NCBI GenBank assembly: GCA_030639305.1
Contig: DAOWCY010000002.1
Coordinates: forward strand, 14,974 to 78,973
Origin: Candidatus Aminicenantes bacterium
GTDB lineage: Bacteria > Acidobacteriota > Aminicenantia > UBA2199
Direction: 5' to 3'
DNA length: 64,000 bases
Part shown: positions 1 to 64,000 of the stretch, piece after piece
Layout of the letters: each line of letters starts with the position of its first letter
Position numbering within the stretch: position 1 is the first letter of the stretch
Notes under the pieces: model-generated
Told to the model about the DNA's origin: nothing
Seen by the model: the letters and a program-made list of their open reading frames with translations, nothing else
The model's database searches: none
Made by a program: the position numbers and the translations under genes

Positions 1-878
1 CCCTGGCTACTCCTGTTGCCCGGGCCATGGCCGGGGATTTAAACATCGACATCGGCAAAGTGCGCGGCACGGGCCCGGCCGGTCGAGTTATGAAACAGGA
101 CATCCGGGACTACTATGAAAACCTACAAAAAGGCGAACTAAAAGTTACGCCCGCCGCGGCAGCGGCACAGCCCGGCGTACTGCCGGTGGAATATACGCCC
201 CTGACCCAGATTCGGAAAACCATTGCCCGGAACATGAGCCGTTCCAAACAGAATGCCGCCCACATGACGGTTTTTGAAGACGTGGAAGTATCGGAATTAG
301 TCAAACTAAGAGCGAAGTACAAAGAGCAATTTTCGCAAGCAGGCTTAAAATTTTCTTATATGCCTTTCATATTAAAAGCGGTGGCGGCAGCGCTGACGCA
401 CCACCCTGACCTTAATTCCGAATTGGACTTAGAAAACAACCGCCTGATCTATAAAAAATACTACCACATCGGCATTGCGGTAGATACGGACAATGGCCTG
501 GTAGTACCCGTAGTGCGCGATGTAGACAAACGCTCTATCCGGGACTTGACAGCCGGTATTGCCGCCTTAGCGGAAAAAGCCAGGGAGAGAAAGTTGAGCC
601 TGGAAGATTTTAAAGACGGTACTTTTACCGTCACCAACTACGGTTCTATTGCCGGGACGTACGGCGTGCCGGTGATAAATTATCCCCAGGCCGCCATCCT
701 GGGCAGCGGCAGGATCATGAAAGTGCCGCTGGTTAAAGGAGATGAAATCGTCATCGGCCAGGTACTGCCTCTCTCCATGTCGGTAGACCACCGCATCGTG
801 GACGGCGGCGCGGCGGCGCGGTTTATACTGGAAGTCAAAGCATACCTGCAGGATCCGGTATCGTTGTTTTTGGAATAG
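1..878 (+). CDS. Dihydrolipoamide acyltransferase (E2 of a 2-oxoacid dehydrogenase complex), 5'-truncated at the window edge
   Basis: The reading frame is open to position 1. The N-terminus reads like a peripheral-subunit-binding domain (PVARAMAGDLNIDIGKVRGTGPAGRV). The C-terminal catalytic domain carries the DHRIVDGG motif of 2-oxoacid dehydrogenase acyltransferases. Confidence 0.85.
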   Translation, partial: LATPVARAMAGDLNIDIGKVRGTGPAGRVMKQDIRDYYENLQKGELKVTPAAAAAQPGVLPVEYTPLTQIRKTIARNMSRSKQNAAHMTVFEDVEVSELVKLRAKYKEQFSQAGLKFSYMPFILKAVAAALTHHPDLNSELDLENNRLIYKKYYHIGIAVDTDNGLVVPVVRDVDKRSIRDLTAGIAALAEKARERKLSLEDFKDGTFTVTNYGSIAGTYGVPVINYPQAAILGSGRIMKVPLVKGDEIVIGQVLPLSMSVDHRIVDGGAAARFILEVKAYLQDPVSLFLE

Positions 879-887
879 GAGGAAAAA

Positions 888-2231
888 ATGGATTATGATC
901 TAATTATTATCGGTTCCGGGCCCGGCGGTTATGTAGCTGCCATCAGGGCAGGGCAGGTAGGTTTAAAAACCGCCTTAGTGGAAAAAAATAAGATCGGCGG
1001 CATGTGTTTGCACTGGGGCTGCATCCCCAGCAAAGTGCTGCTGGAAAATGCGAAAAAGATGTTGGCGGTAAAAGAGGCCGCGGGATTCGGTGTGTCCGGC
1101 ATCGACCTGGATAAACTCACATTCGACTGGAAAACCGCCTTAAAAAGATCGCAAAGGATAGTCAGGAGACTCAGCAAAGGCGTCGAATACCTGTTAAAAA
1201 AGAACGGGGTGGAAATCATACCGGGCGAAGCGGAAATTACTTCCGAAAATTCCGTCAGCGCCGCCAACCGCCTGTTAGAAACGAAGAATATCATTATCGC
1301 TACCGGTTCGAGACCGGCAAAGCCTGCCTACGAAGTGCCCCGGGGCGCCATCATCGAAATAGAAGAATTTCTGCGCTTAGAAACGCTGCCGCAGCGGGCC
1401 TGTGTGTTAGGCAGCGGCCCTCATACCGTGGAATTAGCTCAATTTTTCAACCTGATCGGCAGGGAAGTAAAATTATTAGTTCCGGGAGAACAACTGCTGC
1501 CGGGAGTAGACCCCTATTTAGAAGACTATATAAAAAAGACTTTCAAAAAATCGAAAATCGAAATTATCTTTTTCTCTGAATTGAAGGAGAAAGGTGACGG
1601 CAAAATCGAAGCGGACGGAATAGAATTGGACTGCGACCTTATTATTAATGCCGCCCTGCGCAGAGCGGTTTTACCTCCGGCAAAGATCGAACTTGCTTTA
1701 GATAACGGTTTTATAAAAGTAAACGATTATATGCAGACCGATTTTGCCAATATCTATGCTGTAGGCGATGTCAACGGCAGGAGTTACCTGGCCCATGCGG
1801 CTTCCGCCCAGGGGCTTCAAGCTGTAGATATGATAAAAGGTATCAAAGCAGAATATAAAGACTCAGCCATCCCCATGAACATGTACACCTACCCGGAGAT
1901 GGCCCAGGTGGGCTTATCGGAACCGGAAATCCAGGCCCGGGGCAGCGCTTACAAAGTCAGTGAATTCCCGCTTTCAGCCAACGGCAAAGCCCTTGCCGAA
2001 GGGCACAGCGAAGGAATCGTGCGCGTATTGGCGGACAAAAAATACGGCGAAGTGCTGGGTGTACAGGTTATTGCCCAACATGCCACCGACATGATCGCGG
2101 AAGCGGCTGCAGTATTGAAGTTGGAAGGCACCATTTTTGATGTAGCAAAGACGGTACATGCTCATCCCACGGTTTCGGAAGTCTTTATGGAAGCCGGTTT
2201 TGCTGCTTTCGACCAGCCCATCCACAAATAG
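888..2231 (+). CDS. lpdA: Dihydrolipoyl dehydrogenase (E3)
   Basis: N-terminal FAD fold IIIGSGPGGY. Redox-active disulfide motif GGMCLHWGCIPSK. C-terminal dimerisation motif HAHPTVSE. A GGAGG-like RBS lies just after the E2 stop. Confidence 0.9.
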   Translation: MDYDLIIIGSGPGGYVAAIRAGQVGLKTALVEKNKIGGMCLHWGCIPSKVLLENAKKMLAVKEAAGFGVSGIDLDKLTFDWKTALKRSQRIVRRLSKGVEYLLKKNGVEIIPGEAEITSENSVSAANRLLETKNIIIATGSRPAKPAYEVPRGAIIEIEEFLRLETLPQRACVLGSGPHTVELAQFFNLIGREVKLLVPGEQLLPGVDPYLEDYIKKTFKKSKIEIIFFSELKEKGDGKIEADGIELDCDLIINAALRRAVLPPAKIELALDNGFIKVNDYMQTDFANIYAVGDVNGRSYLAHAASAQGLQAVDMIKGIKAEYKDSAIPMNMYTYPEMAQVGLSEPEIQARGSAYKVSEFPLSANGKALAEGHSEGIVRVLADKKYGEVLGVQVIAQHATDMIAEAAAVLKLEGTIFDVAKTVHAHPTVSEVFMEAGFAAFDQPIHK

Positions 2232-2249
2232 CCCCGGCCCGGCAGGACC

Positions 2250-2882
2250 GTGATAGAAATAAGAAAATACGATCTACCCGACGCCCGGCTGCTGGAAAGC
2301 AATTGCGATGATGCCGAACTTTTGGTATGGACCCCGCCATTTTTTTGTATCGTAATGGGACAGTCCGGCAAAGCGGCCGAAGCGCTGCATGTAGAAACAG
2401 TAAAAAAAGATAAAATCCCGGTATATAAAAGACCTTCCGGAGGAGAGACAGTTGTTTTGTCCGGCCATACCTTAGTGATCTCCTACCTAAAAAAAAACGA
2501 ACCGCTGCGTTCACCCAAACTTTACTTCAACCGTTACAATGAAAAAATTATAGCAGCCCTGCGCGGGCTGGGAGTCGAGCATCTCTCCCGGGCAGGAATT
2601 TCGGATATATGTATCGAATCTAAGAAAATATTAGGCTCATCCATTTACCGGGATAAAGATACGCTGCTGTATCATGCTGTTTTAAACATTTCCGAAACGG
2701 CGGAGAACATCGGGAAATACCTCAAACATCCGGCCCGGGAACCCGGTTACCGGCAGGGACGACCACACCGGGATTTTGTAACCTCCCTAACCGACCGGGG
2801 CTATGATCTTAATCCTAAACTTATCAGGTCGATAATCTTAAAAAAGTGGGCAGAGGATGAGAAATTCGACCAAAAGCTTTGA
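2250..2882 (+). CDS. Lipoyl/octanoyl transferase, BPL_LplA_LipB family (LipB- or LplA-like)
   Basis: 210 aa. Motifs RPSGGETVV and KKILGSSIY..LLYHAVLN resemble the LipB/LplA catalytic core with the conserved lysine. It sits immediately downstream of the E2 and E3 genes. Confidence 0.55.
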   Translation: MIEIRKYDLPDARLLESNCDDAELLVWTPPFFCIVMGQSGKAAEALHVETVKKDKIPVYKRPSGGETVVLSGHTLVISYLKKNEPLRSPKLYFNRYNEKIIAALRGLGVEHLSRAGISDICIESKKILGSSIYRDKDTLLYHAVLNISETAENIGKYLKHPAREPGYRQGRPHRDFVTSLTDRGYDLNPKLIRSIILKKWAEDEKFDQKL

Positions 2883-2913
2883 AAATTATTAAATTTTATT
2901 GTAAAATAGGAAT

Positions 2914-4410
2914 ATGAATTTAAAAGAAAAGCTAAGAACTATTTCCCGGGACAAGTTTACCGGCTTCATTTATATCACTATGGCGTTCTCTGTTTTATTG
3001 ATCCTGCTGAGCATTATCAACCGCTTTTTCGACCTTGACGAATTGCGGCACCTGCACAGCACCTGGTACACAGCCAACGGTTATGCTCCTTACAGCGACT
3101 TTTTCCAGACCAGCCACCCCCTATTGTGGGTACTGCTGGCCCCATTATTCTTTATTTTCGGCAACTCCATAATCGTACTTTTTATTGCCCGGTTCATTAT
3201 GGTTCTCTTTACCTTTGCCGGCATCTACCTAATTTTTCTCATCGCCAAAATGGTCACCAGGTCAAAAGAAGTGGCCCTGCTGTCCGTCGTATTTCTTCTT
3301 TCATCAGTCACTTTTGTCCAGATCGGTATAGAGGTGCGCCCCGAAGTACCGCAGCTCTTTTTTGGGCTGCTTTCTTTCTATTTCCTGATGATTTTTTTTC
3401 GCCGCAGAAGAATTAAACACATTGTATTATCCGGGATATTCGCTGCCTGCGCTTTCTTGTTTATGCAAAAAACCATTTTCCTCCTGCTGGTCTATATCCT
3501 GGTTTTTGCCCATAAATTCTACAAAGGCGAACTCTTTTTAGAAAATAAAAAAAACATTCCTACAGGTAAAGAGAAGATAGAGGAAAATGGCAGATGGCCG
3601 CAGTTGAAAACCATAGGTCTTTTTATCCTCTCTTTTTTTACCCCGCTAATGGGCCTGTTTGCGTATCTAATCGTTAGCGGTTCTTTTTCGGAATATTTCT
3701 TAAGCAACTGGCTCGTACCCGCCGGTCTACTGGATTCATACTCCCCCTATCACACGATCTTAGGCCTGATAATCGAGAATCTCCTCTTCTGGTATTTCTT
3801 ATTTTCCGCAGCCGCTGTTTTTTTTATATGGAAAAGGAAGAAAGGCAACCGGGAAATACGCCTGCTGACATTTATTTCCATACTGCTTCTTATAGTTCCT
3901 ACCCTATTAACCAAGATGCCTGATCAGCAGAACTATTTGTTTTTCATTGCCTTTGGAGCTATTCCCGCCGCCTATATTTTCAAAGCCATTTGCATTAATT
4001 ACAATTTTAAGTTGAGAGGCAAGATCACCCTACTGGCAGCAGCGGTAATTTTGCCCATTTTTATTTTAACGGCGATGCTCACCGCATCAAACAAATTCCA
4101 GGTAGATAAAATAAGTTTTGTATTGGAAAATTCCTCAGATACAGACACGGTGTATGATGGAAGAGCCGAGTTTAACCTATTCAGGAAAGATTTGCACTAC
4201 TTCTGGTACGGTCTTTCCAACAAGAAGGAATTTGCCACCTACAACAAAATAACCGGCAATAAAAATTTCGGTAATTACGATATTTATGAATTGATTCATG
4301 ACAAAAAACCGAAATTTATTTCCAACACCAAGTTGAAACCGGAAAGAAGAGGATTGAGTAGGCTTTATATTAAAACAAATTTTAAGGATCTATATATAAG
4401 GAGAGAGTAA
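2914..4410 (+). CDS. Polytopic integral membrane protein, possibly a GT39/GT83-like glycosyltransferase
   Basis: 498 aa with at least 10 hydrophobic spans and basic loops. No diagnostic catalytic motif was recognised, so the function call is weak. Confidence 0.55.
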   Translation: MNLKEKLRTISRDKFTGFIYITMAFSVLLILLSIINRFFDLDELRHLHSTWYTANGYAPYSDFFQTSHPLLWVLLAPLFFIFGNSIIVLFIARFIMVLFTFAGIYLIFLIAKMVTRSKEVALLSVVFLLSSVTFVQIGIEVRPEVPQLFFGLLSFYFLMIFFRRRRIKHIVLSGIFAACAFLFMQKTIFLLLVYILVFAHKFYKGELFLENKKNIPTGKEKIEENGRWPQLKTIGLFILSFFTPLMGLFAYLIVSGSFSEYFLSNWLVPAGLLDSYSPYHTILGLIIENLLFWYFLFSAAAVFFIWKRKKGNREIRLLTFISILLLIVPTLLTKMPDQQNYLFFIAFGAIPAAYIFKAICINYNFKLRGKITLLAAAVILPIFILTAMLTASNKFQVDKISFVLENSSDTDTVYDGRAEFNLFRKDLHYFWYGLSNKKEFATYNKITGNKNFGNYDIYELIHDKKPKFISNTKLKPERRGLSRLYIKTNFKDLYIRRE

Positions 4411-4533
4411 TACCTCCCGAAAATGCCATAAAACCTTGATAATAGATAGTCTACAGGCACCAGTCCCTCTCCATGGGCGAAATAAAGGAATGGTGGAAAA
4501 TTGGAATAGCAGCGAAGCGGAGCCGCATTCACA

Positions 4534-4785
4534 TTAGCTCTCTTGAGCTCTCTTAATCGCTTCTAACAGGGAAGATAGCTTCGGTTTCGGGGGCGCCAGG
4601 ACCGAGTCGATTTCCTCTTTTGAGAAATGCTTCTCCATGAATGCCTGCACAGGAAAAACCTCGAACCAGCAGTCCGGCAGCTTACGGCAGGGAAGCCCAT
4701 TTGCCGCGGAACGGCAGTATTTGAAACCTAAGTGATGTCCTAAAATACGGCAGTATATTTCTTTACTATCATGTTCTTCTATCAA
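4534..4785 (-). CDS. Hypothetical small Cys-rich protein
   Basis: 83-aa ORF with several Cys and His residues (CRILGHH..CRSAANGLPCRKLPDC). No recognisable domain. Confidence 0.3.
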   Translation of the reverse strand: MIEEHDSKEIYCRILGHHLGFKYCRSAANGLPCRKLPDCWFEVFPVQAFMEKHFSKEEIDSVLAPPKPKLSSLLEAIKRAQES

Positions 4786-5042
4786 TGTTTTACACCTCGA
4801 ATATAAATTTGTGCCACTACATGGCGGTAATGAACAACATGTTGTACATGTTTCGAATCCCCACCGTCAGGTGGCTTTTTCCCAAGCTTTGTCTTGAAAA
4901 ACGCTGCGCCACGACAAAGCCGCTCAGGGGAAAACCGGCACGCCTGCTGTCCCGGGCTGCAGCCGCATCCCCCGGCGGGGCGCCCTCTAAGTGCACCCAC
5001 GCCGGGGCTGAATGCGGGAATGGGGTTAGATACCGGCTGTTA

Positions 5043-6494
5043 TCACCACTTGCCTGTTTTGGCTGTAGACGGTTTCGGTAAGTCCTTAAGCGGCTCTAAG
5101 GATTTTTTTATCTCCTCTTCGGGCAGCGGGTAATCTTCCAACGCACCCTGGAAGAACCTTTCATAGCCTCCTAAGTCCATAAGACCGTGGCCGCTCATGT
5201 TAAAGAGAATGGTTTTCTCTTTGCCCTCTTCCTTTGCTTTTTTGGCTTCCTGGATAGTGGCGGCCAATGCATGGCTGGTTTCCGGGGCAGCGATGATACC
5301 TTCCGTCCGGGCAAATAAAACCGCAGCATCATAGCACTCCATTTGGTGAATAGCACGGGGTTTGAGCAGTCCCTCTACGATCGCCTGCGATACTAAGGGC
5401 GACATGCCGTGGTACCTGAGACCTCCGGCGTGAATGGGCGGAGGCACAAAATCATGGCCTAAAGAATACATAGGCAGAAGCGGCGTCATTTTGGCAATGT
5501 CACCATGATCATAAGCAAAAGGCGCCCGGGTCATAGTCGGGCATGAAGTAGGTTCTACCGGGATGATCTCGATCTCCGCGCCGTTGATTTTGTCGTTGAC
5601 GAAGGGGAAAGCCAGACCGGCGAAATTACTGCCGCCGCCGGCGCAGCCGATCACCACATCGACTTTTTTTACTCCCAATTTATCGAGCTGCTTTTTCGCT
5701 TCCAGGCCGATAATGGTCTGATGCAGCATAACGTGATTCAATACGCTGCCTAAGGAATAACGTGTTTTGCCGCTCTTATCGGTAACCGCTGCTTCTACTG
5801 CTTCGCTGATAGCAATACCGAGGCTGCCGGGCGTATCGGGCATTTTTTTTAGGATTTCACGGCCGGCATTAGTTTCTTCGCTGGGACTGGCAATGCAGTC
5901 TGCCCCCCAGGTCTGCATCATGATCTTGCGGAAAGGCTTCTGGTCGAAACTAATACGCACCATAAAAACTTTGCACTCTAAGCCCAATATGGAACAGGCA
6001 AAAGCAAGAGCGCTGCCCCACTGACCGGCCCCGGTCTCAGTGGTAAGCTTTTCGATACCGAACTGCTTATTGTACCAGGCCTGGGCAACCGCGGTATTGG
6101 GTTTGTGGCTGCCTGGAGGAGACACGCCTTCATTCTTGTAATAAATTTTGGCCGGCGTATCCAGGGCCTTTTCTAAATGAATTGCCCGGTGCAGCGGTGA
6201 AGGCCGCCAGCGGTAGAGAATACCCAGTATCTCTTCCGGGATATCGATCCAGCGTTCCGTGCTTACTTCTTGCTCGATCAGGTTCATGGGAAATACCGGT
6301 GCCAACATGTCCGGGGTAATAGGATTACCGTCCGGTCCTAAGGGCGGCTGCAAGGGAGTCGGTAGGTCCGCGGCCAGGTTATACCATTGGCGCGGAATCT
6401 CATCTTCGTTTAAAAACACTTTTGTTGTCATTTTTATACCTCCTTTTACCATATTTATATGGTGGTAATTAACAACATATTTTGTTTCATTCAA
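5043..6494 (-). CDS. trpB: Tryptophan synthase beta chain, long form (TrpB2-like PLP enzyme)
   Basis: The PLP-lysine region [13 protein letters not shown] and the glycine loop [14 protein letters not shown] are typical of TrpB. The length of about 480 aa fits the TrpB2 subgroup. Start is ATG with an upstream GGAGG. Confidence 0.8.
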
Positions 6495-6821
6495 GTTCCC
6501 AACCGTTCCGCTGGGTTCGTGCTGCCGGAGGAACTTTTAAAAAGTTTTGTTCCTTTTTTATTCTTGTTAATTTTGGGCTGCGGGCGCCCCCGCTGTGAAT
6601 GATCGAGGAAATCGTTTTTTGGTCACCGTCCCATTATAAAACAAAAATTGTAACATTTCAATAAAAAAATAAATTATTATCCGGTTTTGAATAAATCGGC
6701 CCTAAAACAGTTCATAACCGTTTCTTCCAGTAATTGAACCCCGGGTAGATTCAGTTTCCTAAAACTGAATAGTTAAGCTAAAAAAACTTGTAATTATTTC
6801 CTTTTTGGGGTATATTATGTT

Positions 6822-7565
6822 ATGGAAGAAAAATATAAGAGAATCGCAAAACTGTTGTTGAACTCGAAAAAATGTATCGCGTTGACAGGGGCAGGTATCT
6901 CGGCGGAGAGCGGTATACCTACCTTCAGGTCGAAAGAAGGTATGTGGGAGAAATACGACCCGGCTGTTTACGCTTCTATAGACGCATTCCACAAGGACCC
7001 CTCTAAGTACTGGACCATCAGGGGCGACTTTATCAGGAATTACGATGACTATAAACCCAACCCTGCCCACCTAACCCTGGCAGAGCTTGAAAAAATGGGT
7101 GTCCTAACATCCGTTATCACCCAGAATATCGACGGCCTGCACAGCAAAGCCGGCAGCAAGCAAGTGATAGAACTGCACGGCACGCTCAGGCGGATTTTAT
7201 GCATGCAGTGCAGTAAAGAGTACACTGCACCCAACGTACCGGATGGAACGCCGCCTTTATGCGACGAATGCGGCGGTGTGCTAAAACCGAACACCGTGCT
7301 CTTCGGCGAACCACTACCGGCGAAAGCGCTCTCCGAAGCCCAACGGGAATGCAGTACCTGCGATATAATGCTCCTGATCGGCACCTCGACTGTAGTTTAC
7401 CCGGTAGCCGCTTTGCCCAAACTGGTCAAAGAGAACGGCGGCCAGGTCATCGAACTCAACCTGGAAAACGCTTTCCCCTTTACCGATTATTTCATCGGTG
7501 AGAAAGCAGGCACAGCCATGCCGCAAATAATGGCGGAACTAAAAAAAATCAAGAACAATAATTGA
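6822..7565 (+). CDS. cobB: NAD-dependent protein deacylase, Sir2 family
   Basis: Classic sirtuin motif GAGISAESGIPTFR. Zn-ribbon cysteines CMQCS...CDECGG. QNIDGLH catalytic region. Confidence 0.85.
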   Translation: MEEKYKRIAKLLLNSKKCIALTGAGISAESGIPTFRSKEGMWEKYDPAVYASIDAFHKDPSKYWTIRGDFIRNYDDYKPNPAHLTLAELEKMGVLTSVITQNIDGLHSKAGSKQVIELHGTLRRILCMQCSKEYTAPNVPDGTPPLCDECGGVLKPNTVLFGEPLPAKALSEAQRECSTCDIMLLIGTSTVVYPVAALPKLVKENGGQVIELNLENAFPFTDYFIGEKAGTAMPQIMAELKKIKNNN

Positions 7566-7700
7566 AATCAGGCTAATAAATAACGCAGCTTAGACATTTA
7601 TGGGAGCTGCGGAGCAGCCCGGCTGAAAGCCGAAAGCCGAATGCTGTAACGTCTTAACTCTGTCACCGTTTTATGGTAAAATGGATATTAGAGGAAAAAC

Positions 7701-9032
7701 ATGTTAGATAATCTGAGCGGAAAATTCAACAAAGTGATGAAGTACCTCAAAGGTGAGGCTAAGATCACCGAAGATAACATCAAAGTAGCCATGCGGGAGA
7801 TCAAGCTATCTCTTTTAGAAGCAGATGTGAACTTCAAAGTGGTCAAGCAATTTATTGCCAATGTGAAAGAAAAATCTTTAGGCGAGGAAGTACAGCAAAG
7901 CTTAACCCCCTACCAACAGGTAATAAAAATCGTTAAAAATGAATTAGAAACGATCCTGGGCACAGAACATAAAGAGCTGAACACCTCATCCCAAAAACCG
8001 GCGGTAATTATGCTGGTTGGACTCCAGGGTACGGGAAAAACCACCACTGCCGGTAAACTGGCTTATTATTTAAAAGAAGCAGGTAAATCTTCCCTGCTCT
8101 GTTCTCTCGATTTAAAAAGACTGGCGGCTGGAGAACAATTGGAAATAATCGCCGCAGATGTGGGCGTCAATTATTTTAAACCCTCCTCCGGTAAACTGAA
8201 ACAAATAGGTAAAGAACTCATTAAAAACGCACAAGAGTACGGTTACGATTACGTGATTGCCGATACCGCAGGCAGACTGCACATCGACGAAGAATTGATG
8301 AATGAACTCAAAGCGGTAAAAAATCTTCTCAACCCCGCCGAAGTTATCTTCGTAGGCGATTCGCTGACCGGCCAGGACGCAGTCAACTCAGCCCTTAGTT
8401 TCTCGGAGAAAATCGGCATCGACTCGATCGTGCTCACCAAAATAGACGCCGACGCCAGGGGCGGCGCAGCCCTTTCGATTGTAAGTGTCACGGGCAAACC
8501 GATCAAATTTATCGGCGTCGGAGAGAAACACAGCGATTTTCAGAAATTTTATCCCGACAGGCTGGCATCCCAGATACTCGGCATGGGCGACGTGCTCACA
8601 TTGATCGAAAAAGCAGAGCAGCAGTTCGACGAGAAAGAGGCCGAACAAATGGCCAAAAGGATGATGAGCAGTGAATTCACCTTAGAAGACTTCTCTTTTC
8701 AATTACAACAATTCTCTAAACTCGGCTCTATGGGCGATATTTTCAATATGCTGCCTAATATGGGCGTTAGCCCGGAGATGGCCGCCGCCAGCCTCGATGA
8801 CAATAAAATCAAACACATGATCGCCATCATCAGTTCCATGACCCCCAGGGAGAAAGAGAAACCGAAGATTATCAAAGGCAAAAGAAAAAACCGCATTGCC
8901 CGGGGTTCGGGCCGCCCGGTACAGGAAGTGAATCAACTGCTCAAGAAATATTTCGAAGCCGGCAAAGTGATGAAAAAACCTTTTTTCAGAAAGATGATGA
9001 AAAAATTTGACTTTATGTCAAAAATGGGGTAA
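7701..9032 (+). CDS. ffh: Signal recognition particle protein Ffh
   Basis: N-domain start MLDNLSGKF. GTPase P-loop GLQGTGKTTTAGKLA and DTAGR motifs. Met-rich M-domain at the C-terminus. Confidence 0.95.
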   Translation: MLDNLSGKFNKVMKYLKGEAKITEDNIKVAMREIKLSLLEADVNFKVVKQFIANVKEKSLGEEVQQSLTPYQQVIKIVKNELETILGTEHKELNTSSQKPAVIMLVGLQGTGKTTTAGKLAYYLKEAGKSSLLCSLDLKRLAAGEQLEIIAADVGVNYFKPSSGKLKQIGKELIKNAQEYGYDYVIADTAGRLHIDEELMNELKAVKNLLNPAEVIFVGDSLTGQDAVNSALSFSEKIGIDSIVLTKIDADARGGAALSIVSVTGKPIKFIGVGEKHSDFQKFYPDRLASQILGMGDVLTLIEKAEQQFDEKEAEQMAKRMMSSEFTLEDFSFQLQQFSKLGSMGDIFNMLPNMGVSPEMAAASLDDNKIKHMIAIISSMTPREKEKPKIIKGKRKNRIARGSGRPVQEVNQLLKKYFEAGKVMKKPFFRKMMKKFDFMSKMG

Positions 9033-9068
9033 AGTTAGCCTTAAAACCTAAAATTCGGAGTATAAACA

Positions 9069-9311
9069 ATGGTTGTGATAAGACTAACGCGACTTGGCAC
9101 GAGACACAAGCCTTTCTACAGGATAGTGGCGACGGACAGAAGAAGACCACGGGAATCACGTTATATCGATTTAATCGGGTACTATAATCCCATGCGGGAA
9201 GAACCTGATATAAAAATTAATTTTGATAAATATAATGAATGGATTCACAAAGGAGCAAAACCATCTGCAACAGTTAAATCGTTAATTAAGAAGGTTAAAC
9301 CAGATAATTAA
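9069..9311 (+). CDS. rpsP: 30S ribosomal protein S16
   Basis: [23 protein letters not shown] is the canonical S16 N-terminus. It follows ffh, as in the conserved operon. Confidence 0.95.
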
Positions 9312-9321
9312 GGAGGTCAAC

Positions 9322-9582
9322 GTGAAAGAACTTGTTGAAACAGTATGTAAATCATTGGTAGACAATCCTGAAGAAGTCAAAGTAACTCAAATTGACGGGG
9401 AACAAACTACGATCCTGGAGTTAAGAGTTCACCAATCCGATTTAGGAAAGGTGATCGGCAAACAGGGCAGAACTGCAAGAGCTGTTAGAACGATCCTTGC
9501 CGCTGCGGGAATGAAGCAGAGAAGACGGTTCAACCTGGAAATCATCGAAGACAGCAAACGTTTCGAAGACAAACCCGAATAG
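9322..9582 (+). CDS. KH-domain RNA-binding protein (YlqC/UPF0109 family)
   Basis: 86 aa with the KH GXXG loop ([13 protein letters not shown]). It lies between rpsP and rimM as in many bacteria. Confidence 0.8.
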
Positions 9583-9589
9583 TTTTTAC

Positions 9590-10084
9590 TTGATTTCCCA
9601 CGGGAAAATTGTAAAAGTTCGAGGTAACAAGGGTGAGGTGGTACTGGTCACCTCCCCTGGACGGGATATATATATCCCTGGAAAAGGGGAAACTTTAACT
9701 TTAGAATCCGCAAAATATCGCAAGAGCTTTGAAATCGAATATGCCGGGAAAATAAGCGGGGCTTTAGTATTGAAATTTGTAAATGTAAATACGATAAATG
9801 AGGCATTAAAGTTAGTCGGGTATCATGTACCGGCATCCCCTGCTCCCGGGCAGAGTACCCCTGCAGGAGAGATAACCGGGTTTACCGTCCTGGATGTAAA
9901 TGGACAGAGGTGGGGGAAAATCGTAAATATCGACAGCAGTACCCTGAATAAAATCATCGAAGTCCAGGACGAAGAAAAAATCTTTTACGTACCTTTCACC
10001 GGCTCTATCGTGAAAGAGATTAATGAGGAGCAGGGAATCGTTATCATCGATCCCCCGGCCGGCTTGAAGGAATTGAACCGATGA
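9590..10084 (+). CDS. rimM: 16S rRNA processing protein RimM
   Basis: TTG start straight after the KH-protein stop. GKIVKVRGNKGEV matches the RimM N-terminal beta-barrel, and a PRC-barrel-like C-terminus follows. The operon position agrees. Confidence 0.8.
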   Translation: MISHGKIVKVRGNKGEVVLVTSPGRDIYIPGKGETLTLESAKYRKSFEIEYAGKISGALVLKFVNVNTINEALKLVGYHVPASPAPGQSTPAGEITGFTVLDVNGQRWGKIVNIDSSTLNKIIEVQDEEKIFYVPFTGSIVKEINEEQGIVIIDPPAGLKELNR

Positions 10085-11013
10085 AATTCTCGGTAGTAAC
10101 TATTTTTCCCGGGATGATAGAGAATTTCCTCCAATACGGCTTGATCTCCAAAGCCATCGAGAACAAAATAATAACCGTGAATGTATATGATCTAAGAGAA
10201 TTTTCCGGTAACAAGCACCGCAAAGTGGATGATAGACCCTTTGGCGGCGGAGCCGGTATGGTCATGACGCCCGCTCCCCTATTCACCGCAGTCGATCATA
10301 TCGAGGGGTCTGCGACCCCACCCTATGAGGGGCCTATAGATCATGTTCCCGGCCCGGTTGAGCAGAAAGAGGGATCGGGGGTTCCAGCTCCAGCCTCTGA
10401 ATATCCTGGAAAAACGGCGTCCGCGCCCTATGAGGGGCCTATAGATCATATTCCCGACCCGGTTGAGCAGACTGCGCCCCCAGCCTCTGAGAGTCCTGCG
10501 AAAGTAATTCTTTTTTCGGCCTATGCCGAATTGTTGACCCAGGAAAAAGTCAAAAGCCTATCTAAAGAAGACCATCTTATCCTGGTCTGCGGCCGTTACG
10601 AAGGCGTTGACCAGAGGTTCATAGACGAAAAAATAGACGAAGAAATATCTATCGGCGAATATGTCACCATGGGCGGAGAAGCCGCGGCGGAAGTCCTATT
10701 AGAGAGCGTCGCCCGCATGCTGCCCGGAGTGATCGGAAACCCCGAATCGGTGGAAACCGATTCCTTTTATAAAGAGGGCCAATACGGTTTCCCCCAGTAT
10801 ACCCAACCGCGGGATTATAAAGGTTTAAAAGTTCCCGAAGTACTGTTATCGGGGCATCATAAAGAAATATTAGATTGGCGAAAAAGCCCGCGGCGCGGGC
10901 GCCCTATAAGCCACTTCACGGGGGGACGGCGTCCCCACCCTCTAAGCCGCTTCGCGGCAAAAAGCGAAGAAGCCGGGGAATCCAAAACCCGCAGAGTAAT
11001 AAAGAAAACATAG
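10081..11013 (+). CDS. trmD: tRNA (guanine37-N1)-methyltransferase TrmD with an internal tandem-repeat insertion and a repeat-derived C-terminal tail
   Basis: MKFSVVTIFPGMIE, DDRPFGGGAGMVM and LVCGRYEGVDQRFID are TrmD SPOUT motifs. It is 310 aa against a typical length of about 245. The start overlaps the rimM stop. Confidence 0.85.
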   Translation: MKFSVVTIFPGMIENFLQYGLISKAIENKIITVNVYDLREFSGNKHRKVDDRPFGGGAGMVMTPAPLFTAVDHIEGSATPPYEGPIDHVPGPVEQKEGSGVPAPASEYPGKTASAPYEGPIDHIPDPVEQTAPPASESPAKVILFSAYAELLTQEKVKSLSKEDHLILVCGRYEGVDQRFIDEKIDEEISIGEYVTMGGEAAAEVLLESVARMLPGVIGNPESVETDSFYKEGQYGFPQYTQPRDYKGLKVPEVLLSGHHKEILDWRKSPRRGRPISHFTGGRRPHPLSRFAAKSEEAGESKTRRVIKKT

Positions 11014-11026
11014 AAGGAGTTAAATA

Positions 11027-12682
11027 ATGAAAAAGATAGTCGAATGTGTACCCAATTTCTCTGAAGGCAGAGATTTAGCGGTAATCGAAAAGATCACCGA
11101 CGAAATAAAAAGCACCCCTGAAGTTATTTTATTAGACGTGGACCCCGGCAAAGATACCAACCGCACGGTGGTGACTTTGGCCGGTTCCCCGGAAGGCGTT
11201 TTAGAAGCGGCTTTTAAAGCCATTAAGAAAGCCGCCGAATTGATCGACATGTCGAAGCACAGCGGCGCTCATGCCCGCATGGGAGCCACCGATGTATGTC
11301 CTTTTGTCCCGGTTTCCGGCGTCACTATGGAGGATTGCGTGGAGATCGCCAAAAAGCTCGGCCAACGAGTGGCGGAAGAGTTAAACATCCCCATCTATCT
11401 TTATGAAGAAGCCGCCGCTAACGAGAAAAGGCGCAGCCTGGCTTATATCCGCCAGGGTGAATATGAGGCGCTGGCGGAGAAGCTCAAAGCAGAGGAGTTC
11501 AAACCCGATTTCGGCGCCCCTGTTTTCAATAAAAAATCCGGAGCTACCGTAACCGGCGCCAGGGAATTTTTGATCGCTTATAATTTGAATTTAAATACCA
11601 GGCGGGTATTCCCGGCCCGGAAGATTGCCAACCTCATGCGTGAGAAAGGCCGCACCGTGAAGAACAAAGAGACCGGGAAAGATGAACAGATTCCCGGTAC
11701 GCTTAAGGCTACCAGGGCGGTGGGCTGGTATATAGACGAATATAATATGGCGCAGATTTCGGTGAACCTGTTGAACTACAAAATCACGCCGCTTTACGAA
11801 GTCTTTGAAGAAGCGAACAGGCTTGCCGGGCAGATCGGCATCAGGATAACCGGCAGTGAACTGGTGGGATTGATTCCTTTAGAAGCCATGCTGCAAGTGG
11901 GGCGTTATTATTTAGAGAAGCAGAGCACTACTACCGGCGTTTCCGAACAGGAACTTATCAGGGTAGCGGCACAGAGTTTAGGATTAAATGAAGTTTCCGA
12001 GTTTAATCCTGAGCACAAGATCATCGAGTACCGTTTCAGGCAGAAAGGGCGGTTAGCATCCATGGACATTTACGAATTTGCCGACGAGCTGGCATCTAAT
12101 TCCCCGGCCCCCGGCGGAGGCAGCGTGGCAGCTTTGTGCGGCACATTATCCGCCGGGCTGAGCGCCATGGTCGGTAATCTTACTTATGTCAAGAAGCAGT
12201 TCAAAAAAGTCCGCGGCGAGATGATTTCCACATCTGAGAAAGGTCAAGCATTAAAAGATTTCTTTACTGAATCCATAGATAAAGACACCGACGCCTTTAA
12301 TAAGATCATGGAATGTTTTTCCATGCCCAAAGGCACGGACGAAGAAACCGCGGCCAGGGACAAAGCCCTCCAGGAAGCCACTATAGAAGCTACTTTAGTT
12401 CCTTATTCCGTATTGGAGAAAGCCAAAGAAGCGGTGGAATTGGCTTTAACGGTTGCCGAGAGAGGCAATCCTAATTCGTTATCCGATTCCGGCGTAGCCG
12501 GATTAGCCGCGGCAGCGGCGGCTGAAGGGGCCTTGTATAATGTCATGATCAACTTAGACGGCATAGATGATCAGGATTTCAAAGCGAAGTTGGGCAAAGA
12601 TGCGGTGGCGTTGAACCGTGAAGTACAGGAGACGGCTGCCAGGATCAAGGAGATTTTGCACACCGGTTTGAAAATATCATAG
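11027..12682 (+). CDS. Bifunctional glutamate formimidoyltransferase / formiminotetrahydrofolate cyclodeaminase (FTCD-like)
   Basis: N-terminus MKKIVECVPNFSEGRD is the signature of formiminotransferases. The helical C-terminal domain of about 200 aa matches the cyclodeaminase (FTCD_C) portion. Confidence 0.8.
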   Translation: MKKIVECVPNFSEGRDLAVIEKITDEIKSTPEVILLDVDPGKDTNRTVVTLAGSPEGVLEAAFKAIKKAAELIDMSKHSGAHARMGATDVCPFVPVSGVTMEDCVEIAKKLGQRVAEELNIPIYLYEEAAANEKRRSLAYIRQGEYEALAEKLKAEEFKPDFGAPVFNKKSGATVTGAREFLIAYNLNLNTRRVFPARKIANLMREKGRTVKNKETGKDEQIPGTLKATRAVGWYIDEYNMAQISVNLLNYKITPLYEVFEEANRLAGQIGIRITGSELVGLIPLEAMLQVGRYYLEKQSTTTGVSEQELIRVAAQSLGLNEVSEFNPEHKIIEYRFRQKGRLASMDIYEFADELASNSPAPGGGSVAALCGTLSAGLSAMVGNLTYVKKQFKKVRGEMISTSEKGQALKDFFTESIDKDTDAFNKIMECFSMPKGTDEETAARDKALQEATIEATLVPYSVLEKAKEAVELALTVAERGNPNSLSDSGVAGLAAAAAAEGALYNVMINLDGIDDQDFKAKLGKDAVALNREVQETAARIKEILHTGLKIS

Positions 12683-12692
12683 TATTACTGCG

Positions 12693-12949
12693 AGCTATTT
12701 TTACCACGAAGGACACGAAGGGCACGAAGTCCCGTGGCACGGGAAGCCTATAAGGGGCTGCTTGTCGAACAAGGCGGCGGCCCCCGGTAGGAACCTGCAG
12801 CGCAGCTTACCAAAAGTTTTGATCAAACTTTTTTGAAGGTGCGGTGTGCCGCGGCCCCCAACTTCAATTTAATGGGGGCGTCACCCGGCAGGGACCTGCC
12901 GCGCAGCGGCTTAACGCCCCCCCACGCGAGTGGGGCCGCCGGAAGCAAG
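12693..12949. repeat. Composite intergenic repeat: module C (CCACGAAGGACACGAAGGGCACGAAG), a CCTATAAGG module and the long family-A hairpin element in reverse orientation
   Basis: Shares stretches of 20 to 100 nt with elements at 16935, 23906, 48340, 61487 and 63838. Hairpin-forming palindromes CCCCACGCGAGTGGGG and CAAAAGTTTTGATCAAACTTTT are present. Confidence 0.85.
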
Positions 12950-13127
12950 TCTTTAGCTGGGGCTGCTCTGTTCTTCTCTCGCTATAATTTGTTCTTTTCC
13001 TGTCGCAAACGGTTCGCGCTTCACAAAAAAAGGATTTTCGATGATTAACAGGAACAGTTCCGGAAATCTTATGGTGTGTCCTCTCGATCGTACAGATTGA
13101 TAAAAAACAAAAAAAATTGGGCTGTTG

Positions 13128-13156
13128 TTGACAAAACAATTAATAAATAATATATT
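13128..13156 (+). promoter_or_regulatory. Sigma70-like promoter for the vapBC-like operon
   Basis: TTGACA (13128-13133), a 17-nt spacer, then TATATT (13151-13156). GAGGT RBS and ATG at 13173 follow. Confidence 0.45.
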
Positions 13157-13172
13157 TATACTGAGGTAAAAA

Positions 13173-13382
13173 ATGAATTTTATGGTAAAAAAAGAGATTC
13201 ATGCAGCAGGCAAACTATTGGAAATCGAGATACCGCCGCACCTTTTAGGAAAGAATGTGGAAGTTATCATCAGGGAGAAAGAAACAAAAAAAGAAAAAAA
13301 CGAATTAGATGAATTTTTCTCCCGGTTTAATTACGATCTATCAGGTTTAGTTTTCGATAGAGCGGAGCTTCATGAGAGATAA
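13173..13382 (+). CDS. AbrB/MazE-fold antitoxin (VapB-like)
   Basis: 69 aa with the swapped-hairpin-like segment LLEIEIPPHLLGKNVEVIIRE. Its stop overlaps the start of the downstream PIN gene. Confidence 0.5.
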   Translation: MNFMVKKEIHAAGKLLEIEIPPHLLGKNVEVIIREKETKKEKNELDEFFSRFNYDLSGLVFDRAELHER

Positions 13383-13779
13383 AATATTTTTAGATTCGAA
13401 TGTCGTCATTTACTCCTTAGGAAGAGATGAAGTTAAAAAAAAGATTTCTGTAGATTTATTGAAAAATTATCCTACTATCAGCGCTCAGGTCGTTAATGAG
13501 GTAGTGAATGTTTCCCTTAAAAAGTTAAAGATGTCCAAGAATGAAGCTTTTGAAATCGGAAAGACCTTGATCCGGAGCTGCGAAGTTGTACCGGTAAATG
13601 ATAGGATTGTATTGAATGGATTTGAGATTTCGGAGAGATACCATCTTTCTTTTTGGGATAGTTTGATTATTTCCGCTGCTCTTGAAAATGATTGTTCAAT
13701 CATATATACCGAGGATTTACAGCATAATCAATTAATCGAAGATAGGTTATTAATCCGGGACCCTTATAAAGAAAAATAG
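13372..13779 (+). CDS. vapC: PIN-domain ribonuclease toxin (VapC-like)
   Basis: N-terminal IFLDSNVVIY with the conserved Asp, and a later WDSLI..YTEDLQH acidic cluster, fit the PIN fold. 135 aa. Overlaps the upstream antitoxin by 11 nt. Confidence 0.75.
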   Translation: MRDKIFLDSNVVIYSLGRDEVKKKISVDLLKNYPTISAQVVNEVVNVSLKKLKMSKNEAFEIGKTLIRSCEVVPVNDRIVLNGFEISERYHLSFWDSLIISAALENDCSIIYTEDLQHNQLIEDRLLIRDPYKEK

Positions 13780-13792
13780 TAGCCCCAACTAT

Positions 13793-13848
13793 CCCCTCTG
13801 GAGACTTGCCGGGAGGTGGCGCTGAGGGGCTTTTTTTGTTTTTTGCCC
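13793..13848 (+). terminator. Rho-independent terminator after vapC
   Basis: GC-rich stem CCCCTC...GAGGGGC followed by a T7 run at 13841-13848. Confidence 0.45.
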
Positions 13849-13974
13849 CGAAGCGACGGGGTGTGTTTGGCTGCGGATGCAGCACCCTTCTGTAAAATCT
13901 GTGGTCCTGTAATTTTGGTTTGTAATTTCTCCCCCGGTATGTTATATTAGGTTTTTATAGGCGGCGGAAATGGC

Positions 13975-14060
13975 GCGCCGGGACGCAGCTTAACAAAAGT
14001 TTTGCGGGGGTCCAGGGGGCAGTTTTTCAAAAGCGCCCCCTGGTCGCCGAAGGCAAGTTT
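13975..14060. repeat. Intergenic repeat copy (CAAAAGTTTTG.. / GGTCGCCGAAGGCAAG modules)
   Basis: Matches 41400-41480 and 19838-19880 (AAAAGTTTTTGGAAG..., GGTCGCCGAAGGCAA). It overlaps the annotated upstream part of the TIR ORF. Confidence 0.7.
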
Positions 14061-14064
14061 TTTA

Positions 14065-16926
14065 ATGAAAAAATGCATTATATTTATCAGTTACAGTCAC
14101 GAAGACATAGGCTGGAAAGAGAAGCTTTTAGAGCACTTGAAAGTTTTGGAAAAACAAAACATCTCCGCCCTGTGGCACGACCGGGATATTAAAGATGGCG
14201 AAAAATGGCGAGAGAAGATCGAAAAAGCCATCGACAGCGCACAAGCTGTTGTGCTGCTAATTTCGCCCGCTTTTTTGAGTTCCGATTTTATCAGCAAAGT
14301 CGAAGTGCCGCGCATATTAGAACGCCAACAAGAAGAAGGACTACTCGTATTCCCGGTTATAGTCAGGCCCTGCGCCTGGAAAGAGGTCGAATGGTTGAAG
14401 GCCATGCAGTTGACTGTTAAAGAGCCCCTGGCCGGGAAGAGCGATGCCCAAATCGACGAAGAGCTGGCCGCTTTGACCGAAAGAATCGCCCGGCGTTTCA
14501 AACAGGTCAAAGGGGCGGGCGAAAAACCCGAAGACACCGCCTATCCTCCCCCACCCCCGAAGAAGGTGGATATTAGCAAACTGCCTATCACCGGGCCGGA
14601 TTTGTTCGGCAGGGAAGAGCAATTAAAAATCCTGGATAATGTTTGGGTAGACACCGGCACCCGCGTGGTAACAGTCATCGCCTGGGGCGGGATGGGCAAA
14701 ACCGCTTTAGTAAGGGGCTGGCTGAACCGCCTGTCAAAAGAGAATTATCGCGGCGCGGCAAAAGTCTACTGCTGGTCTTTCTACAGCCAGGGGGCGGCGG
14801 AGGGCAAGCAGGCGTCGGCGGAACTTTTTATACAAGAGGCGCTGGTTTGGTTCGGCGACCCGGAGCCTGATGCAGGCACGGCGGAAGAGAAAGGGCGCCG
14901 GTTGGCGGAACTGGTTCGCCGTCAAAAGACCCTGTTGATTTTAGACGGATTAGAGCCTTTGCAGTTCCCGGCCCACGAAAACATCGCCTACCCGGGCCGT
15001 TTAAAAGACCGGGGGTTTTCCGTGCTGCTGCGGCAGTTAGCCGCCGCCCAGCCGGGATTGTGTGTGATCACAAGCCGCGAGCAGGTGACCGACCTGACTC
15101 CCCAAAAGGGTTCGTCGGTGCTGGAGATGGACTTAGACCAGCTTTCGCCCGAATCCGGGGCTGAGCTGCTGATCAGCCTGGGCGTCAAAGGAGCGGCAGC
15201 CGAAACTGCCTCTTCCCCCTCTGTGCCCTCTGTGTCCTCTGTGGCTAATCTTTTTAAAAAAGAGATGTTTCGCGCCGTGGAAGAGTACGAGGGTCATGCG
15301 CTGGCCTTAACCCTGTTGGGCAATTATCTATCGGTATGCTGCGATGGCGACATACGTAAGCGGGACACCGTGCCCAGCCTCACCGGGGAGCGCAGGCAGG
15401 GGGGGCATGCCATGCGGGTGATGGCTGCTTACCGGGAGCATCTAAAAGACAGCGCCGAATTGGATATCCTTTTTATGATGGGCCTTTTCGACCGCCCGGC
15501 CCCTGCCGGGGCTATCGAGGCGTTGCGCGCGGACCCGGTTTTACCCGGCGTCACCGGCAGGCTGCAAAACCTGTCAAAAGAAGACTGGCTTTACGTTTTA
15601 GACAACCTGCGCCGCGCCCATTTGCTGGCTAAAGAGAATCCTATCAGCCCCGGCAGTTTAGACTGCCATCCCCTGGTGCGGGAGTATTTCGGCGAACAGT
15701 TGGCGCAAGAGCAGCCGGAGGGTTTCAAAGCCGCCCACCAAAGGCTCTATAATTACTACAAAGACCTGCCGGAAAAAGATTTGCCCGACACCATCCAGGA
15801 AATGGAGCCGCTATTCGCGGCTATCAGCCACGGTTGCGCCGCCGGCCTGCACCGGGAAGCATTAGATGATGTGTACTGGAAGCGGGTGTGCCGGGAAAAC
15901 GAATATTTTATTTTCAACCAACTCGGCGCTTTCGGTTCTTTCCTGTCGGCCTTATCCCATTTTTTCGATACACCCTGGACCACCCCGGCAGCCGGGCTGA
16001 AAAAAGAAGACCAAGCTCTTTTGTTAAGCTGGGCCGCCTTCGGCCTGCGCGCCGTGGGCCGATTGGCAGAAGCGGCGGAGCCTATGAAAGCAAGCCTGGA
16101 AATGGCTGGTAATGATGAAGATTGGGGAAATGCCGCCATCGCTGCCTCCAACCTGAGCGAGCTACTGCTCACTTCAGGCCGGGTGGCTGAGGCGGTGGAT
16201 TATGGCCGCCAATGCGTAAAGTACGCCGACCGCGACGAGGATAAATTTCAAAAAGAAGTTAACCGCACCACCCTGGCCGATGCGCTGCATAACGCCGGGG
16301 AAATGGAGGAGGCGGAGGCCCTATTCCGGGAAGCGGAAGAGATGCAAAAAGAGCGCCAGCCGGAGTATATCTTTCTCTACTCCCTGAAGGGCTACCGGTT
16401 TTGCGACCTGCTGTTGTCCAAAGGGGAGCGCCGGGAGGTCTTGCAGCGGGTGGAGCAAACCCTGAAATGGGTAAGCAAAACAAATTGGCTTTTAACTATC
16501 GCCTTAGATAAACTCTCTTTAGGCCGGGCTTACACGATACAGGCCGGGGAACTAAGCCGGGCCGGGAAAACCGAAGCTGCGAAAGAGAGCCGCACCCGGG
16601 CCGGGGAGTTTTTCCAACTGGCCGTGGACGGGCTGCGGGAATCCGGGAACCAGGACGACGTACCCCGCGGCCTGCTGGCGCGGGCCGGGTATTACCGGGA
16701 AAGCGGGGAGTATGAGCAAGCCTGGACCGATATGGCCGAGGCCCTGGAGATCATCGAAGCCGGGGACATGAAGCTCTTTTTGGTGGATTACCATATCGAA
16801 ACGGCCCGCCTCAGCGCCGCCCAAAACCGCCCGCAAGGAGCGGCAGAGCACCGCCAAACCGCCAAAAAACTGATCGCCGAAACCGGCTATAAACGCCGCG
16901 AAAAAGAATTAAAAGAGCTCTCGTGA
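14065..16926 (+). CDS. TIR-NB-ARC-TPR STAND NTPase (bacterial NLR-like, candidate antiphage effector)
   Basis: The start was moved to ATG 14065 (MKKCIIFISYSHED) because the tracked start lies inside a repeat. TIR domain covers aa 1-150. Walker A is VIAWGGMGKTAL, Walker B is LLILDGLEP, and GHALALTLLGNYL is a GLPL-like motif. The C-terminal 400 aa or so are TPR-like helical repeats. Confidence 0.8.
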   Translation: MKKCIIFISYSHEDIGWKEKLLEHLKVLEKQNISALWHDRDIKDGEKWREKIEKAIDSAQAVVLLISPAFLSSDFISKVEVPRILERQQEEGLLVFPVIVRPCAWKEVEWLKAMQLTVKEPLAGKSDAQIDEELAALTERIARRFKQVKGAGEKPEDTAYPPPPPKKVDISKLPITGPDLFGREEQLKILDNVWVDTGTRVVTVIAWGGMGKTALVRGWLNRLSKENYRGAAKVYCWSFYSQGAAEGKQASAELFIQEALVWFGDPEPDAGTAEEKGRRLAELVRRQKTLLILDGLEPLQFPAHENIAYPGRLKDRGFSVLLRQLAAAQPGLCVITSREQVTDLTPQKGSSVLEMDLDQLSPESGAELLISLGVKGAAAETASSPSVPSVSSVANLFKKEMFRAVEEYEGHALALTLLGNYLSVCCDGDIRKRDTVPSLTGERRQGGHAMRVMAAYREHLKDSAELDILFMMGLFDRPAPAGAIEALRADPVLPGVTGRLQNLSKEDWLYVLDNLRRAHLLAKENPISPGSLDCHPLVREYFGEQLAQEQPEGFKAAHQRLYNYYKDLPEKDLPDTIQEMEPLFAAISHGCAAGLHREALDDVYWKRVCRENEYFIFNQLGAFGSFLSALSHFFDTPWTTPAAGLKKEDQALLLSWAAFGLRAVGRLAEAAEPMKASLEMAGNDEDWGNAAIAASNLSELLLTSGRVAEAVDYGRQCVKYADRDEDKFQKEVNRTTLADALHNAGEMEEAEALFREAEEMQKERQPEYIFLYSLKGYRFCDLLLSKGERREVLQRVEQTLKWVSKTNWLLTIALDKLSLGRAYTIQAGELSRAGKTEAAKESRTRAGEFFQLAVDGLRESGNQDDVPRGLLARAGYYRESGEYEQAWTDMAEALEIIEAGDMKLFLVDYHIETARLSAAQNRPQGAAEHRQTAKKLIAETGYKRREKELKELS

Positions 16927-16934
16927 TCTCTTTA

Positions 16935-17085
16935 GGGCTATTTTTTACCACGAAGGACACGAAGGGTACGAAGGGGGACTGGCGCGCCCTACCTATAAGC
17001 CGCTTCCTTAACCTCAGCCCTTCTTGAGCTCATCCTGAGACCTCTTGAGCTCCTCCTGAGCCCTTTCTTGAGCTCCTCCTGTATC
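16935..17085. repeat. Intergenic repeat: module C plus a CCTATAAGCCGCTTCC module plus three tandem 23-bp units of CTTGAGCTCMTCCTGA
   Basis: TTTTACCACGAAGGACACGAAGGGTACGAAGG is near-identical to 12700-12730. It fills the convergent gap between the TIR-STAND gene and cutA. Confidence 0.8.
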
Positions 17086-17451
17086 CTACGAGCACTGCTC
17101 CCGAAGCCACTGCAAATACTTTACCTCACCCTGGACAATGGGCAAAGCGATAATTTCCGGGACATCGTAACTGTGATTTTCGCGGATCAACTGTTCCACC
17201 TTTTGGTAGTTAGCTTTTACGGTTTTAATGAACAGCATTATCTCCGCTTCTACTTCCACGTTACCCTGCCAGCGATACACGGACTTTACCGGCGAGGAAA
17301 TAGAGACACAAGCGGCCTTTCGTTCCTTGACCAGCATACCGGCCAACTTTTCAGCCTCGTCCGGCTTACCGACAGTAGTGACGATTAAAATAAATTCTTC
17401 TCTGCCCTTACTTTTGCCGTCCTGCTGTAACTCCAGGCCGCTGTCGCTCAT
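17086..17451 (-). CDS. cutA: Divalent-cation tolerance protein CutA
   Basis: 121 aa. VTTVGKPDEAEKLAGMLVKERKAACV...VYRWQG matches the CutA1 trimer fold family. Confidence 0.8.
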   Translation of the reverse strand: MSDSGLELQQDGKSKGREEFILIVTTVGKPDEAEKLAGMLVKERKAACVSISSPVKSVYRWQGNVEVEAEIMLFIKTVKANYQKVEQLIRENHSYDVPEIIALPIVQGEVKYLQWLREQCS

Positions 17452-17461
17452 TGATTATTGA

Positions 17462-18274
17462 TTATTGATCTTTTTTTTCTTCCGCTGGTTTCTCTTCCGC
17501 GGGTTTTTCTTCAGCCGGTTTTTCTTCGGTAACCTCTTCCGTAGGTTGTTGTTCCGCTGCTTCCGCTTCTTTTTTCTCCACTGATTTCTTATAATCGTCG
17601 GCAGAGTCGATCTGGATGATAATCAAACGACCGCCGATGGTTTTTTTACCCTCTCCTAACATCAATTCACTTTTTCTTAAGCAAAACACATAATCCTTTA
17701 CCTCATCATTAGCTAAGGTTACTTTCACATCGACTTTTTGATAATAGGTTTTGCCGGTAAACATATCTAAATCTTGCTTCCTGCCTGTGGACATGCCGAT
17801 GAGGGATTTTTCGCGCTCTACTGCTTTCTGCGAGGCAACTATTTTTTGGACAAGGTCGCGATATTTCTGTTTTTCCTCTTCAAAGGCTGCATCCGCTGCT
17901 TCGATTTGTTTTCTCAATTGAGCCTTTTTGCTGGCCCGCCTGGTTTCTTCCAGCTCATCATCTAGATCATCTAAATTGTCCTGCGCATCCTGGGCATTAT
18001 TGCCCTGCTCCGTTCTCTCTTTGATCAATGCCTTTAGTTTCTCTTCGAGGCCGGCAAGTTCCAGTTCTTTCTCTTCCGGCTCAGACAGGGTAACGATCTC
18101 GTATTCCTTATACTCCAGGTCTTTAGGCTCTATGGCCATCGAACCCATGGTATCTTTGTCGTCCATCTTCATGGCTACGAAGTACTTCTTAACCGTAGCT
18201 TCGCCGGGCTGCGAGCACGATGTGGTAACAATAATTAAACAAAATAACGCCAGTAAAAAAATAGATTTTTTCAT
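17462..18274 (-). CDS. Coiled-coil lipoprotein with a C-terminal (EEKPA)n repeat
   Basis: Signal peptide MKKSIFLLALFCLIIVTTSC with a lipobox-like Cys. A long charged coiled-coil region follows. The C-terminus is EEKPAEEKPAEEKPAEEKK. Confidence 0.6.
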   Translation of the reverse strand: MKKSIFLLALFCLIIVTTSCSQPGEATVKKYFVAMKMDDKDTMGSMAIEPKDLEYKEYEIVTLSEPEEKELELAGLEEKLKALIKERTEQGNNAQDAQDNLDDLDDELEETRRASKKAQLRKQIEAADAAFEEEKQKYRDLVQKIVASQKAVEREKSLIGMSTGRKQDLDMFTGKTYYQKVDVKVTLANDEVKDYVFCLRKSELMLGEGKKTIGGRLIIIQIDSADDYKKSVEKKEAEAAEQQPTEEVTEEKPAEEKPAEEKPAEEKKDQ

Positions 18275-18467
18275 TATTTACCTCCTTGAAAGGTTTGAAT
18301 TATTTTAAATTTAAATATTCTTTTGGCCCAACTCAAAAGCAGGGGACTTCCCTTAGGATTGAACATCATCCTCACGCTGCGTGAAAGTTTTACTGTCTCT
18401 AATTTCATGTCAACTGAATTATAAGCAATAATAAATTGAAAATCAAGTGTAAAAGCAGTTTTTTTCC

Positions 18468-18552
18468 AAAATATTGGGGTCAAGTCTTGTTTTGCAACAT
18501 TTGAATAATAAAATATTGGGGTCAAGTCTTGTTTTGCAACATTTGAATAACA
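18468..18552. repeat. Perfect tandem direct repeat, 2 x about 42 bp (AAATATTGGGGTCAAGTCTTGTTTTGCAACATTTGAATAA)
   Basis: Two adjacent identical copies in the intergenic region upstream of the transporter gene at 18670. The minus-strand ORF 18274-18585 only reflects this repeat (YSNVAKQDLTPIF twice). Confidence 0.85.
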
Positions 18553-18669
18553 AGAATGCAGCGATGCAAAACCGGATAGCTGCAAAAATCATAATTGCCA
18601 ACTACAATGCTTTCATGCTATAATAGGTTTTAGGGGATCGGGAATAAAAGCAGAGGGGGACGAGGAAAA

Positions 18670-19815
18670 ATGAAAAAAGTTAAAGCTAACCCCATGTTCC
18701 GCTACCTGATGGTGCTGACAATCTGTTCCGCCGTGGGCCTGCAAACCTGGCGCACCCTGTTTAACAACTTCGCCGTGGAAACCGTAGGTTTGGCTGGAAA
18801 CCATATCGGCATTATCCAGTCAGCTAGAGAAATACCGGGCTTCCTGGCCCTTTTAGTGGTCTTTATATTATTGTTTATCAAAGAATACCGCATCTCCGCC
18901 TTATCTATCCTGACAATGGGGGCCGGTGTGGCGGCAGCAGGTTTACTGCCTTCTTACGGGGGGGTTATCCTGACCACTATGGTGATGAGTTTCGGTTTTC
19001 ACTATTATGAAACCACCAACCAATCTCTGACCCTGCAGTATTTCAGCAGGGAAACGTCCCCCTGGGTGCTGGGCAAACTGAGGAGTTTTTCCGCGGCTGC
19101 AAATATCGCGGTAGGGGTTTTTATATTCCTAACCGCGCCTTTTTTGAGTTATGCCCAACTCTTCCCGGTTATCGGCCTGCTGCTTATGACCGGGGCGACC
19201 TGGGCCCTGTTCCAGGACCCCACCCAAAAAGATATCCCACCGCAGCGAAAAAAAATGATCTTTAAAAAAAAATACAGGCTCTACTATTTTCTTACTTTTA
19301 TGGCCGGTGCGCGGCGGCAGATTTTTGTCGCTTTTGCCGTTTTTCTTTTAGTAAAAAAGTTCAACTTCTCTGTCCGGGAGATTACGGTTCTTTTTGTGGT
19401 CAACAACATTATCAACTATTTTGCCAGCCCCTTAATAGGCAGGGCTATTATCAAATACGGTGAAAGAAAAGTGCTGTCCTTAGAGTATTTCAGCTTGATT
19501 TTTATTTTTCTTGCCTATGCCGTGGTGCAGCAGAAATTAGTCATGGCGCTGTTATATATTTTCGATCATCTTTTCTTTAATTTTTCCATAGCGATTCGCA
19601 CCTATTTCCAGAAAACAGGCGACCCGCGGGACATTGCTCCGAGTATGGCTGTGGGTTTTACTATCAATCATATTGCGGCGGTGGCGCTGCCGGTTGTGGG
19701 TGGTTTTCTATGGATGATCGATTACCGCATTCCTTTTATCGGTGGGGCTTTTTTCAGCCTGATCTCTCTCCTGGCAGTACAAAAAATCCCCCAATATATA
19801 AAGCCCAAAACCTAA
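18670..19815 (+). CDS. Polytopic membrane transporter (MFS-like)
   Basis: 381 aa with about 10-12 hydrophobic helices and a central cytoplasmic basic loop (PQRKKMIFKKKYR), typical of the MFS 6+6 topology. No definitive signature was seen. Confidence 0.5.
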   Translation: MKKVKANPMFRYLMVLTICSAVGLQTWRTLFNNFAVETVGLAGNHIGIIQSAREIPGFLALLVVFILLFIKEYRISALSILTMGAGVAAAGLLPSYGGVILTTMVMSFGFHYYETTNQSLTLQYFSRETSPWVLGKLRSFSAAANIAVGVFIFLTAPFLSYAQLFPVIGLLLMTGATWALFQDPTQKDIPPQRKKMIFKKKYRLYYFLTFMAGARRQIFVAFAVFLLVKKFNFSVREITVLFVVNNIINYFASPLIGRAIIKYGERKVLSLEYFSLIFIFLAYAVVQQKLVMALLYIFDHLFFNFSIAIRTYFQKTGDPRDIAPSMAVGFTINHIAAVALPVVGGFLWMIDYRIPFIGGAFFSLISLLAVQKIPQYIKPKT

Positions 19816-19971
19816 GCCACATGCCACCAAGCCTATTAACAAAAGTTTTTGGAAGCCCCACTTCCCGGGGAAGCATTAAGGGAGCTAAAAAAAAATTATT
19901 TTTTTAATTGAATTAAATAAAAAATGATTTTATAATAGTAGTATGGATTACACAAAAGAAAGGAGTCGAGA

Positions 19972-20268
19972 ATGACCAAAGATGAAGTGTTGAATTTTCT
20001 GAAAGAAAAAAAAGACGAGTTAAAAGATAAATTTGACATAGAAGAAATCGGTCTCTTCGGCAGTTATTCAAGAGGAGACTATAACAAAAAAAGCGACATC
20101 GATATCGTATATGTGCTGAAAGAAGTCAATAAATTCGGCTTTTCAGAATACTTGCGATTGGAGGAATTATTATCGATGCAGTTCAAGAAAAAAATTGAAC
20201 TGATCAATTATAAATACATGAATCCCATTATAAAACATAACGCAAAAAAGGAAATCATCTATGTTTGA
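19972..20268 (+). CDS. Nucleotidyltransferase antitoxin (MNT, HepT/MNT system)
   Basis: GSYSRGDYNKKSDIDIVYV is the GSx(n)DxD minimal nucleotidyltransferase motif. 98 aa. Overlaps the downstream HepT-like gene. Confidence 0.8.
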   Translation: MTKDEVLNFLKEKKDELKDKFDIEEIGLFGSYSRGDYNKKSDIDIVYVLKEVNKFGFSEYLRLEELLSMQFKKKIELINYKYMNPIIKHNAKKEIIYV

Positions 20269-20683
20269 TAAAAAAAACCTTGTCTACGTATTGACTATCC
20301 TGGAAAGCATTGAAAAAATCATGATTTACTCCCATGGGTTTGAAAACGCTGATGATTTTTTGTGGGCCAACCAACAACTAAACTTTAACGGAACGGTAAA
20401 TCTCTTAATTGCCATTGGCGAAGAATCAAAGAAAATCGATGTTAAACTTAAAGAGGAATTTCCCGGCATCGAGTGGAAAGCAATTGCTGGGATAAGAGAC
20501 AAACTATCTCACGATTATAGAGGAATCGATCCCAATATCCTATGGAATGTTATACAAAACAAATTAAATGATCTAAAATTGACTTTGATCAAAATGCTCG
20601 ATAGAATTAATTATGACAATGAAGCATTAACCGAAGCATTAAAAACAAAGTATTACTCTCATTTAAGTTATTTAGAATCCTAA
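20261..20683 (+). CDS. HepT-like (DUF86) toxin with RX4HXY motif
   Basis: RDKLSHDY fits R-x4-H-x-Y. 140 aa. Its start overlaps the MNT stop by 8 nt, the usual genetic coupling. Confidence 0.8.
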   Translation: MFDKKNLVYVLTILESIEKIMIYSHGFENADDFLWANQQLNFNGTVNLLIAIGEESKKIDVKLKEEFPGIEWKAIAGIRDKLSHDYRGIDPNILWNVIQNKLNDLKLTLIKMLDRINYDNEALTEALKTKYYSHLSYLES

Positions 20684-20740
20684 AAAAATGATTGATAAGG
20701 ACGGGTTACTTCGACGAAACAACACAAATACCAGGACACT

Positions 20741-22105
20741 TCACCGGAAATAAAAGCCGATAAAAAAAGACTGCCTATGCAAACGGTACACAGCGCCGGG
20801 TTCAGCGCTGTACTCGAAATCATTAAAAGGATAATAATACCTGAACCCCAACGCAATAACAGGAAATTCCGGTCTCCTGGTTTTCCTCAAAAAAGCGAGC
20901 CGCAGCCTGACCATCATATAAACCCCGTAACTTAAATCACTGCCGCCGCCTGCCACCCGGTCGTCTCTCTGCCCGGAAACAAAAACGTAATCCCGGTCGA
21001 ATATCCCGGCTGCGTAAGGACCGCCGGATATATCCACCAAAAACCGGCGGCCGGGGCCGGACAGGGTAAAGACCTTTCCTAAACTTATCCCGGCGTAAGA
21101 TTTTTTCGTTGACCATAGGCCCCCTGCGATAGAAACATCCTCCGCCCTGAATCTGCGATAAAATAATCCTATTTCGTAACTCTTTTTTAAAAGCATGGAG
21201 AAAAAGAATTCACTTTCCGAAAAATGAGTACCCGCGGTTTCGACTTTTTCCCGCAGCCCCTGCCTGTATACATAATAGCGGAACCGGGGGAAAGCAGATA
21301 ACAAAAGTCCGAATCGCGTTTTGGGTTTATAAGCCTTCGATTCATTAGATTTTGCATTTTTTTTGATATTTTTTTTTTGACTCCGGGGCTGCGGTGCAGC
21401 CGGGACAGTCGCCTCAACTGCAGCGCCGGGATATTCGAAAATAAACTTTTCCTCATTAATATATCTATTATATACTACCAGCTTAATAAAATCCTCCTGC
21501 TCCTTCCCTGATCTCTTCCCTACCTGTACGATTCTTTTGTTAATCCCCTTTTCCAGCACACCGCTGAGCAGCAGCGCGGAACCGGGGCCAAAAATTTCAT
21601 ACCCACAGGCAGCGGAAGATTCTATGTGCAGCGTGAGCTTAAAAAAAACGCCCAAATCCTGTACCTGCGCCTCTATACCGACTAAAGGAAATTCCCGCTC
21701 ACAGGCTGCTTTGAATTTCAAAATATCGTCCCTGACTGCCTGCCGGTCCGGCAGCAAAAAACCTAAGTCCCGGTCTTGAGCCGCGAATTCTTCAAAAAAA
21801 CGCTCGAGCCAATAAGAAACCTGCTTACTTTCCGCGCCGGCTGACTTAGAGTACACATCCCCCAGGGCAGGAACAACAGCACGCTCCGCCTGCATTTGTT
21901 GAAAAGAATAAGCCAGGATCAACGCGGCGGCGCCCTTCTCAGCCGCCGGGACTGCCTCGAACCGTCCGGCCAATTCCGCGCTTAATTTATCGAAAACCAT
22001 AAAATCCCCTAAGTGGCGTTTCACTATTTCCTGCCAATCGGCGCACAATAAAGAACTCAACATGACACAAGAAAACAAAAAAATCAAAATTCTTCTTTTT
22101 ATCAC
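20741..22105 (-). CDS. Secreted hypothetical protein, possibly outer membrane
   Basis: Signal peptide MIKRRILIFLFSCVMLSSLLCADW. 454 aa. C-terminal alternating hydrophobic pattern ending GFYFR. No known motif. Confidence 0.5.
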   Translation of the reverse strand: MIKRRILIFLFSCVMLSSLLCADWQEIVKRHLGDFMVFDKLSAELAGRFEAVPAAEKGAAALILAYSFQQMQAERAVVPALGDVYSKSAGAESKQVSYWLERFFEEFAAQDRDLGFLLPDRQAVRDDILKFKAACEREFPLVGIEAQVQDLGVFFKLTLHIESSAACGYEIFGPGSALLLSGVLEKGINKRIVQVGKRSGKEQEDFIKLVVYNRYINEEKFIFEYPGAAVEATVPAAPQPRSQKKNIKKNAKSNESKAYKPKTRFGLLLSAFPRFRYYVYRQGLREKVETAGTHFSESEFFFSMLLKKSYEIGLFYRRFRAEDVSIAGGLWSTKKSYAGISLGKVFTLSGPGRRFLVDISGGPYAAGIFDRDYVFVSGQRDDRVAGGGSDLSYGVYMMVRLRLAFLRKTRRPEFPVIALGFRYYYPFNDFEYSAEPGAVYRLHRQSFFIGFYFR

Positions 22106-23137
22106 TTAATCCTCCAGCGGGACTAACACAATCCTGACGAATATTTTTTTATCTTTTACTAAAACTTCCCAATCGGGAATTTTATTTATACTAACAAAAT
22201 CTCTAAACACATTATTGACCAGCACGGCTTCCCCGCTGCTGCTAATAAAAATTTGCCCCCTGGCTAAATAACCGGCCCGGTTCAATTCGAGCAATTTTTT
22301 ATCTTGCATCGAAAGAGCAGACAAAACGGCTGCTTTTAATTTCTTTCTTTTCGCCCTCTTACTGCGGCTGACGCGGTCGATAATATCATTCAAAATTAGG
22401 CGGCTATCGGACCCGGCTCTTTTAATCCTGTACAAATAAATCTTCGAGGATATGTATCTAAAAGAATATTTTTTCTTATCCACAACCTGCCGGAACTCGA
22501 GACTGCCTGCTCCCCCCACAACGCCGAAATCCAATTTTTTTTCTTGCCTCCGGCGGGTCAGAACCTTTTTGGAAAAAGGTTCCGACACCTCCAAAAACTT
22601 TTGTTTATTTCCGTCCGCCCCGGTTTTCTCTGCCTCGATGTTCCCCGGTTTTATGTCTTGCCCGGTGGAGCCTGTTTCATTACTTGCCGGGTCTCCAGGC
22701 CGAGCGCTTTCAGCAATGCCGCCGGAGTCTCTTGCCGGAGTCTCCTCCGGCTGCCGGTCACTGCCTGCTGCCGGGAGGTTTTGCTCTGCTTCGCCCGCTG
22801 CTTTTTTTTCGCCCTCTTCTCCGGTTAAACCGACGCTTTCACCCACTTTTTTTTCTATTTGTAAGCCGCTGTTTTTACCGGGCACTATAGTATTGCCGGA
22901 CTTGCCGTTATCCTCAACCAGGACGTTTATGGCGACTACCACAACAAAAACCACGATTATACCTATAATAGCAGATTTCAAAAACCGCTCCGGCACCGCG
23001 GTCTCTTCCGCCGCAGCCGCCGGCCCGGTATCATTTTTAGCGGGATAGTCGTATTCCTCACCGGCAATAACTATCCTGCCTCTATAAAGCCCTTCCTCTT
23101 CGAGAGCTTTCAGGAATGTCTCGATTCCGGCCAACAT
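22106..23137 (-). CDS. Membrane-anchored hypothetical protein with a low-complexity Gly/Glu/Pro linker
   Basis: One TM helix (IIGIIVVFVVVVAINVL), an acidic or Gly-rich linker and a basic C-terminal domain. Its stop abuts the start of the downstream gene. Confidence 0.5.
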   Translation of the reverse strand: MLAGIETFLKALEEEGLYRGRIVIAGEEYDYPAKNDTGPAAAAEETAVPERFLKSAIIGIIVVFVVVVAINVLVEDNGKSGNTIVPGKNSGLQIEKKVGESVGLTGEEGEKKAAGEAEQNLPAAGSDRQPEETPARDSGGIAESARPGDPASNETGSTGQDIKPGNIEAEKTGADGNKQKFLEVSEPFSKKVLTRRRQEKKLDFGVVGGAGSLEFRQVVDKKKYSFRYISSKIYLYRIKRAGSDSRLILNDIIDRVSRSKRAKRKKLKAAVLSALSMQDKKLLELNRAGYLARGQIFISSSGEAVLVNNVFRDFVSINKIPDWEVLVKDKKIFVRIVLVPLED

Positions 23138-23303
23138 GAACCTCGCTTAAAAAACTCTATCCTATCATATTCCATAACCTACAAATTACCACAAAAGTCC
23201 GCATTTTTCAATAGCGCTGCGTGCAATTATCAGGCATTTTTCTAAATTCGCCAAACTTGACAACGATGCACTCAAATAAATTTTATAAAAACATCATAAG
23301 ATA

Positions 23304-23332
23304 GTTGACAAAATCGAAAAATCATACTATAA
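23304..23332 (+). promoter_or_regulatory. Consensus sigma70 promoter upstream of hsp20
   Basis: TTGACA (23304-23309), a 17-nt spacer, then TATAAT (23327-23332). AAGGAG RBS precedes ATG 23374. Confidence 0.55.
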
Positions 23333-23373
23333 TAATACCTTAAGATAAAAAATTAGAACAAAGGAGACAAAAA

Positions 23374-23820
23374 ATGACTTTAGTAAAAATGAGACCTTAT
23401 GGTGATTGGTTAGGTATGCGCAGAAGATTTAACCAACTGTTAGAGAATAATTTGTTCCAGGATGATGCGGTGACTTCACTTTCCGATGCTTCCTGGAACC
23501 CGGCTACCGATATTTTCGAGACCAAAGACGAATATGTATTCAAGGTTGAGCTACCCGGCATGAGCAAAGAAGACATTAATATCGAGTTCGAAGACGGTGT
23601 TTTAACTGTAAATGGCGAAAGAAAAGAGGAACAAGAGGTAAAAGAAGACGATTACTTCCGCTGTGAGAGATGTCACGGTGTCTTTTCCAGGTCTTTCACT
23701 TTACCCAAAAATATCGACAGCAAGAAGATAAATGCCAAAATGAAAAACGGTATCCTGGAGCTGAAAGTTCCGAAAGCTGAAGAGGTCAAAGCAAAGGCCA
23801 TCCCGGTCACAGTAGACTAA
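23374..23820 (+). CDS. Small heat-shock protein, Hsp20/alpha-crystallin family
   Basis: 148 aa. The alpha-crystallin domain segment VELPGMSKEDINIEFEDGVLTVNGERK...FSRSFTLP is typical of IbpA/Hsp20. Confidence 0.9.
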   Translation: MTLVKMRPYGDWLGMRRRFNQLLENNLFQDDAVTSLSDASWNPATDIFETKDEYVFKVELPGMSKEDINIEFEDGVLTVNGERKEEQEVKEDDYFRCERCHGVFSRSFTLPKNIDSKKINAKMKNGILELKVPKAEEVKAKAIPVTVD

Positions 23821-23858
23821 CGACTAATAACCGTAGGTTAACGATAAAACAGTAAAAG

Positions 23859-23893
23859 AGGCAGCTTGCTAACCGCAGGCTGCTTTTTTTTTG
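23859..23893 (+). terminator. Rho-independent terminator after hsp20
   Basis: Hairpin GCAGCTTGCTAACCGCAGGCTGC followed by a T9 run. Confidence 0.5.
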
Positions 23894-23905
23894 CCCTGTC
23901 ACTTT

Positions 23906-24071
23906 GCCTCCGGCGGTGCGCCGCACCCAGCCTATAAGCCTCCGGCGGCGCTTCTCGCTTTTAAATTATCAAAAGTTTTGATCAAACTTTTTCAAAAGTT
24001 TGGCCCCCGGCAGGGTCCTGCCGCGCAGCGGCTTAACGCCACCCCACGCGCGTGGGGCCGCCGGAGGCAAA
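23906..24071. repeat. Intergenic repeat: GGTGCGCCGCACCCAGCCTATAAGCC module plus the long family-A element in reverse
   Basis: GCCTCCGGCGG and CCGCCGGAGGC at the two ends form terminal inverted repeats. The core is near-identical to the reverse complement of 63838-63945. Confidence 0.9.
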
Positions 24072-24087
24072 GAATAATTTGTGTGAA

Positions 24088-25119
24088 TTAGTGTAATCTG
24101 TGGGCCGCTTTTTGGGGGCCGCGATTCCTTCCTGCCCCCCGGTGTAGCAGAAAGACTAACCCGCCGCACAAGGCGTAAATATACTTCATGCCTAAGTCGA
24201 TCACCTCAACTGAAAGCGATACGGCCCCGGGAAATTTCATCAAGTGGGTAAACACATGTGTGCGCACCCCGATGCCGTTAACAGAAGGCACCGTCATCAA
24301 CAGGAAAACCAACACCGGCGCTTTTAGCAGGAAATCCACCGGCTCGGGCGCCTGCCCCAACGACCGGGCGATAAGATAATAGTAAACCACCATGCTAAAT
24401 TGAAACAGCAAGCTCACACTCAGGGCCAGGAACAAGGCCCGGGGGCGACGGTAATACATAGCCACTGCCCCGTAGGCTTTCTCTAAGAAAGAATGAATTT
24501 TCACGGGCAGGAATTTTCCTAAAAACTTCAGAATACGGGGCGCCACTTTGGGATGGGCCAGGTAGGCCAGCAGGACAAACCCGCCCAATATAGCCAGCAC
24601 AAAGCCCCAGGTGAGTTCTTCCTGGCCGCTCCGGCGGGAGAATTTTATAATCAAGGCAGCAGCGGCGATCAGGCCCAAAGCCATCATCCCGGTCAGGCGT
24701 TCGATAATCACCACCATCATGGAAGTGCCGGTATCGCCGGTTAATTTTTTACTTTCGATAACCCGCACCGCATCGCCGCCGATAGTGGAAGGCAGGATCG
24801 TATTAAAAAAAGCAGCCATAAAATAGTATTTGAAAAGCTGGCTGAATTTTGCATTTACTCCCTGGGGTTTCAGCAGGATTTTCCAGCGCAGGCTGATCAG
24901 GCTGAAACCTACCGTATGCAGCAGGAAAGCGGGGATCAGCCATATCAAAGAAGCGCCGGAAAAAGCGCGGCCGAATTTTTGCAGGGCCGCGCCTACGCTG
25001 CCTTCGTCTATAGAGAGAGTGTATAAGAAATAGCCGATCAGGCCTACGCTTACCGCGACGCGCAGCAGCAGTAACAGGATTTTCTTTTTTGATTTTTTGG
25101 AATTATTACCATTCATCAA
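24088..25119 (-). CDS. Lysylphosphatidylglycerol-synthase-TM-like / UPF0104 family flippase-like membrane protein
   Basis: 343 aa with 8 TM helices. The motif STIGGDAVRV is conserved in the LPG_synthase_TM (UPF0104) family. Confidence 0.65.
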   Translation of the reverse strand: MMNGNNSKKSKKKILLLLLRVAVSVGLIGYFLYTLSIDEGSVGAALQKFGRAFSGASLIWLIPAFLLHTVGFSLISLRWKILLKPQGVNAKFSQLFKYYFMAAFFNTILPSTIGGDAVRVIESKKLTGDTGTSMMVVIIERLTGMMALGLIAAAALIIKFSRRSGQEELTWGFVLAILGGFVLLAYLAHPKVAPRILKFLGKFLPVKIHSFLEKAYGAVAMYYRRPRALFLALSVSLLFQFSMVVYYYLIARSLGQAPEPVDFLLKAPVLVFLLMTVPSVNGIGVRTHVFTHLMKFPGAVSLSVEVIDLGMKYIYALCGGLVFLLHRGAGRNRGPQKAAHRLH

Positions 25120-25333
25120 CTATTTTATCTGCTTGAGTATTAGTCAGATAGTCTCCTTTTTCTATTTGTTTTTTGGCATTATCTAACTGCTCCAACTGCC
25201 GGTTCGATAATTCCAGCGGCGCTGGGGGTGTATTTTTTTCGTCTACTAATTTTTTTATTGAAAGCAAAAAATCTTTATCGTTTATGTTTTCGATACCTTC
25301 ATGCAGTCTTGATTTTATTTCAACTGTGGTCAT
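25106..25333 (-). CDS. Hypothetical small protein (antitoxin-like, unassigned)
   Basis: 75-aa helical, charged ORF. No motif recognised. Overlaps the start of the downstream membrane-protein gene by 14 nt. Confidence 0.3.
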   Translation of the reverse strand: MTTVEIKSRLHEGIENINDKDFLLSIKKLVDEKNTPPAPLELSNRQLEQLDNAKKQIEKGDYLTNTQADKIVDEW

Positions 25334-25418
25334 TTTTTACTCCGACTACAATATAATGCTTTTATTGCTTCCAGTCAACCCCAAAAAAAATTTTAAGCCT
25401 CCGGGGGCCAAACTTTTT

Positions 25419-25664
25419 TTAATTAGGTGTGCACAAGTTCTTGCCTGTTTTTTGCTCACGTTCTTTTAACAGGGCGGCAACAAGTTTACCGTTACCTGAT
25501 CCCCTGAGTCTTCGCATCGCTGCAACCGCCTGTTTCTTTTTCAATATTTCTAAGGCTGATTTGTTGTCCTCAAAAGTGACTGTTAAACGAGTTTCCGCAG
25601 GGAATTTAACGTGGCCTAACAAATCTTGAAACTCCGATAATGTTATCTTTTCAAGCGTCGGCAT
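25419..25664 (-). CDS. Hypothetical small protein
   Basis: 81-aa ORF with an ATG start. No domain recognised. Confidence 0.3.
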   Translation of the reverse strand: MPTLEKITLSEFQDLLGHVKFPAETRLTVTFEDNKSALEILKKKQAVAAMRRLRGSGNGKLVAALLKEREQKTGKNLCTPN

Positions 25665-25750
25665 AATAAATTTAGTACCTCCTTTTCCAGTATAAGATTA
25701 CTAAATAACACAAATAGTATAAAATTTCAAGATATTCGGCAAAAAAACAA

Positions 25751-25834
25751 ACTTTTGGTCAGAGCCTGGTTGGAGATACTGTTCCCAGGCCCCTCATAGG
25801 TTGGAGTGCGCCGACCCCCGCCGTCCGCTCGACG
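25751..25834 (+). repeat. Family-D repeat (..TTCCCAGGCCCCTCATAGGTTGGAGTGCGCCG..)
   Basis: Shares a core of about 60 nt with 35735-35826 and 37832-37927, all in the same orientation. It sits directly upstream of ispG. Confidence 0.75.
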
Positions 25835-25863
25835 AAACCTCAACATTCTGCTATAATCTATTT

Positions 25864-26919
25864 ATGAAACGAGAAATTTTTATCGGCGGCGTGGGTGTCG
25901 GCGGTACACACCCGGTTTCTATCCAGTCTATGACCTCTACCCCTACCGGCGACGCCAAAGCCACACTGAAACAGATCGAAGCCCTAAAACAAGCCGGCTG
26001 CGAAATAGTTAGAGTAGGAATACCGGATAAAAACTGCTTAACCGCTTTCGCGGACATAGTAAAAAAATCCCCGCTGCCGGTAGTAGCGGATATTCATTTC
26101 CACGCCTTCCTGGCCCTGCGCGCCATCGAAGCTGGAGCACAGGGCATCAGGATCAATCCCGGCAACATGGGCAGTCCCGGGAAACTAAAAGAAATTCTAA
26201 TCCTGGCTAACCAGGCAAAAATCCCCATTCGCATCGGGGTGAATTCCGGGTCCATCGAAAAAAAATACCGGCAGCAAAAAGGAACCAAAGCGGAAATCAT
26301 GGTCAGGTCGGTAATGGATAAGGTGAAGTTTTTCGAAGACAACGGTTTTTTTAATATGAAACTCTCTTTAAAATCATCTAATGTCAGGGAAACAGTCACC
26401 GCCTACCGCTTAATCGACAAAGAATGCGACTACCCTTTACATTTAGGAATCACAGAGGCCGGCACCTTTTTTTCCGGTACGGTTAAATCCGCGCTGGGCA
26501 TCGGCAGCCTGCTGCTGGACGGCATCGGCGATACTATCCGCGTCTCCTTAACCGATAACCCGGTGGAAGAAATCCGGGTGGCAGAGGAGATATTAAAAGT
26601 TACCGGTCTAAGAGATAAAGGAATAGAAATCATCTCCTGTCCCACCTGTTCGCGCACCACGGTAGACCTCATTGCTATCGTAAAAGAGGTAGAAAAGAAA
26701 ACAGCAGGTATCGAAACGGATAAAAAAATAACAGCCGCCATAATGGGCTGTGAAGTGAACGGCCCCGGCGAAGCCAGGGAAGCGGATATAGGCGTCGCTT
26801 TTTCCAAAAGCAGCGGTTATATTTTCAAGAAGGGCAAAAAGGTAGAAAAGATTGCCCCGCTCAAGGCCGCCGACAGGCTGATAGAACTCATCGAAGAAGC
26901 GGCTGCTCCCGGTTCTTAG
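25864..26919 (+). CDS. ispG: 4-hydroxy-3-methylbut-2-enyl diphosphate synthase (GcpE)
   Basis: MKREIFIGGVGVGGTHPVSIQSMT is the canonical IspG N-terminus. The C-terminal CPTCSRT...GCEVNGPGEA 4Fe-4S cysteines are present. Start was moved to ATG 25864. Confidence 0.9.
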   Translation: MKREIFIGGVGVGGTHPVSIQSMTSTPTGDAKATLKQIEALKQAGCEIVRVGIPDKNCLTAFADIVKKSPLPVVADIHFHAFLALRAIEAGAQGIRINPGNMGSPGKLKEILILANQAKIPIRIGVNSGSIEKKYRQQKGTKAEIMVRSVMDKVKFFEDNGFFNMKLSLKSSNVRETVTAYRLIDKECDYPLHLGITEAGTFFSGTVKSALGIGSLLLDGIGDTIRVSLTDNPVEEIRVAEEILKVTGLRDKGIEIISCPTCSRTTVDLIAIVKEVEKKTAGIETDKKITAAIMGCEVNGPGEAREADIGVAFSKSSGYIFKKGKKVEKIAPLKAADRLIELIEEAAAPGS

Positions 26920-27002
26920 GTAATGAAATGAACAGCGGACAAAAAACAATCGGTTCTATAAACCGGCAGAGCCGGGACAAATCTCTCCACGCTGTGGGAT
27001 TA

Positions 27003-27165
27003 GCAAAGTTTTTTTGGCGGTACAAGTTCTCCTCTCCCTTAACCCCTCCCCACGTGAAGGGGTCTGCAGTAGGGTTAACAAATTTTTTCTTGGAGGAGCA
27101 GGGTTGTTACTCGAAAGTCCCTTATAGGCTGCCCGTGCCGCGGGGCCGCGGGGCGGGGCTGCCCT
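27003..27165. repeat. Repeat-related GC-rich hairpin segment (CAGCCTATAAGG and CCCCACGTGAAGGGG modules) at the 3' end of the FG-GAP gene
   Basis: The CCTATAAGG module is shared with 12750, 23925 and 48465. It overlaps the last 15 codons or so of the minus-strand gene 27122-30157. Confidence 0.4.
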
Positions 27166-30157
27166 GCTCGATGTGATAGGTCCTGTCGGCACGAACATTT
27201 TTATAGGTCGAGGTTTCACCATTGGGCCAGGTGACACGAATATCTACCGCTTCTGCTTTGCCTAACCCCATATGCTGCGTCTTGGGGTCCATAGATAGGT
27301 AACCGTGACCTCCCCTGATCTCCCTCCAGGCCAGTTGCTTGCCGTCTTTAAAAGCGATAATCTTAGCGCCTATGGCATCGCGGTTGCTTTTCCCGGCAGG
27401 GTCGCCGGTAAGCTCGATCTTTATCCAATGATTCTGCAGCCGCTGGGAATTATTACGGTACACCCTGGCCGGGCCGTGGTAATTGTTCAAAACGATGTCT
27501 AAGTCGCCGTCATTGTCGAAATCTAAATAAACAGTGCTGCGCGAATTTCCCAAAAAATCAACGCCGCTCTCTTTGGAGAAATTCAGCAATTTGCCGCCCT
27601 GGTTGACAAAAAAAACATTGGACTCTTTCTCATAAACAGGCAGCCGGATTTCACGCTTCTCTTTAAAAACGCTGGTGTAATAGGGGGTGTCTGAATAAAC
27701 GCTGTATTCGTTCATGCCGTTGACACAGTACAGGTCGTCATCGCCGTCATTATCGAAATCGAAAAAATCCGCGTCCCAGGACCAGCCGGTGGATGAGAAT
27801 CCCCTGCCCACTAAGTCGGAGAGAACGTAAGATGGCAGTTTCCCGGCACCGGTACTTCCGCCGTCACTTTTGGATAGGAAAAGATCATTGGCTTCGATGA
27901 CCCTCATGCGGCCTAATTTGGCCGGATCGAATTTCATGGTAGTGTTTGCCCCGGGCAGCACGTATTTTTCATCCTTAACCATGGTGACGATGTTGGAGAT
28001 ATAGATGTCGGGATAACCGTCGCGGTTCAGGTCGGTAATGCCTACATTCATAGTAAAAGAAGGTTTGTCCGTGCCTAAAACCGGGGCCACATTCTCAAAA
28101 GTGCCGTCGCCGCGGTTACGGTAATACACATTGACACCGAAATCGTTGCCCACGATAATATCCTGCCAACCGTCTAAATCGAAGTCCGTATGAGAAAGCG
28201 CCTGTCCCCAACCGGTATTGCCTACTCCAGCTTTCCCGGTTACGTCTTCAAAACGCATGTTCCCTTTGTTCCTGAAGAGTTTGTTGGGCAGGGCATTAAG
28301 ATTACTGCGGCTCAAGTTCGGCAGCTTGCCGTGGAGATAATCGCCGAAATAAGCGATGTAAATATCCAACAGGCCGTCCCGGTCATAATCGAATACTGCG
28401 GCAGGTCCACCCACAAGACCTTTACCGCCAAGTCCGCCGGCAGCGGAGACATCGACAAATTTCCCTTTGCCGCGGTTTTTGTACAATTTGTGGTTGTCGT
28501 TTGCATAGGTGATCAAAATGTCCTGGAGACCGTCGTTATCGAAGTCGGCTATAATAGGCTGCCGCGGTTCTCCAAAAGAACCGTCCGGGCGGCGGAACAC
28601 AATGCCCGCCTCCGCGGTGACGTCGCGGAAACGTCCTGTGCCGTCTCCTATATAAAGCGCATTGCCGGAACCGCTTAATAAAAGCAGATCAGGTATGCCG
28701 TCCCGGTTGACATCCCCGGCGGCGGCCCCGGAACCGCCAAAAGCAGGAGGAACCGAAAGGGTGCCGACGGTGGCGCTTTTCTTGAGGTAGCTGCGCAGCA
28801 GGCGGCTGAGCCAGTCGGAAGAACGGTGTTCAAAGACAATACCCGCTGCTTCGGTGACATCGCTGAAATAGGTTTTACCGCCGGATAGGCGGGTGACATT
28901 TTGGCTGGACACTAAGCTGCCGGCAGGTTTATCACCGGGTTTTACTTTGCTGTGTGCTAAAATCCGCCGCTGCACCTCTTGCAGCGCCTTTTCTAAATGC
29001 GCGGTTTTGAGCATTCTCTCACCCTCTTTTTTGGCAGTATCCCCGGCAAGCCGTAAAACCAGGACGCCGAACTGGGCAATGCCTTCGGCCAGGAATTCGG
29101 CGGCAAAAGGATCAGGTTCGATAGATAATTCAGCACTGTGGTCCTGGATGGCAAATTGCAGATAACGCCAATGAATACCGCTGTCGCGGAAGGCATCACA
29201 ATCGTAGGATTCGATGGTCAGGCTGCCTGAACGCTGCAGCCGGGGAAAAAAGATAACATCTTCGTATTCATTAATATCAAAGGGGACAAATGATTGCCAC
29301 ATCTGCTCTACATCGTCCTCGCGGATAAAGGGGCGACCTTTAGCCGCGGCAATTTTTCCGGCATATTTTAAACTGTCGAAAGCAAAAGCCACCATAGCTT
29401 CGGTGAAAAGGTTCTTGAACTTTTGCCCTTCACCCGCGTCGGCGGGCCACCTGTGCCGGGCAAAATAAACTTGCAGGTTCCTCAAAAACACCTGCATCGA
29501 AATCTTATTGTAAGCTTCATAAGATTTGACCTTCTGTGCGATTATTTTTTGGATGGTGGCGAACTTGACAGCCGGTTCCAGGGAGGCTTGTTTTGCCGGT
29601 TGGAGCGGGGATTTCCAAAAATCCGCGTAGGCAAGCTGCTGCCGGGAGACCGAGTTCTGCACGTTATTCCAGGCTTCCCGGAAAACCTGGGGGGTAAGCG
29701 TATACAAGTCGGAAAGTCGCGCCTGCCGGTCAGCCAGTTGTAATACGGTTAAGGTAAAAATATCGACAAATTCTTTCAGAGCGGCGATACTGGGCTGATC
29801 TAAGGGTATCAGGTAAACATCCGTGCGTAACAGCATCTCCTGCTGCAGCGCCAGGATGGCCCGCAGCGCATAAGCGATACTGCCATAATGATCCATATCA
29901 CGTTTGGACAGGGTGATGGGTTCTTTATGGCGCTCCCCCAGGTAAATAAGTAGGGAGCCGCCGGGCTGCCGGGAATATTTTAATAACTTGCCCATCTCAT
30001 CACGAAAATAATCTACCGGGGCCTTTGCGGATTCCCCGGCGGTTTGTTCGGTATCGGAAACCTTTTTCCACAAATGCAGCAGCAGTTTCTTTTGCAGCTC
30101 TACCTTCAAAAACCGCGTTTCAGGAGCAAGTTTTGTGCCGTACATAAAATTTTCCAA
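27122..30157 (-). CDS. Large FG-GAP/VCBS-repeat protein with a C-terminal ASPIC/UnbV domain (CRTAC1 family) and an unknown 450-aa N-terminal domain
   Basis: Repeated Ca-binding-like DxDxDG loops (FDFDNDGDDDLYCVNG, DYDRDGLLDIYIAYFG, DFDNDGLQDIL). The C-terminus IRVTWPNGETSTYKNV is ASPIC/UnbV-like. 1011 aa. Confidence 0.75.
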   Translation of the reverse strand: MENFMYGTKLAPETRFLKVELQKKLLLHLWKKVSDTEQTAGESAKAPVDYFRDEMGKLLKYSRQPGGSLLIYLGERHKEPITLSKRDMDHYGSIAYALRAILALQQEMLLRTDVYLIPLDQPSIAALKEFVDIFTLTVLQLADRQARLSDLYTLTPQVFREAWNNVQNSVSRQQLAYADFWKSPLQPAKQASLEPAVKFATIQKIIAQKVKSYEAYNKISMQVFLRNLQVYFARHRWPADAGEGQKFKNLFTEAMVAFAFDSLKYAGKIAAAKGRPFIREDDVEQMWQSFVPFDINEYEDVIFFPRLQRSGSLTIESYDCDAFRDSGIHWRYLQFAIQDHSAELSIEPDPFAAEFLAEGIAQFGVLVLRLAGDTAKKEGERMLKTAHLEKALQEVQRRILAHSKVKPGDKPAGSLVSSQNVTRLSGGKTYFSDVTEAAGIVFEHRSSDWLSRLLRSYLKKSATVGTLSVPPAFGGSGAAAGDVNRDGIPDLLLLSGSGNALYIGDGTGRFRDVTAEAGIVFRRPDGSFGEPRQPIIADFDNDGLQDILITYANDNHKLYKNRGKGKFVDVSAAGGLGGKGLVGGPAAVFDYDRDGLLDIYIAYFGDYLHGKLPNLSRSNLNALPNKLFRNKGNMRFEDVTGKAGVGNTGWGQALSHTDFDLDGWQDIIVGNDFGVNVYYRNRGDGTFENVAPVLGTDKPSFTMNVGITDLNRDGYPDIYISNIVTMVKDEKYVLPGANTTMKFDPAKLGRMRVIEANDLFLSKSDGGSTGAGKLPSYVLSDLVGRGFSSTGWSWDADFFDFDNDGDDDLYCVNGMNEYSVYSDTPYYTSVFKEKREIRLPVYEKESNVFFVNQGGKLLNFSKESGVDFLGNSRSTVYLDFDNDGDLDIVLNNYHGPARVYRNNSQRLQNHWIKIELTGDPAGKSNRDAIGAKIIAFKDGKQLAWREIRGGHGYLSMDPKTQHMGLGKAEAVDIRVTWPNGETSTYKNVRADRTYHIEQGSPAPRPRGTGSL

Positions 30158-30237
30158 CCGGGTGGCAGTGGCATGGCACTTGGGATCCCGGTTACTTTCT
30201 AATTTTTCAATCTCACAGATGGTATCCGAAACAGCAG

Positions 30238-30480
30238 CTATTTTTTTTTTCTACTTTTTCCACGGCTGATAGATTCATTACCGCCGGGAAAAATATCACC
30301 GGGAAAAGTATAAGCATTCCCGTTATTCTTATTACTTTGATAGGATGCGGACGCAGGCCGCTTATATTTTTGTTCATAACTACCTCCTCGCGCCCCCGGC
30401 AGGGGTGGTGGCGCACCAAAAGCCGGGAAATCAGAAACTCGAAACTGCGTTGTTTCAAACAATTCCAAATTGCCGGGCAT
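30238..30480 (-). CDS. Hypothetical small basic protein, frame uncertain
   Basis: 80-aa ORF with an AAGGAG RBS 12 nt upstream of ATG 30480. The alternative overlapping frame 30213-30458 has no RBS. Low complexity. Confidence 0.25.
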   Translation of the reverse strand: MPGNLELFETTQFRVSDFPAFGAPPPLPGARGGSYEQKYKRPASASYQSNKNNGNAYTFPGDIFPGGNESISRGKSRKKK

Positions 30481-30528
30481 ACCCAGTAAAAACTCCTTAA
30501 GGTTTCTTTTTATTTTTATCCCCTAATT

Positions 30529-30545
30529 ATAACCTAAATGGTTAT
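30529..30545. promoter_or_regulatory. Palindromic operator-like motif ATAACCTAAATGGTTAT
   Basis: Inverted repeat ATAACC-N5-GGTTAT about 50 nt upstream of the 30480 start. A near-identical copy with flanking CCTAATTA lies at 37583-37599. Confidence 0.4.
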
Positions 30546-30744
30546 ATTTTTCAACAAAAAAATAAAATTTTTTTTAAGACGATATTTTAGCTCGCTACGC
30601 TCGCAATTGGAAAAATGGCTTGCGGATTACGGGAATGTTGGATTTGGAAGATTGGGGAAATGACCGAAAAGTCTCCCTGCCCGCGGGGGCATGGGGCAGC
30701 GAGCCCCCAGCCCCCGCAAAATCTCAAAATCTTTTAGCGAGTAC

Positions 30745-32688
30745 TTATTTTAAGATGTTTTCAATCTTTTCATCATCGGGAACAACCATTTTCTCACTGA
30801 TCTTCGCGGTAAAATAGAGGTTGCTCGAGAGATACAAAATAACAACTCCCTGCCGCAGCAGCTTGTTTATGTTCTCGATCAACCTGTTGGTAAAAGTCTG
30901 CGACATCCCTTTTTCAATCTCATTAATCAGGAAAATCTTACTCTTTTTCAACCGCGCCGGTGCAAACAATATATCACTTTTGCCGGCATCATCGAGTTCG
31001 GAAATTCCTTTTTTCCTATTGCTAATTAGGTTCTTTTTTCCGACAATTTTTTTCGCTTTCCCGGCAGGCACACGCAGTAATCTTACAAAGAAGGAGGTAA
31101 AATCCCCGACCTTTATGTCGGGGGGAATACTTTCCGGATGACATAAGTAAACGAAATCCTTCATGTTTTTCCCTCCTATTTCAAGTGCTGCGCCGTCGAT
31201 CTCTATTTTCCCGGCGAAGTCCTTACTTTTCCCGGATAAGAAATTATAGAGAAGCTCCCTGAGCTGCTGCGATGAAGTGATACAGGCGGTAACTTTTCCT
31301 GTCTTGAGTTCTATATGCAGTTTATCATACCTGCGAACCTTTTTTTCACCGATATTAAAGAGAGATTTTTTAAACCCTGAATAAGAGAACGCAAAGAGCA
31401 CTATAATATAGAAGATATTCAATGCCAGGCCCAGCCCGAAATAGCGGGGCAGTGTACTCCCGGCATAAAATAAATTTTCTTCGTCCTTCACGAAAGACTC
31501 CACTTTCTCGTGGTTGGAATAGAATTTTTTGTTCAGATAGAAGCGGATAAATTGCCGTTTCAGTTCCTGCACATAGGAGTAGAATTCGATAAAATTATTA
31601 AACCCGCGGCTGCTGATTTCATTACTTACCGACAGGTAAAATGATGTAGGGAACAGCGCAGAAAGTCTTTGAAAGCCTTCTATTCGATCTCTCATCTCAT
31701 TTATCATTTGGGTTTCCGTGGCCTGTATCTTCGCAAATTCATCTTTCCAATAGGTTTCGATCAGGGTGTGAACTTTTTCTGATTTCCTGTTTTCGGGTTT
31801 ATATCTACCTTCCTTTTCTATAGCTTTTTTCTCGAACTGAGAAAATATTTTCAATTTTTCCATTTCTAATTCGTAGGTAGAGGTGATGCTTTTCGCTTGT
31901 TGATGAACCAGGGTGTCGATAGCTGCGGTAACAAAGTAGATAGTGATAAACCAGATGACGATACAGGCAGCGGCGCTGCCGATCTTCGATTTGGAGGTTC
32001 CTAAAAAAGTTCCCACGGCAAAAAAGAACAGGACTAAAAGCAAGATGACCGACAGGTAAATAAGCAAACAGTAATAATCATTCCTGCCAAAAGAGATGCC
32101 GTTAATTTTAACCAGGCCTAATGAGAAGGCTGTTGTAAAGAGAAAAAAGAGATAAAGTAAAATGATCCTTGAAATCGAAATGCAGAGAAAAATTTTCCTA
32201 TGATGAATAAAGCTGGACAAGAATTTTAGATATTCTTTGTAACGGAAAGAGTCATATCCAAAATAAAGGGCGATAAGACTTCCCAGGATGAATATAATCC
32301 CGGAAAAGTCATTGAAGCCGTCGGCTTTTTCAACAAATAGATTTTCGCCTTTTAGAGATTTGTAAATTTTTAATCTTTCACCTGAATCCACATAGGATGT
32401 TAATTCCGATATAACGCCTGAATTATTGAACAGGACACTCAAGGGGGAAGAGATCAGTAATAACCTGAAGCCATAGGTGCCGTATTGGGTATAGTTAATA
32501 TATTGGCGAACTTTGAATTTTTCGATTTCATGGAATCTCTCTTTGTTTTTTTGTGAATCCTTATATTCACCGATTCCCGATTGGACAAAATAAGTAATTA
32601 AGAGCAGCATAATGAGCAAAAAAGCTATATTCTTTAGACGAAAGAATCTTTTTGATTCGATCGAAAAGAAAGCTTTAAATGGACTCAT
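30745..32688 (-). CDS. Polytopic membrane protein with a C-terminal cytoplasmic domain of weak ABC-ATPase-like character
   Basis: Start moved to ATG 32688 (MSPFKAFF), 1 nt after the upstream stop. There are at least 6 TM helices. The C-terminal 200 aa carry degenerate Walker-A/Q-loop-like and LINEIEKGMS Walker-B/D-loop-like segments. No canonical GxxGxGKS/T. Confidence 0.55.
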   Translation of the reverse strand: MSPFKAFFSIESKRFFRLKNIAFLLIMLLLITYFVQSGIGEYKDSQKNKERFHEIEKFKVRQYINYTQYGTYGFRLLLISSPLSVLFNNSGVISELTSYVDSGERLKIYKSLKGENLFVEKADGFNDFSGIIFILGSLIALYFGYDSFRYKEYLKFLSSFIHHRKIFLCISISRIILLYLFFLFTTAFSLGLVKINGISFGRNDYYCLLIYLSVILLLVLFFFAVGTFLGTSKSKIGSAAACIVIWFITIYFVTAAIDTLVHQQAKSITSTYELEMEKLKIFSQFEKKAIEKEGRYKPENRKSEKVHTLIETYWKDEFAKIQATETQMINEMRDRIEGFQRLSALFPTSFYLSVSNEISSRGFNNFIEFYSYVQELKRQFIRFYLNKKFYSNHEKVESFVKDEENLFYAGSTLPRYFGLGLALNIFYIIVLFAFSYSGFKKSLFNIGEKKVRRYDKLHIELKTGKVTACITSSQQLRELLYNFLSGKSKDFAGKIEIDGAALEIGGKNMKDFVYLCHPESIPPDIKVGDFTSFFVRLLRVPAGKAKKIVGKKNLISNRKKGISELDDAGKSDILFAPARLKKSKIFLINEIEKGMSQTFTNRLIENINKLLRQGVVILYLSSNLYFTAKISEKMVVPDDEKIENILK

Positions 32689-32689
32689 A

Positions 32690-33364
32690 CTACATTTCCT
32701 GTTTAATCGAGTTGAACACCTGGGCGGCGTATTGCCCATAAAGTAGGGTTTGAGCGTATTGGGAATTAATCTCCCAGAGAAGAGGTATAGAAGGAAATTT
32801 GTTTGCTTCGATTTCTTCTTTCAGCAAATTTAATTTCACTGAGATATTTTCCACATCGGATTTTAAGCGGTGAAAAATAGCCCTGATGTTTCCTTTACTT
32901 AAATCTGCTTCAACCTCATCGAAAATTTCGCTGTTCAAACCCTTTGCTACCCTGAAAGCCTTATAATCGAGGCTTTCCAATTTAGCGACGGCGATTTCGT
33001 TATAAAGTGTCGCATCCGCGGTTTCGACTAAACCGGAATAGGTTTGCCCTGCGTTTTTCATTTTTGTCAACGCGCCGTCGACCAGGATTTGCAATTCGTT
33101 AAAGCCGTAGGTTTTCGAATCCCATAATTCAACCCGGTTCAACAGGAGCACAAAGTCTGAATAAGAATCTAAGTAATAACCTGCACCCGAAACGACATAC
33201 TGCTCGAGGGTCATGGCAGAACCGGATTCTGCACTCTTTAAGGGTGAGTTAAACGCGACCGGCGCGTCGTTACCCATGATGTACGCAAAAACGCTTGTGC
33301 TGCCTGCTAAAACAAGAATAGCCAGCAGTGTTCCCAAAAGTAACTGAAATCTGTTTTTTTTCAT
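32690..33364 (-). CDS. Secreted hypothetical protein
   Basis: Signal peptide MKKNRFQLLLGTLLAILVLAGSTSVFA. 224 aa, helical. Translationally coupled to the downstream membrane protein. Confidence 0.5.
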   Translation of the reverse strand: MKKNRFQLLLGTLLAILVLAGSTSVFAYIMGNDAPVAFNSPLKSAESGSAMTLEQYVVSGAGYYLDSYSDFVLLLNRVELWDSKTYGFNELQILVDGALTKMKNAGQTYSGLVETADATLYNEIAVAKLESLDYKAFRVAKGLNSEIFDEVEADLSKGNIRAIFHRLKSDVENISVKLNLLKEEIEANKFPSIPLLWEINSQYAQTLLYGQYAAQVFNSIKQEM

Positions 33365-33799
33365 TATTTCCTCCTTTTTCAGATTTTTTTTGGTTTAGGA
33401 GTGGATTATATCAAATACGGAGGTATTTTTCAACCGTTTGGTTAAAAATAAAATAATTTATGTGACATTTGGATAAAAAACCGGGGCATGTCGTGCTCAC
33501 ATATTCAGTAAAGCACACTTGTCTTGCAGGCTATAACTGGATTATTCCGGTATGGAGTAAGAATAACGGTAAGCTTAAAAGATCCTTTCTATGCAACGAT
33601 TTGGAAAAATTTAGGCTTTCACTACTCTCCCCGGCAAAAAAAAAGCGGGAAGGATTTTCCCCGGCTTAATATCCGGGTCAAACCGCTTCCCGCTTTTGTC
33701 TTAAAGACCTTAGTGCCGTGCGTCGCACGTGCTGCGCTATTCGACGTTATCCCCCCTTGTTAGGCGGTTTCGTCTTACGCGCAAAGTCTAAAAGATCGT

Positions 33800-35440
33800 T
33801 TATTTATCTTTTTGAGATTTTTTTTCTAATTTTACGATTCTTTTGTTAAGAGAGTCGATGGTTTCCTGCTGCTTTTGCACCACTTTGGTTAACACAGCCA
33901 CTACGTCCATGGGACTCATCCCTTTTCTATCTTTACTGGCAACCAGGTCGGGAACATCTTCAGCGATGAAACCCACATGGCCGTCGCTGTCATCTTTCTT
34001 ATATTTAAACTTAACGGGAGTGAGACCTTCTAAAGTGTTCAGAGCTTCACCGGCATCGAGGTTTTCGATGTCTTTTTTATATTCCCGGCTGGAACCATTA
34101 ATCCAGTCGCCGCCGTCGCAATAAGCGCCGCCTTTTAAATGTAGTAAGTGCGAAACAGTCCCCATATCAATACCGATGCCAACCTGTCCATCAGCGGTGT
34201 CGGCGTTTAACCTCATTACCACCAAGCTATTATTTACCAGGAAATTGAGCGGTTCGGGTCCCCTGGAGCCGATCTGCACTGCGTTGCCGGCAGCAGCGAA
34301 TTTGCCCGAGATGCCGGAGGAGGTATTTTCGACCACCATGAGGCTATTGCCAGCTTCTACTACATGCAATTCGAATAGCGGGTCATCGGTGCCTATACCG
34401 ACGTTACCGTCAGAATCGATGTCGATAGAGCTGCTGGGAGCCCCGGGCCTGATCCTGAAAGGCAGCGTGGAGCCGTTGGTGGCGTCGCGGATAAAAAAGT
34501 TGGCTTCGTTACCGGCTACGTCCCAGGTCTGGGGAGTGAACCCGGATGAACCGTCCTGCTCTAAACGCAGGGTGGGTGTGTTGCCGTCTTTCACGTGGAG
34601 CTGCACCACGGGAGTGGAGGTGCCTAAACCGACCCGGCCGCCGTCGTCTACGTAGAGAGAGCTGGTGGGCGCTCCGGCTTCGACTAAAAAGGGCTTCCTA
34701 CCGCCGTCTATATCTTCTATAGCGAAATAGTTGCCCCCGCCGTTGGCGCTGTCGTTGACCGTAATTTGCCAATCGCGAGAGGGAAAAGAAGAGGTGCTGC
34801 TGGTATCCACGAACCTGATACGCAGGTTGTTCTCTTTTAACCTGATGGTATCGAAACCGAAAGACTCACCGTTTACGCAGTCCATACCGACGCAGATGCT
34901 GCCGTCTACGATAAGGTCGTCGAGGATGACCTGGTCATCCGGTAGTTCGGGGCCGTCGTCGCCCTGCACTATCGCCGGGTTTGTGTTCCGGTTCCCCTGT
35001 TTGCCGGGTTCCAGGAAACCACCGGTGACAATGGAGCCGCCGCGGACGGTAAAAGCGCCGGACTGCACTAAAGGTTCCGTGGTGCGCCTGCTATCTCTCA
35101 AACCGGGATTGCCGTCGATTTCGCCCGCTTTGCGTAACTTTACTTCATTGGGGACAAGGCGCAGTTCATAATTATAGGAGCCGTCAACGATACTGCCTTT
35201 GTTTTCCGATAAATCGAAATAGGCGCTGCCGCCGGATTCGAAGGTTTTGCTAAACACCGTGCCGTCGGGCCGGGAAACAGTCAGGAATATTTTGCCGCCG
35301 GACACTTTAGGCAGCCAATGGATGCCGTTGGAACCGACGCTCACTTCGGCCACCCGGTTGGATTCCGCCGCAGCCGAAACAGCAAAGATCAAGACTACTG
35401 CAGCACACATTACAAAAACTTTTCTTGTTTTTCTACTCAT
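33800..35440 (-). CDS. Secreted beta-helical fibre-like protein with C-terminal Peptidase_S74 intramolecular-chaperone domain (paralog 1)
   Basis: Start at ATG 35440 (MSRKTRKVFVMCAAVVLIFAVSAAA) with a GGAGG RBS. C-terminus SSREYKKDIENL...LTPVKFKYK...GHVGFIAEDVPDLV matches the autoproteolytic chaperone of endosialidase and tail-fibre proteins. Confidence 0.7.
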   Translation of the reverse strand: MSRKTRKVFVMCAAVVLIFAVSAAAESNRVAEVSVGSNGIHWLPKVSGGKIFLTVSRPDGTVFSKTFESGGSAYFDLSENKGSIVDGSYNYELRLVPNEVKLRKAGEIDGNPGLRDSRRTTEPLVQSGAFTVRGGSIVTGGFLEPGKQGNRNTNPAIVQGDDGPELPDDQVILDDLIVDGSICVGMDCVNGESFGFDTIRLKENNLRIRFVDTSSTSSFPSRDWQITVNDSANGGGNYFAIEDIDGGRKPFLVEAGAPTSSLYVDDGGRVGLGTSTPVVQLHVKDGNTPTLRLEQDGSSGFTPQTWDVAGNEANFFIRDATNGSTLPFRIRPGAPSSSIDIDSDGNVGIGTDDPLFELHVVEAGNSLMVVENTSSGISGKFAAAGNAVQIGSRGPEPLNFLVNNSLVVMRLNADTADGQVGIGIDMGTVSHLLHLKGGAYCDGGDWINGSSREYKKDIENLDAGEALNTLEGLTPVKFKYKKDDSDGHVGFIAEDVPDLVASKDRKGMSPMDVVAVLTKVVQKQQETIDSLNKRIVKLEKKSQKDK

Positions 35441-35734
35441 TTTTACCTCCTGCAGCCCATCGAACATAACCAATTTTGTTACATTGACGACTACTACTTT
35501 ATTTTTTAAAAATTTCTCAGTTTACAAAAAACACCGTCATGAACGCTAAAGACACCGTCTTTACAAATTTCTTTCATTTTTTAGGATGCAAACCGCACCC
35601 ATATAAATGCCCCACAATACCAGATTTGTTTCATTATAGATTATAAATATAACCAACAATGAAACAAATGTCAATAGGAAAAATGAAAAAAAATGTTTCC
35701 AGGTGTTTTTTTTTAGCTGCGTTTTACTAATACT

Positions 35735-35826
35735 TCGTGAAAGTTAAACAAACTTTTCGGTCAACGTGGTCGGGGATGTGTTTCCCAGGTCCCTCATAAG
35801 GTGCGGACGCCGTCTGCGTCTTGAAA
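35735..35826 (+). repeat. Family-D repeat copy
   Basis: GTGAAAGTTAAACAAACTTTTCGGTCAACGTGGTCGGGGATGTGTTTCCCAGGTCCCTCATAAGGTGCGGACGCCG is homologous to 37832-37927 and 25751-25834. It lies on the plus strand between two minus-strand genes. Confidence 0.75.
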
Positions 35827-35949
35827 TAAGGATTTAGTTATTCTTTCCCCTTAATATACAGCTTTTGATAGTATAAAAAAAAAGCGGGAAAAGCTTGCCC
35901 GGACAACATGTCCGGGCAGACCTTTACCCGCTTTTTCAACGGTTTGTTT

Positions 35950-37554
35950 TTATTTATCTGATTGGGACTTCTTCACAAGTTCGTTAACTTTTTTATTCAG
36001 ATCGGTGATTGTTTTCTGCTGTTCTTTAACAACCCTGGTTAAAACAGCTACGACATCCATCGGACTCATCCCTTTTCTATTTTTAGTGGCTACCAGGTCG
36101 GGAACATCTTCAGCGATGAAACCTACATGACCGTCGCTTTCATCTCTCTTATATTTGAATTTAACGGGAGTGAGCGCTTCTAAAGTGTCTATCGCTTCAG
36201 CGGCCTCGAGATTTTCGATATCTTTTTTATATTCCCGGCTGGAAGCATCTGTCCAGGTTGAACCGTCGGAAAAGGCGCCGCCGCTTAACTCGAGCAGGTG
36301 AGTGGGATTCGTTTGGCCGATGCCCACCTGGCTGTCGGTATCGATAGTCAGCACTTTGGTGGAGTTATTGACGACAAAATGTACTTTGTCGTTGGTCGCG
36401 GAACCGAATTGCGCCGCGTTTGAACCGGCGGAAATCTTAGCTGCGGCGCCGCCGGTGTTCTCGATACCGAAGGTGGCTGTAGTCGATCTCGATACATGCA
36501 AATCGTAAGTGGGGGCCCAGGTGCCTACACCTACTTTATTATCCGCCCTGAGAGTGAGAACGCTGCTGGGCGCCCCGGGCTGGATCCTGAAAGGCAGCGT
36601 GGAACCGTTGGTCACGTCGCGGATGAAGAAGTTGGTTTCATTTCCGGCTGCGTCCCAGCTCTGGGGGGCGAACCCGGACGAACCGTTCTGCTCTAAACGA
36701 AGAGTAGGAGTGTTGCCGCTGACGGCGTGGAGGTCCACCACGGGAGTGGAGGTGCCGAATCCCACCCGGCCGCCGTCATCGACATACAGGGAGTGGGTAG
36801 GGGCTCCAGCCTCGATGGAAAAAGTCCTCCTGCCGGCAGTCGAATCTTCTATGCCGAAATAAGATGCCCCGCCATTGGCGCTGTCGTTTATAACGATACG
36901 CCAATCGTTGCTGGGGAAGGACGCGGAGGAACTGGTGTCATCGAAGTGAACGCGCAGGTTATTTTCCTTTAACCTGAGGGTATCGAAACCGAAACTCTCG
37001 CCGTTCACACAGTCGAAACCGATACAGGCGCTGCCGTCTACGATGAGGTCGTCGAGAAAAACCTGGTCATCGGGTGATTCGGGGCTGCCGCCTAACGAAT
37101 TATAGGCCGGAGGATTTTTCGCTTCCATGGAGCCGCCGGTAACGATGGTCCCATGGTGAACTCTAAAAGCGCCGGACTGCACTAAGGCTTCCCGACTTTG
37201 GACGCTGCTGCCTTCCGCTCCGAAACTAACAGATGTATCGCCCTCTTTCCGCACCTGTTTACTAAAAGGGGTGACTACAAGTTCAAAGTTATAAGTACCG
37301 TCGCCGCTGTTTCCTTTGTTTTGCGAAAGATCGAAATAGGGAGTGCTCCCGGCTTCGAAGACTTTACGAAAAACCGTTCCGTCGGGCCTGGAAACAGTCA
37401 GGGTAATTTTTCCGTAAGATACTTGGGGCAGCCAACTAACTCCATAGGCGCCGACATTTACTTCGGCCACCCGGTTGGATTCCGCTGTACCTGGAAAAGC
37501 AAAGACCAACAAAAACGCTGCAAACATTAAAAAAGATTTTCTTATATTTTTCAT
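35950..37554 (-). CDS. Secreted fibre-like protein with C-terminal Peptidase_S74 intramolecular-chaperone domain (paralog 2)
   Basis: About 60% identical to paralog 1 across N-terminal, central (DDLIVDGSxCxGxDCVNGESFGFDTLRLKENNLR) and C-terminal (SSREYKKDIENLEA...GHVGFIAEDVPDLV) regions. Signal peptide present. Confidence 0.7.
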   Translation of the reverse strand: MKNIRKSFLMFAAFLLVFAFPGTAESNRVAEVNVGAYGVSWLPQVSYGKITLTVSRPDGTVFRKVFEAGSTPYFDLSQNKGNSGDGTYNFELVVTPFSKQVRKEGDTSVSFGAEGSSVQSREALVQSGAFRVHHGTIVTGGSMEAKNPPAYNSLGGSPESPDDQVFLDDLIVDGSACIGFDCVNGESFGFDTLRLKENNLRVHFDDTSSSASFPSNDWRIVINDSANGGASYFGIEDSTAGRRTFSIEAGAPTHSLYVDDGGRVGFGTSTPVVDLHAVSGNTPTLRLEQNGSSGFAPQSWDAAGNETNFFIRDVTNGSTLPFRIQPGAPSSVLTLRADNKVGVGTWAPTYDLHVSRSTTATFGIENTGGAAAKISAGSNAAQFGSATNDKVHFVVNNSTKVLTIDTDSQVGIGQTNPTHLLELSGGAFSDGSTWTDASSREYKKDIENLEAAEAIDTLEALTPVKFKYKRDESDGHVGFIAEDVPDLVATKNRKGMSPMDVVAVLTRVVKEQQKTITDLNKKVNELVKKSQSDK

Positions 37555-37582
37555 TAATTTTTCTCCTAATTACCGGCTAAAT

Positions 37583-37599
37583 ATAACCTAACTGGTTAT
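37583..37599. promoter_or_regulatory. Palindromic operator-like motif ATAACCTAACTGGTTAT (second copy)
   Basis: 30-45 nt upstream of the S74-paralog-2 start codon. Same ATAACC-N5-GGTTAT dyad and CCTAATTA flank as at 30529. Confidence 0.4.
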
Positions 37600-37831
37600 G
37601 TTTGCCGTAAGGCCCTATTATGTAATAAAAAACCCCTAATGTCAACCAAAAAAGTAAACTTTTTTTTAAAATTAATTTTTACCGTTAATTCCTGCTCGTG
37701 TGATTGACATTGTTCCTCTCTTTTTTATATAATAAAGAAAAAGATTTAGGAGGCATACGATTAAAAAACATAATAATTCTATAATACTATTAATAGTAGC
37801 TGCAGCGGCATTCGTTTTTTTACTACTACCC

Positions 37832-37927
37832 CGTGAAAGTTTGCTAAAAAAACAAGCTTTTGGGTCAACGTGGTCGAAGATGCTTTCCCCAGGCCCCTCA
37901 TGGGCTGCGGGCACCGCCCGCTTCTTG
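37832..37927 (+). repeat. Family-D repeat copy overlapping the annotated 5' end of the TPR/FG-GAP gene
   Basis: TTTGGGTCAACGTGGTCGAAGATGCTTTCCCCAGGCCCCTCATGGGCTGCGGGCACCGCCCG is homologous to 35735 and 25751. Confidence 0.75.
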
Positions 37928-40900
37928 TTTATAGGTTCCTCAGCGAAAGGTGAAAAAGAACTCGATGCGGCGGCAGTTGCCGCCAACAACCGTGGCGCTG
38001 CCCTGATGGGGCAATTCGATTACGAGGCAGCGAGGCAGGTATTCGAGAAACTGGCGCGAAAGTATCCCCGCAATTGGGACATACAGGTCAACCTGGCTAT
38101 CGCGACTCTTAACCGTCAGAAAGAGGGCGATGAGAAAACAGCCCTAAGCCTGTTGGAAAAGGTACTGAAAAACGACGGGGAGCACCTGCGCGCCCGCTAT
38201 TGCTGCGGTTTGTTGGAGCTGCATGGGGGGCGACCGGATAAAGCCCTCGGTTATCTCCAGGCCGTTTTAAAAACAGACCCGGGAGACGCGGAAGCGATCT
38301 ATTTCACCGGCAATACGCTTACGCAGCTTTCTCGCCATAAAGAGGCGCTCGGCTTTTTTAATCGTACTATTGCCGCCGATCCTTATATCCGCAGCGCTTA
38401 TTACGGCAAAGTCATGGCCCTGAGACAATTAGGGAGAACGGACGAAGCCTATGCCGTGATGGAGGAATTTCAGCGTCTGAAACATAATCCCCGCACCCGC
38501 CTTATAGAGTTCAAGTATACCAGGATGGGCCGCAAGGCAGAGGCGCTGGCCGTCGATTTTCCGCATCCGCCGGCAGCGAAAAAACCTGTCGGCCCGCTGT
38601 TTAACCCGGTAGAAAGGATTGCCGGTAATAAAGAAATAAAATGGCGGCGCACCGCGGCACAGGGCGCACCGGCGCGTCCCGGTATCACCATATGTGACAT
38701 TAACGGCGACGGCAGCCCTGATATATTTATTCCCGGGGCAATCGAAGTGCCTGCCGGGATCGGTAATGCCCTACTGCTTGGGAATCCCGCCGGGAAGTAT
38801 ACCATAGACACGGGGCATCCCCTGGCCGGCGTTACCGCGGTCAATGCCGCTCTCTGGGGCGATGTAAACAACGACGGTTTCGTTGACGTCTACCTCTGCC
38901 GTCATGGAGCAAACCGGCTTTTTTACCGGGATGCGACGGGCAGTTGGCAGGACGTCACCGCTGAAACCCAAACCGCCAATGGCAGTTTCGACACTGTGGA
39001 CGGCGCTTTAATCGACGCCGACCACGACGGCGACTTAGATATTTTCCCGGTAAACGCTAACGGCCCCAATGAGCTCCTCAACAACAACCGCGACGGCACT
39101 TTCCGGCCCCTGGCCGCCAAATACGGCCTGGGCGGTAACGGCGCTCCCTCTAAGTCGATCGTCGTTACCGACTTAGATGCCGACCGTGATGCGGATTTGA
39201 TTATTATTAACGAACGCCCGCCCCACGAAGTATACGAAAACCGGCTCCTCTGGGAATACCGGCCGGCAAAAGGATTCAAGGCATTCACCGCGGCGGATAT
39301 CGGCGCAGCCGCGGCCGGGGATGTGGACGCCGACGGCAGTATAGAGATATATACCCTGGATACGAAAGGGATTCTTTATCGCTGGCAGCCGAAGACAGGC
39401 AATACCTGGGCAGGAGAAGCCCTAAACAAAGAAACCGGACCTAAAAAAACCGGTACGGAACCCCCGTGGCAGCCCCGCTTAGCGCTGTTAGATGCGGATG
39501 GTGACGGTGTGCTGGACGTCTTCTTGTCCGGCCCTAACGGGCTGTGGGCGGCCTCCTTTACCGGCGCCGGTCTGGAACCGCTTTTTTTGACAGCGGGGCA
39601 AAAAGAGAAAAACAAAGCCGCTGCCTGGGCTGTTTTCCGCTCTTCTAAGGGGCCTGTTCTATTCGGCTGGTCGCCGGGCGAGCCTCCTTTTTTCAGGCCG
39701 CCCGGGCCCGGCAGGTATTCCTTTGCTGCTTTGGAACTATCAGGTAAAGAGAACCCGGATTCCCAGTGGCGTTCCAATGCATCGGGGATCGGCACACGAT
39801 TGTCGGTGCGTGTGGATTCGCGCTGGACGGTGTTGGATACGTTCCGCAGCCACTCAGGTCCGGGCCAGGGGCTGCAGCCCGTAGTAGTAGGGCTGCGCGG
39901 GGCAAAGCGTATCGACTTCGTGACCATCGACTGGCCTGACGGAGTGCTGCAAACCGAACTTAGCCTGAAAGCAGGAAAAACCCATCGTATTTTTGAGACC
40001 CAGCGCCAGTTATCCAGTTGTCCCGTGCTCTTTGCCTGGAACGGGAAAGAATTTGCTTTTGTCAGCGATATACTTGGCGTAGGCGGAATAGGCTATGCGT
40101 TGGCGCCCGGGGAATACTCCGAACCGCGGCCCTGGGAACGTTTTTTGCTGCCCCCCGGCCTAATGCAGCCGCGCAGTGGACGCTTGCTAATCAAGCTGAT
40201 GGAACCCATGGAAGAAGTGGCCTATATAGATGCAGTACGGTTGAAAGCATACGATTTGCCGCCCGGTTGGTCTATGGCTTTAGATGAGCGAATGGGAATC
40301 AGCCCGCCTCTGCCCACGGGACGCTCTATTTTCTATCGAAACATATCGCTACCCCTGGCGGTGACAAACGAGCGCGGCGCGGATGTGACCGCGGCTGTAA
40401 TAAAGCGGGATTTGCATGCAGCGCCTTTAGGAAAATTAGACCGGCGTTTCATCGGTAGGCTCGAGCAGGATCACGTGCTGACTATTACTTTTCCCCGGTC
40501 ATTAGATAGCTGGTCCGGTCAGGCTGTCCTGCTGGTTGACGGTTGGGTAGAGTACCCTTATTCGCAGACCAATTTTGCCGCCTGGCAGGCCGGGGCGGAT
40601 TACCGCGCTCCTACGATCGAAGTGCGCCGGCCTGACGGTTCATGGATACCGGTCCTGGAACAATTCGGTTACCCGGCGGGTATGCCGCGCCGGATGGCCG
40701 TGCCGCTGCCCCCTCTGCCGGGGGGCGTTCGCCAAATTCGCCTCAGCACCAACCAGGAAATCTACTGGGACCGGCTGGCAGTTGTTTTTGCCGAAACCTG
40801 TCCCCGGGTGGAAGATCGAGAATTGGTTTTAGCTTCGGCACGACTGGAACAGGTTGGATTTCCGCAGCGAACAGATGGGGAGCAGCGCCTTCCTTTTTAT

Positions 40901-41245
40901 GATTTTGGGAAACGCAGCCCCTTTTGGGACACGCGCCGTCCGGAAGGATTTTATACCCGGTTCGGCGGTATCGAAGCATTAGTAGAGAGCAAAGATAATG
41001 CTCTCGCTATTTTCGGCCCGGGGGAGGGCATGCACATAGAGTTCAGGGAGCCGGGAACGCCTGTCGAGAAGGGTTGGACCCGGGTTTATGTATTGGAAAC
41101 CGACGGTTGGTGCAAAGACATGGATATTTATACGCGAAGCGGCGACACGATAGAACCGGTGCCCCATACAGGGAAACGCACTGCCCACGCGGACAGCCTG
41201 CATCGTTTGTACAATATTAGGTATCACGGTGGAGGAGAACGTTAA
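37879..41245 (+). CDS. TPR-repeat plus FG-GAP/VCBS-repeat protein with a C-terminal ASPIC/UnbV-like region (CRTAC1 family). Start uncertain.
   Basis: N-terminal TPRs (aa 40-200), then DxDxDG repeats (CDINGDGSPDIFI, GDVNNDGFVDVYL, DADHDGDLDIF, DLDADRDADLIII). The first in-frame ATG (37879) lies inside a repeat, so the true start may be downstream (TTG near 37924 or ATG near 38002). Confidence 0.7.
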
Positions 41246-41303
41246 TGCCTCCGGCGGCCCTGCCGGGGGCCAAACTTTTGAAAAAGTTTGAACAAAACTT
41301 CTG
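41246..41303 (+). repeat. Short family-A element (GCCTCCGGCGGCCCTGCCGGGGGCCAAACTTTTGAAAAAGTTTGAACAAAACTT) straight after a stop codon
   Basis: Near-identical to 49990-50050, 60472-60530 and 54229-54290. Two stable hairpins. Confidence 0.9.
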
Positions 41304-41399
41304 ATTAGCAATACGCCTGTCTACCCTGATATACGCCCACAGTTGGCTTCCTGCGATGACAGCCAACGATAGGCGCTCGAGTAACAGGAAAGCGTATCG

Positions 41400-41480
41400 C
41401 TCATTAAAAGTTTTTGGAAGTCCAGAAACCTTTTTTCAAAAAGGTTTTTGGTCGCCGAAGGCAATATTTGAGGTTTTGAA
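41400..41480. repeat. Intergenic repeat copy (AAAAGTTTTTGGAAG / GGTCGCCGAAGGCAA modules)
   Basis: Matches 13985-14060 and 19838-19880. Confidence 0.65.
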
Positions 41481-41521
41481 AAAAGCTTGACAACGTCCTT
41501 ATAAGCTATTAAAATGTACAG

Positions 41522-43315
41522 ATGAACAAAGCAAATAACAAGACACACAAAAGAAACAAAAAATCGCTAATAATAAGTATATTTCCAGCGCTGATTTTGT
41601 GCGCCGCACTGCATGAAACAATTACGCTGCATGCGGCAGGGCCAGCGCCGAAGGAAGCGCCCCTGTTCACAGATATCGCTAAAAAATCGGGCCTGGATTT
41701 CGTTCACTTCAACGGTATGTGCGGGGAGTACTATTTTCCTGAAATGACAGGCCAGGGCGGTGGTTTTTTCGATTATGACAACGACGGCGACCTGGACGTA
41801 TATCTCATCCAGGGCAATAAATTAGGGTCGGATAAAACCTTTAAAGACGCTCTCTATCCACCTCGCGATCCCAATCCCCGGGACCGCCTGTTCCGCAACG
41901 ACCTCACTATAGACGCCAAAGGCAAAAGAACCATACGCTTCGTAGACGTGACCGATAAAAGCGGACTGCGGATGACCGGCTACGGGATGGGCGTTGCTGC
42001 CGGAGATTTTAATAACGACGGCTGGATAGACCTTTATATCACAAATTACGGCGCTAACCGCATGTTGTTCAATAAAGGTAACGGGACTTTCGTCGATGTA
42101 ACCGAAAAGAGCGGCACCGGCGACACTCTCTGGGGCGCCAGCGCCGCCGTGTTCGATTATGACCGCGACGGCTGGCTCGACCTGTATGTGGCCAACTATG
42201 TCTATTTCGATGTGAATGGGAATAAGAAGTGCTTTGCCAGGAGCAGCCGCCGTGATTACTGCGGCCCCGCTTCTTTCCCACCCCAAAAAGACCGCTTCTA
42301 TCACAACAAAGGAGACGGCACGTTTGAAGATGTCACCGACAAAATGCTGGTCAACTACCATCCCGGGGCAGGGTTGGGGCTCATTGTTTTAGATGTAAAC
42401 AGCGATGGCTGGTTAGACCTTTATGTTGCCAATGACGGCCACCCGAACCAACTCTGGATAAATGATAAAGGCAAACTCTTTAGAAACGATGCCCTGTTCG
42501 CCGGCGCGGCCTTGAACCAAAACGGATCGGCAGAAGCCAGCATGGGAGTGACCGCGGGAGATTTCGACAACGATGGTGATGAAGACCTATTCATGACTCA
42601 CCTGATGGGCGAAACCAACACACTGCAAGTCAATAACGGTAAGGGCCTTTTCGAAGACCGCACCATCGCCACGGGGCTTTCTGCCGTCAGTTTCCCTTTT
42701 ACCTCCTTTGGAACCGGCTGGGTCGATTACGATAATGACGGCTGGTTGGATATTCTTCTCGTCAGCGGGGCCGTGCGCATCATCGAGAGCCTGGCAGCGG
42801 CGGGAGATCCGTATCCTATCCACCAGCCCAATAAATTGTTCCACAGCGAAGGCGGTAAAAAGTTCACCGAAGCTACTGCCCGGGCCGGTAAGGAATTCGT
42901 CCTTTCGGAAGTGAGCCGCGGCGCAGCTTTCGGCGACGTGGACAATGACGGCGACACCGATGTGCTGGTATGCAATAACAACGGCCCCACCCGGCTGCTC
43001 CGCAACAACCGGGGACAGCAAAACAAATGGTTAGGGCTGCGCTTGATGGATGCAAAAAAAAAACGCGACCTGCCGGGCACTTTTGTGGGCTTAAAACGAA
43101 AAGGAAAACCTACACTGTGGCGGCGGGTGCGAACCGAGGGCAGCTACTGTTCCACTAACGATCCCCGCATCCTATTCGGCCTGGGCGAAAGCGCTGCTGT
43201 GGATGCCGTAGAAATTTTTTGGCCGGACGGTACAAAAGAAGTTTGGCAGAAACCTGCGCCCATGAAATACACCACCCTGTGGAAAGGAGCAGTAAACAAG
43301 AAGGAGACACCATGA
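41522..43315 (+). CDS. Secreted FG-GAP/VCBS-repeat protein with ASPIC/UnbV C-terminal domain (CRTAC1 family)
   Basis: Signal peptide. Seven DxDxDG-type repeats (DYDNDGDLDVY, GDFNNDGWIDLY, DYDRDGWLDLY, DVNSDGWLDLY, GDFDNDGDEDLF, DYDNDGWLDIL, GDVDNDGDTDVL). C-terminus LGLRLMD...VEIFWPDG is the ASPIC/UnbV signature. Confidence 0.8.
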   Translation: MNKANNKTHKRNKKSLIISIFPALILCAALHETITLHAAGPAPKEAPLFTDIAKKSGLDFVHFNGMCGEYYFPEMTGQGGGFFDYDNDGDLDVYLIQGNKLGSDKTFKDALYPPRDPNPRDRLFRNDLTIDAKGKRTIRFVDVTDKSGLRMTGYGMGVAAGDFNNDGWIDLYITNYGANRMLFNKGNGTFVDVTEKSGTGDTLWGASAAVFDYDRDGWLDLYVANYVYFDVNGNKKCFARSSRRDYCGPASFPPQKDRFYHNKGDGTFEDVTDKMLVNYHPGAGLGLIVLDVNSDGWLDLYVANDGHPNQLWINDKGKLFRNDALFAGAALNQNGSAEASMGVTAGDFDNDGDEDLFMTHLMGETNTLQVNNGKGLFEDRTIATGLSAVSFPFTSFGTGWVDYDNDGWLDILLVSGAVRIIESLAAAGDPYPIHQPNKLFHSEGGKKFTEATARAGKEFVLSEVSRGAAFGDVDNDGDTDVLVCNNNGPTRLLRNNRGQQNKWLGLRLMDAKKKRDLPGTFVGLKRKGKPTLWRRVRTEGSYCSTNDPRILFGLGESAAVDAVEIFWPDGTKEVWQKPAPMKYTTLWKGAVNKKETP

Positions 43316-44946
43316 AACGATTACCTGTTTCTATTCCAGTGCTGTTAATTTTTGCCCTATCTTTTTTTCCCCCGGCTGAGCCGGTGGGATTAAAGGGACA
43401 GGCAGCTCCCACCGGGCAAAACAAAAAGGGTTCTGCACCGGCAGAGGGTTTAATACCGGTGCCGACGCCTCAATTGCAGCATCTCGAAAAAGCGGTAAGC
43501 GATCAACTTCGCGAAGGGAGAAGAATGGTAGACGCTGTTGTCCGAACTGCTTCGGTAAGCCTGGAAGAACGGGCCCGGGCCTATTGCGATCTCGGACAAC
43601 TGTACCACGCCTACAAACTGACCGATGCCGCGGAGGCCTGTTATCGCAATGCCGTATTCCTGGCCCCCTCTACTTATGAGTGGAACTACTGCCTGGCCTC
43701 TCTGCTGCAATCGCTGGGCAAATATTCGGAAGCGCTGGAATTCTACCGGCAGGCCGACGCCATGGAAAAGAAACCTATCCTGGTCTATTTAGTAAAAATA
43801 CGAATTGGGGAATGTTATCTAAACCTCAACCGATCCGGCCTGGCAAAACAGGCTTTCGAAGCTGCTTCCCTGGTAAAGCCGCAGGGCGCGGCGGTGCAGG
43901 CAAGACTGGGCGAAACGGCGCTGCGGGAAAAACGGTTTGACGACGCCATTCGCTATTTCCAATCAGCCCTAAAAACTCAGCCGGATGCGAATAAACTATT
44001 CTACTCATTAGGCATGGCTTATAGAGGTAAAGGGGATATGGAACAGGCCCGTCTCCATCTCTCTAAGTACGGTAAGGTAGGTATCCAGCCCCCGGATCCC
44101 TTAAAAAAACGCCTGGAAAAGTTGATACAAGGTTACCGGGTCCATTTACTGGCAGGTAGGCTGGCCTATGCCGCCGGACGCTATGTGGAAGCTGCCGAGG
44201 AATTCCGCAAGGCAGTGGAGGCTAACCCCCAAAAAGCAGCGGGGAAAATAAACCTGGGCTCTACCCTGGGATATTTAGGGAAGTACCGCGAAGCGACTAC
44301 CTTTTTCCAGGCTGCGCTGCAAATAGCGCCGGACAATGTGACGGCTCATTTCAACTTAGGCGCCATCTACAGGTATCTCGGCAATTATGATACAGCGATA
44401 AAACATTTACAGGTGGTTGTTGAAAAAAGTCCAAAGGATGCGAAAGCCCATTTGACGCTGGCCGATGCCCTGCAGGAAAACCGCCGGTTGGAGAAAGCTT
44501 TTGAACACTACCGGGCTGCCCGCAAACTCGATCCCGGGATGACTTCGCCCTGGATCAACATAAGTCAGTTGTCCTCTTTAGCCGGCCGGTACGACGAGGC
44601 GCTGCAAGTATTGGAGGATGCCTATTCCCGTATGCCCCACAATGGGCCTATAGCGCATGCCCTGGCCCACCGATTGGCCGCCTCGCCCGATGGGAGCAAG
44701 CGGCAGGGAGAGCGAGCGTTAGAATTGGCATTAAAAGTTTACCGGGTCAGGCAAAACTACGAATATGCCAGGACTGTGGCCATGGCCTATGCTGAGTTGA
44801 ACCGCTGCGAAAAAGCGATAGAGTGGATGGAAGTGGCTATAGAGTTGGCGGCAGGTTCTCCGCAAGCGGGTTCCGTATTGAAAGTTTTGCAGCGTAATCT
44901 GGCCCATTTCAAGAGCAAACGCCCCTGCCGGGTGCCGGCAAAATAG
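43312..44946 (+). CDS. Secreted TPR-repeat protein
   Basis: Start ATG 43312 overlaps the upstream stop (ATGA). Signal peptide MKRLPVSIPVLLIFALSFF. At least 8 TPR-like units (AEACYRNAVFLAP.., ALEFYRQA.., AFEHYRAARKLDP..). Confidence 0.7.
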   Translation: MKRLPVSIPVLLIFALSFFPPAEPVGLKGQAAPTGQNKKGSAPAEGLIPVPTPQLQHLEKAVSDQLREGRRMVDAVVRTASVSLEERARAYCDLGQLYHAYKLTDAAEACYRNAVFLAPSTYEWNYCLASLLQSLGKYSEALEFYRQADAMEKKPILVYLVKIRIGECYLNLNRSGLAKQAFEAASLVKPQGAAVQARLGETALREKRFDDAIRYFQSALKTQPDANKLFYSLGMAYRGKGDMEQARLHLSKYGKVGIQPPDPLKKRLEKLIQGYRVHLLAGRLAYAAGRYVEAAEEFRKAVEANPQKAAGKINLGSTLGYLGKYREATTFFQAALQIAPDNVTAHFNLGAIYRYLGNYDTAIKHLQVVVEKSPKDAKAHLTLADALQENRRLEKAFEHYRAARKLDPGMTSPWINISQLSSLAGRYDEALQVLEDAYSRMPHNGPIAHALAHRLAASPDGSKRQGERALELALKVYRVRQNYEYARTVAMAYAELNRCEKAIEWMEVAIELAAGSPQAGSVLKVLQRNLAHFKSKRPCRVPAK

Positions 44947-44998
44947 CCCTGGGGATTCATTACCTTCTTTCTAAACCAGGGATTTCTCTTATCATTTT

Positions 44999-46786
44999 CT
45001 ATTTGTTTTTTATGTTTTGTACTCTTAGCCTGATATAAGGAGCATTCTTATGATCCGGGTAAAGTTTTAAATACTTTTCCCAGTAAACGGCGGCTTCGGT
45101 TAACTTTCCCTGCTGCGATAATAGAAGCCCCATGTTGTATAGAGCAACCATATCTTCAGGGGTCGATTCGAGAACCTTCCTGTACTCGAAACCTGCTTCC
45201 GCATACCTTTTTTGGAAATAAAAAATGTTGGCCATGTTGAGATGGGCTGAAACTCCTTCGGGATTCAATTCTATAGACTTGCGAAACCTTCTCAGCGCTT
45301 CATCGAAATTACCTAATTGCACCGATAGCATCCCGGCTTTCTGCCACATGCTGTGAGCTTTCGGGTAACGCTGCAAAAATTTGCGGTAGAATACATCGGC
45401 TTCCCGATACTTCCCGCGCATTTGCAGGGTGATGGCCTGGCGGTGCCATTTGCCTCCCTGCTTAACAAATTGACGCACACTATCCCTGCCGGGCGCCATA
45501 TTGCCGGTGACATAACCTAAGGATTGCAGGTCCCGGGCAATTTTTGGATCTATCTTCGATGAAGCGGCTGCCGGGGCGGAGAATTCTTTACGTAACTTTT
45601 TCAACTCCCTGACTTTTCCGGGCATTTTCAACCCCAGGTCGTTTTTTTCCAGGGGGTCTTTTTCTAAGTCCCAGAGATGATCTATAGGTGACGATTCCCA
45701 TAACCAATTCCGGCGGCGCAGGCCGGTCACTTCAGCAAGCCCGAAACCGCGCGCGCCCATCAAGGTTTCTAAGGGGATGGCCCGGTCTAAGGAACCGGGA
45801 TCGTTTAAAAGATCGCTGCCGTCATTGGCCGGTACTTCCGCACCTGTATATTTTAGAATTGTAGGATAGACGTCTACTGTGGCCGATAGTCTTTCGTATT
45901 TTTCTCCGCGGGGCACTCCGGGACCGGAAATAATTAAAGGAATGCGGGTGGTGACGCCATGCAGTAGATGCCCGTGAGAGTCTTCGCCATGGGCGCCGAG
46001 GGCTTCGCCGTGATCGGAGATGATGACCCATAAAGATTCTGCCATGGGCCGGCCGGTCTTTTCCAGTTCTTCGCTGAGGCGGCGCACCTGCATATCGGCA
46101 AAGGCGACTTCACCTAAGTAAAGGCCGCGGATTCCTTTTTCGTTGTTAAAAGGGCCGGTGGGGGCGTTGTAGGGAAAATGGGGGTCGAAGAGATGAACCC
46201 AGAGAAAAAGTTTCTCTTCTTTTTTTATCCCGGTTTGCAGCCATTTCGAAACAGCGTCGAGTGTGAGATCACCTTTCCTTTCGGGCATTTCAATGGATTC
46301 CAGGGCGGAGTCGAATTTTATTTTATCATCGAAATATTCAAAACCCTTTTTAAAACCGAGGCTGTGGTCTAAGACGCGGCAGGAGACAAAAGCGGCGCTG
46401 CGCCAGCCTTTAGGGCGCAGTAGTTGGGCCAGGGTGGGATTATGGTTGGGCACGGGTTTTTCGCCGTTCACCCGGACGCCGTCTTTCCAGGGCCAGGTGC
46501 CTGTTATCATGCTCCAGTGGCTGGGCCCGGTGGTGGGCACGGGGGTCATGGCGTCTACGACCACTAACCCTTTGGCGGCTATAGAATCGATAAACGGGGT
46601 GGGGCTGGGATTTAATTTGCCCAAAAAGCCGTTGGCGTCGCGTCTCCAGGTGTCGATAGAAACCAGCACCACGGTGCGCACATTTTCTTTACTGCCGAAG
46701 GAGTCCTTTTTTTTAGAGGTGCATCCTGCGAAGAACCCGGCTGCCAGGAGAACCGAGAGTAGTAGAGTTATATTTCGTAATTTCAT
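44999..46786 (-). CDS. Sulfatase-like (alkaline-phosphatase superfamily) hydrolase/transferase fused to C-terminal TPR repeats
   Basis: Lipoprotein-like signal (LLAAGFFAGCTS). Metal-site motifs VLVSIDTWRRD and TPVPTTGPSHWSMITG (Thr nucleophile, as in phosphoethanolamine/phosphoglycerol transferases, rather than Cys/Ser as in true sulfatases). About 150 aa of TPRs at the C-terminus. Confidence 0.7.
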   Translation of the reverse strand: MKLRNITLLLSVLLAAGFFAGCTSKKKDSFGSKENVRTVVLVSIDTWRRDANGFLGKLNPSPTPFIDSIAAKGLVVVDAMTPVPTTGPSHWSMITGTWPWKDGVRVNGEKPVPNHNPTLAQLLRPKGWRSAAFVSCRVLDHSLGFKKGFEYFDDKIKFDSALESIEMPERKGDLTLDAVSKWLQTGIKKEEKLFLWVHLFDPHFPYNAPTGPFNNEKGIRGLYLGEVAFADMQVRRLSEELEKTGRPMAESLWVIISDHGEALGAHGEDSHGHLLHGVTTRIPLIISGPGVPRGEKYERLSATVDVYPTILKYTGAEVPANDGSDLLNDPGSLDRAIPLETLMGARGFGLAEVTGLRRRNWLWESSPIDHLWDLEKDPLEKNDLGLKMPGKVRELKKLRKEFSAPAAASSKIDPKIARDLQSLGYVTGNMAPGRDSVRQFVKQGGKWHRQAITLQMRGKYREADVFYRKFLQRYPKAHSMWQKAGMLSVQLGNFDEALRRFRKSIELNPEGVSAHLNMANIFYFQKRYAEAGFEYRKVLESTPEDMVALYNMGLLLSQQGKLTEAAVYWEKYLKLYPDHKNAPYIRLRVQNIKNK

Positions 46787-46877
46787 CTGGATATTATAAC
46801 ATCTAAGTCAATAGATTCAAAATGCAATTAAATAACTATCCCGTTTTAGAAAAAATCGGTTTGGTAAGGCGAGATAT

Positions 46878-46960
46878 CGGTAGGGTCCTGCCTTCGGCGA
46901 CCCTGCCGCGAAGCGGCTAATTGGCCGGGGACGCCGTCCCCCTGCGAAGCGGCTAAAAGG
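46878..46960. repeat. Intergenic repeat (GGTCCTGCCTTCGGCGACCCTGCCGCGAAGCGGCTAA and GGGGACGCCGTCCCC hairpin modules)
   Basis: The modules recur at 54229-54368 and inside trmD (10900-10990). Confidence 0.75.
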
Positions 46961-46976
46961 TTACTCAAATTAACAT

Positions 46977-48242
46977 TTACCGGAATTCCTTTACTACCGG
47001 GCTGCCCGGGCTGCCGCCCCGGTTGTCCCATTTTATCGTACCGCTGACTCCTTCATGCCCGGCCAAACCTTCCAGTCCCAGGCGAATTCCCGGCCGGTTC
47101 AAACCTTTCGACCGTATCGAGAGAATAATTATCCAGGCGGCATCATATGCATAGGCGGCGCTGCAAGTGGGAAACACGCCGAATCGCTTCTCAAAATCCC
47201 GGCTGAAGCGGTGATAAATCCCCCCGGTTTTCTCCCGGTCAGGCGGTTGAAAGGGTTCAATCATGTAAATAGGTCCATGGTAAACTGCTTTTAGTTTTTT
47301 TATTTCTACTCCCGGCGTCCAGGGTATACATACCGGGCAAACAATGCCGCTACTTTGAAGAGCTTTTAATAGTTTGGGAATACCGGGCACTTGCAGACAG
47401 AGTGTCAACACATGAGGCTGAAAATCCCGGATTCGTTCCGCAAGCGCTTGAAAGTCAAAGGCGCTGCCTGCGGCGGAGCCGCTTATCGCCCCCCCACGCG
47501 AGTGGGGTTGAAAATCAAGCAAACCCGGAGCCACCTCAAAATGAAATAGCGCCGGTAGGTTCCGCCGTTCCAGTTCTTTTTCCATTTCCGCGGCCGCGGC
47601 CCGGTTGTTTGGGGCTGTACAGGATACCAGCCCCACCCGGCTAAAATGCTTATTCACAATGCCCTCTTTAACCAATAACCCTGCCTGCACCCGGTCATCC
47701 GGCGGCAGGCGGAATAGCCAGGGCACCCCGGCGTGAGTTAATGAAGGCGCGGAAGAGAGAGGCGCGATTACCGGGACGTAAGCTTTTGCGGCGATCTGTT
47801 GGGCAATATGAGCGGCCCCGTCTTTGAACGCAATTATCGCCCATACCCGGTCCTCGTATATCAAGCGGATCACTTCTTTTGGGCCGGCGGCCCAGGGAGA
47901 TCCGGCCCAACGTCGAATCAGGCTAAAATCAACCCCCCGGTATCCGCCCGCGGCGTTTGCCTGTTCGATGGCCAATTTGATTCCCCGGTATAGATCACGG
48001 GCAGCCGGGTCGTCTCGATCAAAAGGGGCAAAAAGTCCGATAGCAATAGAGTTTAACGATGAAGGTTCGATTACGGCGCCTGCCGGTCCGTTAAAAGCGC
48101 GCGGGTCATCGAGCATTCGTTTGTAGGGTGCCTGGGTTTGCGCCTCGACAACCGGGACTGCGATAATAAAGCAGAGTAAAAAAATGAATCCTGCGGTAAA
48201 TAAAAAAGGGGACAGGCCGGAAAAGTTTTTACGAGCTAACAC
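46977..48242 (-). CDS. Periplasmic substrate-binding protein, LivK/branched-chain amino-acid binding family (type I PBP). Start uncertain.
   Basis: KLAIEQANAAGGYRGVDFSLIRRW and the overall alternation parallel the neighbouring paralog. The tracked start 48560 runs through repeat copies. Proposed GTG 48242 (GAGGAA RBS) or ATG 48314 both give a signal peptide ending VEA/QTQ. Confidence 0.65.
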   Translation of the reverse strand: MLARKNFSGLSPFLFTAGFIFLLCFIIAVPVVEAQTQAPYKRMLDDPRAFNGPAGAVIEPSSLNSIAIGLFAPFDRDDPAARDLYRGIKLAIEQANAAGGYRGVDFSLIRRWAGSPWAAGPKEVIRLIYEDRVWAIIAFKDGAAHIAQQIAAKAYVPVIAPLSSAPSLTHAGVPWLFRLPPDDRVQAGLLVKEGIVNKHFSRVGLVSCTAPNNRAAAAEMEKELERRNLPALFHFEVAPGLLDFQPHSRGGAISGSAAGSAFDFQALAERIRDFQPHVLTLCLQVPGIPKLLKALQSSGIVCPVCIPWTPGVEIKKLKAVYHGPIYMIEPFQPPDREKTGGIYHRFSRDFEKRFGVFPTCSAAYAYDAAWIIILSIRSKGLNRPGIRLGLEGLAGHEGVSGTIKWDNRGGSPGSPVVKEFR

Positions 48243-48645
48243 ACCCCGGTTCCTCGTTCCTCGGAACCACCTCCCGGCAAGTCTCGAAGAGGGGGATTTT
48301 GGTTTCTCGATCATCAAAAGCCTGTCTCTTTTGTTGCTTTGCTTTTTTCTTCGTGCCCTTCGTGTACTTCGTGGTTTATGCTTTTGCTTTTTCTCTGTGT
48401 GCTCTGTGGCTATATTAATTTCAAAGTAGGCCGGAAATGTTAAAAAAGGGGACAGGCCGGAAAGGTGCGGCGCACCCAGCCTATAAGGGGGTGTTACCTT
48501 CGCTTTTCTTGAATCATGAGTAAAAAAGGGGACAGGCCGGAAATGTTTTTCGTTTTTCATTTTTTTTCTTTTTTCTTCTTGCCCTTCTTTCCCTTCGTGG
48601 TAAAAAATAAAAAAGGGAACAGGCCGGAAAAGGCCGGAAAGGACC
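48195..48645. repeat. Cluster of four copies of the family-B unit AAAAAAGGGGACAGGCCGGAAA interleaved with the module-C reverse complement (TTCGTGCCCTTCGTGTACTTCGTGG) and module E (GGTGCGGCGCACCCAGCCTATAAGG)
   Basis: Copies at about 48203, 48438, 48522 and 48612, irregularly spaced (235, 84 and 90 nt). The first copy lies inside the signal-peptide region of the SBP gene. Confidence 0.8.
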
Positions 48646-48648
48646 GGT

Positions 48649-49977
48649 TTACCGGTTCAGCGCCTCTTCTTTCGTGTAGAAAACCCAACGGCGATTCTCT
48701 AAAACCGCCAGCGCCGCCGGGCTGATATTATTGAAAACCGCATCGAATTCTTTTTTGCCGGTAACACCGTTATAATGTTTCATCTTTGCCAATTCATCGC
48801 GAATCCTGGCCCGGTTGAGACCTGCCTTTTCGATTGCTTTTATTAACATGCGCATACCGTCGTAGGCATGGGCGGCGTAGGTTTCCGGGTTTTCACCGAA
48901 ACGCTTATAAAAAAGGCGCTTGAACTCTAGGTACCGCGGATCGCTGCCGGCCGGGTTATAGGGATAACCGGCTGCCACCTTGCCGATATTCTCTCCCGCG
49001 TTTTTTATGAACTCCGGGGAGACCATCCTGTCGCTGCCGATAAACCACTGGTTCATGCCCATGGCCCGCATCTGTTTTAAAATGAGGGCGGATTCGGCGG
49101 CATTACCATAGGTGATGACAGCTTCGGGATTAAGGCTTTTGATGCGCCGCAGTTGGAGGGTAAAGTCCGTATCTCCCACCGGGTAATTAAGCTCCGTTAG
49201 GAAAGGATGCCCCGATCTTGTGGCCGCATCCCTGAACTCATCGATGCTGATACGCCCATAACGATTATTGGCTCGCAGGGCGGCTACCCTGGTTAGCTTA
49301 AGCTTTTTAAAAACAAAATCCGCTAATAAGTAACACATTTGCCGGTCATCGGTGATAACACGAAAAACCCAGGGTATGCCGGTTTCGGTAAAAGTGGGAT
49401 CGGTATCGCCGCTGTTCATCATTGGGATTTCCACTTTCAAGGCTACCCGGATGGCTATGTGGCTGTTGGCGCCGTCGATGGTGCCGAGAATAGCCCATAC
49501 GTTCTCTTTGTAGGCCAGGTGGATGATTTCATTGCCGCTGGCGCCCCACAGCCCGTTATCGTTGCGCACGACCAACCGGTAGGGAATTTTCCGGCGGCCA
49601 TAGCCTCCCGCGGCATTGGCTTGTTCAACGGCAAGCTTTGCCCCTTGCAGCATCTTACGCCCTAAGCTCTCCTCATGAGACACCCCCCCGGTGGCTACCG
49701 ATACCGTGGGTTCGATAGGCCCTAAGAATCCTATTTTTACGAAATCCACCTGTTCCGGTTCAGGGATTTGCCGTCCGTAGCCCCGGTACTCCAGGGGGTC
49801 AAGAAAAAATTGCTTGTAAGGTTTCGTAAACTTTCCAAAAGGAACATACCGGTCGGGGGTTTTACCATAACTGCCGGTTTCTTTCTTTTTTTCGTCTTTT
49901 TGGGCGTTCTCCTGCGCGGTCATAGTCAAACCAACTGCCAGGAAAACCAACAATAATAAATAAATATTTTTTTTCAT
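48649..49977 (-). CDS. Periplasmic substrate-binding protein, LivK/branched-chain amino-acid binding family
   Basis: Start moved to ATG 49977 (MKKNIYLLLLVFLAVGLTMTAQ). AKLAVEQANAAGGYGRRKIPYRLVVRNDN is typical of the Leu/Ile/Val-binding family. 442 aa. Confidence 0.8.
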   Translation of the reverse strand: MKKNIYLLLLVFLAVGLTMTAQENAQKDEKKKETGSYGKTPDRYVPFGKFTKPYKQFFLDPLEYRGYGRQIPEPEQVDFVKIGFLGPIEPTVSVATGGVSHEESLGRKMLQGAKLAVEQANAAGGYGRRKIPYRLVVRNDNGLWGASGNEIIHLAYKENVWAILGTIDGANSHIAIRVALKVEIPMMNSGDTDPTFTETGIPWVFRVITDDRQMCYLLADFVFKKLKLTRVAALRANNRYGRISIDEFRDAATRSGHPFLTELNYPVGDTDFTLQLRRIKSLNPEAVITYGNAAESALILKQMRAMGMNQWFIGSDRMVSPEFIKNAGENIGKVAAGYPYNPAGSDPRYLEFKRLFYKRFGENPETYAAHAYDGMRMLIKAIEKAGLNRARIRDELAKMKHYNGVTGKKEFDAVFNNISPAALAVLENRRWVFYTKEEALNR

Positions 49978-49989
49978 TCTTGCCTCTTT

Positions 49990-50050
49990 TTGCCTCCGGC
50001 GGCCCTGCCGGGGGCCAAACTTTTGTAAAAGTTTGATCAAAACTTCTGTT
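49990..50050 (+). repeat. Short family-A element
   Basis: GCCTCCGGCGGCCCTGCCGGGGGCCAAACTTTTGTAAAAGTTTGATCAAAACTTC. It overlaps the tracked upstream part of ORF 48649-50040. Confidence 0.9.
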
Positions 50051-50061
50051 GAGCGATTCGA

Positions 50062-51258
50062 TTATCTACATGATAAACGGCTATCGTTGGCTCCTGCCGC
50101 CCTCCGCTTTTTATTAGTCTTTAGACCGGGGTAGTAGCCTTTGCCGATGCCTCTCGCCAGCCCGTGACCGGTGCCGATCCAGAGGTCCTGGCCCTGGAAA
50201 TCTAAACAAATAACAAAATGATTGGGCAGAGTTAGTTTTGTGGGGACAGAAAATTGTTCTTTATTTCCTACACCTATATGGGCAGTCCATGTTTTATCCT
50301 CCGGCTTGTCTTTTTTGTAAGTCACCCAGGTGTCGGATTTGAAGTCTACCAGTACAGCCAGGCCAAGGTCCGTGGCATTGTAACAGGAAACCCCACTGCG
50401 CCCCAGGGCTAAATTGATAAAATTACTTGCCAGGCCGCTGTCATGGTCCATATAACCGCGCCAGTTCCGGCCATCGTAACGGCTGAGCCCGAAATAGGTG
50501 GAAGCCCAAAGCACGCCGTCGATATAGGATGCCGAGGTGGTAATAATGTGAATTAAACCGTCATCGCGATACAGATCGATTTCCATTTCCTTGTCCGGGT
50601 CCCGGTGTGCGTTCCAGCGCCGTGTTTTTTGGTCCCATTCGAGGATGCCACCGCCCCATACGGCAATATAGACTTTGCCGTCAGCAGCAGCAGCATTGTA
50701 GCACCAGATTTCTTCCATCGGGGCGTTCTTTTCGGTGTATATTTCCCATTCCCCGGTTACGGTGTTATACGAGCTGATCCCGGCGGTTGTGGCCGCCCAG
50801 ACCATGTCACCTAACAAGGCAACGCCATAAACTACATCATTGACCAAACCGCTGTTGAATTGATTAAAACAATCGAAACGCCCGCCGCTGAACCGCGCCA
50901 GACCACCGCCGAACAAAGCCAGCCAGACATCGCCGGTCTTAGCGCTGACAGCGATATCGCTTACCACTTTCCAGGGCAGCCCGTCTTTCTCGCGCCAGCT
51001 TTTCCAGCGCCCCTTTTCGTAAAGGGCCAGCCCTCCTTCGGTGCCTACCCACAGGCGACTGCCGTCGGCTTCGATAGAAAAAATATGATCGTTGGGCAGT
51101 CCGTCTTTTACGTAGAAGGTTTCCCATTCGGTATAGACATAGGGTGAACCGGTTAGCTTGCTTCGGGTTTCAGCCCCTTCTCCAAAAACAAAAGAAATAA
51201 ATAATAAAATTAAAATAAATAATTTTTTTTTCATTTTCTCACTCATACTAAATATCAA
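50062..51258 (-). CDS. Secreted beta-propeller protein with two-component-regulator-propeller (Reg_prop)-like repeats
   Basis: Signal peptide (start may be ATG 51246 or 51234). Six or more repeats of the W/Y-x-G/A-T-x-G-G-L/I-x-x-Y/F type (LWVGTEGGLALYE, VWLALFGGGLARFS, VWAATTAGISSYN, VYIAVWGGGILEWD, LWASTYFGLSRYD, LWIGTGHGLARG). Confidence 0.6.
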   Translation of the reverse strand: MIFSMSEKMKKKLFILILLFISFVFGEGAETRSKLTGSPYVYTEWETFYVKDGLPNDHIFSIEADGSRLWVGTEGGLALYEKGRWKSWREKDGLPWKVVSDIAVSAKTGDVWLALFGGGLARFSGGRFDCFNQFNSGLVNDVVYGVALLGDMVWAATTAGISSYNTVTGEWEIYTEKNAPMEEIWCYNAAAADGKVYIAVWGGGILEWDQKTRRWNAHRDPDKEMEIDLYRDDGLIHIITTSASYIDGVLWASTYFGLSRYDGRNWRGYMDHDSGLASNFINLALGRSGVSCYNATDLGLAVLVDFKSDTWVTYKKDKPEDKTWTAHIGVGNKEQFSVPTKLTLPNHFVICLDFQGQDLWIGTGHGLARGIGKGYYPGLKTNKKRRAAGANDSRLSCR

Positions 51259-51287
51259 AACACATATCAGATGATAGCGCTTCTAAA

Positions 51288-51348
51288 TAAACAAAAGTTT
51301 TGTTCAAACTTTTTCAAAAGTTTGGCCCCCGGCAGGGCCGCCGGAGGT
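51288..51348 (-). repeat. Short family-A element, reverse orientation
   Basis: CAAAAGTTTTGTTCAAACTTTTTCAAAAGTTTGGCCCCCGGCAGGGCCGCCGGAGG. Confidence 0.9.
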
Positions 51349-51350
51349 AT

Positions 51351-54209
51351 TTAAAGCGTTTTCAAATATTCGATAAGATCATTCAACTGGTCTTTAGTCA
51401 TATCATTGGTTACCCCATGCTTATCTTCGGGATTGAACCGGGTCCAGATTTCTTCTAATGTATCCGAACTACCGTCATGAAGATAGGGAGGAGTTTCGTA
51501 AATGTTGTTCAGGTGAGGAACATCGAACTTACCGTGGGTGTCGATAGGGGAACGGGTGCCTACATCGACAATTTCCCGGTTCGTAAAATATGGCCCGGAA
51601 TGACAGAAATTACACCTGTTTTCTTTCGGGATTTCACTCCCGCTGTTGGTGTGGGTGCGTTCGAATAGTTGTTTGCCCCGGCGTTGTGCCGCGGTCAGCC
51701 GGTCTCCTTTTCGATAGCGGTTGGGGTTTCGCGGGATCGTACAGATGTAGCGATCGAGGGCGATTACTTGTTCCGGGGTAAAAGGGTCGATGCGGGTAAA
51801 AAATACAGCTAAGCGGGGTCCACATTGGCGACTCAATGAAGGATTCTTTCCAGTCCACTTAAAAGGTGCGGTGTCCAGGATTCCCCGCAGCGTCCGGTTA
51901 TCCACCGGGTTGACTCCTAAGCCGTCCGGCTCGATGTCATAGGTAATCCCGTCTATGCCGCCGTCAGGATGACAGGTATGGCAGGAAAACTGCCGCCCGA
52001 AGGTTATTTCCGCACTGTGAAATATACGTTCTCCGGCACGCTGCAGGGTAATTTCCTTTGGCCCTCCCAGGTCGATAACAGCGACACGCTCTTGTTTGCC
52101 CACATCTATGACAGAGATGGTATCGTCCAACCCGTCCGCGGCATATACAAACCGTCCGTCTTTAGAAACAGCCAGTCCGCGGGGACTGCGGCCCACGGCA
52201 ATTCGTTTGACAACGTATTCGGTAGATATACCCAGGTGGTTGGGCAGCACCTTTCGACGCCGGTTCTCACCGGCATCTCGCAATATTCTTTTCATTTTTT
52301 TTAGGTCGATGACTGCCACTGCGTCGATGCCCCCGCCGGAAACATACGCATACTTGCCGTCAGGGGTGATAACCAAATCCGTGGGGTCGGCAAAGTAATG
52401 GCCCGGCTCATCCAATAAAAGCTGGTCTACCCGGCCATCTTTCCAGAGAACCCCGATGCCGTTGGTAATCATCCAGCCTTGCATGACGCGGGTAATGGGG
52501 ATCAGGCTTTTTGTCCGCAGTAAAGTAACCAGGGCAAATTCTCCATCCGGGGAAAAATCGATGCCTTGAACCAAATTGGCTCCCGGGATCATGATGCGGT
52601 TCTCCACTACAGACCGCTTCGTGTCGATTACAGTCACTTCCGACCGTGATGGAGTGCGAAACTTAACAAAATGAGAAAGATTATTGGTAATAAAAACAGA
52701 GTTACCGTCCGGGGAGCGGTTAACCGCCCAGGCGCCGCGCCCGGCGGACAGGCGTTTTACTTCGCCGCCAGCTCCGGGGGCAGGGCCGTCCCTGTTAATA
52801 TCCACGACTGATATGTCATAGGAACCGGCGTTTGCCACATAAAGCATATTATCATCAACCCCTGTTATCAGGCCATGGGGTTCGTCTCCTACGGGGATAT
52901 GTTTCAAAACCTTATAACTACCGGCATCGATGACGGAAACGGTATCCGAACCGCGATTGCCGACAAAAATTCTCCTGCCGTCGGTAGAGAGGCATACGCC
53001 GTGGGGTTGGTTTTGTACTTTTATTTCCGCTATTACGGTTTGTGTCCCGGTGTCTACCACGATCAGGCTGTCGGAGGCTTCACAAGCGGCAAACAGCCTT
53101 TTGCCGTCCGGGGAGAGAGCCAGGCTAAAGGGAGTTTTGTAGGTAACGGCAGCGGTTTTGGCCGCGGAAGTTCCCGGCTTACAATGCGAAAGCTTTTTTT
53201 TCATCTGCCCATAGTCGAAATTTTTGCCGGTATGACAGCGGATACAGGTTTTACGTGCCGGTTTCACCAGTCCTGTTTTTGCGGCGGCGGCACCGCGCCT
53301 TTCAACGTCCTGTACGTGCTTGTTCCCGGGACCATGGCAGCTTTCGCACTGCACGCCCCGTACCGCTTCGGCCCCCTGTCCCGGTGCATGGCAATTGAGG
53401 CACAAGGCAGTTTTTTGCGGATTACCTTTGACACGATGTTTACCTGCATTTGCACAGGGCTTTTTCGTACTCAGGACTGCATAAGCGTCGGCATGGGCCG
53501 AAAGACGCCACTTACTGAAGACATACCCTTTGCCTGCTCCTTTATGGCAACGGGCGCATACCATCGCACCCACGTATCGAGAATCCTGCGCCTGCGCCTC
53601 GAGGTCATTGTCGGGGACAGGGCCGCCTCCGTCGGGGCTATCACCGCCTCTCCCGGGGTGCGACACCCGGTTTAGAAATGTTTTGTAATCGTAGGGTTCG
53701 GTTTTTAGCACCGACGTATGAGAGCCTTTGGCCTTATGACAGATTATGCAAAAATCTTCTCCGGGCATTTTTAACCCGGCCTTTACCGCCGCTTCCCGGT
53801 CGGCCATTACCGCCGCATCGATATATTCACTGCCGGGACCGTGACAGTATTCGCATTGAACGCCGTCCTCTAAAAAAAACGCCTCATCCCGCTGCCACGC
53901 TTCAGTATCGGAAGCGGTGGCGTGGCACTGCAAACAAATAGGACTGTCGAAAGGATCGACGTCGATGCCCGAAAGCATGGCGATTTCCACAGCCTCAGGC
54001 ATGGCCAACGCAGCATAACTCCGGGCATGTCCGGATAAATACCAGCGGCTGAATTGGTCCCGTCCTTCCTGGTGATGACATTGGCGGCAAACAGCTTCTC
54101 CTACGTAAAACCGTTCTGTTTCAGCCGATGCCAATGAGAAAACCATAATTATTAAGGCTGGGCACAAAATAAATAATGTAGTTAGTTTAATTTTTAAATA
54201 TTTACTCAT
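51351..54209 (-). CDS. Multiheme cytochrome c (10 CxxCH) fused to a YVTN-type beta-propeller and a C-terminal di-heme cytochrome-c-peroxidase-like domain
   Basis: Start moved to ATG 54209 (signal peptide MSKYLKIKLTTLFILCPALIIMVFSLASA), since the tracked TTG start lies in a repeat. Heme motifs: CRQCH, CLQCH, CEYCH, CIICH, CARCH, CLNCH, CESCH, CIRCH, CHTCH, CNFCH. Central repeats YVANAGSYDISVVD and VYAADGLDDTISVID. Confidence 0.8.
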   Translation of the reverse strand: MSKYLKIKLTTLFILCPALIIMVFSLASAETERFYVGEAVCRQCHHQEGRDQFSRWYLSGHARSYAALAMPEAVEIAMLSGIDVDPFDSPICLQCHATASDTEAWQRDEAFFLEDGVQCEYCHGPGSEYIDAAVMADREAAVKAGLKMPGEDFCIICHKAKGSHTSVLKTEPYDYKTFLNRVSHPGRGGDSPDGGGPVPDNDLEAQAQDSRYVGAMVCARCHKGAGKGYVFSKWRLSAHADAYAVLSTKKPCANAGKHRVKGNPQKTALCLNCHAPGQGAEAVRGVQCESCHGPGNKHVQDVERRGAAAAKTGLVKPARKTCIRCHTGKNFDYGQMKKKLSHCKPGTSAAKTAAVTYKTPFSLALSPDGKRLFAACEASDSLIVVDTGTQTVIAEIKVQNQPHGVCLSTDGRRIFVGNRGSDTVSVIDAGSYKVLKHIPVGDEPHGLITGVDDNMLYVANAGSYDISVVDINRDGPAPGAGGEVKRLSAGRGAWAVNRSPDGNSVFITNNLSHFVKFRTPSRSEVTVIDTKRSVVENRIMIPGANLVQGIDFSPDGEFALVTLLRTKSLIPITRVMQGWMITNGIGVLWKDGRVDQLLLDEPGHYFADPTDLVITPDGKYAYVSGGGIDAVAVIDLKKMKRILRDAGENRRRKVLPNHLGISTEYVVKRIAVGRSPRGLAVSKDGRFVYAADGLDDTISVIDVGKQERVAVIDLGGPKEITLQRAGERIFHSAEITFGRQFSCHTCHPDGGIDGITYDIEPDGLGVNPVDNRTLRGILDTAPFKWTGKNPSLSRQCGPRLAVFFTRIDPFTPEQVIALDRYICTIPRNPNRYRKGDRLTAAQRRGKQLFERTHTNSGSEIPKENRCNFCHSGPYFTNREIVDVGTRSPIDTHGKFDVPHLNNIYETPPYLHDGSSDTLEEIWTRFNPEDKHGVTNDMTKDQLNDLIEYLKTL

Positions 54210-54228
54210 TTTACTTGCCTTCTTTGAC

Positions 54229-54368
54229 TTACCTTCGGCGACCCTGCCGGGGGCCAAACTTTTGTAAAAGTTTGATCAAAACTTTTTATAATTTGAAAGC
54301 GAGAAGCGCTCACGCACTGCCCTGCCGCGAAGCGGCTCATAGCCCCCCCACGCGAGTGGGGTAATTTC
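54229..54368. repeat. Composite family-A repeat (short core plus a GCGAAGCGGCTCATAGCCCCCCCACGCGAGTGGGG tail)
   Basis: Between the start of the cytochrome gene and the end of the RM methyltransferase gene. It generates the spurious ORF 54206-54406. Confidence 0.85.
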
Positions 54369-54406
54369 ATTCGTTTCCGGGTGAGGCTGTCCCCCAAAAA
54401 TCCCAT

Positions 54407-56026
54407 TCACTTTACTGTCTTTTTACCCCGGTTTAGTCTTCTCGAAGAAAGCTTCTTCCAAATATCACCGGAAATTTTAATTTCAGCTTCAGAAAAACCA
54501 TAACCTTTCTTTAAAATTACATTATTGGTGTAAGCCAATATTTCATGGATGCTGTATTTTTTTCTCATCATTTTATCTATTTCATCGGCCAATAAAGCAT
54601 TTTGCTCCTTGTAAGGCAATCGTATTTTTTCAACTTCCCCGGGCATTATTTCTAATACGCCGCCACCGTAGCTCCTGCCCGAAATCTCGGCATAGGCGAA
54701 AGAGAGCGAATTGTAAAAACTAGCTGCCAATGCATCGTGTTTCACACTGCTTTTTAACCTTAACCGGTGCATGGTATCAGTGGAATATGCACCCGCTTCA
54801 TTGATAATTAATTTAGGATAATGGTTGTTTCTCCTTAAAAAAAATGCATCCGGCACCCATAAAGACGGCACTATTTGCCATTCGTCCCTGATTCGACATT
54901 TATAACCCTTATGAATGTCGTCCCGTTCCCCAAGCTGCAAGTATTCCAGGGCTTTTTTGTTCTTTTTTAATTCGGCCATTCCCGGGAAAACGAGTAAATA
55001 TGCCCTGGCTCCTGAAATCACATTCCGCTGCCAATCTTCTTTTTTAAATCTCAGGCTGTTGACCTGGACGCTCCTGCCAACTAACGTTCCGGTATAAGCT
55101 TCTAATTCAAACTCTTCAACCGTGTCTGCCGGGACGGTAAAAAATGCGTTCGCTCCGGTTGTAATCCCGACTTCGACATTTGCATAATCCCCGATTAAGG
55201 GAATAGAATTCTCTTTTGATATTTCTTCTAAGAAATCGATTTCCTTTTGCTCCAGGAAATAAAACGTCCACTTGTTCGACCTAAAATCGATTTTTTTAGA
55301 CGGGCTTTTAAGGCGGTTAACTTCGAGTTGTTTCAAACTTTTTATGTCGTCTAATTCTATATGCTCTATCAAATGAGTATTTGAGAGGTTCTTTTCACAT
55401 AAGAGCAAGACAACTTCTTGTTGAATTTCGGGAAAAACCAGTTGTTTAAAAGAAATGATATTTATTTTATTAAAAAAACTTGCTATGAATTCCCGAAGCG
55501 GCCTGGCATAAGAGACTTGCAAAATTTCCGCCGGTAAAACAAAACCGATCTTACCGCTTTCTTTTAACAGGATAGCTGAACCGACAACAAAAGAAACCCA
55601 GGCATTAGTTAACTTTGAATACTTTAGTTTTACCCTTCTAAATATTTTCCCTGCTTCCTCCTGCTGATCGCGGTCGAAATATTGATAACGAATATAAGGT
55701 GGGTTGCCTACAATCAAATCGAATTTTTTGGGGGAAGAATTACAAAAGGTATGAAAATCCATATTTAAAACGGCGGTGTTTTTTAGAGGTATCTGTTTTA
55801 TTTTTTCCGCTTCGACTTCGTCGATTTCTACGGCGGTTATAGAACTATACATATGATTGTTTTCTTTTATTCGTTCTAAGAATACGCCGTCCCCGGCGCT
55901 GGGTTCCAGTATCTCACAACCGCCGCCGCCATTTATTGCCCATTGCAAGATAAAATCAGCGATCTCTCGCGGGGTGTAAAAACCACCTCGCAGTTTCCGG
56001 TAAGATTGGGTCTCAATTAGTTTCAT
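54407..56026 (-). CDS. N6-adenine DNA methyltransferase, Eco57I-M-like, partner of the Type IIG enzyme
   Basis: Motif I ILEPSAGDGVFL, motif IV LIVGNPPYIRY, C-terminal target-recognition region. 539 aa. Overlaps the upstream gene by 14 nt. Confidence 0.8.
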   Translation of the reverse strand: MKLIETQSYRKLRGGFYTPREIADFILQWAINGGGGCEILEPSAGDGVFLERIKENNHMYSSITAVEIDEVEAEKIKQIPLKNTAVLNMDFHTFCNSSPKKFDLIVGNPPYIRYQYFDRDQQEEAGKIFRRVKLKYSKLTNAWVSFVVGSAILLKESGKIGFVLPAEILQVSYARPLREFIASFFNKINIISFKQLVFPEIQQEVVLLLCEKNLSNTHLIEHIELDDIKSLKQLEVNRLKSPSKKIDFRSNKWTFYFLEQKEIDFLEEISKENSIPLIGDYANVEVGITTGANAFFTVPADTVEEFELEAYTGTLVGRSVQVNSLRFKKEDWQRNVISGARAYLLVFPGMAELKKNKKALEYLQLGERDDIHKGYKCRIRDEWQIVPSLWVPDAFFLRRNNHYPKLIINEAGAYSTDTMHRLRLKSSVKHDALAASFYNSLSFAYAEISGRSYGGGVLEIMPGEVEKIRLPYKEQNALLADEIDKMMRKKYSIHEILAYTNNVILKKGYGFSEAEIKISGDIWKKLSSRRLNRGKKTVK

Positions 56027-59000
56027 AAATCTCTTCTATTAATGGGATCAGTTTATCATCGTCTCCCAAATCGAATAATTCTTCTAATTTTTGATCGAGA
56101 GTGCGCTTTAGTTCCGCAAATTGCCGCTCAAGTTTTATTAAAACTCTCTTGTTCTCTCTGCTGCCGTCGATTTCAGATTGCTTTTTTATCATTTTTTCCT
56201 GGAGCCCCGTTATTTTATCATGCAGTTTCTTCTCCTGCGGATTGGAAAAATTTATTTTTCTTATGGGCAGCCTGTTTAGAACTTTCGTTCCCCTGGCAAT
56301 ATACCCGCTTCGAAAAACTTCCCCGATAAGAGAAGAATACCACTCCAGGTATTTTGAGTTTAACAGGGCCTGGATATAAAATAAGGAATATTTAATGCCG
56401 GGAGGCAGCGTGATCCCGCAGTAACCGGCAGTGCCGCCGGATGAGATAAAAGTACGCTGAAAATCCACCGCATATTTATTCCCCAACGAATTCACTCCGA
56501 TAACGATCTTTTCCGTCCAATCCCAGCGGTCGAGGTTCTGGCTTCTCCCGAATTTATACCAATCACCTGTTTTTATCGGGGGGCTGACGTCTCTTTTCAA
56601 AAGCCGGGTTTTAAAATGAGTAAAATATTTGTATGTTTCTTTATATCTATGCTTAAGTTCGCTTTCGGGTATTACTTCCACGCTTGCCCCCGTTTTTTTG
56701 TATGGAAATATAACCAGGGAGTTCGGTTCCAGCAGCCGGTATGTGTTTAAGCGGTTTTCGTTCTTCCCGGACGGTGTTCTATAATAGGGGCGGGTTATCT
56801 CTTTTTCTACTTTCCAGGACAACCCTCCGTTTTCAAAATAGATATAGTCCCCGTCCATCCTTTGTGGAGTAATGATATATATCGAATTCATACTGGTTTG
56901 GATCCCATTGAATACATTGCTTTTCCCCAGGAGTTCAATTAGGGGAATGCTAAGGTTATCGATTCTATCATATGCCTTTTTTAAATAAGGCGGAACGAAT
57001 AGCCAGGCTTCATCATCGAGCTTTGAAATCGGGTATGTTTCAAAACTGTTACTTTTAAAGCCGCCGACCTTCCATTCAGATAGTTTTCTTACCTCGTAAA
57101 AATCACAGGCATTATTTTGAGTTTTAGTTAATATTAATAAACATGTATATGTGGTTCTACTCTTAAACAGTTGCCTGGCTCCAAATGAAATTATCCTTTT
57201 CAGACTGCCGGTACTCGACAGCAAATGTCTCAATTTTTTCCCGGCGCCGACTTTATAAAATTTATTAGGGACGATAAAGCCCAGATAGCCATTTTGGGTA
57301 AGTAGAGAAAGCCCTTTTTCTATAAACAGGAAATATTTATCGAATTGTTTGTGTGCGGATTTATACAATTTTTTATATAGATGAGGGTGTTCTAAGGGAG
57401 TAATCCTTTTCATGTCGTCAGATTTCATATATGGTGGGTTGCCGACAATTACATCATACTTGTTATTTTTAAAATCGAAAGGATTAATGTCCTTTTTGTC
57501 TTTTTCATCAAGTTCAGCTATATCGGCAGGGCAAATCAATGAATTTCCATATTCGATGTTATTCGATAAATTCGACAAAACCGGGAGTTGTTTTCCTATG
57601 GTGACATTATCTTCATTCTCGAGAAGTTTGAGGAGCAGTCCGAACCGGGATGCTTCTACTGCGTTGTAATCTTTATCTACACCATAAATGCAATTCGATA
57701 GGATTTCCCTTTTTAGATTGAAAGGAAGTTTAAAGGTATCGATGTTTGTTCGGATTAACGTTGAACTGTCCGTATTTAAATAGTAATCGATTAATAAGTC
57801 ATTTAACAATTGAAAACTTTCCAATAAAAACGCCCCTGAACCGCAGGCAATATCACAAACTTTTATTTTTAATATCTCCCTACCTGTTTTTCCTGCGCAG
57901 AATGAAGTAATCGACTGTCTTAAAATTTCGTGGATAATATATGTAGGCGTTGTTATGATAGCTTTGTCGATATTTTCCGGTTTTTTCTCGAGAAAAACAA
58001 AATCACCTTTGACAACCAATTTTTCAGAAAGATAAATTTCATAGATATTTCCCAGGATATCGGAAGAAAAAACTGAGAAAGAATAATAACTCTCCGGGTA
58101 ATAGAGTTCTCCTATGATTTCCCAAAATGCCGATCCTAAATTGCCGACCACCTTATTCGATAAAGGAAGGTTAAATAAGCCGGCATTATATTTTTTGTCC
58201 GCTTCTTTGAATTTTTCAATTAACGATTCAAAACCTCTATCCTTTGCAAACTTCAATAATGTTTCCTTTTCTTCTAAATTTCTGTCCTCGCAAACTCTTA
58301 AGAAAATAATACTGTTTAAATAATCCTGGACATAGTCATTTAAAAGTGCTTCCGATATAACAGGCAAATGTTTTAAAATTTCCCTGCCTAACAATAATCG
58401 CCATTCATTGAAATCATTCAAGAATAAGTCGTCTATACTGAAAAGTTTTATTTTATCCTCTATGCCTTGCCATACCCGGTCAAAATTACCGCTGTAAACC
58501 GACTCTCTGCCCATATATTGCTGCAATTCTGCAAATCTTTCTTCATATTCCGTATAGTGAAACACATTTATCCGTGCTTTACGGTAATTATCATCATCTT
58601 CTAAAGGTATCGAACAATCATAGATAATTAAATATTCAAAATTTGAGAGGAGCGAAACCTTTAATTTCCCGGTAAATCCATATCTTCTTATTTGTTTGGC
58701 GGCATCATCGCTCTTCTCGATTAAAATGGCCGGTTTTTTCGCTTCCAGGAAAAACTTTCTTTCGGAAAACAAACGAAACGTGTAGTCGGGTTTTTTTGTG
58801 TGCTCCGAAATGTTGACTTTTAGAGGTTCCTCAAGGATTACTTCCCTCTCATAAGTCGGCATCCTATTCCTATTTTTGATGTCCCACCCTAAAAGCTCAA
58901 ATAGAGGATCAAGGAAATCGTTCCTGAGCTGCATCTCGTTATAATTTGTAGAACGGTAGTGCCCCCGTTCTTTTTCATATTTATCCACGAGATATTTAAT

Positions 59001-59027
59001 GTTCATAACAGCCACTTGAAAACTCAA
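56013..59027 (-). CDS. Type IIG/IIL restriction-modification fusion enzyme (N-terminal PD-ExK nuclease, gamma-class N6A methyltransferase, TRD), Eco57I/MmeI-like
   Basis: N-terminal nuclease motif KPDYTF...FLEAKKP (PD-(D/E)xK). MTase motif I VCDIACGSGAFLLESF and motif IV VIVGNPPYMKSDD. A C-terminal specificity domain of about 400 aa. 1004 aa. Confidence 0.8.
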   Translation of the reverse strand: MSFQVAVMNIKYLVDKYEKERGHYRSTNYNEMQLRNDFLDPLFELLGWDIKNRNRMPTYEREVILEEPLKVNISEHTKKPDYTFRLFSERKFFLEAKKPAILIEKSDDAAKQIRRYGFTGKLKVSLLSNFEYLIIYDCSIPLEDDDNYRKARINVFHYTEYEERFAELQQYMGRESVYSGNFDRVWQGIEDKIKLFSIDDLFLNDFNEWRLLLGREILKHLPVISEALLNDYVQDYLNSIIFLRVCEDRNLEEKETLLKFAKDRGFESLIEKFKEADKKYNAGLFNLPLSNKVVGNLGSAFWEIIGELYYPESYYSFSVFSSDILGNIYEIYLSEKLVVKGDFVFLEKKPENIDKAIITTPTYIIHEILRQSITSFCAGKTGREILKIKVCDIACGSGAFLLESFQLLNDLLIDYYLNTDSSTLIRTNIDTFKLPFNLKREILSNCIYGVDKDYNAVEASRFGLLLKLLENEDNVTIGKQLPVLSNLSNNIEYGNSLICPADIAELDEKDKKDINPFDFKNNKYDVIVGNPPYMKSDDMKRITPLEHPHLYKKLYKSAHKQFDKYFLFIEKGLSLLTQNGYLGFIVPNKFYKVGAGKKLRHLLSSTGSLKRIISFGARQLFKSRTTYTCLLILTKTQNNACDFYEVRKLSEWKVGGFKSNSFETYPISKLDDEAWLFVPPYLKKAYDRIDNLSIPLIELLGKSNVFNGIQTSMNSIYIITPQRMDGDYIYFENGGLSWKVEKEITRPYYRTPSGKNENRLNTYRLLEPNSLVIFPYKKTGASVEVIPESELKHRYKETYKYFTHFKTRLLKRDVSPPIKTGDWYKFGRSQNLDRWDWTEKIVIGVNSLGNKYAVDFQRTFISSGGTAGYCGITLPPGIKYSLFYIQALLNSKYLEWYSSLIGEVFRSGYIARGTKVLNRLPIRKINFSNPQEKKLHDKITGLQEKMIKKQSEIDGSRENKRVLIKLERQFAELKRTLDQKLEELFDLGDDDKLIPLIEEIYETN

Positions 59028-59164
59028 ATTTTGTCATACTATTATATACCATTCTTACCGTTTTTAGTCAAAAACAAATTCAACCGTTAACCCCGGTTAA
59101 ATTATAATACTCCCGGTAAGACAAATAACGGCATACCCCGGTAACTTTTTATTTTTTTGGATTT

Positions 59165-59340
59165 TTAGGGGACAGGCTGGAATGCCACTACCATGGAATT
59201 ACTTTTTGCCTCCGGCGGGGGTGCGGCGCACCCACCCTCTTAGCCTCCGGCGGCCCTGCCGGGTGACGCCCCCATTGAGTTTTTCGTCGGGGGCCAGCGG
59301 CATACCGCCCCTCCGAAAAAGTTTGAACAAACCTTTTTTT
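59165..59340. repeat. Composite repeat: family-B2 unit (GGGGACAGGCTGGAATGCCACT) plus module E plus a family-A variant
   Basis: GGTGCGGCGCACCCACCCTCTTAGCCTCCGGCGGCCCTGCCGGGTGACGCCCCCATTGA is near-identical to part of 61487-61628. Confidence 0.85.
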
Positions 59341-59423
59341 ATTGTCGAAACGAAAATCTTCAAATTGGAGTTGAATTTTACCGGAAAGTATGCTATTTCA
59401 ATAGTGGTGAAAGAGGTTAAATA

Positions 59424-59621
59424 ATGAGTGAAATAATCGATCCAATTATCGTGGAAGTGCGAAAAGCGCGGGAAGCCTATGCGAAAAAATTTAAATATGA
59501 CGTTAAAGCGATGTGTCTCGATCTGAAAAAAAGGCAAGCCCAAAATCCGGGAAGAATCACTTCGCTTCCCCCAAAAAGAATAAAAACTACGGGACCTGCC
59601 ACTCCTACTTTAGCAAAATAA
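59424..59621 (+). CDS. Hypothetical small protein
   Basis: 65-aa ORF with a strong RBS (AAGAGGTTAAATA-ATG). Charged and helical. No motif recognised. Confidence 0.35.
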   Translation: MSEIIDPIIVEVRKAREAYAKKFKYDVKAMCLDLKKRQAQNPGRITSLPPKRIKTTGPATPTLAK

Positions 59622-59629
59622 CAAACCTT

Positions 59630-59792
59630 TGGGACTTTTAGGGGGACTTTTAGGGGACAGGCTGGAGAACCTTCCCCAAAAGAGGCTTGCGTTTATTGAC
59701 TCTCCGGCCCGGGTCTCTCATAGGTTGGGGCGCCGCCCCCTTTTTGGTTCCGGCTTGACCGGGTTGTGGACAGGCTGGAATGCCACTATCCT
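59630..59792. repeat. Repeat cluster: two family-B2 units plus a family-D fragment (GGGTCTCTCATAGGTTGGGGCGCCGCCCCC)
   Basis: TAGGGGACAGGCTGGA at about 59662 and GGACAGGCTGGAATGCCACT at about 59770. The D fragment matches 25790-25830. Confidence 0.75.
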
Positions 59793-59842
59793 TTTTGTTT
59801 GAAAAATTTTATCTTTCTATAGCCCGGAAGCCGGCAAAGGGG

Positions 59843-59871
59843 TTGACAAAGCCTTTTTTTTATATTATTAA
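59843..59871 (+). promoter_or_regulatory. Sigma70-like promoter for the MNT gene (near-leaderless)
   Basis: TTGACA (59843-59848), 17 nt, then TATTAA (59866-59871). ATG at 59881. Confidence 0.35.
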
Positions 59872-59880
59872 TTAAGTACG

Positions 59881-60198
59881 ATGAACGATAAAGAAATGTT
59901 GAAAGAGCTGCGCAAGCTGCTGACAGACACTTTCCCGGGGCAAATCGAAAAAATAATCCTATTCGGCTCCAGGGCTTATGGAAAGGCGGCAAACGACTCC
60001 GATTATGATGTGCTGATCGTTCTAAAATCAGGTTATAATTGGCGTTTAAAACAATCCATCCAGGAAACCTGCTGGGAAATCGATTATAAATACGATATAT
60101 TGACAGACGTTAAAATAATCTCCGCGGCTGAATTACAAACCATCCGGGGCAAACAGCCCTATATCACGACGGCACTGCAAGATGGGATTGCCCTATGA
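59881..60198 (+). CDS. Nucleotidyltransferase (MNT-type antitoxin-like), second copy
   Basis: ILFGSRAYGKAANDSDYDVLIVL is the GSx(n)DxD nucleotidyltransferase motif. 105 aa. Confidence 0.75.
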   Translation: MNDKEMLKELRKLLTDTFPGQIEKIILFGSRAYGKAANDSDYDVLIVLKSGYNWRLKQSIQETCWEIDYKYDILTDVKIISAAELQTIRGKQPYITTALQDGIAL

Positions 60199-60257
60199 CG
60201 TTAAACCCGGCAGAACGCAAGCAACTGATACGTTATAATATCGAGAAATTAATATAA
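60195..60257 (+). pseudogene. Possible remnant of the cognate HepT-like gene (20 codons, truncated)
   Basis: A short ORF MTLNPAERKQLIRYNIEKLI overlaps the MNT stop by 4 nt (ATGA), as expected for a coupled HepT. It terminates after 20 codons just before a repeat cluster. Confidence 0.2.
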
Positions 60258-60327
60258 TAAGCTTTGATCAACGACAAATAAAACGTAAGTGAATCACCAG
60301 GAATTTCCAAATCTTTCTACCGGTGGG

Positions 60328-60643
60328 CTTTTAGGGGACAGGCTGGAATGCCACTAGGCCGCGAAACGGGCAAAATCCAAATTACAAATCACAAACGCCA
60401 AATCTCAAACAATGGCCTGCTGAGGCTAAAATTATACACCAAAAAAAGAAGAAAGGCAAAAACGATCTTGCCTCCGGCGGCCCTGCCGGGGGCCAAACTT
60501 TTGAAAAAGTTTGATCAAAACTTTTGTTTATTTAAAATCAAAGGCGCTCACCCGCTGTCTCTTGCGGCGAAGCCGCTTATCGCCTCCCCGTGCGCACGGG
60601 GTTTAGAATCAAAAGCGCTCACCCGCTGCCCGTGCGCACGGGG
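60328..60643. repeat. Composite repeat: family-B2 unit, short family-A element and two CGCTCACCCGCTG..CGTGCGCACGGGG hairpin modules
   Basis: GCCTCCGGCGGCCCTGCCGGGGGCCAAACTTTTGAAAAAGTTTGATCAAAACTTTTG at 60472-60528. The tracked ORF 60348-60725 is an artefact of this region. Confidence 0.85.
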
Positions 60644-61447
60644 CTACCTTACCAAAATAACAAAACTAACCACCGTGAGAAACAACAATGGCGGCAGCAC
60701 CAAAAACGCAAAACGACGAGCATGAATAGCCGGGGACTTTATATCGAATTTTTTGAATACCGTGAAAAAAGCGGCTCCCAAAATCGCCAAAATAGTCAAC
60801 GTACCCACCACGAAAGCAGAACCGGTCACGCTGCCGTCAACCCCGGCCGCGGCCCCGTCACCCGGGAAAAGCACACCCCGGACCGCCAGGGAAAAGAAAA
60901 TCGTGGATAAAAAAGTAACCAAACTAACGACAGCAATCCAATTCTTCTGTTCAAAAAGCCCGATAAAAAAACTGGCCAAAAAGAAAAATAACGCCCAAAT
61001 AGGAAAATACAAAGGATCAAAAAGAAAATACGACGCCCCTTGCAGCAACCGTAATGGACCAAAAAAAATGATCGCCAGGATTTCATATAAAACAACCAAA
61101 AACAACAGCACGGCAAACCGGGAAAAAAACTTATAACCCAGGATCCGGTATTTCGAAAAAGGAAACGCAAACAAATATTCGAACGCCTTGTCCTTGTATT
61201 CATACTTAAATACTCCGAATCCCAACATGTTGGCCGCCCATAAAACCAGTATGCCCAACAAAAAAACAAAACTCAATAGGTAAATGTTCCCGTAAACCCC
61301 TGTAAAAACATGGTAGATTACAACCGCTATCATGTTGAAAGTACGGCCTAAAGGAACGTTAAAAAGCGCCAAAATCGGCACGATGATTGAAACCGACAGT
61401 ATCGCCGCCACCGGCTTTATAATTTCTCTAAATTCTTTTTTCCACAT
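60644..61447 (-). CDS. ABC-2-type/YtrC-like membrane permease (paralog A)
   Basis: 267 aa with 6 TM helices. N-terminus MWKKEFREIIKPVAAIL parallels paralog B (MLKKELKEIILPALLRL), and the two are about 35-40% identical over their length. Confidence 0.55.
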   Translation of the reverse strand: MWKKEFREIIKPVAAILSVSIIVPILALFNVPLGRTFNMIAVVIYHVFTGVYGNIYLLSFVFLLGILVLWAANMLGFGVFKYEYKDKAFEYLFAFPFSKYRILGYKFFSRFAVLLFLVVLYEILAIIFFGPLRLLQGASYFLFDPLYFPIWALFFFLASFFIGLFEQKNWIAVVSLVTFLSTIFFSLAVRGVLFPGDGAAAGVDGSVTGSAFVVGTLTILAILGAAFFTVFKKFDIKSPAIHARRFAFLVLPPLLFLTVVSFVILVR

Positions 61448-61486
61448 ATTTTTTCTCCTGTTTTTAGGCCAAAAGCATAGTTATCC

Positions 61487-61628
61487 TTGCCTCCGGCGGC
61501 CCCACGCGCGTGGGGTGGCGTTAAGCCGCTGCGCGGCAGGTCCCTGCCGGGTGACGCCCCCATTGAACCGTCGTTGGGGGCCGCGGCACACCGCACCTTC
61601 AAAAAAGTTTGAACAAAACTTTTGTTTA
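61487..61628 (+). repeat. Long family-A element variant, inserted between the two permease paralogs
   Basis: GCCTCCGGCGGCCCCACGCGCGTGGGGTGGCGTTAAGCCGCTGCGCGGCAGGTCCCTGCCGGGTGACGCCCCCATTGAACCG...AAAAAAGTTTGAACAAAACTTTTG. It generates the spurious ORFs 61332-61673 and 61417-61602. Confidence 0.9.
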
Positions 61629-61654
61629 TCCAGCATTTTTCGGTTGAAACTGCA

Positions 61655-62407
61655 CTACGCCAAAACCATATAAGTTACACTGACTGCGGTAAGCAGCAGT
61701 AACGGCGGCAGCGCCCGGGAAAGAAACTTCTTACGGTGATAGGTCATCCCTCGTAAATCGAATTTTTTGTACACCAAAGCAAAAGCCGCCCCCAAAATTC
61801 CCGCGGCGATAATAGCTCCGAAAAGAAAACTGACCCCATGCAAATAATGATAGGTTTCAAATTTTATGGAAAAGGATTCAAGCAGGGTTTTAATCCCCAG
61901 GGAAACCAGGATCGTCAACAGCAGGGGCAGCAAACCGATGATTATCCGTAAACTTTTCCAGTCGAACAGGCTGATGGCAAAACTCACCGCCAGGAAATAG
62001 AACACCCAGGCAGGAAAAAAAACCGGGTCGAAAATAGCAAAACCGCCGATTTGGAAAGATTCGGTGTTAAAGACAGGCATGAGATAAATAGAGGCCAACA
62101 CTTCGTAGACTATGGTTAAAACAATCAAAACCATCGCCCTGGGCGCAAATTTATAAAGGAATATGCGCCCTTTGGACAGCGGGAAAGAGAGTAGGTACTC
62201 GAAAGAGTTATCTTTGTATTCGCACTTAAAAGCATTCAGGCCGAAATTATTGGCAATCCAGAATATAATGTAAGGCAGGAAAATCACGAAGTAACCGCCT
62301 TTTAGGGGAGCGCCGGTGCCTGCCCAGAGAATCAGCAGCAGCATCAGCAGGGTGCTTAACCGCAGCAGGGCGGGCAAAATAATTTCCTTTAGTTCTTTTT
62401 TTAGCAT
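61655..62407 (-). CDS. ABC-2-type/YtrC-like membrane permease (paralog B)
   Basis: Start moved to ATG 62407 (MLKKELKEI), preceded by GGAG, 10 nt after the ATPase stop. 6 TM helices. Confidence 0.6.
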   Translation of the reverse strand: MLKKELKEIILPALLRLSTLLMLLLILWAGTGAPLKGGYFVIFLPYIIFWIANNFGLNAFKCEYKDNSFEYLLSFPLSKGRIFLYKFAPRAMVLIVLTIVYEVLASIYLMPVFNTESFQIGGFAIFDPVFFPAWVFYFLAVSFAISLFDWKSLRIIIGLLPLLLTILVSLGIKTLLESFSIKFETYHYLHGVSFLFGAIIAAGILGAAFALVYKKFDLRGMTYHRKKFLSRALPPLLLLTAVSVTYMVLA

Positions 62408-62417
62408 TTTCTTCTCC

Positions 62418-63242
62418 TCAGGAGTATTCACCTTCGATAAAAGCGGTCACGATTTCGGTCAGGTTTAAATCCACCACCTGGCCGTTCACCAGTTCCTTGT
62501 ACTCTTCTAAAAAAGGATAGATAAAAAATTCCGGGGAATCGATAGGGCCGCTGCGGGTAATTACCGGCAGTCCTTCCGGCAAATTCGAGGTGATCACTTT
62601 TTTTACTTTTCCTTTTAGTGAGTCGATCTCTTCGTCCACGGCGATTGTGCCGTCTTTCAGCAGGATGACCCGGTCTATCATATGTTCGATGTCGTGGAAA
62701 TTCAGGTTCATCATAATTATTGTCAGGCTGCGTTCCGAGAGCAGTTTTATCAACTGTTCTAAGAACACTTTGCGCAGGTAAGCGTCGATGGAGTGGATGA
62801 TCTCGTCGATCAACAAGATTTCCGGTTTAGCCGAGAGGATCAAACTCAAGTGCAGGATCGTGCGCTGCCCGAGAGAAAGTTCTTTGATTTTTTGGGTATA
62901 TTTGATTTTGGTATGTTTGATTAGCGAATCGTCGAATTCCTTCACTTCGTAAACCGATTTGTGCAGGTCGATGCCCTGGGCCACGGTCAAGCTTTCGTAC
63001 ATGCTCAGTTTATCGGAAATGAAACCGATTTTCCGTTTCGGGTTCGGCCCGAGTTTTTCATCGAAAAGAATGCTGCCGCCGTCGGGTGCCAGCACCCCGG
63101 CGATTAAGCGCAGCAGCGTGCTTTTCCCTACCCCGTTGATGCCCGTCATCAGGCAGGATTGTCCTTCAGGCACAAACAGGTTGAAATCCTCATACACCTT
63201 AAATTTGTCGTAACTGAAAGATAAATTCTTAATGTTTATCAT
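62418..63242 (-). CDS. ABC transporter ATP-binding protein
   Basis: Walker A GINGVGKSTLLRLIAG. Signature-like ELSLGQRT. Walker B ILLIDEIIHSID. 274 aa. Confidence 0.85.
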   Translation of the reverse strand: MINIKNLSFSYDKFKVYEDFNLFVPEGQSCLMTGINGVGKSTLLRLIAGVLAPDGGSILFDEKLGPNPKRKIGFISDKLSMYESLTVAQGIDLHKSVYEVKEFDDSLIKHTKIKYTQKIKELSLGQRTILHLSLILSAKPEILLIDEIIHSIDAYLRKVFLEQLIKLLSERSLTIIMMNLNFHDIEHMIDRVILLKDGTIAVDEEIDSLKGKVKKVITSNLPEGLPVITRSGPIDSPEFFIYPFLEEYKELVNGQVVDLNLTEIVTAFIEGEYS

Positions 63243-63260
63243 TTTTTTCTCCTATTGCCG

Positions 63261-63683
63261 TTATTTTTCTCTTTTTTTTGTTTTTCCGGCCATATTTTCG
63301 CTGTCCATGCTTTGAAGCTCGGCTATCATATCTGCCAGGGAGTAGCCTAAATCCATGGCTTTGGACACATAGTCCCGGGTTACTTTTTTAAACAGTTCTT
63401 GTTTCTCTTTCTGGATTTTGCGATGATCCACTTTGACGAAGTAGCCGGTGCCCGGTTTGGAAAAGATGAAACCTTCCACCTCCAACTGGTAGTATACTTT
63501 AGCGATAGTATTGGGATGGATTTTCAACCGGGCAGCCAGTTCGCGGATAGACATCACCTGGTCGCCTTGTTCTAAGTAGCCGGAAATAACAGCCAGTTTC
63601 ACGCCTTGTTTGACCTGTTCGTAGACAGGCACCGCGGATTTGGCCTCAACCGTAAAATGTAAAATTTTTATTTCTTTTTTCAT
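63261..63683 (-). CDS. GntR-family transcriptional regulator (short YtrA-like)
   Basis: wHTH segment MSIRELAARLKIHPNTIAKVYYQLEVEGFIFSKPGTGYFV. 140 aa. First gene of the regulator-ATPase-permease operon. Confidence 0.85.
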   Translation of the reverse strand: MKKEIKILHFTVEAKSAVPVYEQVKQGVKLAVISGYLEQGDQVMSIRELAARLKIHPNTIAKVYYQLEVEGFIFSKPGTGYFVKVDHRKIQKEKQELFKKVTRDYVSKAMDLGYSLADMIAELQSMDSENMAGKTKKREK

Positions 63684-63699
63684 TACTCTTTGTTTTTTA

Positions 63700-63760
63700 T
63701 ACCCTGCCCACGCCGTGGGCCCGCGCAGCGGCTCATAGGGTGCACGCGCCGCGTGCTTTC
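63700..63760. repeat. Repeat fragment (CCCACGCCGTGGG hairpin plus GCGCAGCGGCTCATAGGGTGCACGCGCCGCGTGC)
   Basis: Shares the GCGGCTCATAG module with 54335-54350. Confidence 0.55.
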
Positions 63761-63837
63761 TTTTTCATTTTACCGTAACACTATTATGTTACAGTGTTAC
63801 GGTTTTGTCAACTAAAAAAAATTTTTTTTTTGTTTTC

Positions 63838-63945
63838 TTGCCTCCGGCGGCCCCACGCGCGTGGGGTGGCGTTAAGCCGCTGCGCGGCAGGTCCCTGCCG
63901 GGGGCCAAACTTTTGAAAAAGTTTGAACAAAACTTTTGATTAAGC
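63838..63945 (+). repeat. Long family-A element (reference copy, about 105 bp)
   Basis: TTGCCTCCGGCGGCCCCACGCGCGTGGGGTGGCGTTAAGCCGCTGCGCGGCAGGTCCCTGCCGGGGGCCAAACTTTTGAAAAAGTTTGAACAAAACTTTTG. It has four consecutive perfect or near-perfect hairpins and is the reverse complement of 23966-24071. Confidence 0.9.
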
Positions 63946-64000
63946 AGTTTTTTTTGCCTGCCCCCTTTCCTTCCCCTCAACAAAAGTTTTTTGGGGGGTT

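Follow-up and report, generated by a model that had tools for sequence, protein, structure and literature searches.

Orthologues of TrmD in Aminicenantes are mostly 216-221 aa long (210-237 aa across about 120 among the matches listed), and the trmD reading frame studied here encodes 310 aa. A first-pass annotation of the window (the whole 64,000-nt stretch of DNA that was analysed) attributed the last 35 or so codons of this gene to a repeat module that also lies between genes. The locus raises the questions of how much of trmD is repeat DNA, whether the module really supplies the C-terminus of the protein, and how such DNA came to sit in frame in this and other genes. The features on which our answers rest are collected in Table 1.

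Table 1. Coordinates of repeat-related features in the window, in order of position.
Feature	Position	Strand	Description
trmD ORF	10081-11013	+	310 aa; orthologous core with two repeat-derived in-frame insertions
trmD internal insertion	~10305-10494	+	60-63 codons, residues ~76-138; two tandem copies of element B
AAAAAGC direct repeat, left copy	10881-10887	+	7 nt; resembles a target-site duplication
Tail hairpin 1	10886-10900	+	7-1-7; GCCCGCG-G-CGCGGGC
trmD tail insertion	10888-10965	+	78 nt = 26 codons (SPRRGRPISHFTGGRRPHPLSRFAAK), one direct-repeat copy counted
Tail hairpin 2	10922-10936	+	7-1-7; GGGGACG-G-CGTCCCC
Tail hairpin 3	10946-10958	+	5-3-5; GCCGC-TTC-GCGGC
AAAAAGC direct repeat, right copy	10959-10965	+	Exactly 78 nt (26 codons) from the left copy
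Native trmD end	10966-11013	+	EEAGESKTRRVIKKT and TAG; zero repeat matches (BLAST)
Candidate in-frame composite module	22539-22610	-	…KQKFLEVSEPFSKKVLTRRRQEKK…; hypothetical ORF 22106-23137
Element B, intergenic copy	25739-25829	-	Repeat families D14 and D20; nhmmer
End of FG-GAP/ASPIC protein	27122-27163	-	Module encodes the last 12 residues (SPAPRPRGTGSL) and the TAA stop
Element B, intergenic copies	35740-35828 and 37844-37934		nhmmer
Nearest intergenic copy of trmD tail modules	46904-46942	-	Downstream of the SBP gene
SBP (substrate-binding protein) gene, Peripla_BP_6	46977 to ~48242	-	ORF 46977-48560 as called
SBP in-frame insertion	47457-47516	-	60 nt, 20 codons; peptide PHSRGGAISGSAAGSAFDFQ
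Module of another family (D17)	48201-48230	-	AAAAAAGGGGACAGGCCGGAAA; adjoins the orthologue start-codon position
Intergenic copy built like the trmD tail	63706-63759	-	Hairpin-ACCCTATGAGCC-hairpin-hairpin; A-rich flanks

Two in-frame insertions in trmD

Alignment of the window TrmD with 19 orthologues revealed two surplus blocks, one at residues ~76-138 and one after WRK, both of which are absent in 19 of 19. Homology to Pfam PF01746 and to TrmD entries in the PDB is restricted to residues 1-75 and 139 to ~272, and the protein minus both insertions measures ~221 aa. The peptides that span the inserts include ILDWRKSPR, FAAKSEEAGESK and PYEGPIDH repeats. All family-invariant residues are retained in the alignment, and the conserved TrmD core is intact despite the embedded modules. 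A further comparison comes from L013 (ENA sample ERZ27241900), a relative with the same gene order as the window (ffh-rpsP-KH-rimM-trmD-FTCD) and a TrmD of 221 aa and 76% identity in which both insertion sites are empty. The databases searched contained no closer relative (above 77% identity) and no empty-site allele.

In the tail of trmD, the repeat DNA reported earlier is real but comprises just 24-26 codons (residues 269-294, with a right-hand edge uncertain by up to 7 codons). The final nine residues, KTRRVIKKT, are native rather than repeat-derived. They align with the tail KHRAVSSKKS of P0005/L013 (in L013, WRKKNQKHRAVSSKKS up to the stop), so the repeat is an insertion within the tail, 17 codons before the native stop, and not the supplier of the C-terminus. 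Orthologues do not share this segment, which is missing from L013 as well as from the 19 aligned proteins. With the 78 nt taken out, trmD reads …DWRKSEEAGESKTRRVIKKT up to its stop; the join is TGGCGAAAAAGC to GAAGAAGCC, and the reconstructed empty site TGGCGAAAAAGCGAAGAAGCC resembles the L013 DNA TGGAGAAAGAAGAACC. A flanking 7-mer such as AAAAAGC would arise by chance with a probability of ~0.025 if any register is allowed and of 0.004 if the register must match. We also considered that the ancestral tail might have been read in frame +1, as KKRRSRG… with its end at TAATG, an idea that was dropped given the alignment of the in-frame KTRRVIKKT with KHRAVSSKKS.

A more general concern is that the insertions reflect an assembly or sequencing artefact, in which repeats gave rise to a frameshift or a chimera, and that the real trmD stop lies near WRK. 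Population contigs do break at repeat clusters, and one of them, L001 from NCBI, stops inside a module cluster at position 12833 of the window. However, the 310-aa ORF and DNA 100% identical to the window, over 1.8-5.8 kb, were recovered in four assemblies (the NCBI MAG GCA_023135565.1, two ENA assemblies from different samples, and Logan) that represent at least three samples and pipelines, which makes an assembler-specific chimera or frameshift very unlikely. The window TrmD is 100% identical to that of a Candidatus Aminicenantes MAG. Furthermore, the flanks of the inserts are collinear with the orthologues in the matching frame, and no stop lies upstream of the kind that the first-pass annotation had allowed for. 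We find an artefact scarcely credible.

Alternatively, trmD might be a decaying pseudogene, with a second, intact copy doing the work, and two insertions in one essential gene are indeed unusual. Against this, the ORF is intact with its invariant residues, and the operon setting is conserved, including rimM, with which trmD overlaps by 4 nt, and a Shine-Dalgarno sequence that serves the following gene. Both insertions also fall at positions that vary among orthologues, one of which (P0008) has a few extra residues at the loop of the internal insertion. Decay of this gene seems very improbable on these grounds.

In the tail insertion, three GC hairpins are strung together by CCCTATAAG-type linkers. 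Its GC content is 0.71; the gene core outside it has 0.47. Hairpins 1 and 2 are each followed by (G/A)CCCT(A/C)TAAGCC. Because the two linkers, GCCCTATAAGCC and ACCCTCTAAGCC, are spaced 36 nt apart, the TAA triplets of both lie out of frame, and three of the six frames of the element are open. The predicted RNA fold of the element is no more stable than that of shuffled sequences (z = -0.5), and a terminator and promoter scan around trmD gave nothing above expectation.

The 26 residues encoded by the tail insertion include six Arg, one Lys and two His, with zero acidic residues. Such a segment could be a selected functional addition, for instance an Arg-rich tail that aids tRNA binding, as could an SBP loop that has taken on a new role. 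TrmD orthologues likewise have strongly basic native tails (KKNQKRRRT), all three tail hairpins remain perfect, and the internal insert is kept open through 189 nt although four of its six frames contain stops. The composition nevertheless follows directly from the translation of GC-rich palindromes, and the modules occur in unrelated proteins as well, though most lie outside genes. The orthologues do without these segments, which are known from a single sequence. Exaptation strikes us as improbable.

A second, larger insertion lies inside trmD and does not figure in the first-pass annotation. It sits in the loop preceding the KVILFSAYA strand and corresponds to a gap in all aligned orthologues, and also in the DNA of L013 and L015. 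Its two copies of element B have diverged (~105 and ~90 nt, with 46 nt of them 96% identical), and a hairpin+CCCTATGAG unit stands at the start of each. A profile HMM of this ~90-nt element, trained solely on three intergenic copies (nhmmer E 1e-23 to 3e-27), recovered both trmD copies, at 10414-10467 (E 3.9e-7) and 10304-10369 (E 1.8e-6).

Taken at face value, an essential, knotted tRNA methyltransferase appears to accept ~90 extra residues at two sites. AF2 models of TrmD and the SBP have low confidence as a whole (pLDDT averages 60 and 52) and speak only to the inserts being low-confidence loops: pLDDT falls below 50 at TrmD residues 82-131 and in the tail, and in the SBP it dips at model residues 268-286 within a domain otherwise at 76-92. 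The earlier proposal that insertions alter proteins without inactivating them holds in that the frame is kept and the conserved cores are intact; that the altered TrmD and SBP would still function is suggested by their conserved motifs.

A hairpin-linker unit and its copies

The modules share a recognizable building block. Twelve units align ungapped as N7-G-N7' followed by ANCCTATRAGSS, with pairing in 95% of cells and compensatory changes at 6 of the 7 stem pairs. Their covariation score was reached in 0 of 500 shuffles, a comparison that is partly circular as being palindromic was the basis on which units were selected. Each basic unit comprises a GC-rich hairpin of variable sequence, with a 7-bp stem and a 1-nt loop, and then the conserved linker (A/G)CCCT(A/C)T(A/G)AG. 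Units are ~29 nt long and are chained with other small palindromes into mosaics of 60-190 nt. Small palindromes are abundant throughout the window, in mosaic order, and often begin a few nt from stop codons; most copies lie just past gene ends. GC hairpins with stems of at least 7 bp number 13 in 9.3 kb of intergenic DNA vs 7 in ~55 kb of ORFs, an intergenic density ~11 times that of ORFs, and two of the seven ORF hairpins belong to the trmD element.

Several intergenic copies could be tied directly to the trmD tail, where the strings quoted by the first-pass annotation lie at 10901-10958. Its match to intergenic modules at 46900-46945 and 54330-54368 was reproduced: BLAST aligned 10921-10959 with 46904-46942 on the opposite strand (39 nt, 87%, E ~2e-5), and a search of 10880-10970 against the window returned 15 of 15 nt at 54323-54337 and a 24-nt match at 27121-27144. 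Positions 10883-10912 also match 63730-63759 (30 nt, 87%), within the copy built like the trmD tail. In the window, GGGGACGGCGTCCCC is found only at 10922 and 46927-46941 (0.16 expected), and there are 7 CTCTAAGCCGCTTCGCGGC-like sites (0.01 expected). The repeat family is common to the window genome and L013: CCCTGCCGGAGGCCAAAC, AAAAAGTTTGTTCAAAACTTTTG and a hairpin of the 7-1-7 type (E as low as 2e-5) lie in the trmD-FTCD spacer of L013, which is 330 nt long (13 nt in the window).

Genes other than trmD carry these modules as well. An in-frame module that had been placed at about 47465-47520 in the SBP gene was confirmed at 47448-47516 and is absent from the 15 aligned orthologues. The 20 inserted residues are missing in 15 of 15, and these have a single DFQ vs two in the window; LLDFQPHSR is a peptide that spans the insert. 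The insertion is flanked by 9-nt direct repeats matching at 8 of 9 positions, TTGAAAGTC (47448-47456) and TTGAAAATC (47508-47516), and it matches intergenic copies at 12895-12935 (90%, E 4e-8) and 54321-54362 (E 5e-7). As in TrmD, the conserved core of the SBP is intact with the module embedded in frame. The FG-GAP protein likewise takes its last residues from a module, as first proposed: the last 12 codons and the TAA stop lie inside it, the stop falling within a hairpin+CCTATAAGG linker unit of GC 0.81, and the UnbV_ASPIC domain finishes ~17 residues before the stop. Genic inserts are compositionally foreign (GC 0.60-0.81 vs 0.47-0.54).

Searches for known elements beyond these copies were largely negative. 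Rfam and tRNA scans of the window gave zero matches, as did a Pfam search for Y1 transposase/RAYT among the ~40 window ORFs. With the tail peptide as query, phmmer picked out just two spurious repetitive proteins among 1.8 billion representatives. A concatenated query of module peptides found no match in a set of 5.8 billion proteins, the source proteins included, probably through bias filtering, and a scan for the 20-mer TTAAGCCGCTGCGCGGCAGG found 2 loci in GTDB species genomes and 6 in JGI metagenomes, all chance-like and without other modules. We found no literature linking Aminicenantes to such repeats. Two other identities were set aside. Some linkers (GTTAAGC) fit the GTTRRRY of integron attC sites, but the genes concerned are large, have housekeeping roles and lie in both orientations, and the window has no cassette array or integrase. 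The idea of DNA-uptake sequences was rejected on the grounds that the stems vary in sequence while their pairing is kept.

Origin of the insertions and kinship to known repeats

The reading that we judge probable is that the modules belong to a REP/MITE-like family of repeats specific to this lineage. Copies inside genes would survive only if they keep the frame, contain no stop and sit in a loop or terminus that tolerates them. An Aminicenantes genome would have been colonised by short, non-coding mosaic repeats particular to its lineage. A 78-nt chain would have inserted 17 codons ahead of the trmD stop, element B would have entered a TrmD surface loop where there are now two tandem copies, and a 60-nt chain would have entered an SBP loop. 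Another unit may have overrun the end of the FG-GAP gene, which would then have gained its stop codon from that unit. Elements of this kind have a high GC content, and at least half of their reading frames are open. Copies with a length that is a multiple of three (the inserts measure 60 nt in the SBP gene, and 78 nt and 180-189 nt in trmD) in loops, termini and signal-peptide n-regions would probably be near-neutral and survive, the rest being purged. The outcome would be proteins with disordered inserts rich in Arg, Pro, Gly and Ser, which we infer to be translated and tolerated, and selection would act on them solely as a filter.

Two accounts of how the elements arrived can be given. Direct repeats flank both genic copies for which an empty site could be inferred, although their lengths differ (7 nt, exact, in trmD; 9 nt, 8 of 9 matching, in the SBP gene), and they suggest a transposition-like event that would duplicate 7-9 nt of target. 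Intergenic DNA at 60540-60640, which is related to the SBP insert and arranged in tandem, has matching AATCAA-type flanks, so the direct repeats could instead mark the ends of elements or reflect microhomology, with no target duplicated. Module DNA may have been copied from another locus, through hairpin-induced template switching in replication or microhomology repair, at sites sharing 7-9 nt with element ends. That tandem intergenic unit has ends similar to the SBP flanks TTGAAAGTC and TTGAAAATC, the modules are shuffled in mosaic order, and the window yielded neither a transposase nor terminal inverted repeats; inspected by eye, the two ends of the trmD element have no more than GCC(C)GCG in common, and those of the SBP element are unrelated. 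On the other hand, the exact 7-nt duplication of native trmD sequence equally fits transposition by a staggered cut, and a conserved linker beside hairpins of variable sequence resembles the recognition sites of hairpin-specific transposases. Copying is a possible but rather unlikely account.

The first-pass annotation stated that REP-like elements had rarely been shown to extend proteins in this way. Precedents are in fact well documented, in Rickettsia palindromic elements (RPEs) and GTAG/CGTC REPs among others (PMC10969869; PMC3733652), and what is new here is the lineage and the repeat family. One review, citing Ogata 2000 and 2002, gives 44 genic insertions of RPEs in R. conorii (PMC10969869), and it also covers in-frame fusions of ERIC (Delihas 2007) and the MITEs of Anabaena and Coxiella. 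A catalogue exists of GTAG/CGTC REPs that lie in ORFs: dimers account for 20-30 aa of the protein and clusters for 43-82 aa, and the stop codon often comes from a REP end (Di Nocera et al. 2013, PMC3733652).

Like the RPEs, the repeats described here are small palindromic sequences found between genes and also in frame, at fold-compatible positions, in unrelated housekeeping genes, and for neither is a dedicated transposase known. In-frame insertion at permissive sites, a feature of RPEs, was seen twice in trmD, once in the SBP and at the FG-GAP tail, with low pLDDT at the TrmD and SBP inserts. By description they are nonetheless set apart. RPEs are ~100-150 bp long, with a conserved peptide per family, in an AT-rich obligate intracellular alphaproteobacterium, whereas here ~29-nt units with variable stems form 60-190-nt chains in free-living Aminicenantes.

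The resemblance to GTAG/CGTC REPs lies in hairpins of 20-40 nt with variable stems and a conserved unpaired tag, mostly extragenic and near gene ends, with some copies in ORFs, ends that supply a stop, and a mosaic composition as in BIMEs. The repeats are short, multicopy stem-loops that are mainly extragenic, as REPs are. They lack the GTAG/CGTC tag, however, which was seen within 6 nt on the appropriate side of 0 of 28 hairpins (there was one chance CTAC); the conserved flank is instead CCCTATRAG, or more broadly CCCT(A/C)T(A/G)AG. The loop is 1 nt here vs 2-20 or 4-5 nt in REPs, units are chained head to tail where REPs form head-to-head dimers, and two copies are flanked by direct repeats, unlike REPs. 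With MITEs (ERIC, Anabaena, Coxiella) they have in common a non-autonomous nature, a length below 300 bp, short flanking direct repeats and an occasional place in host proteins. They would differ from these in that inspection identified no TIRs, nor was a parent IS identified, and in being a chain of independent hairpins rather than one long TIR-bounded palindrome.

It is tempting to go further and to regard the 29-nt unit (a 7-1-7 free-sequence hairpin with CCCTATRAG) as a third, uncatalogued REP-like superfamily, active in Aminicenantes, moved by a hairpin-specific enzyme that duplicates 7-9 nt of A-rich target, and remodelling loops and termini including those of TrmD, with some inserts such as the Arg-rich tail co-opted. 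We offer this extended scheme as speculation and think it doubtful as a whole. Even the more modest reading would extend the phenomenon of selfish palindromes inside genes, familiar chiefly from Rickettsia and from a handful of proteobacteria rich in REPs, to an uncultured free-living phylum, with a repeat family that differs in its tag and chained architecture.

Modules at gene starts and called reading frames

Stop-free, GC-rich modules also affect gene calling, as they inflate ORFs and move called starts and stops. The N-terminal extensions that the first-pass annotation ascribed to modules are mostly stacks of stop-free modules, that is, artefacts of ORF calling. For the TIR-STAND gene, the real start is probably ATG 14065 (MKKCIIFISYSHED), and its extension is for this reason almost certainly untranslated. 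The extension of the TPR/FG-GAP ORF overlaps a copy of element B.

The start of the SBP gene is more complex. A module does lie where it had been reported, at 48203-48226 in the signal-peptide region, but it belongs to a different family, with copies at 48441, 48521 and 48608, and would be translated only from an upstream start. Orthologue SBPs have N-termini of the type VKAFAAGFI, and the module ends at the corresponding start. It would encode NFSGLSPFL if GTG 48242 or ATG 48314 were the start codon, and use of one of these is plausible; the NCBI annotation takes an internal Met. The ~110 codons of the SBP ORF further upstream are almost certainly stacked stop-free modules rather than coding sequence, and add that many spurious codons to the gene as called. 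In metagenome-assembled genomes, inserts derived from repeats can lead the assignment of orthologues and domains astray.

One further case may belong with the genic insertions. The composite module at 22539-22610 matches 41406-41446 (41 nt, 85%, E 9e-4) and other copies, and it may be either another in-frame module or intergenic DNA between two genes.

Repeat modules at gene boundaries

The open reading frame of the Peripla_BP_6 substrate-binding protein is lengthened by ~110 stop-free codons (48231-48560, minus strand) that consist of stacked repeat modules. In the NCBI annotation of this protein (P0121, 379 aa), an internal Met is taken as the start and the signal peptide is left out. Being GC-rich, the repeats at the 5' end of this frame are a hazard for its annotation.

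The ends of two further genes, encoding a TPR protein and an LPG-synthase-like protein, also look module-derived (see table). At the end of the former, the hairpin TGCCGG-GTG-CCGGCA underlies the terminal residues, and the stop codon falls inside AAAATAGCC, of repeat family D12.

In both the window and L013, a contig from a syntenic relative, trmD is directly followed by a formiminotransferase-cyclodeaminase gene, not by rplS. The spacer between these two genes measures 13 nt in the window (11014-11026) versus 330 nt in L013 (3667-3996), where it is packed with modules belonging to the window's repeat family.

Hairpin chains in unrelated organisms

Analogous chains of small GC hairpins were found in unrelated organisms, namely on three rumen Bacteroidales-type contigs (L008, L010, and L011) and on L009. 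The stems of these hairpins vary in sequence (e.g., GCCGC-TGC-GCGGC), and the hairpins are spaced by fixed AT-rich linkers; one lineage has AGTTAA, another GGATTA. The occurrence of such chains in unrelated organisms suggests that chained hairpin arrays originate repeatedly.

Other genes and short repeats in the window

Features of the window with their coordinates
Feature	Coordinates	Strand	Remarks
TIR + AAA_16/NACHT + TPR (STAND-type) protein	14065-16926	+	
Short tandem CTTGAGCTCCTCCTGAG-type repeats	16990-17085		downstream of cutA
LPG-synthase-like protein gene	24088-25119	-	last ~15 codons module-like; C-terminus GC-rich …RGAGRNRGPQKAAHRLH*
Tandem paralogous gene, first	33800-35473	-	
Tandem paralogous gene, second	35950-37554	-	
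TPR protein gene	43219-44946	+	last 8 codons module-like; C-terminus …RPCRVPAK*
Two neighbouring Eco57I/MmeI-type N6-methylase / restriction-modification genes	54407-59027	-	

For the STAND-type gene, the ATG at 14065 is a better-fitting start than the one listed for the ORF (14002), which is probably incorrect. Toxin-like genes lie nearby, one with a PIN domain (13372-13779) and one HepT-like (20261-20683).

The two tandem paralogues represent a ~2.1 kb duplication with 73-87% DNA identity. They resemble tail fibre genes, since each carries a C-terminal Peptidase_S74 (endosialidase chaperone) domain. The Eco57I/MmeI-type pair has a low GC content (0.38-0.41) that differs from its surroundings.

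Neighbouring the CTTGAGCTCCTCCTGAG-type repeats, an ORF at 17462-18274 (minus strand) closes with EKPAEE peptide repeats. The motif GCCTCCGGCGG occurs at 12 sites in the window (e.g., 41247, 49992, 59208, 61489, and 63840); CCGCCGGAGGC, the reverse complement of this motif, includes a perfect Shine-Dalgarno sequence (GGAGG). Certain copies of GCCTCCGGCGG/CCGCCGGAGGC lie 15-20 nt upstream of likely starts, as at the gene spanning 48649 to ~49975.

Follow-up and report, generated by a model that had tools for sequence, protein, structure and literature searches.

The window, by which we mean the whole stretch of 64,000 nucleotides analyzed here, belongs to a metagenome-assembled genome of Candidatus Aminicenantes, an uncultured sediment bacterium. 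Repeats make up 6.5 to 7% of its bases and, based on a listing of intergenic regions, are found in about 19 of about 30 of them. They are absent from two large stretches, 1 to 6 kb and 28 to 35 kb, and the statement of the first-pass annotation that they occupy almost every intergenic region was too strong. Their abundance, in contrast, was confirmed and is far above chance: GCCTCCGGCGG occurs 11 times versus 0.08 expected occurrences, and a 32-nt AT-rich core occurs seven times versus none expected. The density of perfect GC hairpins is 9.8 per kb inside repeat zones and 1.5 per kb outside. Of the 21 positions originally listed, 16 coincided with a repeat segment found by self-BLAST or lay no more than about 45 nt from one; none was returned for 6525, 13975, 19838, 25380, and 27003. 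As had been proposed, the repeats corrupt open reading frame (ORF) calling, with 17 to 21 spurious ORFs of at least 40 amino acids lying within repeat zones. The modules B, C, and E and the GC hairpins were all recovered. Rather than one family, however, the intergenic repeats represent several related module families, the A element, E-units, B, and C, which are few in number and reshuffled between sites. We found no published description of them.

The A element is approximately 60 nt long and consists of two stacked hairpins, GCCTCCGGCGGCCCTGCCGGGGGC followed by CAAACTTTTGAAAAAGTTTG. The first is an invariant GC hairpin with GCCTCCGGCGG as its outer arm, the second is of the form CAAAC...GTTTG, and an AT-rich tail follows. 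Seven strong copies, three variants, and one degenerate copy are present in the window. A covariance model recovered the strong copies at E values of 5e-10 or less and the degenerate copy, in which hairpin 1 has collapsed, at 25396..25442 on the forward strand (E = 3e-4); it matched the variants at 59246, 61575, and 12811 weakly. The short form at 41246..41305 (forward strand, 77.5 bits) begins right behind the stop codon of the gene at 37841-41245 and comprises hairpin 1 (GCCUCCGGCG/UGCCGGGGGC), hairpin 2 (CAAACUUU/AAAGUUUG), and the tail. Further short forms lie at 49991..50050 (forward strand, 74.3 bits), 51290..51350 (reverse strand, 76.9 bits, right behind the stop codon of a cytochrome/propeller gene), 54230..54289 (forward strand, also a covariance model match, upstream of the start of a cytochrome gene), and 60469..60530 (forward strand, 78.1 bits, followed by two E-units). 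The one at 49991..50050 separates the Reg_prop stop from the PBP1 start, is reversed relative to the minus-strand operon, and places its CCGCCGGAGGC end 13 nt ahead of the start codon.

In the long form, at 63840..63942 on the forward strand, an E-unit (CCCCACGCGCGTGGGG-TGGCGTTAAGCC-GCTGCGCGGC) is nested within the loop of hairpin 1, as evidenced by independent occurrences of the same unit at 47467, 54310, and 60563. The short form had been described as a deletion of the long one; the relationship is the reverse, the short form being basic and the long form being the short form plus an E-unit. A second long form with a nested E-unit, at 23956..24070 on the reverse strand, adjoins a forward E-unit and left arm (23906-23948), so that the composite carries inverted GCCTCCGGCGG / CCGCCGGAGGC termini. 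Such inverted termini, noted in the first-pass annotation, do exist, but only at a minority of copies. A nested E-unit combined with a Y variant of the second half (GGGTGACGCCCCC...GGGGGCCGCGGCACACCGC) is found at 61489..61629 on the forward strand and at 12807..12949 on the reverse strand, the latter within a composite of C, E, and A modules that starts at 12693, just past the FTCD stop codon. At 59205..59343 on the forward strand, an E-unit (59205-59242) is fused to a Y-variant A element (59243-59343). An A2-type element (AAAAGTTTTTGG..TCCAG..TTTTTTCAAAAAGG..TGGTCGCCGAAGGC) occupies 41400..41470 on the reverse strand.

E-units, of which the window holds about 20, are double-hairpin units of approximately 50 nt, built from a GC hairpin, a YTAWRAGCC tag, and a second small hairpin, whereas B and C are short motifs. 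A C module followed by an E-unit lies right behind a stop codon at 12693..12760 (forward strand), and the same pair recurs at 16935-16995. On the reverse strand, the E-unit at 54310..54374 is flanked by an imperfect direct repeat (TGAAATTA / TCAAATTA), as is the first of two E-units at 60540..60643 (TTTTGATTCTAAA / CTTTGATTTTAAA); those downstream of PBP2 (46895..46960) show a GGGGACGCCGTCCCC hairpin and repeated TTAGCCGCTTCGCGGCAGG, and the one at 63700..63760 sits between the promoter and the start codon of a GntR-family gene. Across 59150..59800, B modules of the GGGGACAGGCTGGAATGCCACT type at 59158, 59643, and 59756, with another at 60324, and an E-unit at 59690-59740 surround a small gene at 59426-59623. 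An array of about 420 to 470 nt at 48190..48660 on the reverse strand lies between PBP1 and PBP2 and contains B (TTTCCGGCCTGTCCCCTTTTTTA, four copies), C (ACCACGAAG.ACACGAAGGGCACGAAG), and E modules. The two genes overlap in relatives, and the PBP2 start codon is now likely inside one of the B modules.

Comparison of the orthologous cytochrome/Reg_prop/PBP1/PBP2 operon, using relatives whose protein identity for the queried Reg_prop gene is 85%, shows that the window repeats are insertions. Junctions that measure 17 nt or overlap in the relatives hold 92, 84, and about 420 nt of repeats in the window, and the junction carrying the A element at 51290..51350 is empty in relatives L175, L176, and L178. 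The repeats are not strictly extragenic either, since two genes contain in-frame copies. In the periplasmic-binding-protein gene PBP2, an E-unit at 47467..47518 (reverse strand) is part of a 60-nt in-frame insert that is missing from the ortholog. It adds 20 residues, seen as an alignment gap of 21 columns opposite one ortholog residue, and is flanked by an imperfect 9- to 12-bp duplication (CTTGATTTTCAA / TTTGACTTTCAA) of the empty-site sequence AGTGACTTTCAA. In trmD (10300..10960, forward strand), judged against the usual TrmD length, a tandem pair of E-like units at 10305-10480 appears to be an internal insertion, and two further units at 10886-10958 encode the current C terminus. The converse case was also observed: in relatives, Reg_prop contains an in-frame A2 element at a site where the window has none. 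The A2 type is additionally present at orthologous junctions of relatives.

Independent assemblies end inside the repeats, which counts for a high copy number in the genome. Six of seven contigs with the neighboring HSP20 gene end inside the 23906-24070 composite, contigs of the same population end at the A element at 12807..12949, and the collinearity of contig L001 with the window stops exactly at the boundary of the A element at 54230..54289. Repeats do break assemblies, and that synteny break could mark a chimera. Nevertheless, the same junctions occur in independent assemblies (L001, L076, and L179) and isolates with complete sequences (D. limicola and Rms149) carry the core, leaving an assembly or binning artefact a negligible probability. 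No presence/absence differences between strains were seen in the Aminicenantes population itself.

The first-pass annotation named confinement of the repeats to the window as an outcome that would refute the mobile or REP-like reading; they are clearly not confined to it. A nearly identical A core was detected in Desulfoluna and Desulforapulum (Desulfobacterota), in other Acidobacteriota, in IncP-6 plasmids, and in a few predicted viral contigs. An exact 22-mer of the core occurs in at least 73 stretches from genomes of the two phyla, an exact 30-mer in the broad-host-range IncP-6 plasmids, and a 25-mer in five IMG/VR contigs; 121 plasmids match the query over 24 to 30 nt. From this near-identity we infer that the core has spread horizontally and that hairpin 1 is recognized in a sequence-specific manner. 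Alternatively, the invariant hairpin and AT-rich palindrome might be a conserved chromosomal protein site (IHF-like, gyrase, or similar), kept for chromosome organization as proposed for BIMEs. The extreme conservation of the core next to diverging modules would fit such a site, as would the AT-rich near-palindrome GTTTGATCAAAC and matches, read by eye on both strands, to the IHF consensus ATCAANNNNTT. However, these matches are partial, and the IncP-6 and IMG/VR versions retain hairpin 1 while their AT-rich part is replaced. We regard this explanation as very unlikely.

In Desulfoluna, the A core forms the left part of true MITEs with 13-nt inverted termini, and the A2 type forms their right end. 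Four of six elements show perfect 8-bp target duplications, and one is nested in the tail of another A element. D. limicola carries an element where the orthologous site of D. butyratoxydans has none. The first-pass annotation had suggested a link to a REP-associated tyrosine transposase, and one was found in these core-sharing Desulfobacterota only: Desulfoluna encodes a single-copy, syntenic Y1 transposase, whose best NCBIfam match is the REP-associated tyrosine transposase and which is flanked by inverted copies of A-core-associated hairpin modules. The core was absent beside the enzyme at 80 of its more distant relatives. No transposase of any kind was present in the window or in the readable contigs of its population.

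The flanking direct repeats in the window are imperfect and alike between independent copies, all being of the TTGAYTYTMAA type. Target preference or microhomology-mediated copying, instead of staggered cuts, could explain them. Recombination or template switching at short homologies might even account for the spread as a whole, with no dedicated transposase. The left repeat of the PBP2 insert resembles a donor/target hybrid, the units have no inverted termini, synteny breaks exactly at an element edge in contig L001, and one element has opposite orientations at the same junctions of two Desulfoluna genomes. Such a mechanism leaves the transfer to other phyla and the invariance of hairpin 1 unexplained, and the perfect duplications and inverted termini of Desulfoluna are a transposition signature. 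We therefore regard it as improbable.

A primary role at the RNA level, with copying being secondary, was also considered. The repeats would then act as 3' untranslated region hairpins that end or stabilize transcripts, or as hairpins that, at the junctions of operons, mask or supply ribosome-binding sites. In Desulfobacterota, 43 of the 82 copies analyzed have their GCCTCC end behind a stop codon on the same strand (33 of them within 50 nt) and 23 have it next to a divergent start, which hints at selection for such a role. Of 265 terminal motifs, 126 are no more than 45 nt away from a stop codon, and the GGAGG contained in the reverse terminus CCGCCGGAGGC is positioned 5 nt ahead of the start codon at three orthologous junctions. 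The short A form folds with a z score of -3.9, and the strand with G-U pairs folds better than its complement (-26.9 versus -22.4 kcal/mol). Compensatory substitutions, for which a search had been advised, were seen in one A hairpin, the other being invariant in sequence: pairing of hairpin 2 is preserved through three double substitutions, from AAAC/GTTT to TGCC/GGCA, and through a change from T-A to G-C. On the other hand, copies can point with or against transcription and are also found ahead of promoters and within coding regions, and a start codon at ribosome-binding distance follows only 25 of the 265 reverse termini. The repeats fail to match intrinsic terminators, terminator-like sites are no more frequent than expected (29 observed, 29 expected), and no Rfam family matches. 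Function alone also leaves the 30-nt identity across phyla unexplained. A primary RNA role thus appears unlikely; a structured RNA or protein-binding site, the alternative offered earlier, is conceivable.

With a probability of about 0.65, the repeats form a mosaic of mobile DNA elements that are small and non-autonomous, fold into hairpins, resemble REPs, BIMEs, and MITEs, and have spread horizontally. Repeated insertion at the borders of genes, into the loops and tails of other units, and sometimes in frame within genes has given rise to composite clusters and left imperfect direct repeats of 8 to 12 bp. Movement would need an enzyme encoded elsewhere in the genome. Most copies may persist because gene 3' ends and operon junctions tolerate them, and some appear to have been co-opted, for example to supply a ribosome-binding site (GGAGG) or a start codon or to extend a signal peptide, possibly also as 3' hairpins on mRNA. 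The mobile, REP/BIME-like reading proposed initially is partly supported: filled versus empty sites, nesting, target duplications, and assembly breaks fit it, but the absence of tags and, at most copies, of inverted termini does not. E-units and solo A elements carry no terminal inverted repeats and therefore do not fit DDE-type MITEs. The target duplications, in turn, do not fit the known Y1 mechanism (IS200/IS605 and REP), and the Y1 link comes from another phylum; all of these points count against this reading.

In behavior, the repeats are closest to REP/BIME clusters, MITEs, and Rickettsia palindromic elements (RPEs). Like the REPs and BIMEs of Enterobacteria and Pseudomonas (REPINs), which are mobilized by RAYT tyrosine transposases, they are short, GC-rich imperfect palindromes of high copy number, found mostly just after genes; modules and linker motifs form mosaic clusters in both orientations, and core-sharing Desulfoluna has the REP-type transposase with inverted modules around it. 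Unlike them, they lack the GTAG or CGTC tag (present in 2 of 44 hairpins), nest in each other's loops, insert with 8- to 12-bp direct repeats, and have no RAYT in the window or readable population contigs. Their core is also nearly identical across phyla, whereas REP families are, to our knowledge, lineage-specific. With MITEs (Correia/NEMIS, ERIC, RUP, Nezha, and others) they share a non-autonomous, structured, intergenic nature, a size of 50 to 250 nt, and the ability to donate expression signals; some window composites end in GCCTCCGGCGG / CCGCCGGAGGC, and in the related Desulfoluna elements inverted termini are accompanied by 8-bp target duplications. Inverted termini are lacking, however, in all E-units and in most of the window copies. 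The repeats have no known parent insertion sequence, and GTAACTATTCAGC, with which the Desulfoluna MITEs end on the outside, does not occur in the window. The modular build recalls the BOX elements of Streptococcus pneumoniae, in which a few boxes vary in number and order and strong folding is predicted. BOX elements are unrelated in sequence and host, and keep a fixed A-B-C order in contrast to the nesting and both orientations seen here. The final comparison is with RPEs and the CGTC-tagged REPs of Di Nocera et al. (2013, PMC3733652). The window units are shorter, have no CGTC tag, and are mostly intergenic; as in RPEs, in-frame palindromes add peptide segments to proteins, here to PBP2 and TrmD and in relatives to Reg_prop.

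Comparison of the window with itself and with other genomes confirmed a dense mosaic of mobile-type hairpin repeats, as in the mobile, REP/BIME-like reading of the first-pass annotation. Three housekeeping proteins, matched exactly, assign the window to a metagenome-assembled genome with the name Candidatus Aminicenantes bacterium (GCA_023135565.1 and related ENA/Logan assemblies). The sequence GCCTCCGGCGG was present in 11 copies (0.08 expected) and an AT-rich 32-nt core in 7 copies (0 expected). Of 21 copy positions listed earlier, 16 had a repeat segment in the self-comparison, either at the position or within about 45 nt; 6525, 13975, 19838, 25380, and 27003 had none. A covariance model for the A element, a repeat of about 60 nt with two hairpins, was built from copies of several taxa. 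It recovered seven strong copies in the window (41.8 to 78.1 bits), together with one degenerate copy (25396) and weak matches to three variant copies. Repeat zones sum to approximately 4.2 to 4.5 kb, or 6.5 to 7% of the window. Perfect GC hairpins were 6.5-fold denser in the 4.5 kb of repeat zones (44 hairpins, 9.8 per kb) than elsewhere (1.5 per kb). Mosaic composites were found at 12693-12949, 23906-24070, 48190-48660, 59150-59345, and 60320-60643. The description of repeats in almost every intergenic region proved too strong, because a reading of the intergenic listing placed them in only about 19 of about 30, whereas the claim that they corrupt ORF calling was upheld by 17 to 21 ORFs of at least 40 amino acids located inside repeat zones.

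The short form of the A element (TGCCTCCGGCGGCCCTGCCGGGGGCCAAACTTTTGAAAAAGTTTGATCAAAACTTTTG) folds, as RNA or single-stranded DNA, into two directly stacked hairpins. Its folding energy is -26.9 kcal/mol (z = -3.9) for the given strand and -22.4 kcal/mol (z = -2.6) for the opposite strand, a difference that is due to G-U pairs. E-units are about 50 nt long and consist of a 5- to 6-bp GC hairpin of variable sequence, the tag YTAWRAGCC, a small GCSGC-NNN-GCSGC hairpin, and AGG. In the long A form, the hairpin 1 loop holds one E-unit, which is also found solo at 47467, 54310, and 60563. Since the nested unit exists alone elsewhere, the long form represents an insertion, which reverses the original view of the short form as a deletion of central hairpins. 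In the Y variant of A, the first arm of hairpin 2 is replaced. Module B is GGGGACAGGCYGGAA, and module C comprises three CACGAAG repeats. The C+E+A composite at 12693-12949 has a similar counterpart in an Acidobacteriota metagenome-assembled genome (L059), with an identical A core and diverged flanking modules. At positions 1300-1500 of L059, C-like repeats (CGCGAAACACGCGAAACACACGAAAAAG) form the inverted termini of a complete composite, about 190 nt long, and lie on either side of an E-like hairpin and an A core. Because this composite ends in C-like sequence, C modules may be termini of larger elements. Separately, a hairpin at 48245-48275 (GGTTCC-GAGGAACGA-GGAACC) shares its 9-nt loop with a hairpin module that is abundant in Desulfoluna (about 100 copies in the loci retrieved), with different stem letters; this likeness could be due to chance, since the hairpin is single copy in the window.

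Evidence for insertion was obtained from an operon of minus-strand genes (54212-46977), which encodes a cytochrome c554/propeller protein, Reg_prop, and two periplasmic binding proteins. An equivalent operon is present in L175 to L177 (85% identity for the queried Reg_prop protein) and in a second relative, L178. Its junctions in these relatives are 17 nt long or overlapping (ATGA), and the orthologous junctions in the window are filled with 92, 84, and approximately 420 nt of repeats. No repeat lies in the first junction of the three relatives that are readable at this point. Two further junctions of the relatives hold a different hairpin module, of the A2 type, ending in CCGCCGGAGGC 5 nt before the start codon, and the GGAGG of this terminus can act as a ribosome-binding site there. 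These cases show that repeat insertion can separate operon genes which overlap or are spaced by 17 nt in relatives, with the operons apparently still working.

Repeats also entered coding sequences. The gene for the second binding protein, PBP2, contains an in-frame insert of 60 nt that is exactly one E-unit. The insert lies between CTTGATTTTCAA and TTTGACTTTCAA, and the ortholog reads AGTGACTTTCAA only once at this site. Two further E-units have similar imperfect flanking repeats. Imperfect direct repeats of 8 to 12 bp thus occur at three window units, one of which was confirmed against an empty site. The likely start codon of PBP2 and its signal-peptide extension are now within a B module. 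In the relatives, Reg_prop carries an in-frame A2 element after the signal peptide, and none is present at the equivalent position in the window. TrmD (10081-11013; 310 amino acids) is interrupted by about 65 extra amino acids, which are composed of two tandem repeats of about 35 amino acids. At the DNA level these correspond to 10321-10366 and 10426-10471, E-like units within trmD, and two E-units encode the C-terminal tail. The protein may be functional despite its repeat-derived segments. An apparent length polymorphism of trmD in contig L079 was dropped because it reflected scaffold Ns. Homologs of Reg_prop with 64 to 90% protein identity bear the names of Syntrophobacter, Omnitrophota, Desulfobacterales, Calditrichia, and Fidelibacterota, a spread which suggests that this gene, and perhaps the whole operon, has been transferred between phyla. 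In addition to producing about 20 false ORFs in 64 kb, the repeats lengthen or alter real genes at start codons, C termini, and internal loops, so annotation pipelines need repeat masking.

Independent assemblies of the population stop inside repeats; contigs do so in four of five cases after FTCD and in six of seven after HSP20. One contig of the population, L001, matches 64000-54232 of the window with 99.99% identity and then diverges exactly at the left boundary of the 54230 A copy (position 15411 of L001), continuing into a different gene for an LRR/Roc-COR protein. This break at an A element reflects either a rearrangement mediated by the repeat or a chimeric assembly. Repeats fragment metagenome assemblies of Aminicenantes, with contigs stopping inside copies.

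Several other features of the window were recorded. Genes for defence or addiction cluster near repeats, among them two pairs (antitoxin/PIN and nucleotidyltransferase/HepT), another nucleotidyltransferase whose partner is truncated, and a pair of MmeI-like restriction-modification genes (13173-13779, 19973-20683, 59426-60260, and 54407-59027). Two tandem paralogs (33800-35473 and 35950-37554), one with a Peptidase_S74 (endosialidase chaperone) domain, are 73 to 87% identical at the DNA level along most of their length; the pair is a gene duplication and not a member of the repeat family. A separate family of three copies of about 65 to 80 nt, AAACAAACTTTTGGTCA...CCCAGGCCCCTCATAGG plus a GC hairpin, is located at 25739-25803, 35739-35823, and 37843-37927. 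Two copies are at gene 5' ends (ispG/gcpE and a 1,134-amino-acid TPR/FG-GAP gene) and the third is intergenic, between paralogous Peptidase_S74 genes; the family may represent a leader or a further module type. A perfect 41-nt tandem duplication (ATATTGGGGTCAAGTCTTGTTTTGCAACATTTGAATAA...; 18468-18550) is located in an AT-rich stretch upstream of an MFS transporter gene.

The position of repeats relative to genes was evaluated for a role in expression. Among 82 copies in Desulfobacterota, the GCCTCC end is 3' of a same-strand stop codon in 43, at a distance of 50 nt or less in 33 of these, and it adjoins a divergent gene start in 23. Terminal motifs were within 45 nt of a stop codon in 126 of 265 cases; only 25 of the 265 were before a start codon at ribosome-binding distance, and donation of a ribosome-binding site was rejected as the main role of the terminus on this count. 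All arrangements are represented among the ten A copies of the window, which follow stops, precede starts, lie upstream of a promoter, or fall between convergent genes. Terminator-like sites between 44.1 and 64 kb numbered 29 (29.0 expected), and only a few repeat hairpins matched loosely. Window genes have GGAGG ribosome-binding sites and TTGACA/TATAAT promoters of the Shine-Dalgarno and sigma-70 types. A Bacteroidetes origin, to which large TonB-like ORFs had pointed, was rejected on account of these signals and subsequently of protein names. The A copies are not canonical terminators or promoters, and given their varied arrangement, RNA-level roles are regarded as secondary and copy specific. 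No Rfam family reached its gathering score anywhere in the window, repeats between 59.1 and 64 kb had no Rfam match at an E value of 10 or less, and a tRNA search of the window was negative. Integron attC, dif/Xer, and parS sites were discarded from sequence alone, as core motifs mismatch and copies are dispersed in both orientations.

The A core is distributed far beyond the window. At least 73 stretches from species-representative genomes contain an exact 22-mer, CCTGCCGGGGGCCAAACTTTTG. Hosts include Desulfoluna limicola (complete genome, many copies), D. spongiiphila, D. butyratoxydans, other Desulfobacterales, Desulforapulum, a Deferrimicrobium metagenome-assembled genome (MAG), two Acidobacteriota MAGs, and another Aminicenantes MAG. 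The conserved IncP-6 plasmid backbone carries a 30-nt exact match, and 121 plasmids (Rms149 and relatives) match the query over 24 to 30 nt. The plasmid copy is single, directly 3' of a small ORF downstream of rep, and its hairpin 2 reads CAAAC-GGTCGC-GTTTG. Hairpin 1, unannotated there, is at 2501-2527 in Rms149 (L171; one mismatch in 27 nt) and at 1876-1905 in pFAHZU31-KPC (L172; exact over 30 nt). Other window modules were not found in the plasmid search, nor was any window module apart from the A core found outside Acidobacteriota. E. coli chromosomes gave no match, and phages gave a chance-level match only. In IMG/VR, neither the 22-mer nor the E-unit had an exact match and a 25-mer of hairpin 1 was in only five contigs; a viral origin was rejected on these grounds.

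These copies were informative with regard to compensatory substitutions, for which the first-pass annotation had proposed a check. Hairpin 2 is TGCC-TTTTGAAAA-GGCA in two IMG/VR contigs instead of AAAC-TTTTGAAAA-GTTT, amounting to three compensatory double changes with loop and tail unchanged, and in one Desulfoluna copy a T-A pair has been replaced by G-C with pairing retained. Compensation was confined to hairpin 2, and hairpin 1 was invariant; the former is thus kept in structure and the latter in sequence. Since small repeats are generally lineage specific, it is unusual for an element of 25 to 60 nt to be nearly identical, almost letter for letter, in Acidobacteriota, Desulfobacterota, and the IncP-6 plasmids of Gammaproteobacteria.

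Complete elements in Desulfoluna are 134 to 260 nt long, with the A core as left part, an A2-type right part, and outer inverted termini GTAACTATTCAGC. Four of six have a perfect 8-bp target duplication, and one sits within another A element's tail. Species differ at orthologous sites in both presence and orientation of elements. In the window, inverted GCCTCCGGCGG and CCGCCGGAGGC frame the composite at 23906-24070, and they likewise frame elements of L188 and L178. Terminal inverted repeats are lacking from solo A elements and from E-units.

A link to a REP-associated tyrosine transposase, as first proposed, was borne out in part. A Desulfoluna locus encodes a 201-amino-acid Y1 transposase (Pfam Y1_Tnp, 25.5 bits), whose best NCBIfam match is the REP-associated tyrosine transposase (E = 4.6e-11, under that model's cutoff). 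Its orthologs in D. limicola and D. spongiiphila are single copy and syntenic, and on both sides they have inverted copies of the hairpin module usually seen with the A core. This is the classical REP-RAYT layout. The hairpin GGCGGATG...CATCCGC may be an alternative to hairpin 1 as a candidate site for this transposase (P0008). The link stands for hairpin modules associated with A in Desulfoluna, but neither the window nor the readable contigs of its population encode a transposase. A general association of the A core with the Y1 clade was rejected, as neither the core nor GCCTCCGGCGG was present at 80 metagenomic loci that encode more distant relatives (34 to 45% identity). No Aminicenantes member was among the best 120 matches in a profile search of the clade, and no autonomous insertion sequence with matching termini was seen in approximately 520 kb of Desulfobacterota loci. 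Being cultured and having a candidate transposase, Desulfoluna is tractable for asking what recognizes the hairpins and how phyla are crossed.

A dense mosaic of mobile-type hairpin repeats is ordinary in kind. Three traits are unusual: the near-identical core across phyla and broad-host-range plasmids, loop nesting with in-frame entry, and target duplications without inverted termini. We hypothesize, with a probability of roughly one in five, that the invariant hairpin GCCUCCGGCGGCCCUGCCGGGGGC and its covarying partner form the recognition site of an undescribed trans-acting mobilization or processing system, common to distant phyla and perhaps carried by broad-host-range plasmids. In this reading, E-units, with 9- to 12-bp duplications, no inverted termini, loop nesting, and in-frame entry, may move by neither a DDE nor a known Y1 mechanism.

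Searches on sequence strings, on RAYT/REPIN in these taxa, and on Aminicenantes repeats retrieved no published description of the family; the genome paper of Desulfobacterium autotrophicum HRM2 counted a record number of repeats, which were left uncharacterized. Like REP elements, the window repeats contain short GC-rich palindromes of 20 to 40 bp in many copies. The GTAG and CGTC superfamilies of REP have a tetranucleotide tag at the palindrome end (PMC3733652), whereas GTAG, CTAC, CGTC, or GACG was within 6 nt of the stem in only 2 of 44 window hairpins, and the recurring tag here is YTAWRAGCC. As in BIMEs, palindromic units and linker motifs alternate in orientation outside genes, although some copies are intragenic. 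With regard to MITEs, inverted termini are present in some window composites only, and window duplications are imperfect. The REP/REPIN-RAYT arrangement of a single-copy cognate RAYT flanked by repeats is seen in Desulfoluna for the associated hairpin modules. In their behavior, the window repeats resemble REP/BIME, MITEs, BOX, and RPE elements.

Follow-up and report, generated by a model that had tools for sequence, protein, structure and literature searches.

[quoted passage not shown] The protein is one member of a large conserved family of a well-known kind, and it probably serves as a stand-alone, single-polypeptide sensor-effector with a putative NADase acting by abortive infection, a reading to which a probability of about 0.58 may be assigned. 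The coordinates of the features (Table 1) are counted from the first letter of the window, the whole stretch of 64,000 nucleotides that was analysed.

Architecture of the encoded protein

The gene reads without interruption through 953 codons from its ATG start to the stop codon, and the identical protein is found in GenBank as MCK4763291.1, from a Candidatus Aminicenantes MAG; the open reading frame given in the preliminary description is real, although its length had been put at 954 residues. All the motifs quoted there were located in the translation, namely FISYSHED (residues 7-14), GGMGKTAL (208-215), LLILDGLEP (290-298) and GHALALTLLGNYL (410-422). A longer ORF with a TTG start at 14002 was rejected, as it crosses an intergenic repeat and has no backing among the homologues. 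The AlphaFold model of the protein is confident (pLDDT 87.3, pTM 0.70), and the proposed succession of TIR, NB-ARC-like STAND and TPR was borne out by both the Pfam/PADLOC profiles and the AlphaFold/Foldseek comparison.

Table 1. Positions of the genes, domains, motifs, promoter-like sites and repeats in the window
Feature	Coordinates	Strand	Remarks
Left copy of dispersed repeat TTTTTACCACGAAGGACACGAAGGGCACGAAG	12698..12729	+	directly 3' of FTCD stop
Promoter-like site of PIN pair, TTGACA-17-TATATT	13128-13156	+	11/12 consensus positions
Toxin-antitoxin-like pair	13173..13779	+	separate neighbour unit of TIR gene
69-aa ORF	13173-13382	+	overlaps PIN start by 11 nt; no family
PIN-domain toxin gene	13372-13779	+	Pfam PIN E=4.3e-15
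TIR gene's own upstream region	13860..14064	+	73% identity to region upstream of paralogue in L167
Promoter-like site of TIR gene, TTGTAA-17-TATATT with TG	13920-13948	+	promoter scan
Truncated copy of dispersed repeat	13984-14050	+	upstream of TIR gene
TIR/AP-ATPase (NB-ARC-like) STAND/TPR gene	14065..16926	+	953 aa, stop codon included; ORF and translation
TIR domain, residues 1-150	14065..14514	+	putative catalytic Glu80 codon at 14302-14304
STAND NTPase module (NBD, helical domain, winged-helix), residues ~172-560	14578..15744	+	motif positions, homologue alignment, Foldseek
Walker A, G208-T213	14686-14703	+	motif position in translation
Walker B, LLILD294	14932-14946	+	motif position in translation
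Sensor-1-like TSR338	15070-15078	+	motif position in translation
In-frame 21-codon insert AAAETASSPSVPSVSSVANLF	15193..15255	+	dispersed-repeat-derived; between NBD and first helical domain
GLPL-like GHALAL, residues 410-415	starts 15292	+	Pro replaced by Ala; conserved
MHD-like D533-C-H535-P	within 15658-15690	+	conserved
C-terminal helical/TPR sensor, residues 561-953	15745..16923	+	TPR superhelix proper from ~residue 646
Right copy of dispersed repeat TTTTTACCACGAAGGACACGAAGGGCACGAAG	16942..16973	+	directly 3' of TIR-STAND stop

The TIR domain expected within residues 1-150 was recovered by profile search as a match of Pfam TIR_2 to residues 6-108 (E=1.5e-16), and its best PADLOC matches were a ThsB-type model (1.5e-24) and then SAVED-TIR (4.2e-12); the fold is the flavodoxin-like fold of TIR domains. 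The catalytic glutamate predicted earlier is most readily placed at E80, which aligns to E86 of Roq1 and to the Glu of AbTir YEL, both of them catalytic residues, and is conserved at no less than 90% in the family. A conserved glutamate of the type expected of NADase TIR domains is present, and NADase activity is putative.

The central module carries the Walker A and Walker B motifs and the sensor-1 arginine of the hhhTTR/TSR motif, which define a P-loop NTPase, followed by a helical domain with a GxP/GLPL motif and by a winged-helix with a conserved MHD-like histidine, and the order NBD, helical domain, winged-helix is visible in the AlphaFold model. K212, D294, R338 and H535 are invariant in the 64 homologues; the second acidic residue of Walker B is replaced by Gly (LLILDG). 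The Pfam matches to the NTPase are weak in sequence terms (AAA_16 2.6e-7, NACHT 5.7e-4 and NB-ARC below the threshold at E=0.03), but the predicted structure indicates its class. The best Foldseek matches were the archaeal STAND-TPR protein 6mfv (1.1e-12), Apaf-1 (2.9e-10), RPP1 (3.4e-10), NRC4 and CED-4, all within the range from 1e-12 to 1e-7, with Avs3 at rank 23 and NOD2 at rank 46, and the family profile matched the TIR plus NB-ARC of Roq1 (7.6e-11), in an alignment running through the TIR into the P-loop. The modelled NTPase clearly groups with Apaf-1 and plant NLRs, i.e., with the AP-ATPase/NB-ARC branch, and not with NACHT or other clades, which agrees with the ATPase class and with the likeness to plant NLRs proposed in the preliminary description. 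In PADLOC v2, the TIR domain alone was recognized, and no model matched residues 150-953 at E<=0.1. Presumably this library contains the AVAST/Avs models, and the protein, whose NTPase and sensor find no match there, is therefore not an Avs type in that library.

The sensor, with TPR_12 and TPR_MalT spanning residues 650-809 in the profile search, is short (~390 aa), MalT/Rap-like and conserved almost as strongly as the NTPase. For a sensor so short and conserved, a phage structural protein is no better suited as the ligand than a small molecule or a peptide.

The dispersed-repeat-derived insert AAAETASSPSVPSVSSVANLF is confined to MCK4763291.1 and to a 72%-identical paralogue, whose contig comes from the same metagenome and which has the 39-nt core of the insert in identical form. 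It is the insert that may raise the suspicion of a decaying gene copy, disrupted by repeat insertion and inactive, since these 21 residues between the NBD and the helical domain are missing in 62 members and include residues 379-383 with pLDDT <50; yet the frame is intact over its full length, all conserved motifs are kept, and the insert lies in frame and in a loop. As it is also present in the intact paralogue, the insert appears to be tolerated, and inactivity of this copy is quite improbable.

Genomic spot, distribution and the upstream PIN pair

The spot downstream of rimM-trmD-FTCD is variable and repeat-rich, and its accessory nature, supposed earlier, is supported by 22 related contigs that keep rimM-trmD-FTCD and have no TIR-STAND gene at that position. 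The GC content of the TIR gene (56.3%) falls in the top 3% of windows of the same size, in agreement with horizontal acquisition. The repeats noticed on both sides of the segment are indeed present as direct repeats 4,244 bp apart and belong to dispersed repeat families; TTTTTACCACGAAGGACACGAAGGGCACGAAG, 32-37 nt in length, has a third copy at 48349-48375 on the minus strand.

The family sharing the sensor comprises ~1,540 clusters at 50% identity, with at least 587 loci in the GTDB species representatives, spread over numerous phyla of bacteria and several lineages of archaea; all the members found are from uncultured lineages, and none was met in the IMG/VR viral contigs and PLSDB plasmids searched. 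There are several paralogues per genome, including one tandem pair (L065/L072). By raw count, most of the 150 neighbours scanned at 33 of 39 candidate loci were housekeeping or metabolic genes and a few were conflict genes, such as a PtuA-like ATPase (2.9e-136), NsnB/AriA-like ATPases, extra TIR proteins and, in L065 and L066, giant lipase-CHAT-TPR-S proteins. No conserved partner gene was found among these 150 neighbours, and the association of the family with defence islands in the sampled neighbourhoods appears weak.

The preliminary description had joined the TIR gene with an upstream VapB/VapC-like pair into a candidate antiphage defence islet with a possibly uncharacterised genomic association. 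The toxin of the pair is a PIN protein by Pfam; its companion of 69 aa could be called VapB-like by position only, since neither Pfam nor NCBIfam nor PADLOC matched it with the threshold relaxed to E<=10. The promoter ascribed to the pair was found as a predicted site, and the promoter-like sites in the region are no more numerous than in shuffled sequence. The TIR gene has a promoter-like region of its own, which shares a -10-like box with the region upstream of the L167 paralogue.

That the pair and the TIR gene constitute one two-module defence islet could be supposed from their location on one strand, 285 bp apart, within the segment bracketed by direct repeats, and from other toxin-antitoxin pairs at some relatives (MNT/HepT with CopG in L001, PIN with HTH in L002). 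However, the bracketing repeat recurs elsewhere in the window, the toxin-antitoxin families beside relatives vary from case to case, and relatives adjoin unrelated toxin-antitoxin or housekeeping genes; the PIN pair is absent at the L167 paralogue and at the relatives L001, L003 and L007 of other genomes, the PIN gene of L002 lies ~2.3 kb off, behind other genes, and the paralogue and most relatives have no toxin-antitoxin pair adjacent. No PIN or HepT family recurred among the 150 neighbours at the 33 further loci. Besides, the promoter-like regions are separate, that of the TIR gene travelling along with the gene, and the GC content of the pair is 34-35% versus 56%. The two-module interpretation, to which only a very remote chance may be left, is largely refuted by the missing conservation of linkage, and the PIN pair is a chance neighbour, a separate selfish or accessory module in the variable spot.

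Effector exchange and the proposed mode of action

In close relatives whose NTPase and sensor are 50-65% identical, a different N-terminal domain stands in place of TIR: Mrr_cat nuclease (P0004, P0007, L057), SEFIR (P0119, L044), the phosphorylase PNP_UDP_1 (L049, L052, L082-L085) or EAD7 (L038), and some relatives have extra N-terminal domains or additional fusions. The family shows the variable N-terminal effectors on a constant sensor core that characterize anti-phage systems, and its effectors are of the immune type as defined by Lee et al. 2026 (PMC13581612). Effector displacement has been used as a criterion for counter-invader systems (PMC8195603) and for defence-associated STAND clades (PMC13581612), and swapping of this kind usually marks a STAND as a conflict or immune protein. 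Since the effectors swap among close relatives, the immune-receptor reading is strengthened; the abortive-infection receptor proposed earlier is a plausible candidate on these grounds. The analysis establishes the identity of the domains, the fold, the conservation of catalytic-type residues, the size of the family and the exchange of effectors, and the function is inferred.

According to this reading, the protein would be kept closed in the resting state by its NTPase, with ADP bound, and its MalT-like TPR superhelix, and autoinhibition would be released once the TPR sensor binds a conserved ligand, in all likelihood a protein of viral origin or a molecule arising from infection. Nucleotide exchange at the P-loop would then lead to oligomerisation, gathering the N-terminal TIR domains into active NAD+-cleaving sites around Glu80, and the consumption of NAD+ would halt the growth of the infected cell or kill it. 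STAND proteins with TPR sensors have been shown to sense phage proteins and to oligomerise (PMC13581612), and cell killing by a plant TIR-NBARC-TPR protein depends on the TIR glutamates and the P-loop (PMC9806590).

The TIR domain may instead generate a signal, an ADP-ribose-derived messenger that, with no NAD+ depletion, switches on an effector whose gene lies at another place in the genome. Such second messengers are made by Thoeris ThsB and plant TNLs, the best match in the defence library is the ThsB-type model, and the adaptor-type EAD7 in L038 implies a partner recruited in trans. Nevertheless, neither a ThsA-like, SLOG, Macro or other receptor gene nor any conserved neighbour lies beside the gene or the relatives scanned. 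The domains replacing TIR are mostly self-sufficient killers (Mrr nuclease, PNP phosphorylase), which points to the N-terminal domain as the terminal effector, and signal generation appears unlikely.

A role outside antiviral defence is likewise improbable, namely a regulated cell-death or dormancy switch that responds through its MalT/Rap-like TPR to a small molecule or peptide of endogenous or environmental origin; stress and kin or social control are examples of such roles. It is opposed by effector swapping, by the multiple paralogues per genome and by a patchy distribution suggesting horizontal transfer, as well as by the occasional clustering of the family with CHAT/TPR-S, PtuA-like and TIR genes, all of them typical of conflict systems. 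The sensors of characterised Avs proteins are conserved too, because they recognise conserved folds (PMC13581612), which also counts against such a switch.

Comparison with known systems

As an architecture, the supposedly uncharacterised variant is not new: bacteria, fungi and plants all have TIR-NB-TPR proteins on record (PMC9806590), and large-scale catalogues already list STAND clades with swapped effectors (PMC13581612, PMC8195603). Thoeris ThsB, TIR-SAVED and other bacterial TIR effectors have in common with the Aminicenantes protein a TIR domain with a conserved Glu; those systems are activated by, or make, nucleotide signals and act with partner genes, whereas the Aminicenantes TIR forms one polypeptide with its own STAND sensor and has no conserved partner gene. 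PH0952 of Pyrococcus horikoshii (6mfv) and MalT are STANDs with TPR/SUPR sensors (PMC6468293), but without TIR, and MalT is a transcription activator sensing maltotriose, unlike the Aminicenantes protein, which lacks a DNA-binding domain. Apaf-1/CED-4, RPP1 and Roq1 share the AP-ATPase/NB-ARC fold with NBD, HD1 and WHD; the sensors of Apaf-1/CED-4 and plant TIR-NLRs are WD40 or LRR in contrast to the TPRs of this prokaryotic protein, at an identity of only 14-16%.

The survey of Lee et al. 2026 distinguished 589 clades, with 198 defence-associated STAND clades and 684 sensor clusters, alongside the types Avs6-24 (PMC13581612). Avs1-24 and bacterial NLR-like proteins (PMC13581612) are likewise single polypeptides in which an exchangeable effector at the N-terminus, such as TIR or an Mrr/Cap4-type nuclease, is followed by a STAND NTPase in the middle and a TPR-like sensor at the C-terminus, and the same logic may be expected, from ligand binding through oligomerisation and effector activation to cell death. 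In comparison with Avs, the NTPase of the Aminicenantes protein has a structure that resembles Apaf-1 and plant NLRs more closely than Avs3, and the MalT-like sensor of the protein is far smaller. It is a speculative idea, of low probability, that the family may represent a pan-prokaryotic NLR, spread over many bacterial phyla and methanogen/ANME-type and other archaea, whose unusually compact and strongly conserved MalT/Rap-like TPR detects a small molecule, a peptide or an infection cue conserved universally and not a phage structural protein; if so, its sensing mode would be distinct from that of the characterised Avs families, and among prokaryotic proteins it might come nearest to the enigmatic plant TNPs. 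The domain order of TNPs such as ZmTNP-IIa (PMC9806590), whose cell death requires the TIR glutamates and the P-loop, is identical to that of the Aminicenantes protein, and the P-loop, TTR/TSR, GLPL and MHD equivalents and the catalytic-type TIR glutamate are common to both. The two come from different kingdoms, and bacterial TIR-NB-TPR proteins are reported to resemble TNPs in the NTPase and not in the TIR or TPR (PMC9806590).

Domain assignment and conserved residues

The TIR-STAND gene encodes a protein in which a TIR domain is followed by an AP-ATPase/NB-ARC-type STAND module and then by TPR repeats. The mechanically longest reading frame, opening at a TTG at 14002, was rejected because its 21 added codons run across an intergenic repeat and every homologue begins at the ATG position. 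An identical protein is deposited as 'TIR domain-containing protein' (MCK4763291.1) for a metagenome-assembled genome (MAG) of Candidatus Aminicenantes, and three more contigs carry the same locus. The motifs quoted in the preliminary description were all found at the expected places, and its assignment of a TIR domain and a STAND-class ATPase holds: Pfam TIR_2 matches residues 6-108 (E=1.5e-16), and the predicted structure is nearest to Apaf-1/NLR-type STANDs. The ThsB-type TIR model of PADLOC matches the protein at 1.5e-24, residues 650-809 correspond to TPR_12 and TPR_MalT, and the sequence matches of the NTPase are weak (AAA_16, 2.6e-7; NACHT, 5.7e-4; NB-ARC, 0.03). The structure, predicted from a 64-sequence alignment (pLDDT 87.3, pTM 0.70), was compared with the PDB by Foldseek, where the archaeal STAND-TPR protein PH0952 (6mfv) ranked first (1.1e-12), followed by Apaf-1 (2.9e-10), the plant TIR-NLR RPP1 (3.4e-10), NRC4 and CED-4, with Avs3 and NOD2 at ranks 23 and 46. 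The family profile aligns with the plant TNL Roq1 continuously from the TIR into the P-loop (7.6e-11). In the PADLOC and NCBIfam scans of this protein and both toxin-antitoxin proteins, only TIR-domain matches and no system-level assignment were obtained, and none of the PADLOC v2 STAND models matches the TIR-STAND protein.

Glu80 aligns by phmmer with the catalytic glutamates E86 of Roq1 and of the AbTir 'YEL' motif, and is conserved in at least 90% of 64 family members. The same 64 members share invariant K212 (Walker A), D294 (Walker B), R338 (sensor-1-type, TSR) and H535 (MHD-like), with a nearly invariant GLPL-like GHALAL motif; the Walker B of the protein reads LLILDG, without a second acidic residue. 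The gene also carries an in-frame 21-codon insert of a 'CTCTGTG'-type dispersed repeat, which is missing from 62 other family members and is found in a 72%-identical paralogue (locus L167), where its 39-nt core is 100% identical and the flanking codons have diverged; independent insertion, gene conversion and selection at the nucleic-acid level are the candidate causes. That this insert has cost the present copy its function is very improbable in our estimate, the reading frame being uninterrupted throughout.

Features of the TIR-STAND locus, of related loci and of the surrounding window (positions on the window unless a locus is named)
Feature	Position	Strand	Remark
TIR-STAND gene	14065-16926	+	ORF without interruption, 953 codons and stop
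In-frame 21-codon insert	15193-15255 (core 15207-15245); L167 ~9200-9260		'CTCTGTG'-type dispersed repeat
Promoter-like site	13128-13156		near-consensus, 11/12
69-aa ORF of toxin-antitoxin pair	13173-13382
PIN gene	13372-13779		E=4.3e-15
Repeat ACCACGAAGGACACGAAGGGCACGAAG	12698-12729; 16942-16973		two of three copies; chance expectation none
Repeat ACCACGAAGGACACGAAGGGCACGAAG	48349-48375	-	third copy
~105-nt element CGCAGCTTAcCAAAAGTTTTGATCAAACTTTT...GGTGCGG...CCCGGCAGGG	12801-12905		upstream of toxin-antitoxin pair
Shortened copy of the ~105-nt element	13984-14050		just 5' of TIR-STAND ATG
Full copy of the ~105-nt element	L167 ~7960-8065		upstream of paralogue
G+C-rich element with T-run, GGTGGCGCTGAGGGGCTTTTTTTGTTTTTTGCCCCGAAGCGACGGGGTGTGT	13818-13870; L167 ~10975-11025		after PIN stop; after paralogue stop
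Second toxin-antitoxin pair, MNT/HepT type	19972-20683		NTP_transf_2 7e-15; HepT-like 2.5e-17; GC 31-33%
trmD ORF	10081-11013		proline-rich insert, basic tail
42-nt tandem duplication	18468-18551		two copies, 98% identical
Tandem family paralogues and giant protein	L065 1257-15528		Nitrospirae MAG
Family gene and giant protein	L066 6001-14403		Proteobacteria MAG

The family and the replacement of its N-terminal domain

Over 3,200 proteins were significant in the word-indexed search with the TIR-STAND protein; the 120 best matches are mostly full-length (900-1,000 aa, about 50% identity) and come, where the source gives a name, from Aminicenantes, Omnitrophota, Desulfobacterales, Planctomycetota, and ANME-1 and other Halobacteriota archaea. 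With each GTDB species represented by a single genome, at least 587 family loci were counted, essentially all in MAGs; the 79 retained are spread over many phyla, with Methanosarcinales, Methanoperedens and one Nanoarchaeia MAG among them. Several paralogues occur in some genomes, and loci L065 and L072 form a tandem pair. Family members were absent from the IMG/VR viral contigs, and the PLSDB plasmids yielded none, the matches there being TIR-only or distant NB-ARC proteins. The sensor alone (residues 561-953) matches 1,540 clusters at 50% identity by exhaustive HMMER search (E<=1e-30), almost always at positions ~550-950 of a 920-1,000-aa protein. Compared pairwise, 64 members average 46% identity in the TIR, 62% in the NBD and 55% in the TPR region, so purifying selection on the sensor is strong.

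A conflict or immune role is indicated most strongly by effector displacement at the N-terminus. Relatives with 50-65% identity in the NTPase and sensor bear, in place of the TIR, an Mrr_cat restriction-endonuclease domain (proteins P0004 and P0007, locus L057), a SEFIR domain (protein P0119, locus L044), a PNP_UDP_1 phosphorylase domain (six loci) or the adaptor EAD7 (locus L038), and others carry additional fusions, for example a ParA-like domain or HATPase_c_4 together with the TIR, or N-terminal domains without any match. Such displacement is the criterion of Kaur et al. for counter-invader systems (PMC8195603) and one of the two used by Lee et al. for defence-associated STAND clades, the other being genomic neighbourhood (PMC13581612).

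As to neighbourhood, 150 adjacent ORFs at 33 of 39 candidate loci were scanned without a matched control; on that footing few are of conflict type and most are housekeeping genes. The conflict-type neighbours comprise a PtuA-like ATPase (2.9e-136), NsnB/AriA-like ATPases, two more TIR proteins and four AAA-ATPase_like/PDDEXK_9 proteins, and giant lipase-CHAT-TPR-S proteins adjoin the family gene at L065 and L066. At L065 two paralogues stand in tandem, one with an added ParA-like N-terminal domain, and behind them comes a protein of 1,782 aa that combines DUF7379/lipase-like, CHAT protease and TPR-S domains. L066 has a comparable giant protein after the family gene; this arrangement may represent a recurrent conflict-gene cluster. 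No conserved partner gene was found among the 150 neighbours of the 33 loci. The TIR could instead make a signal for a partner encoded elsewhere, which we consider unlikely, and the gene is probably a stand-alone defence gene.

Toxin-antitoxin genes and dispersed repeats around the gene

The VapB/VapC-like pair upstream had been proposed to form a defence islet with the TIR-STAND gene. Its PIN gene is real, a near-consensus promoter-like site precedes the pair, the overlapping 69-aa ORF has no recognisable family, and the pairing with the TIR-STAND gene is not conserved in relatives. The 72%-identical paralogue, whose contig stems from a metagenome in which the TIR-STAND locus is present too, has a peptidase gene on one side and an amidohydrolase gene on the other and adjoins no toxin-antitoxin pair; other relatives adjoin MNT/HepT and CopG genes, heme-synthesis genes or a sulfotransferase gene, and at locus L002 a PIN gene lies ~2.3 kb off, with HTH genes nearer. 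Neither PIN nor HepT recurs among the 150 neighbours (33 loci). The GC content is 34-35% in the toxin-antitoxin genes and 56.3% in the TIR-STAND gene (the top 3% of same-size windows), against 47.7% in the window overall. The ~200 nt that precede the TIR-STAND gene, in which a -10-like box and a repeat lie, are conserved in front of the paralogue as well, so the gene has its own control region; the scan of the PIN-to-TIR interval found no intrinsic terminator, 13775-13860 folding about as shuffled sequence does (z=-0.8). The PIN pair is a module separate from the TIR-STAND gene. A second toxin-antitoxin pair lies ~3 kb downstream, and a pair of the same MNT/HepT type stands directly upstream of the family member at locus L001.

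Among 80 metagenome FTCD loci searched for an 'empty site', rimM-trmD-FTCD was kept in 22, and in none of these 22 related contigs does anything like cutA, the PIN gene or the TIR-STAND gene occur within 8 kb downstream. The spot after FTCD, a repeat-rich insertion site, is therefore variable, and no clean pre-insertion site was found among these loci. The two ACCACGAAGGACACGAAGGGCACGAAG copies directly 3' of the FTCD and TIR-STAND stop codons bracket a 4.2-kb segment with the PIN pair and the TIR-STAND gene. Their reading as att sites was rejected in view of the third copy, the relatives of the repeat around the paralogue and the absence of an integrase; these and other intergenic elements, which recur around the L167 paralogue, are dispersed repeats. 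A CACAGAG-type variant resembling the insert in the TIR-STAND gene adjoins the third copy. The first 21 nt of the ~105-nt element form a direct repeat, spaced by 1,183 nt, that brackets the toxin-antitoxin genes; the pair may accordingly be an insertion in the TIR-STAND leader. The GGTGGCGCTGAGGGGCTTTTTTTGTTTTTTGCCCCGAAGCGACGGGGTGTGT element may be mobile and terminator-like; shuffled sequence is predicted to fold just as well.

Elsewhere in the window, a duplicated insert rich in proline (ATPPYEGPIDHVPGPVEQ ... SAPYEGPIDHIPDPVEQ) seems to lie within the trmD ORF, which also seems to have a basic C-terminal tail; in tblastn, alignments with relatives break up or end early there. The tandem duplication lies between a 270-aa lipoprotein-like gene and an MFS transporter gene.

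Proposed action and comparison with known systems

STAND-TPR proteins are autoinhibited when ADP-bound (PMC6468293), Avs proteins oligomerise on ligand (PMC13581612), and a plant TIR-NBARC-TPR protein kills cells, for which the TIR glutamates and the P-loop are needed (PMC9806590). In the best-supported model, inferred in every step past domain assignment, ligand binding to the TPR superhelix would lead to nucleotide exchange and oligomerisation, and the TIR domains would assemble into NAD+-cleaving sites around Glu80, with growth arrest or death as the outcome. A less likely alternative is a non-viral ligand, which is suggested by the sensor being compact, of MalT/Rap type and highly conserved.

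If the inferred function is true, the family would be among the larger families of prokaryotic NLR-like receptors, with ~1,500 clusters (50% identity) that share the sensor and are spread over many phyla of bacteria and several lineages of archaea, nearly all of them uncultured. The specialist interest lies in the small, conserved MalT-like sensor, which could suit as a model for the triggering of TPR-sensor STANDs, and in the spread into archaea. Published experimental work on the family was not found. The PDB entries 9m0n and 9umd (an 824-aa 'tetratricopeptide repeat protein' with an N-terminal TIR), for which no publication was found, match the family TIR profile in the TIR domain only (E=4.5e-4) and may represent a related TIR-TPR defence protein.

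The architecture had been thought a possible uncharacterised variant, which is not supported in the sense of a new architecture: TIR-NB-TPR proteins are already described (PMC9806590) from plants, fungi and bacteria, and conflict proteins of the AP-ATPase-TPR type are described as well (PMC8195603); a 2026 survey distinguished 589 prokaryotic STAND clades, 198 of them defence-associated (PMC13581612). The domain order is the same as that of the plant TNPs, and the TIR-STAND family is a large family of a known kind of system rather than a new kind.
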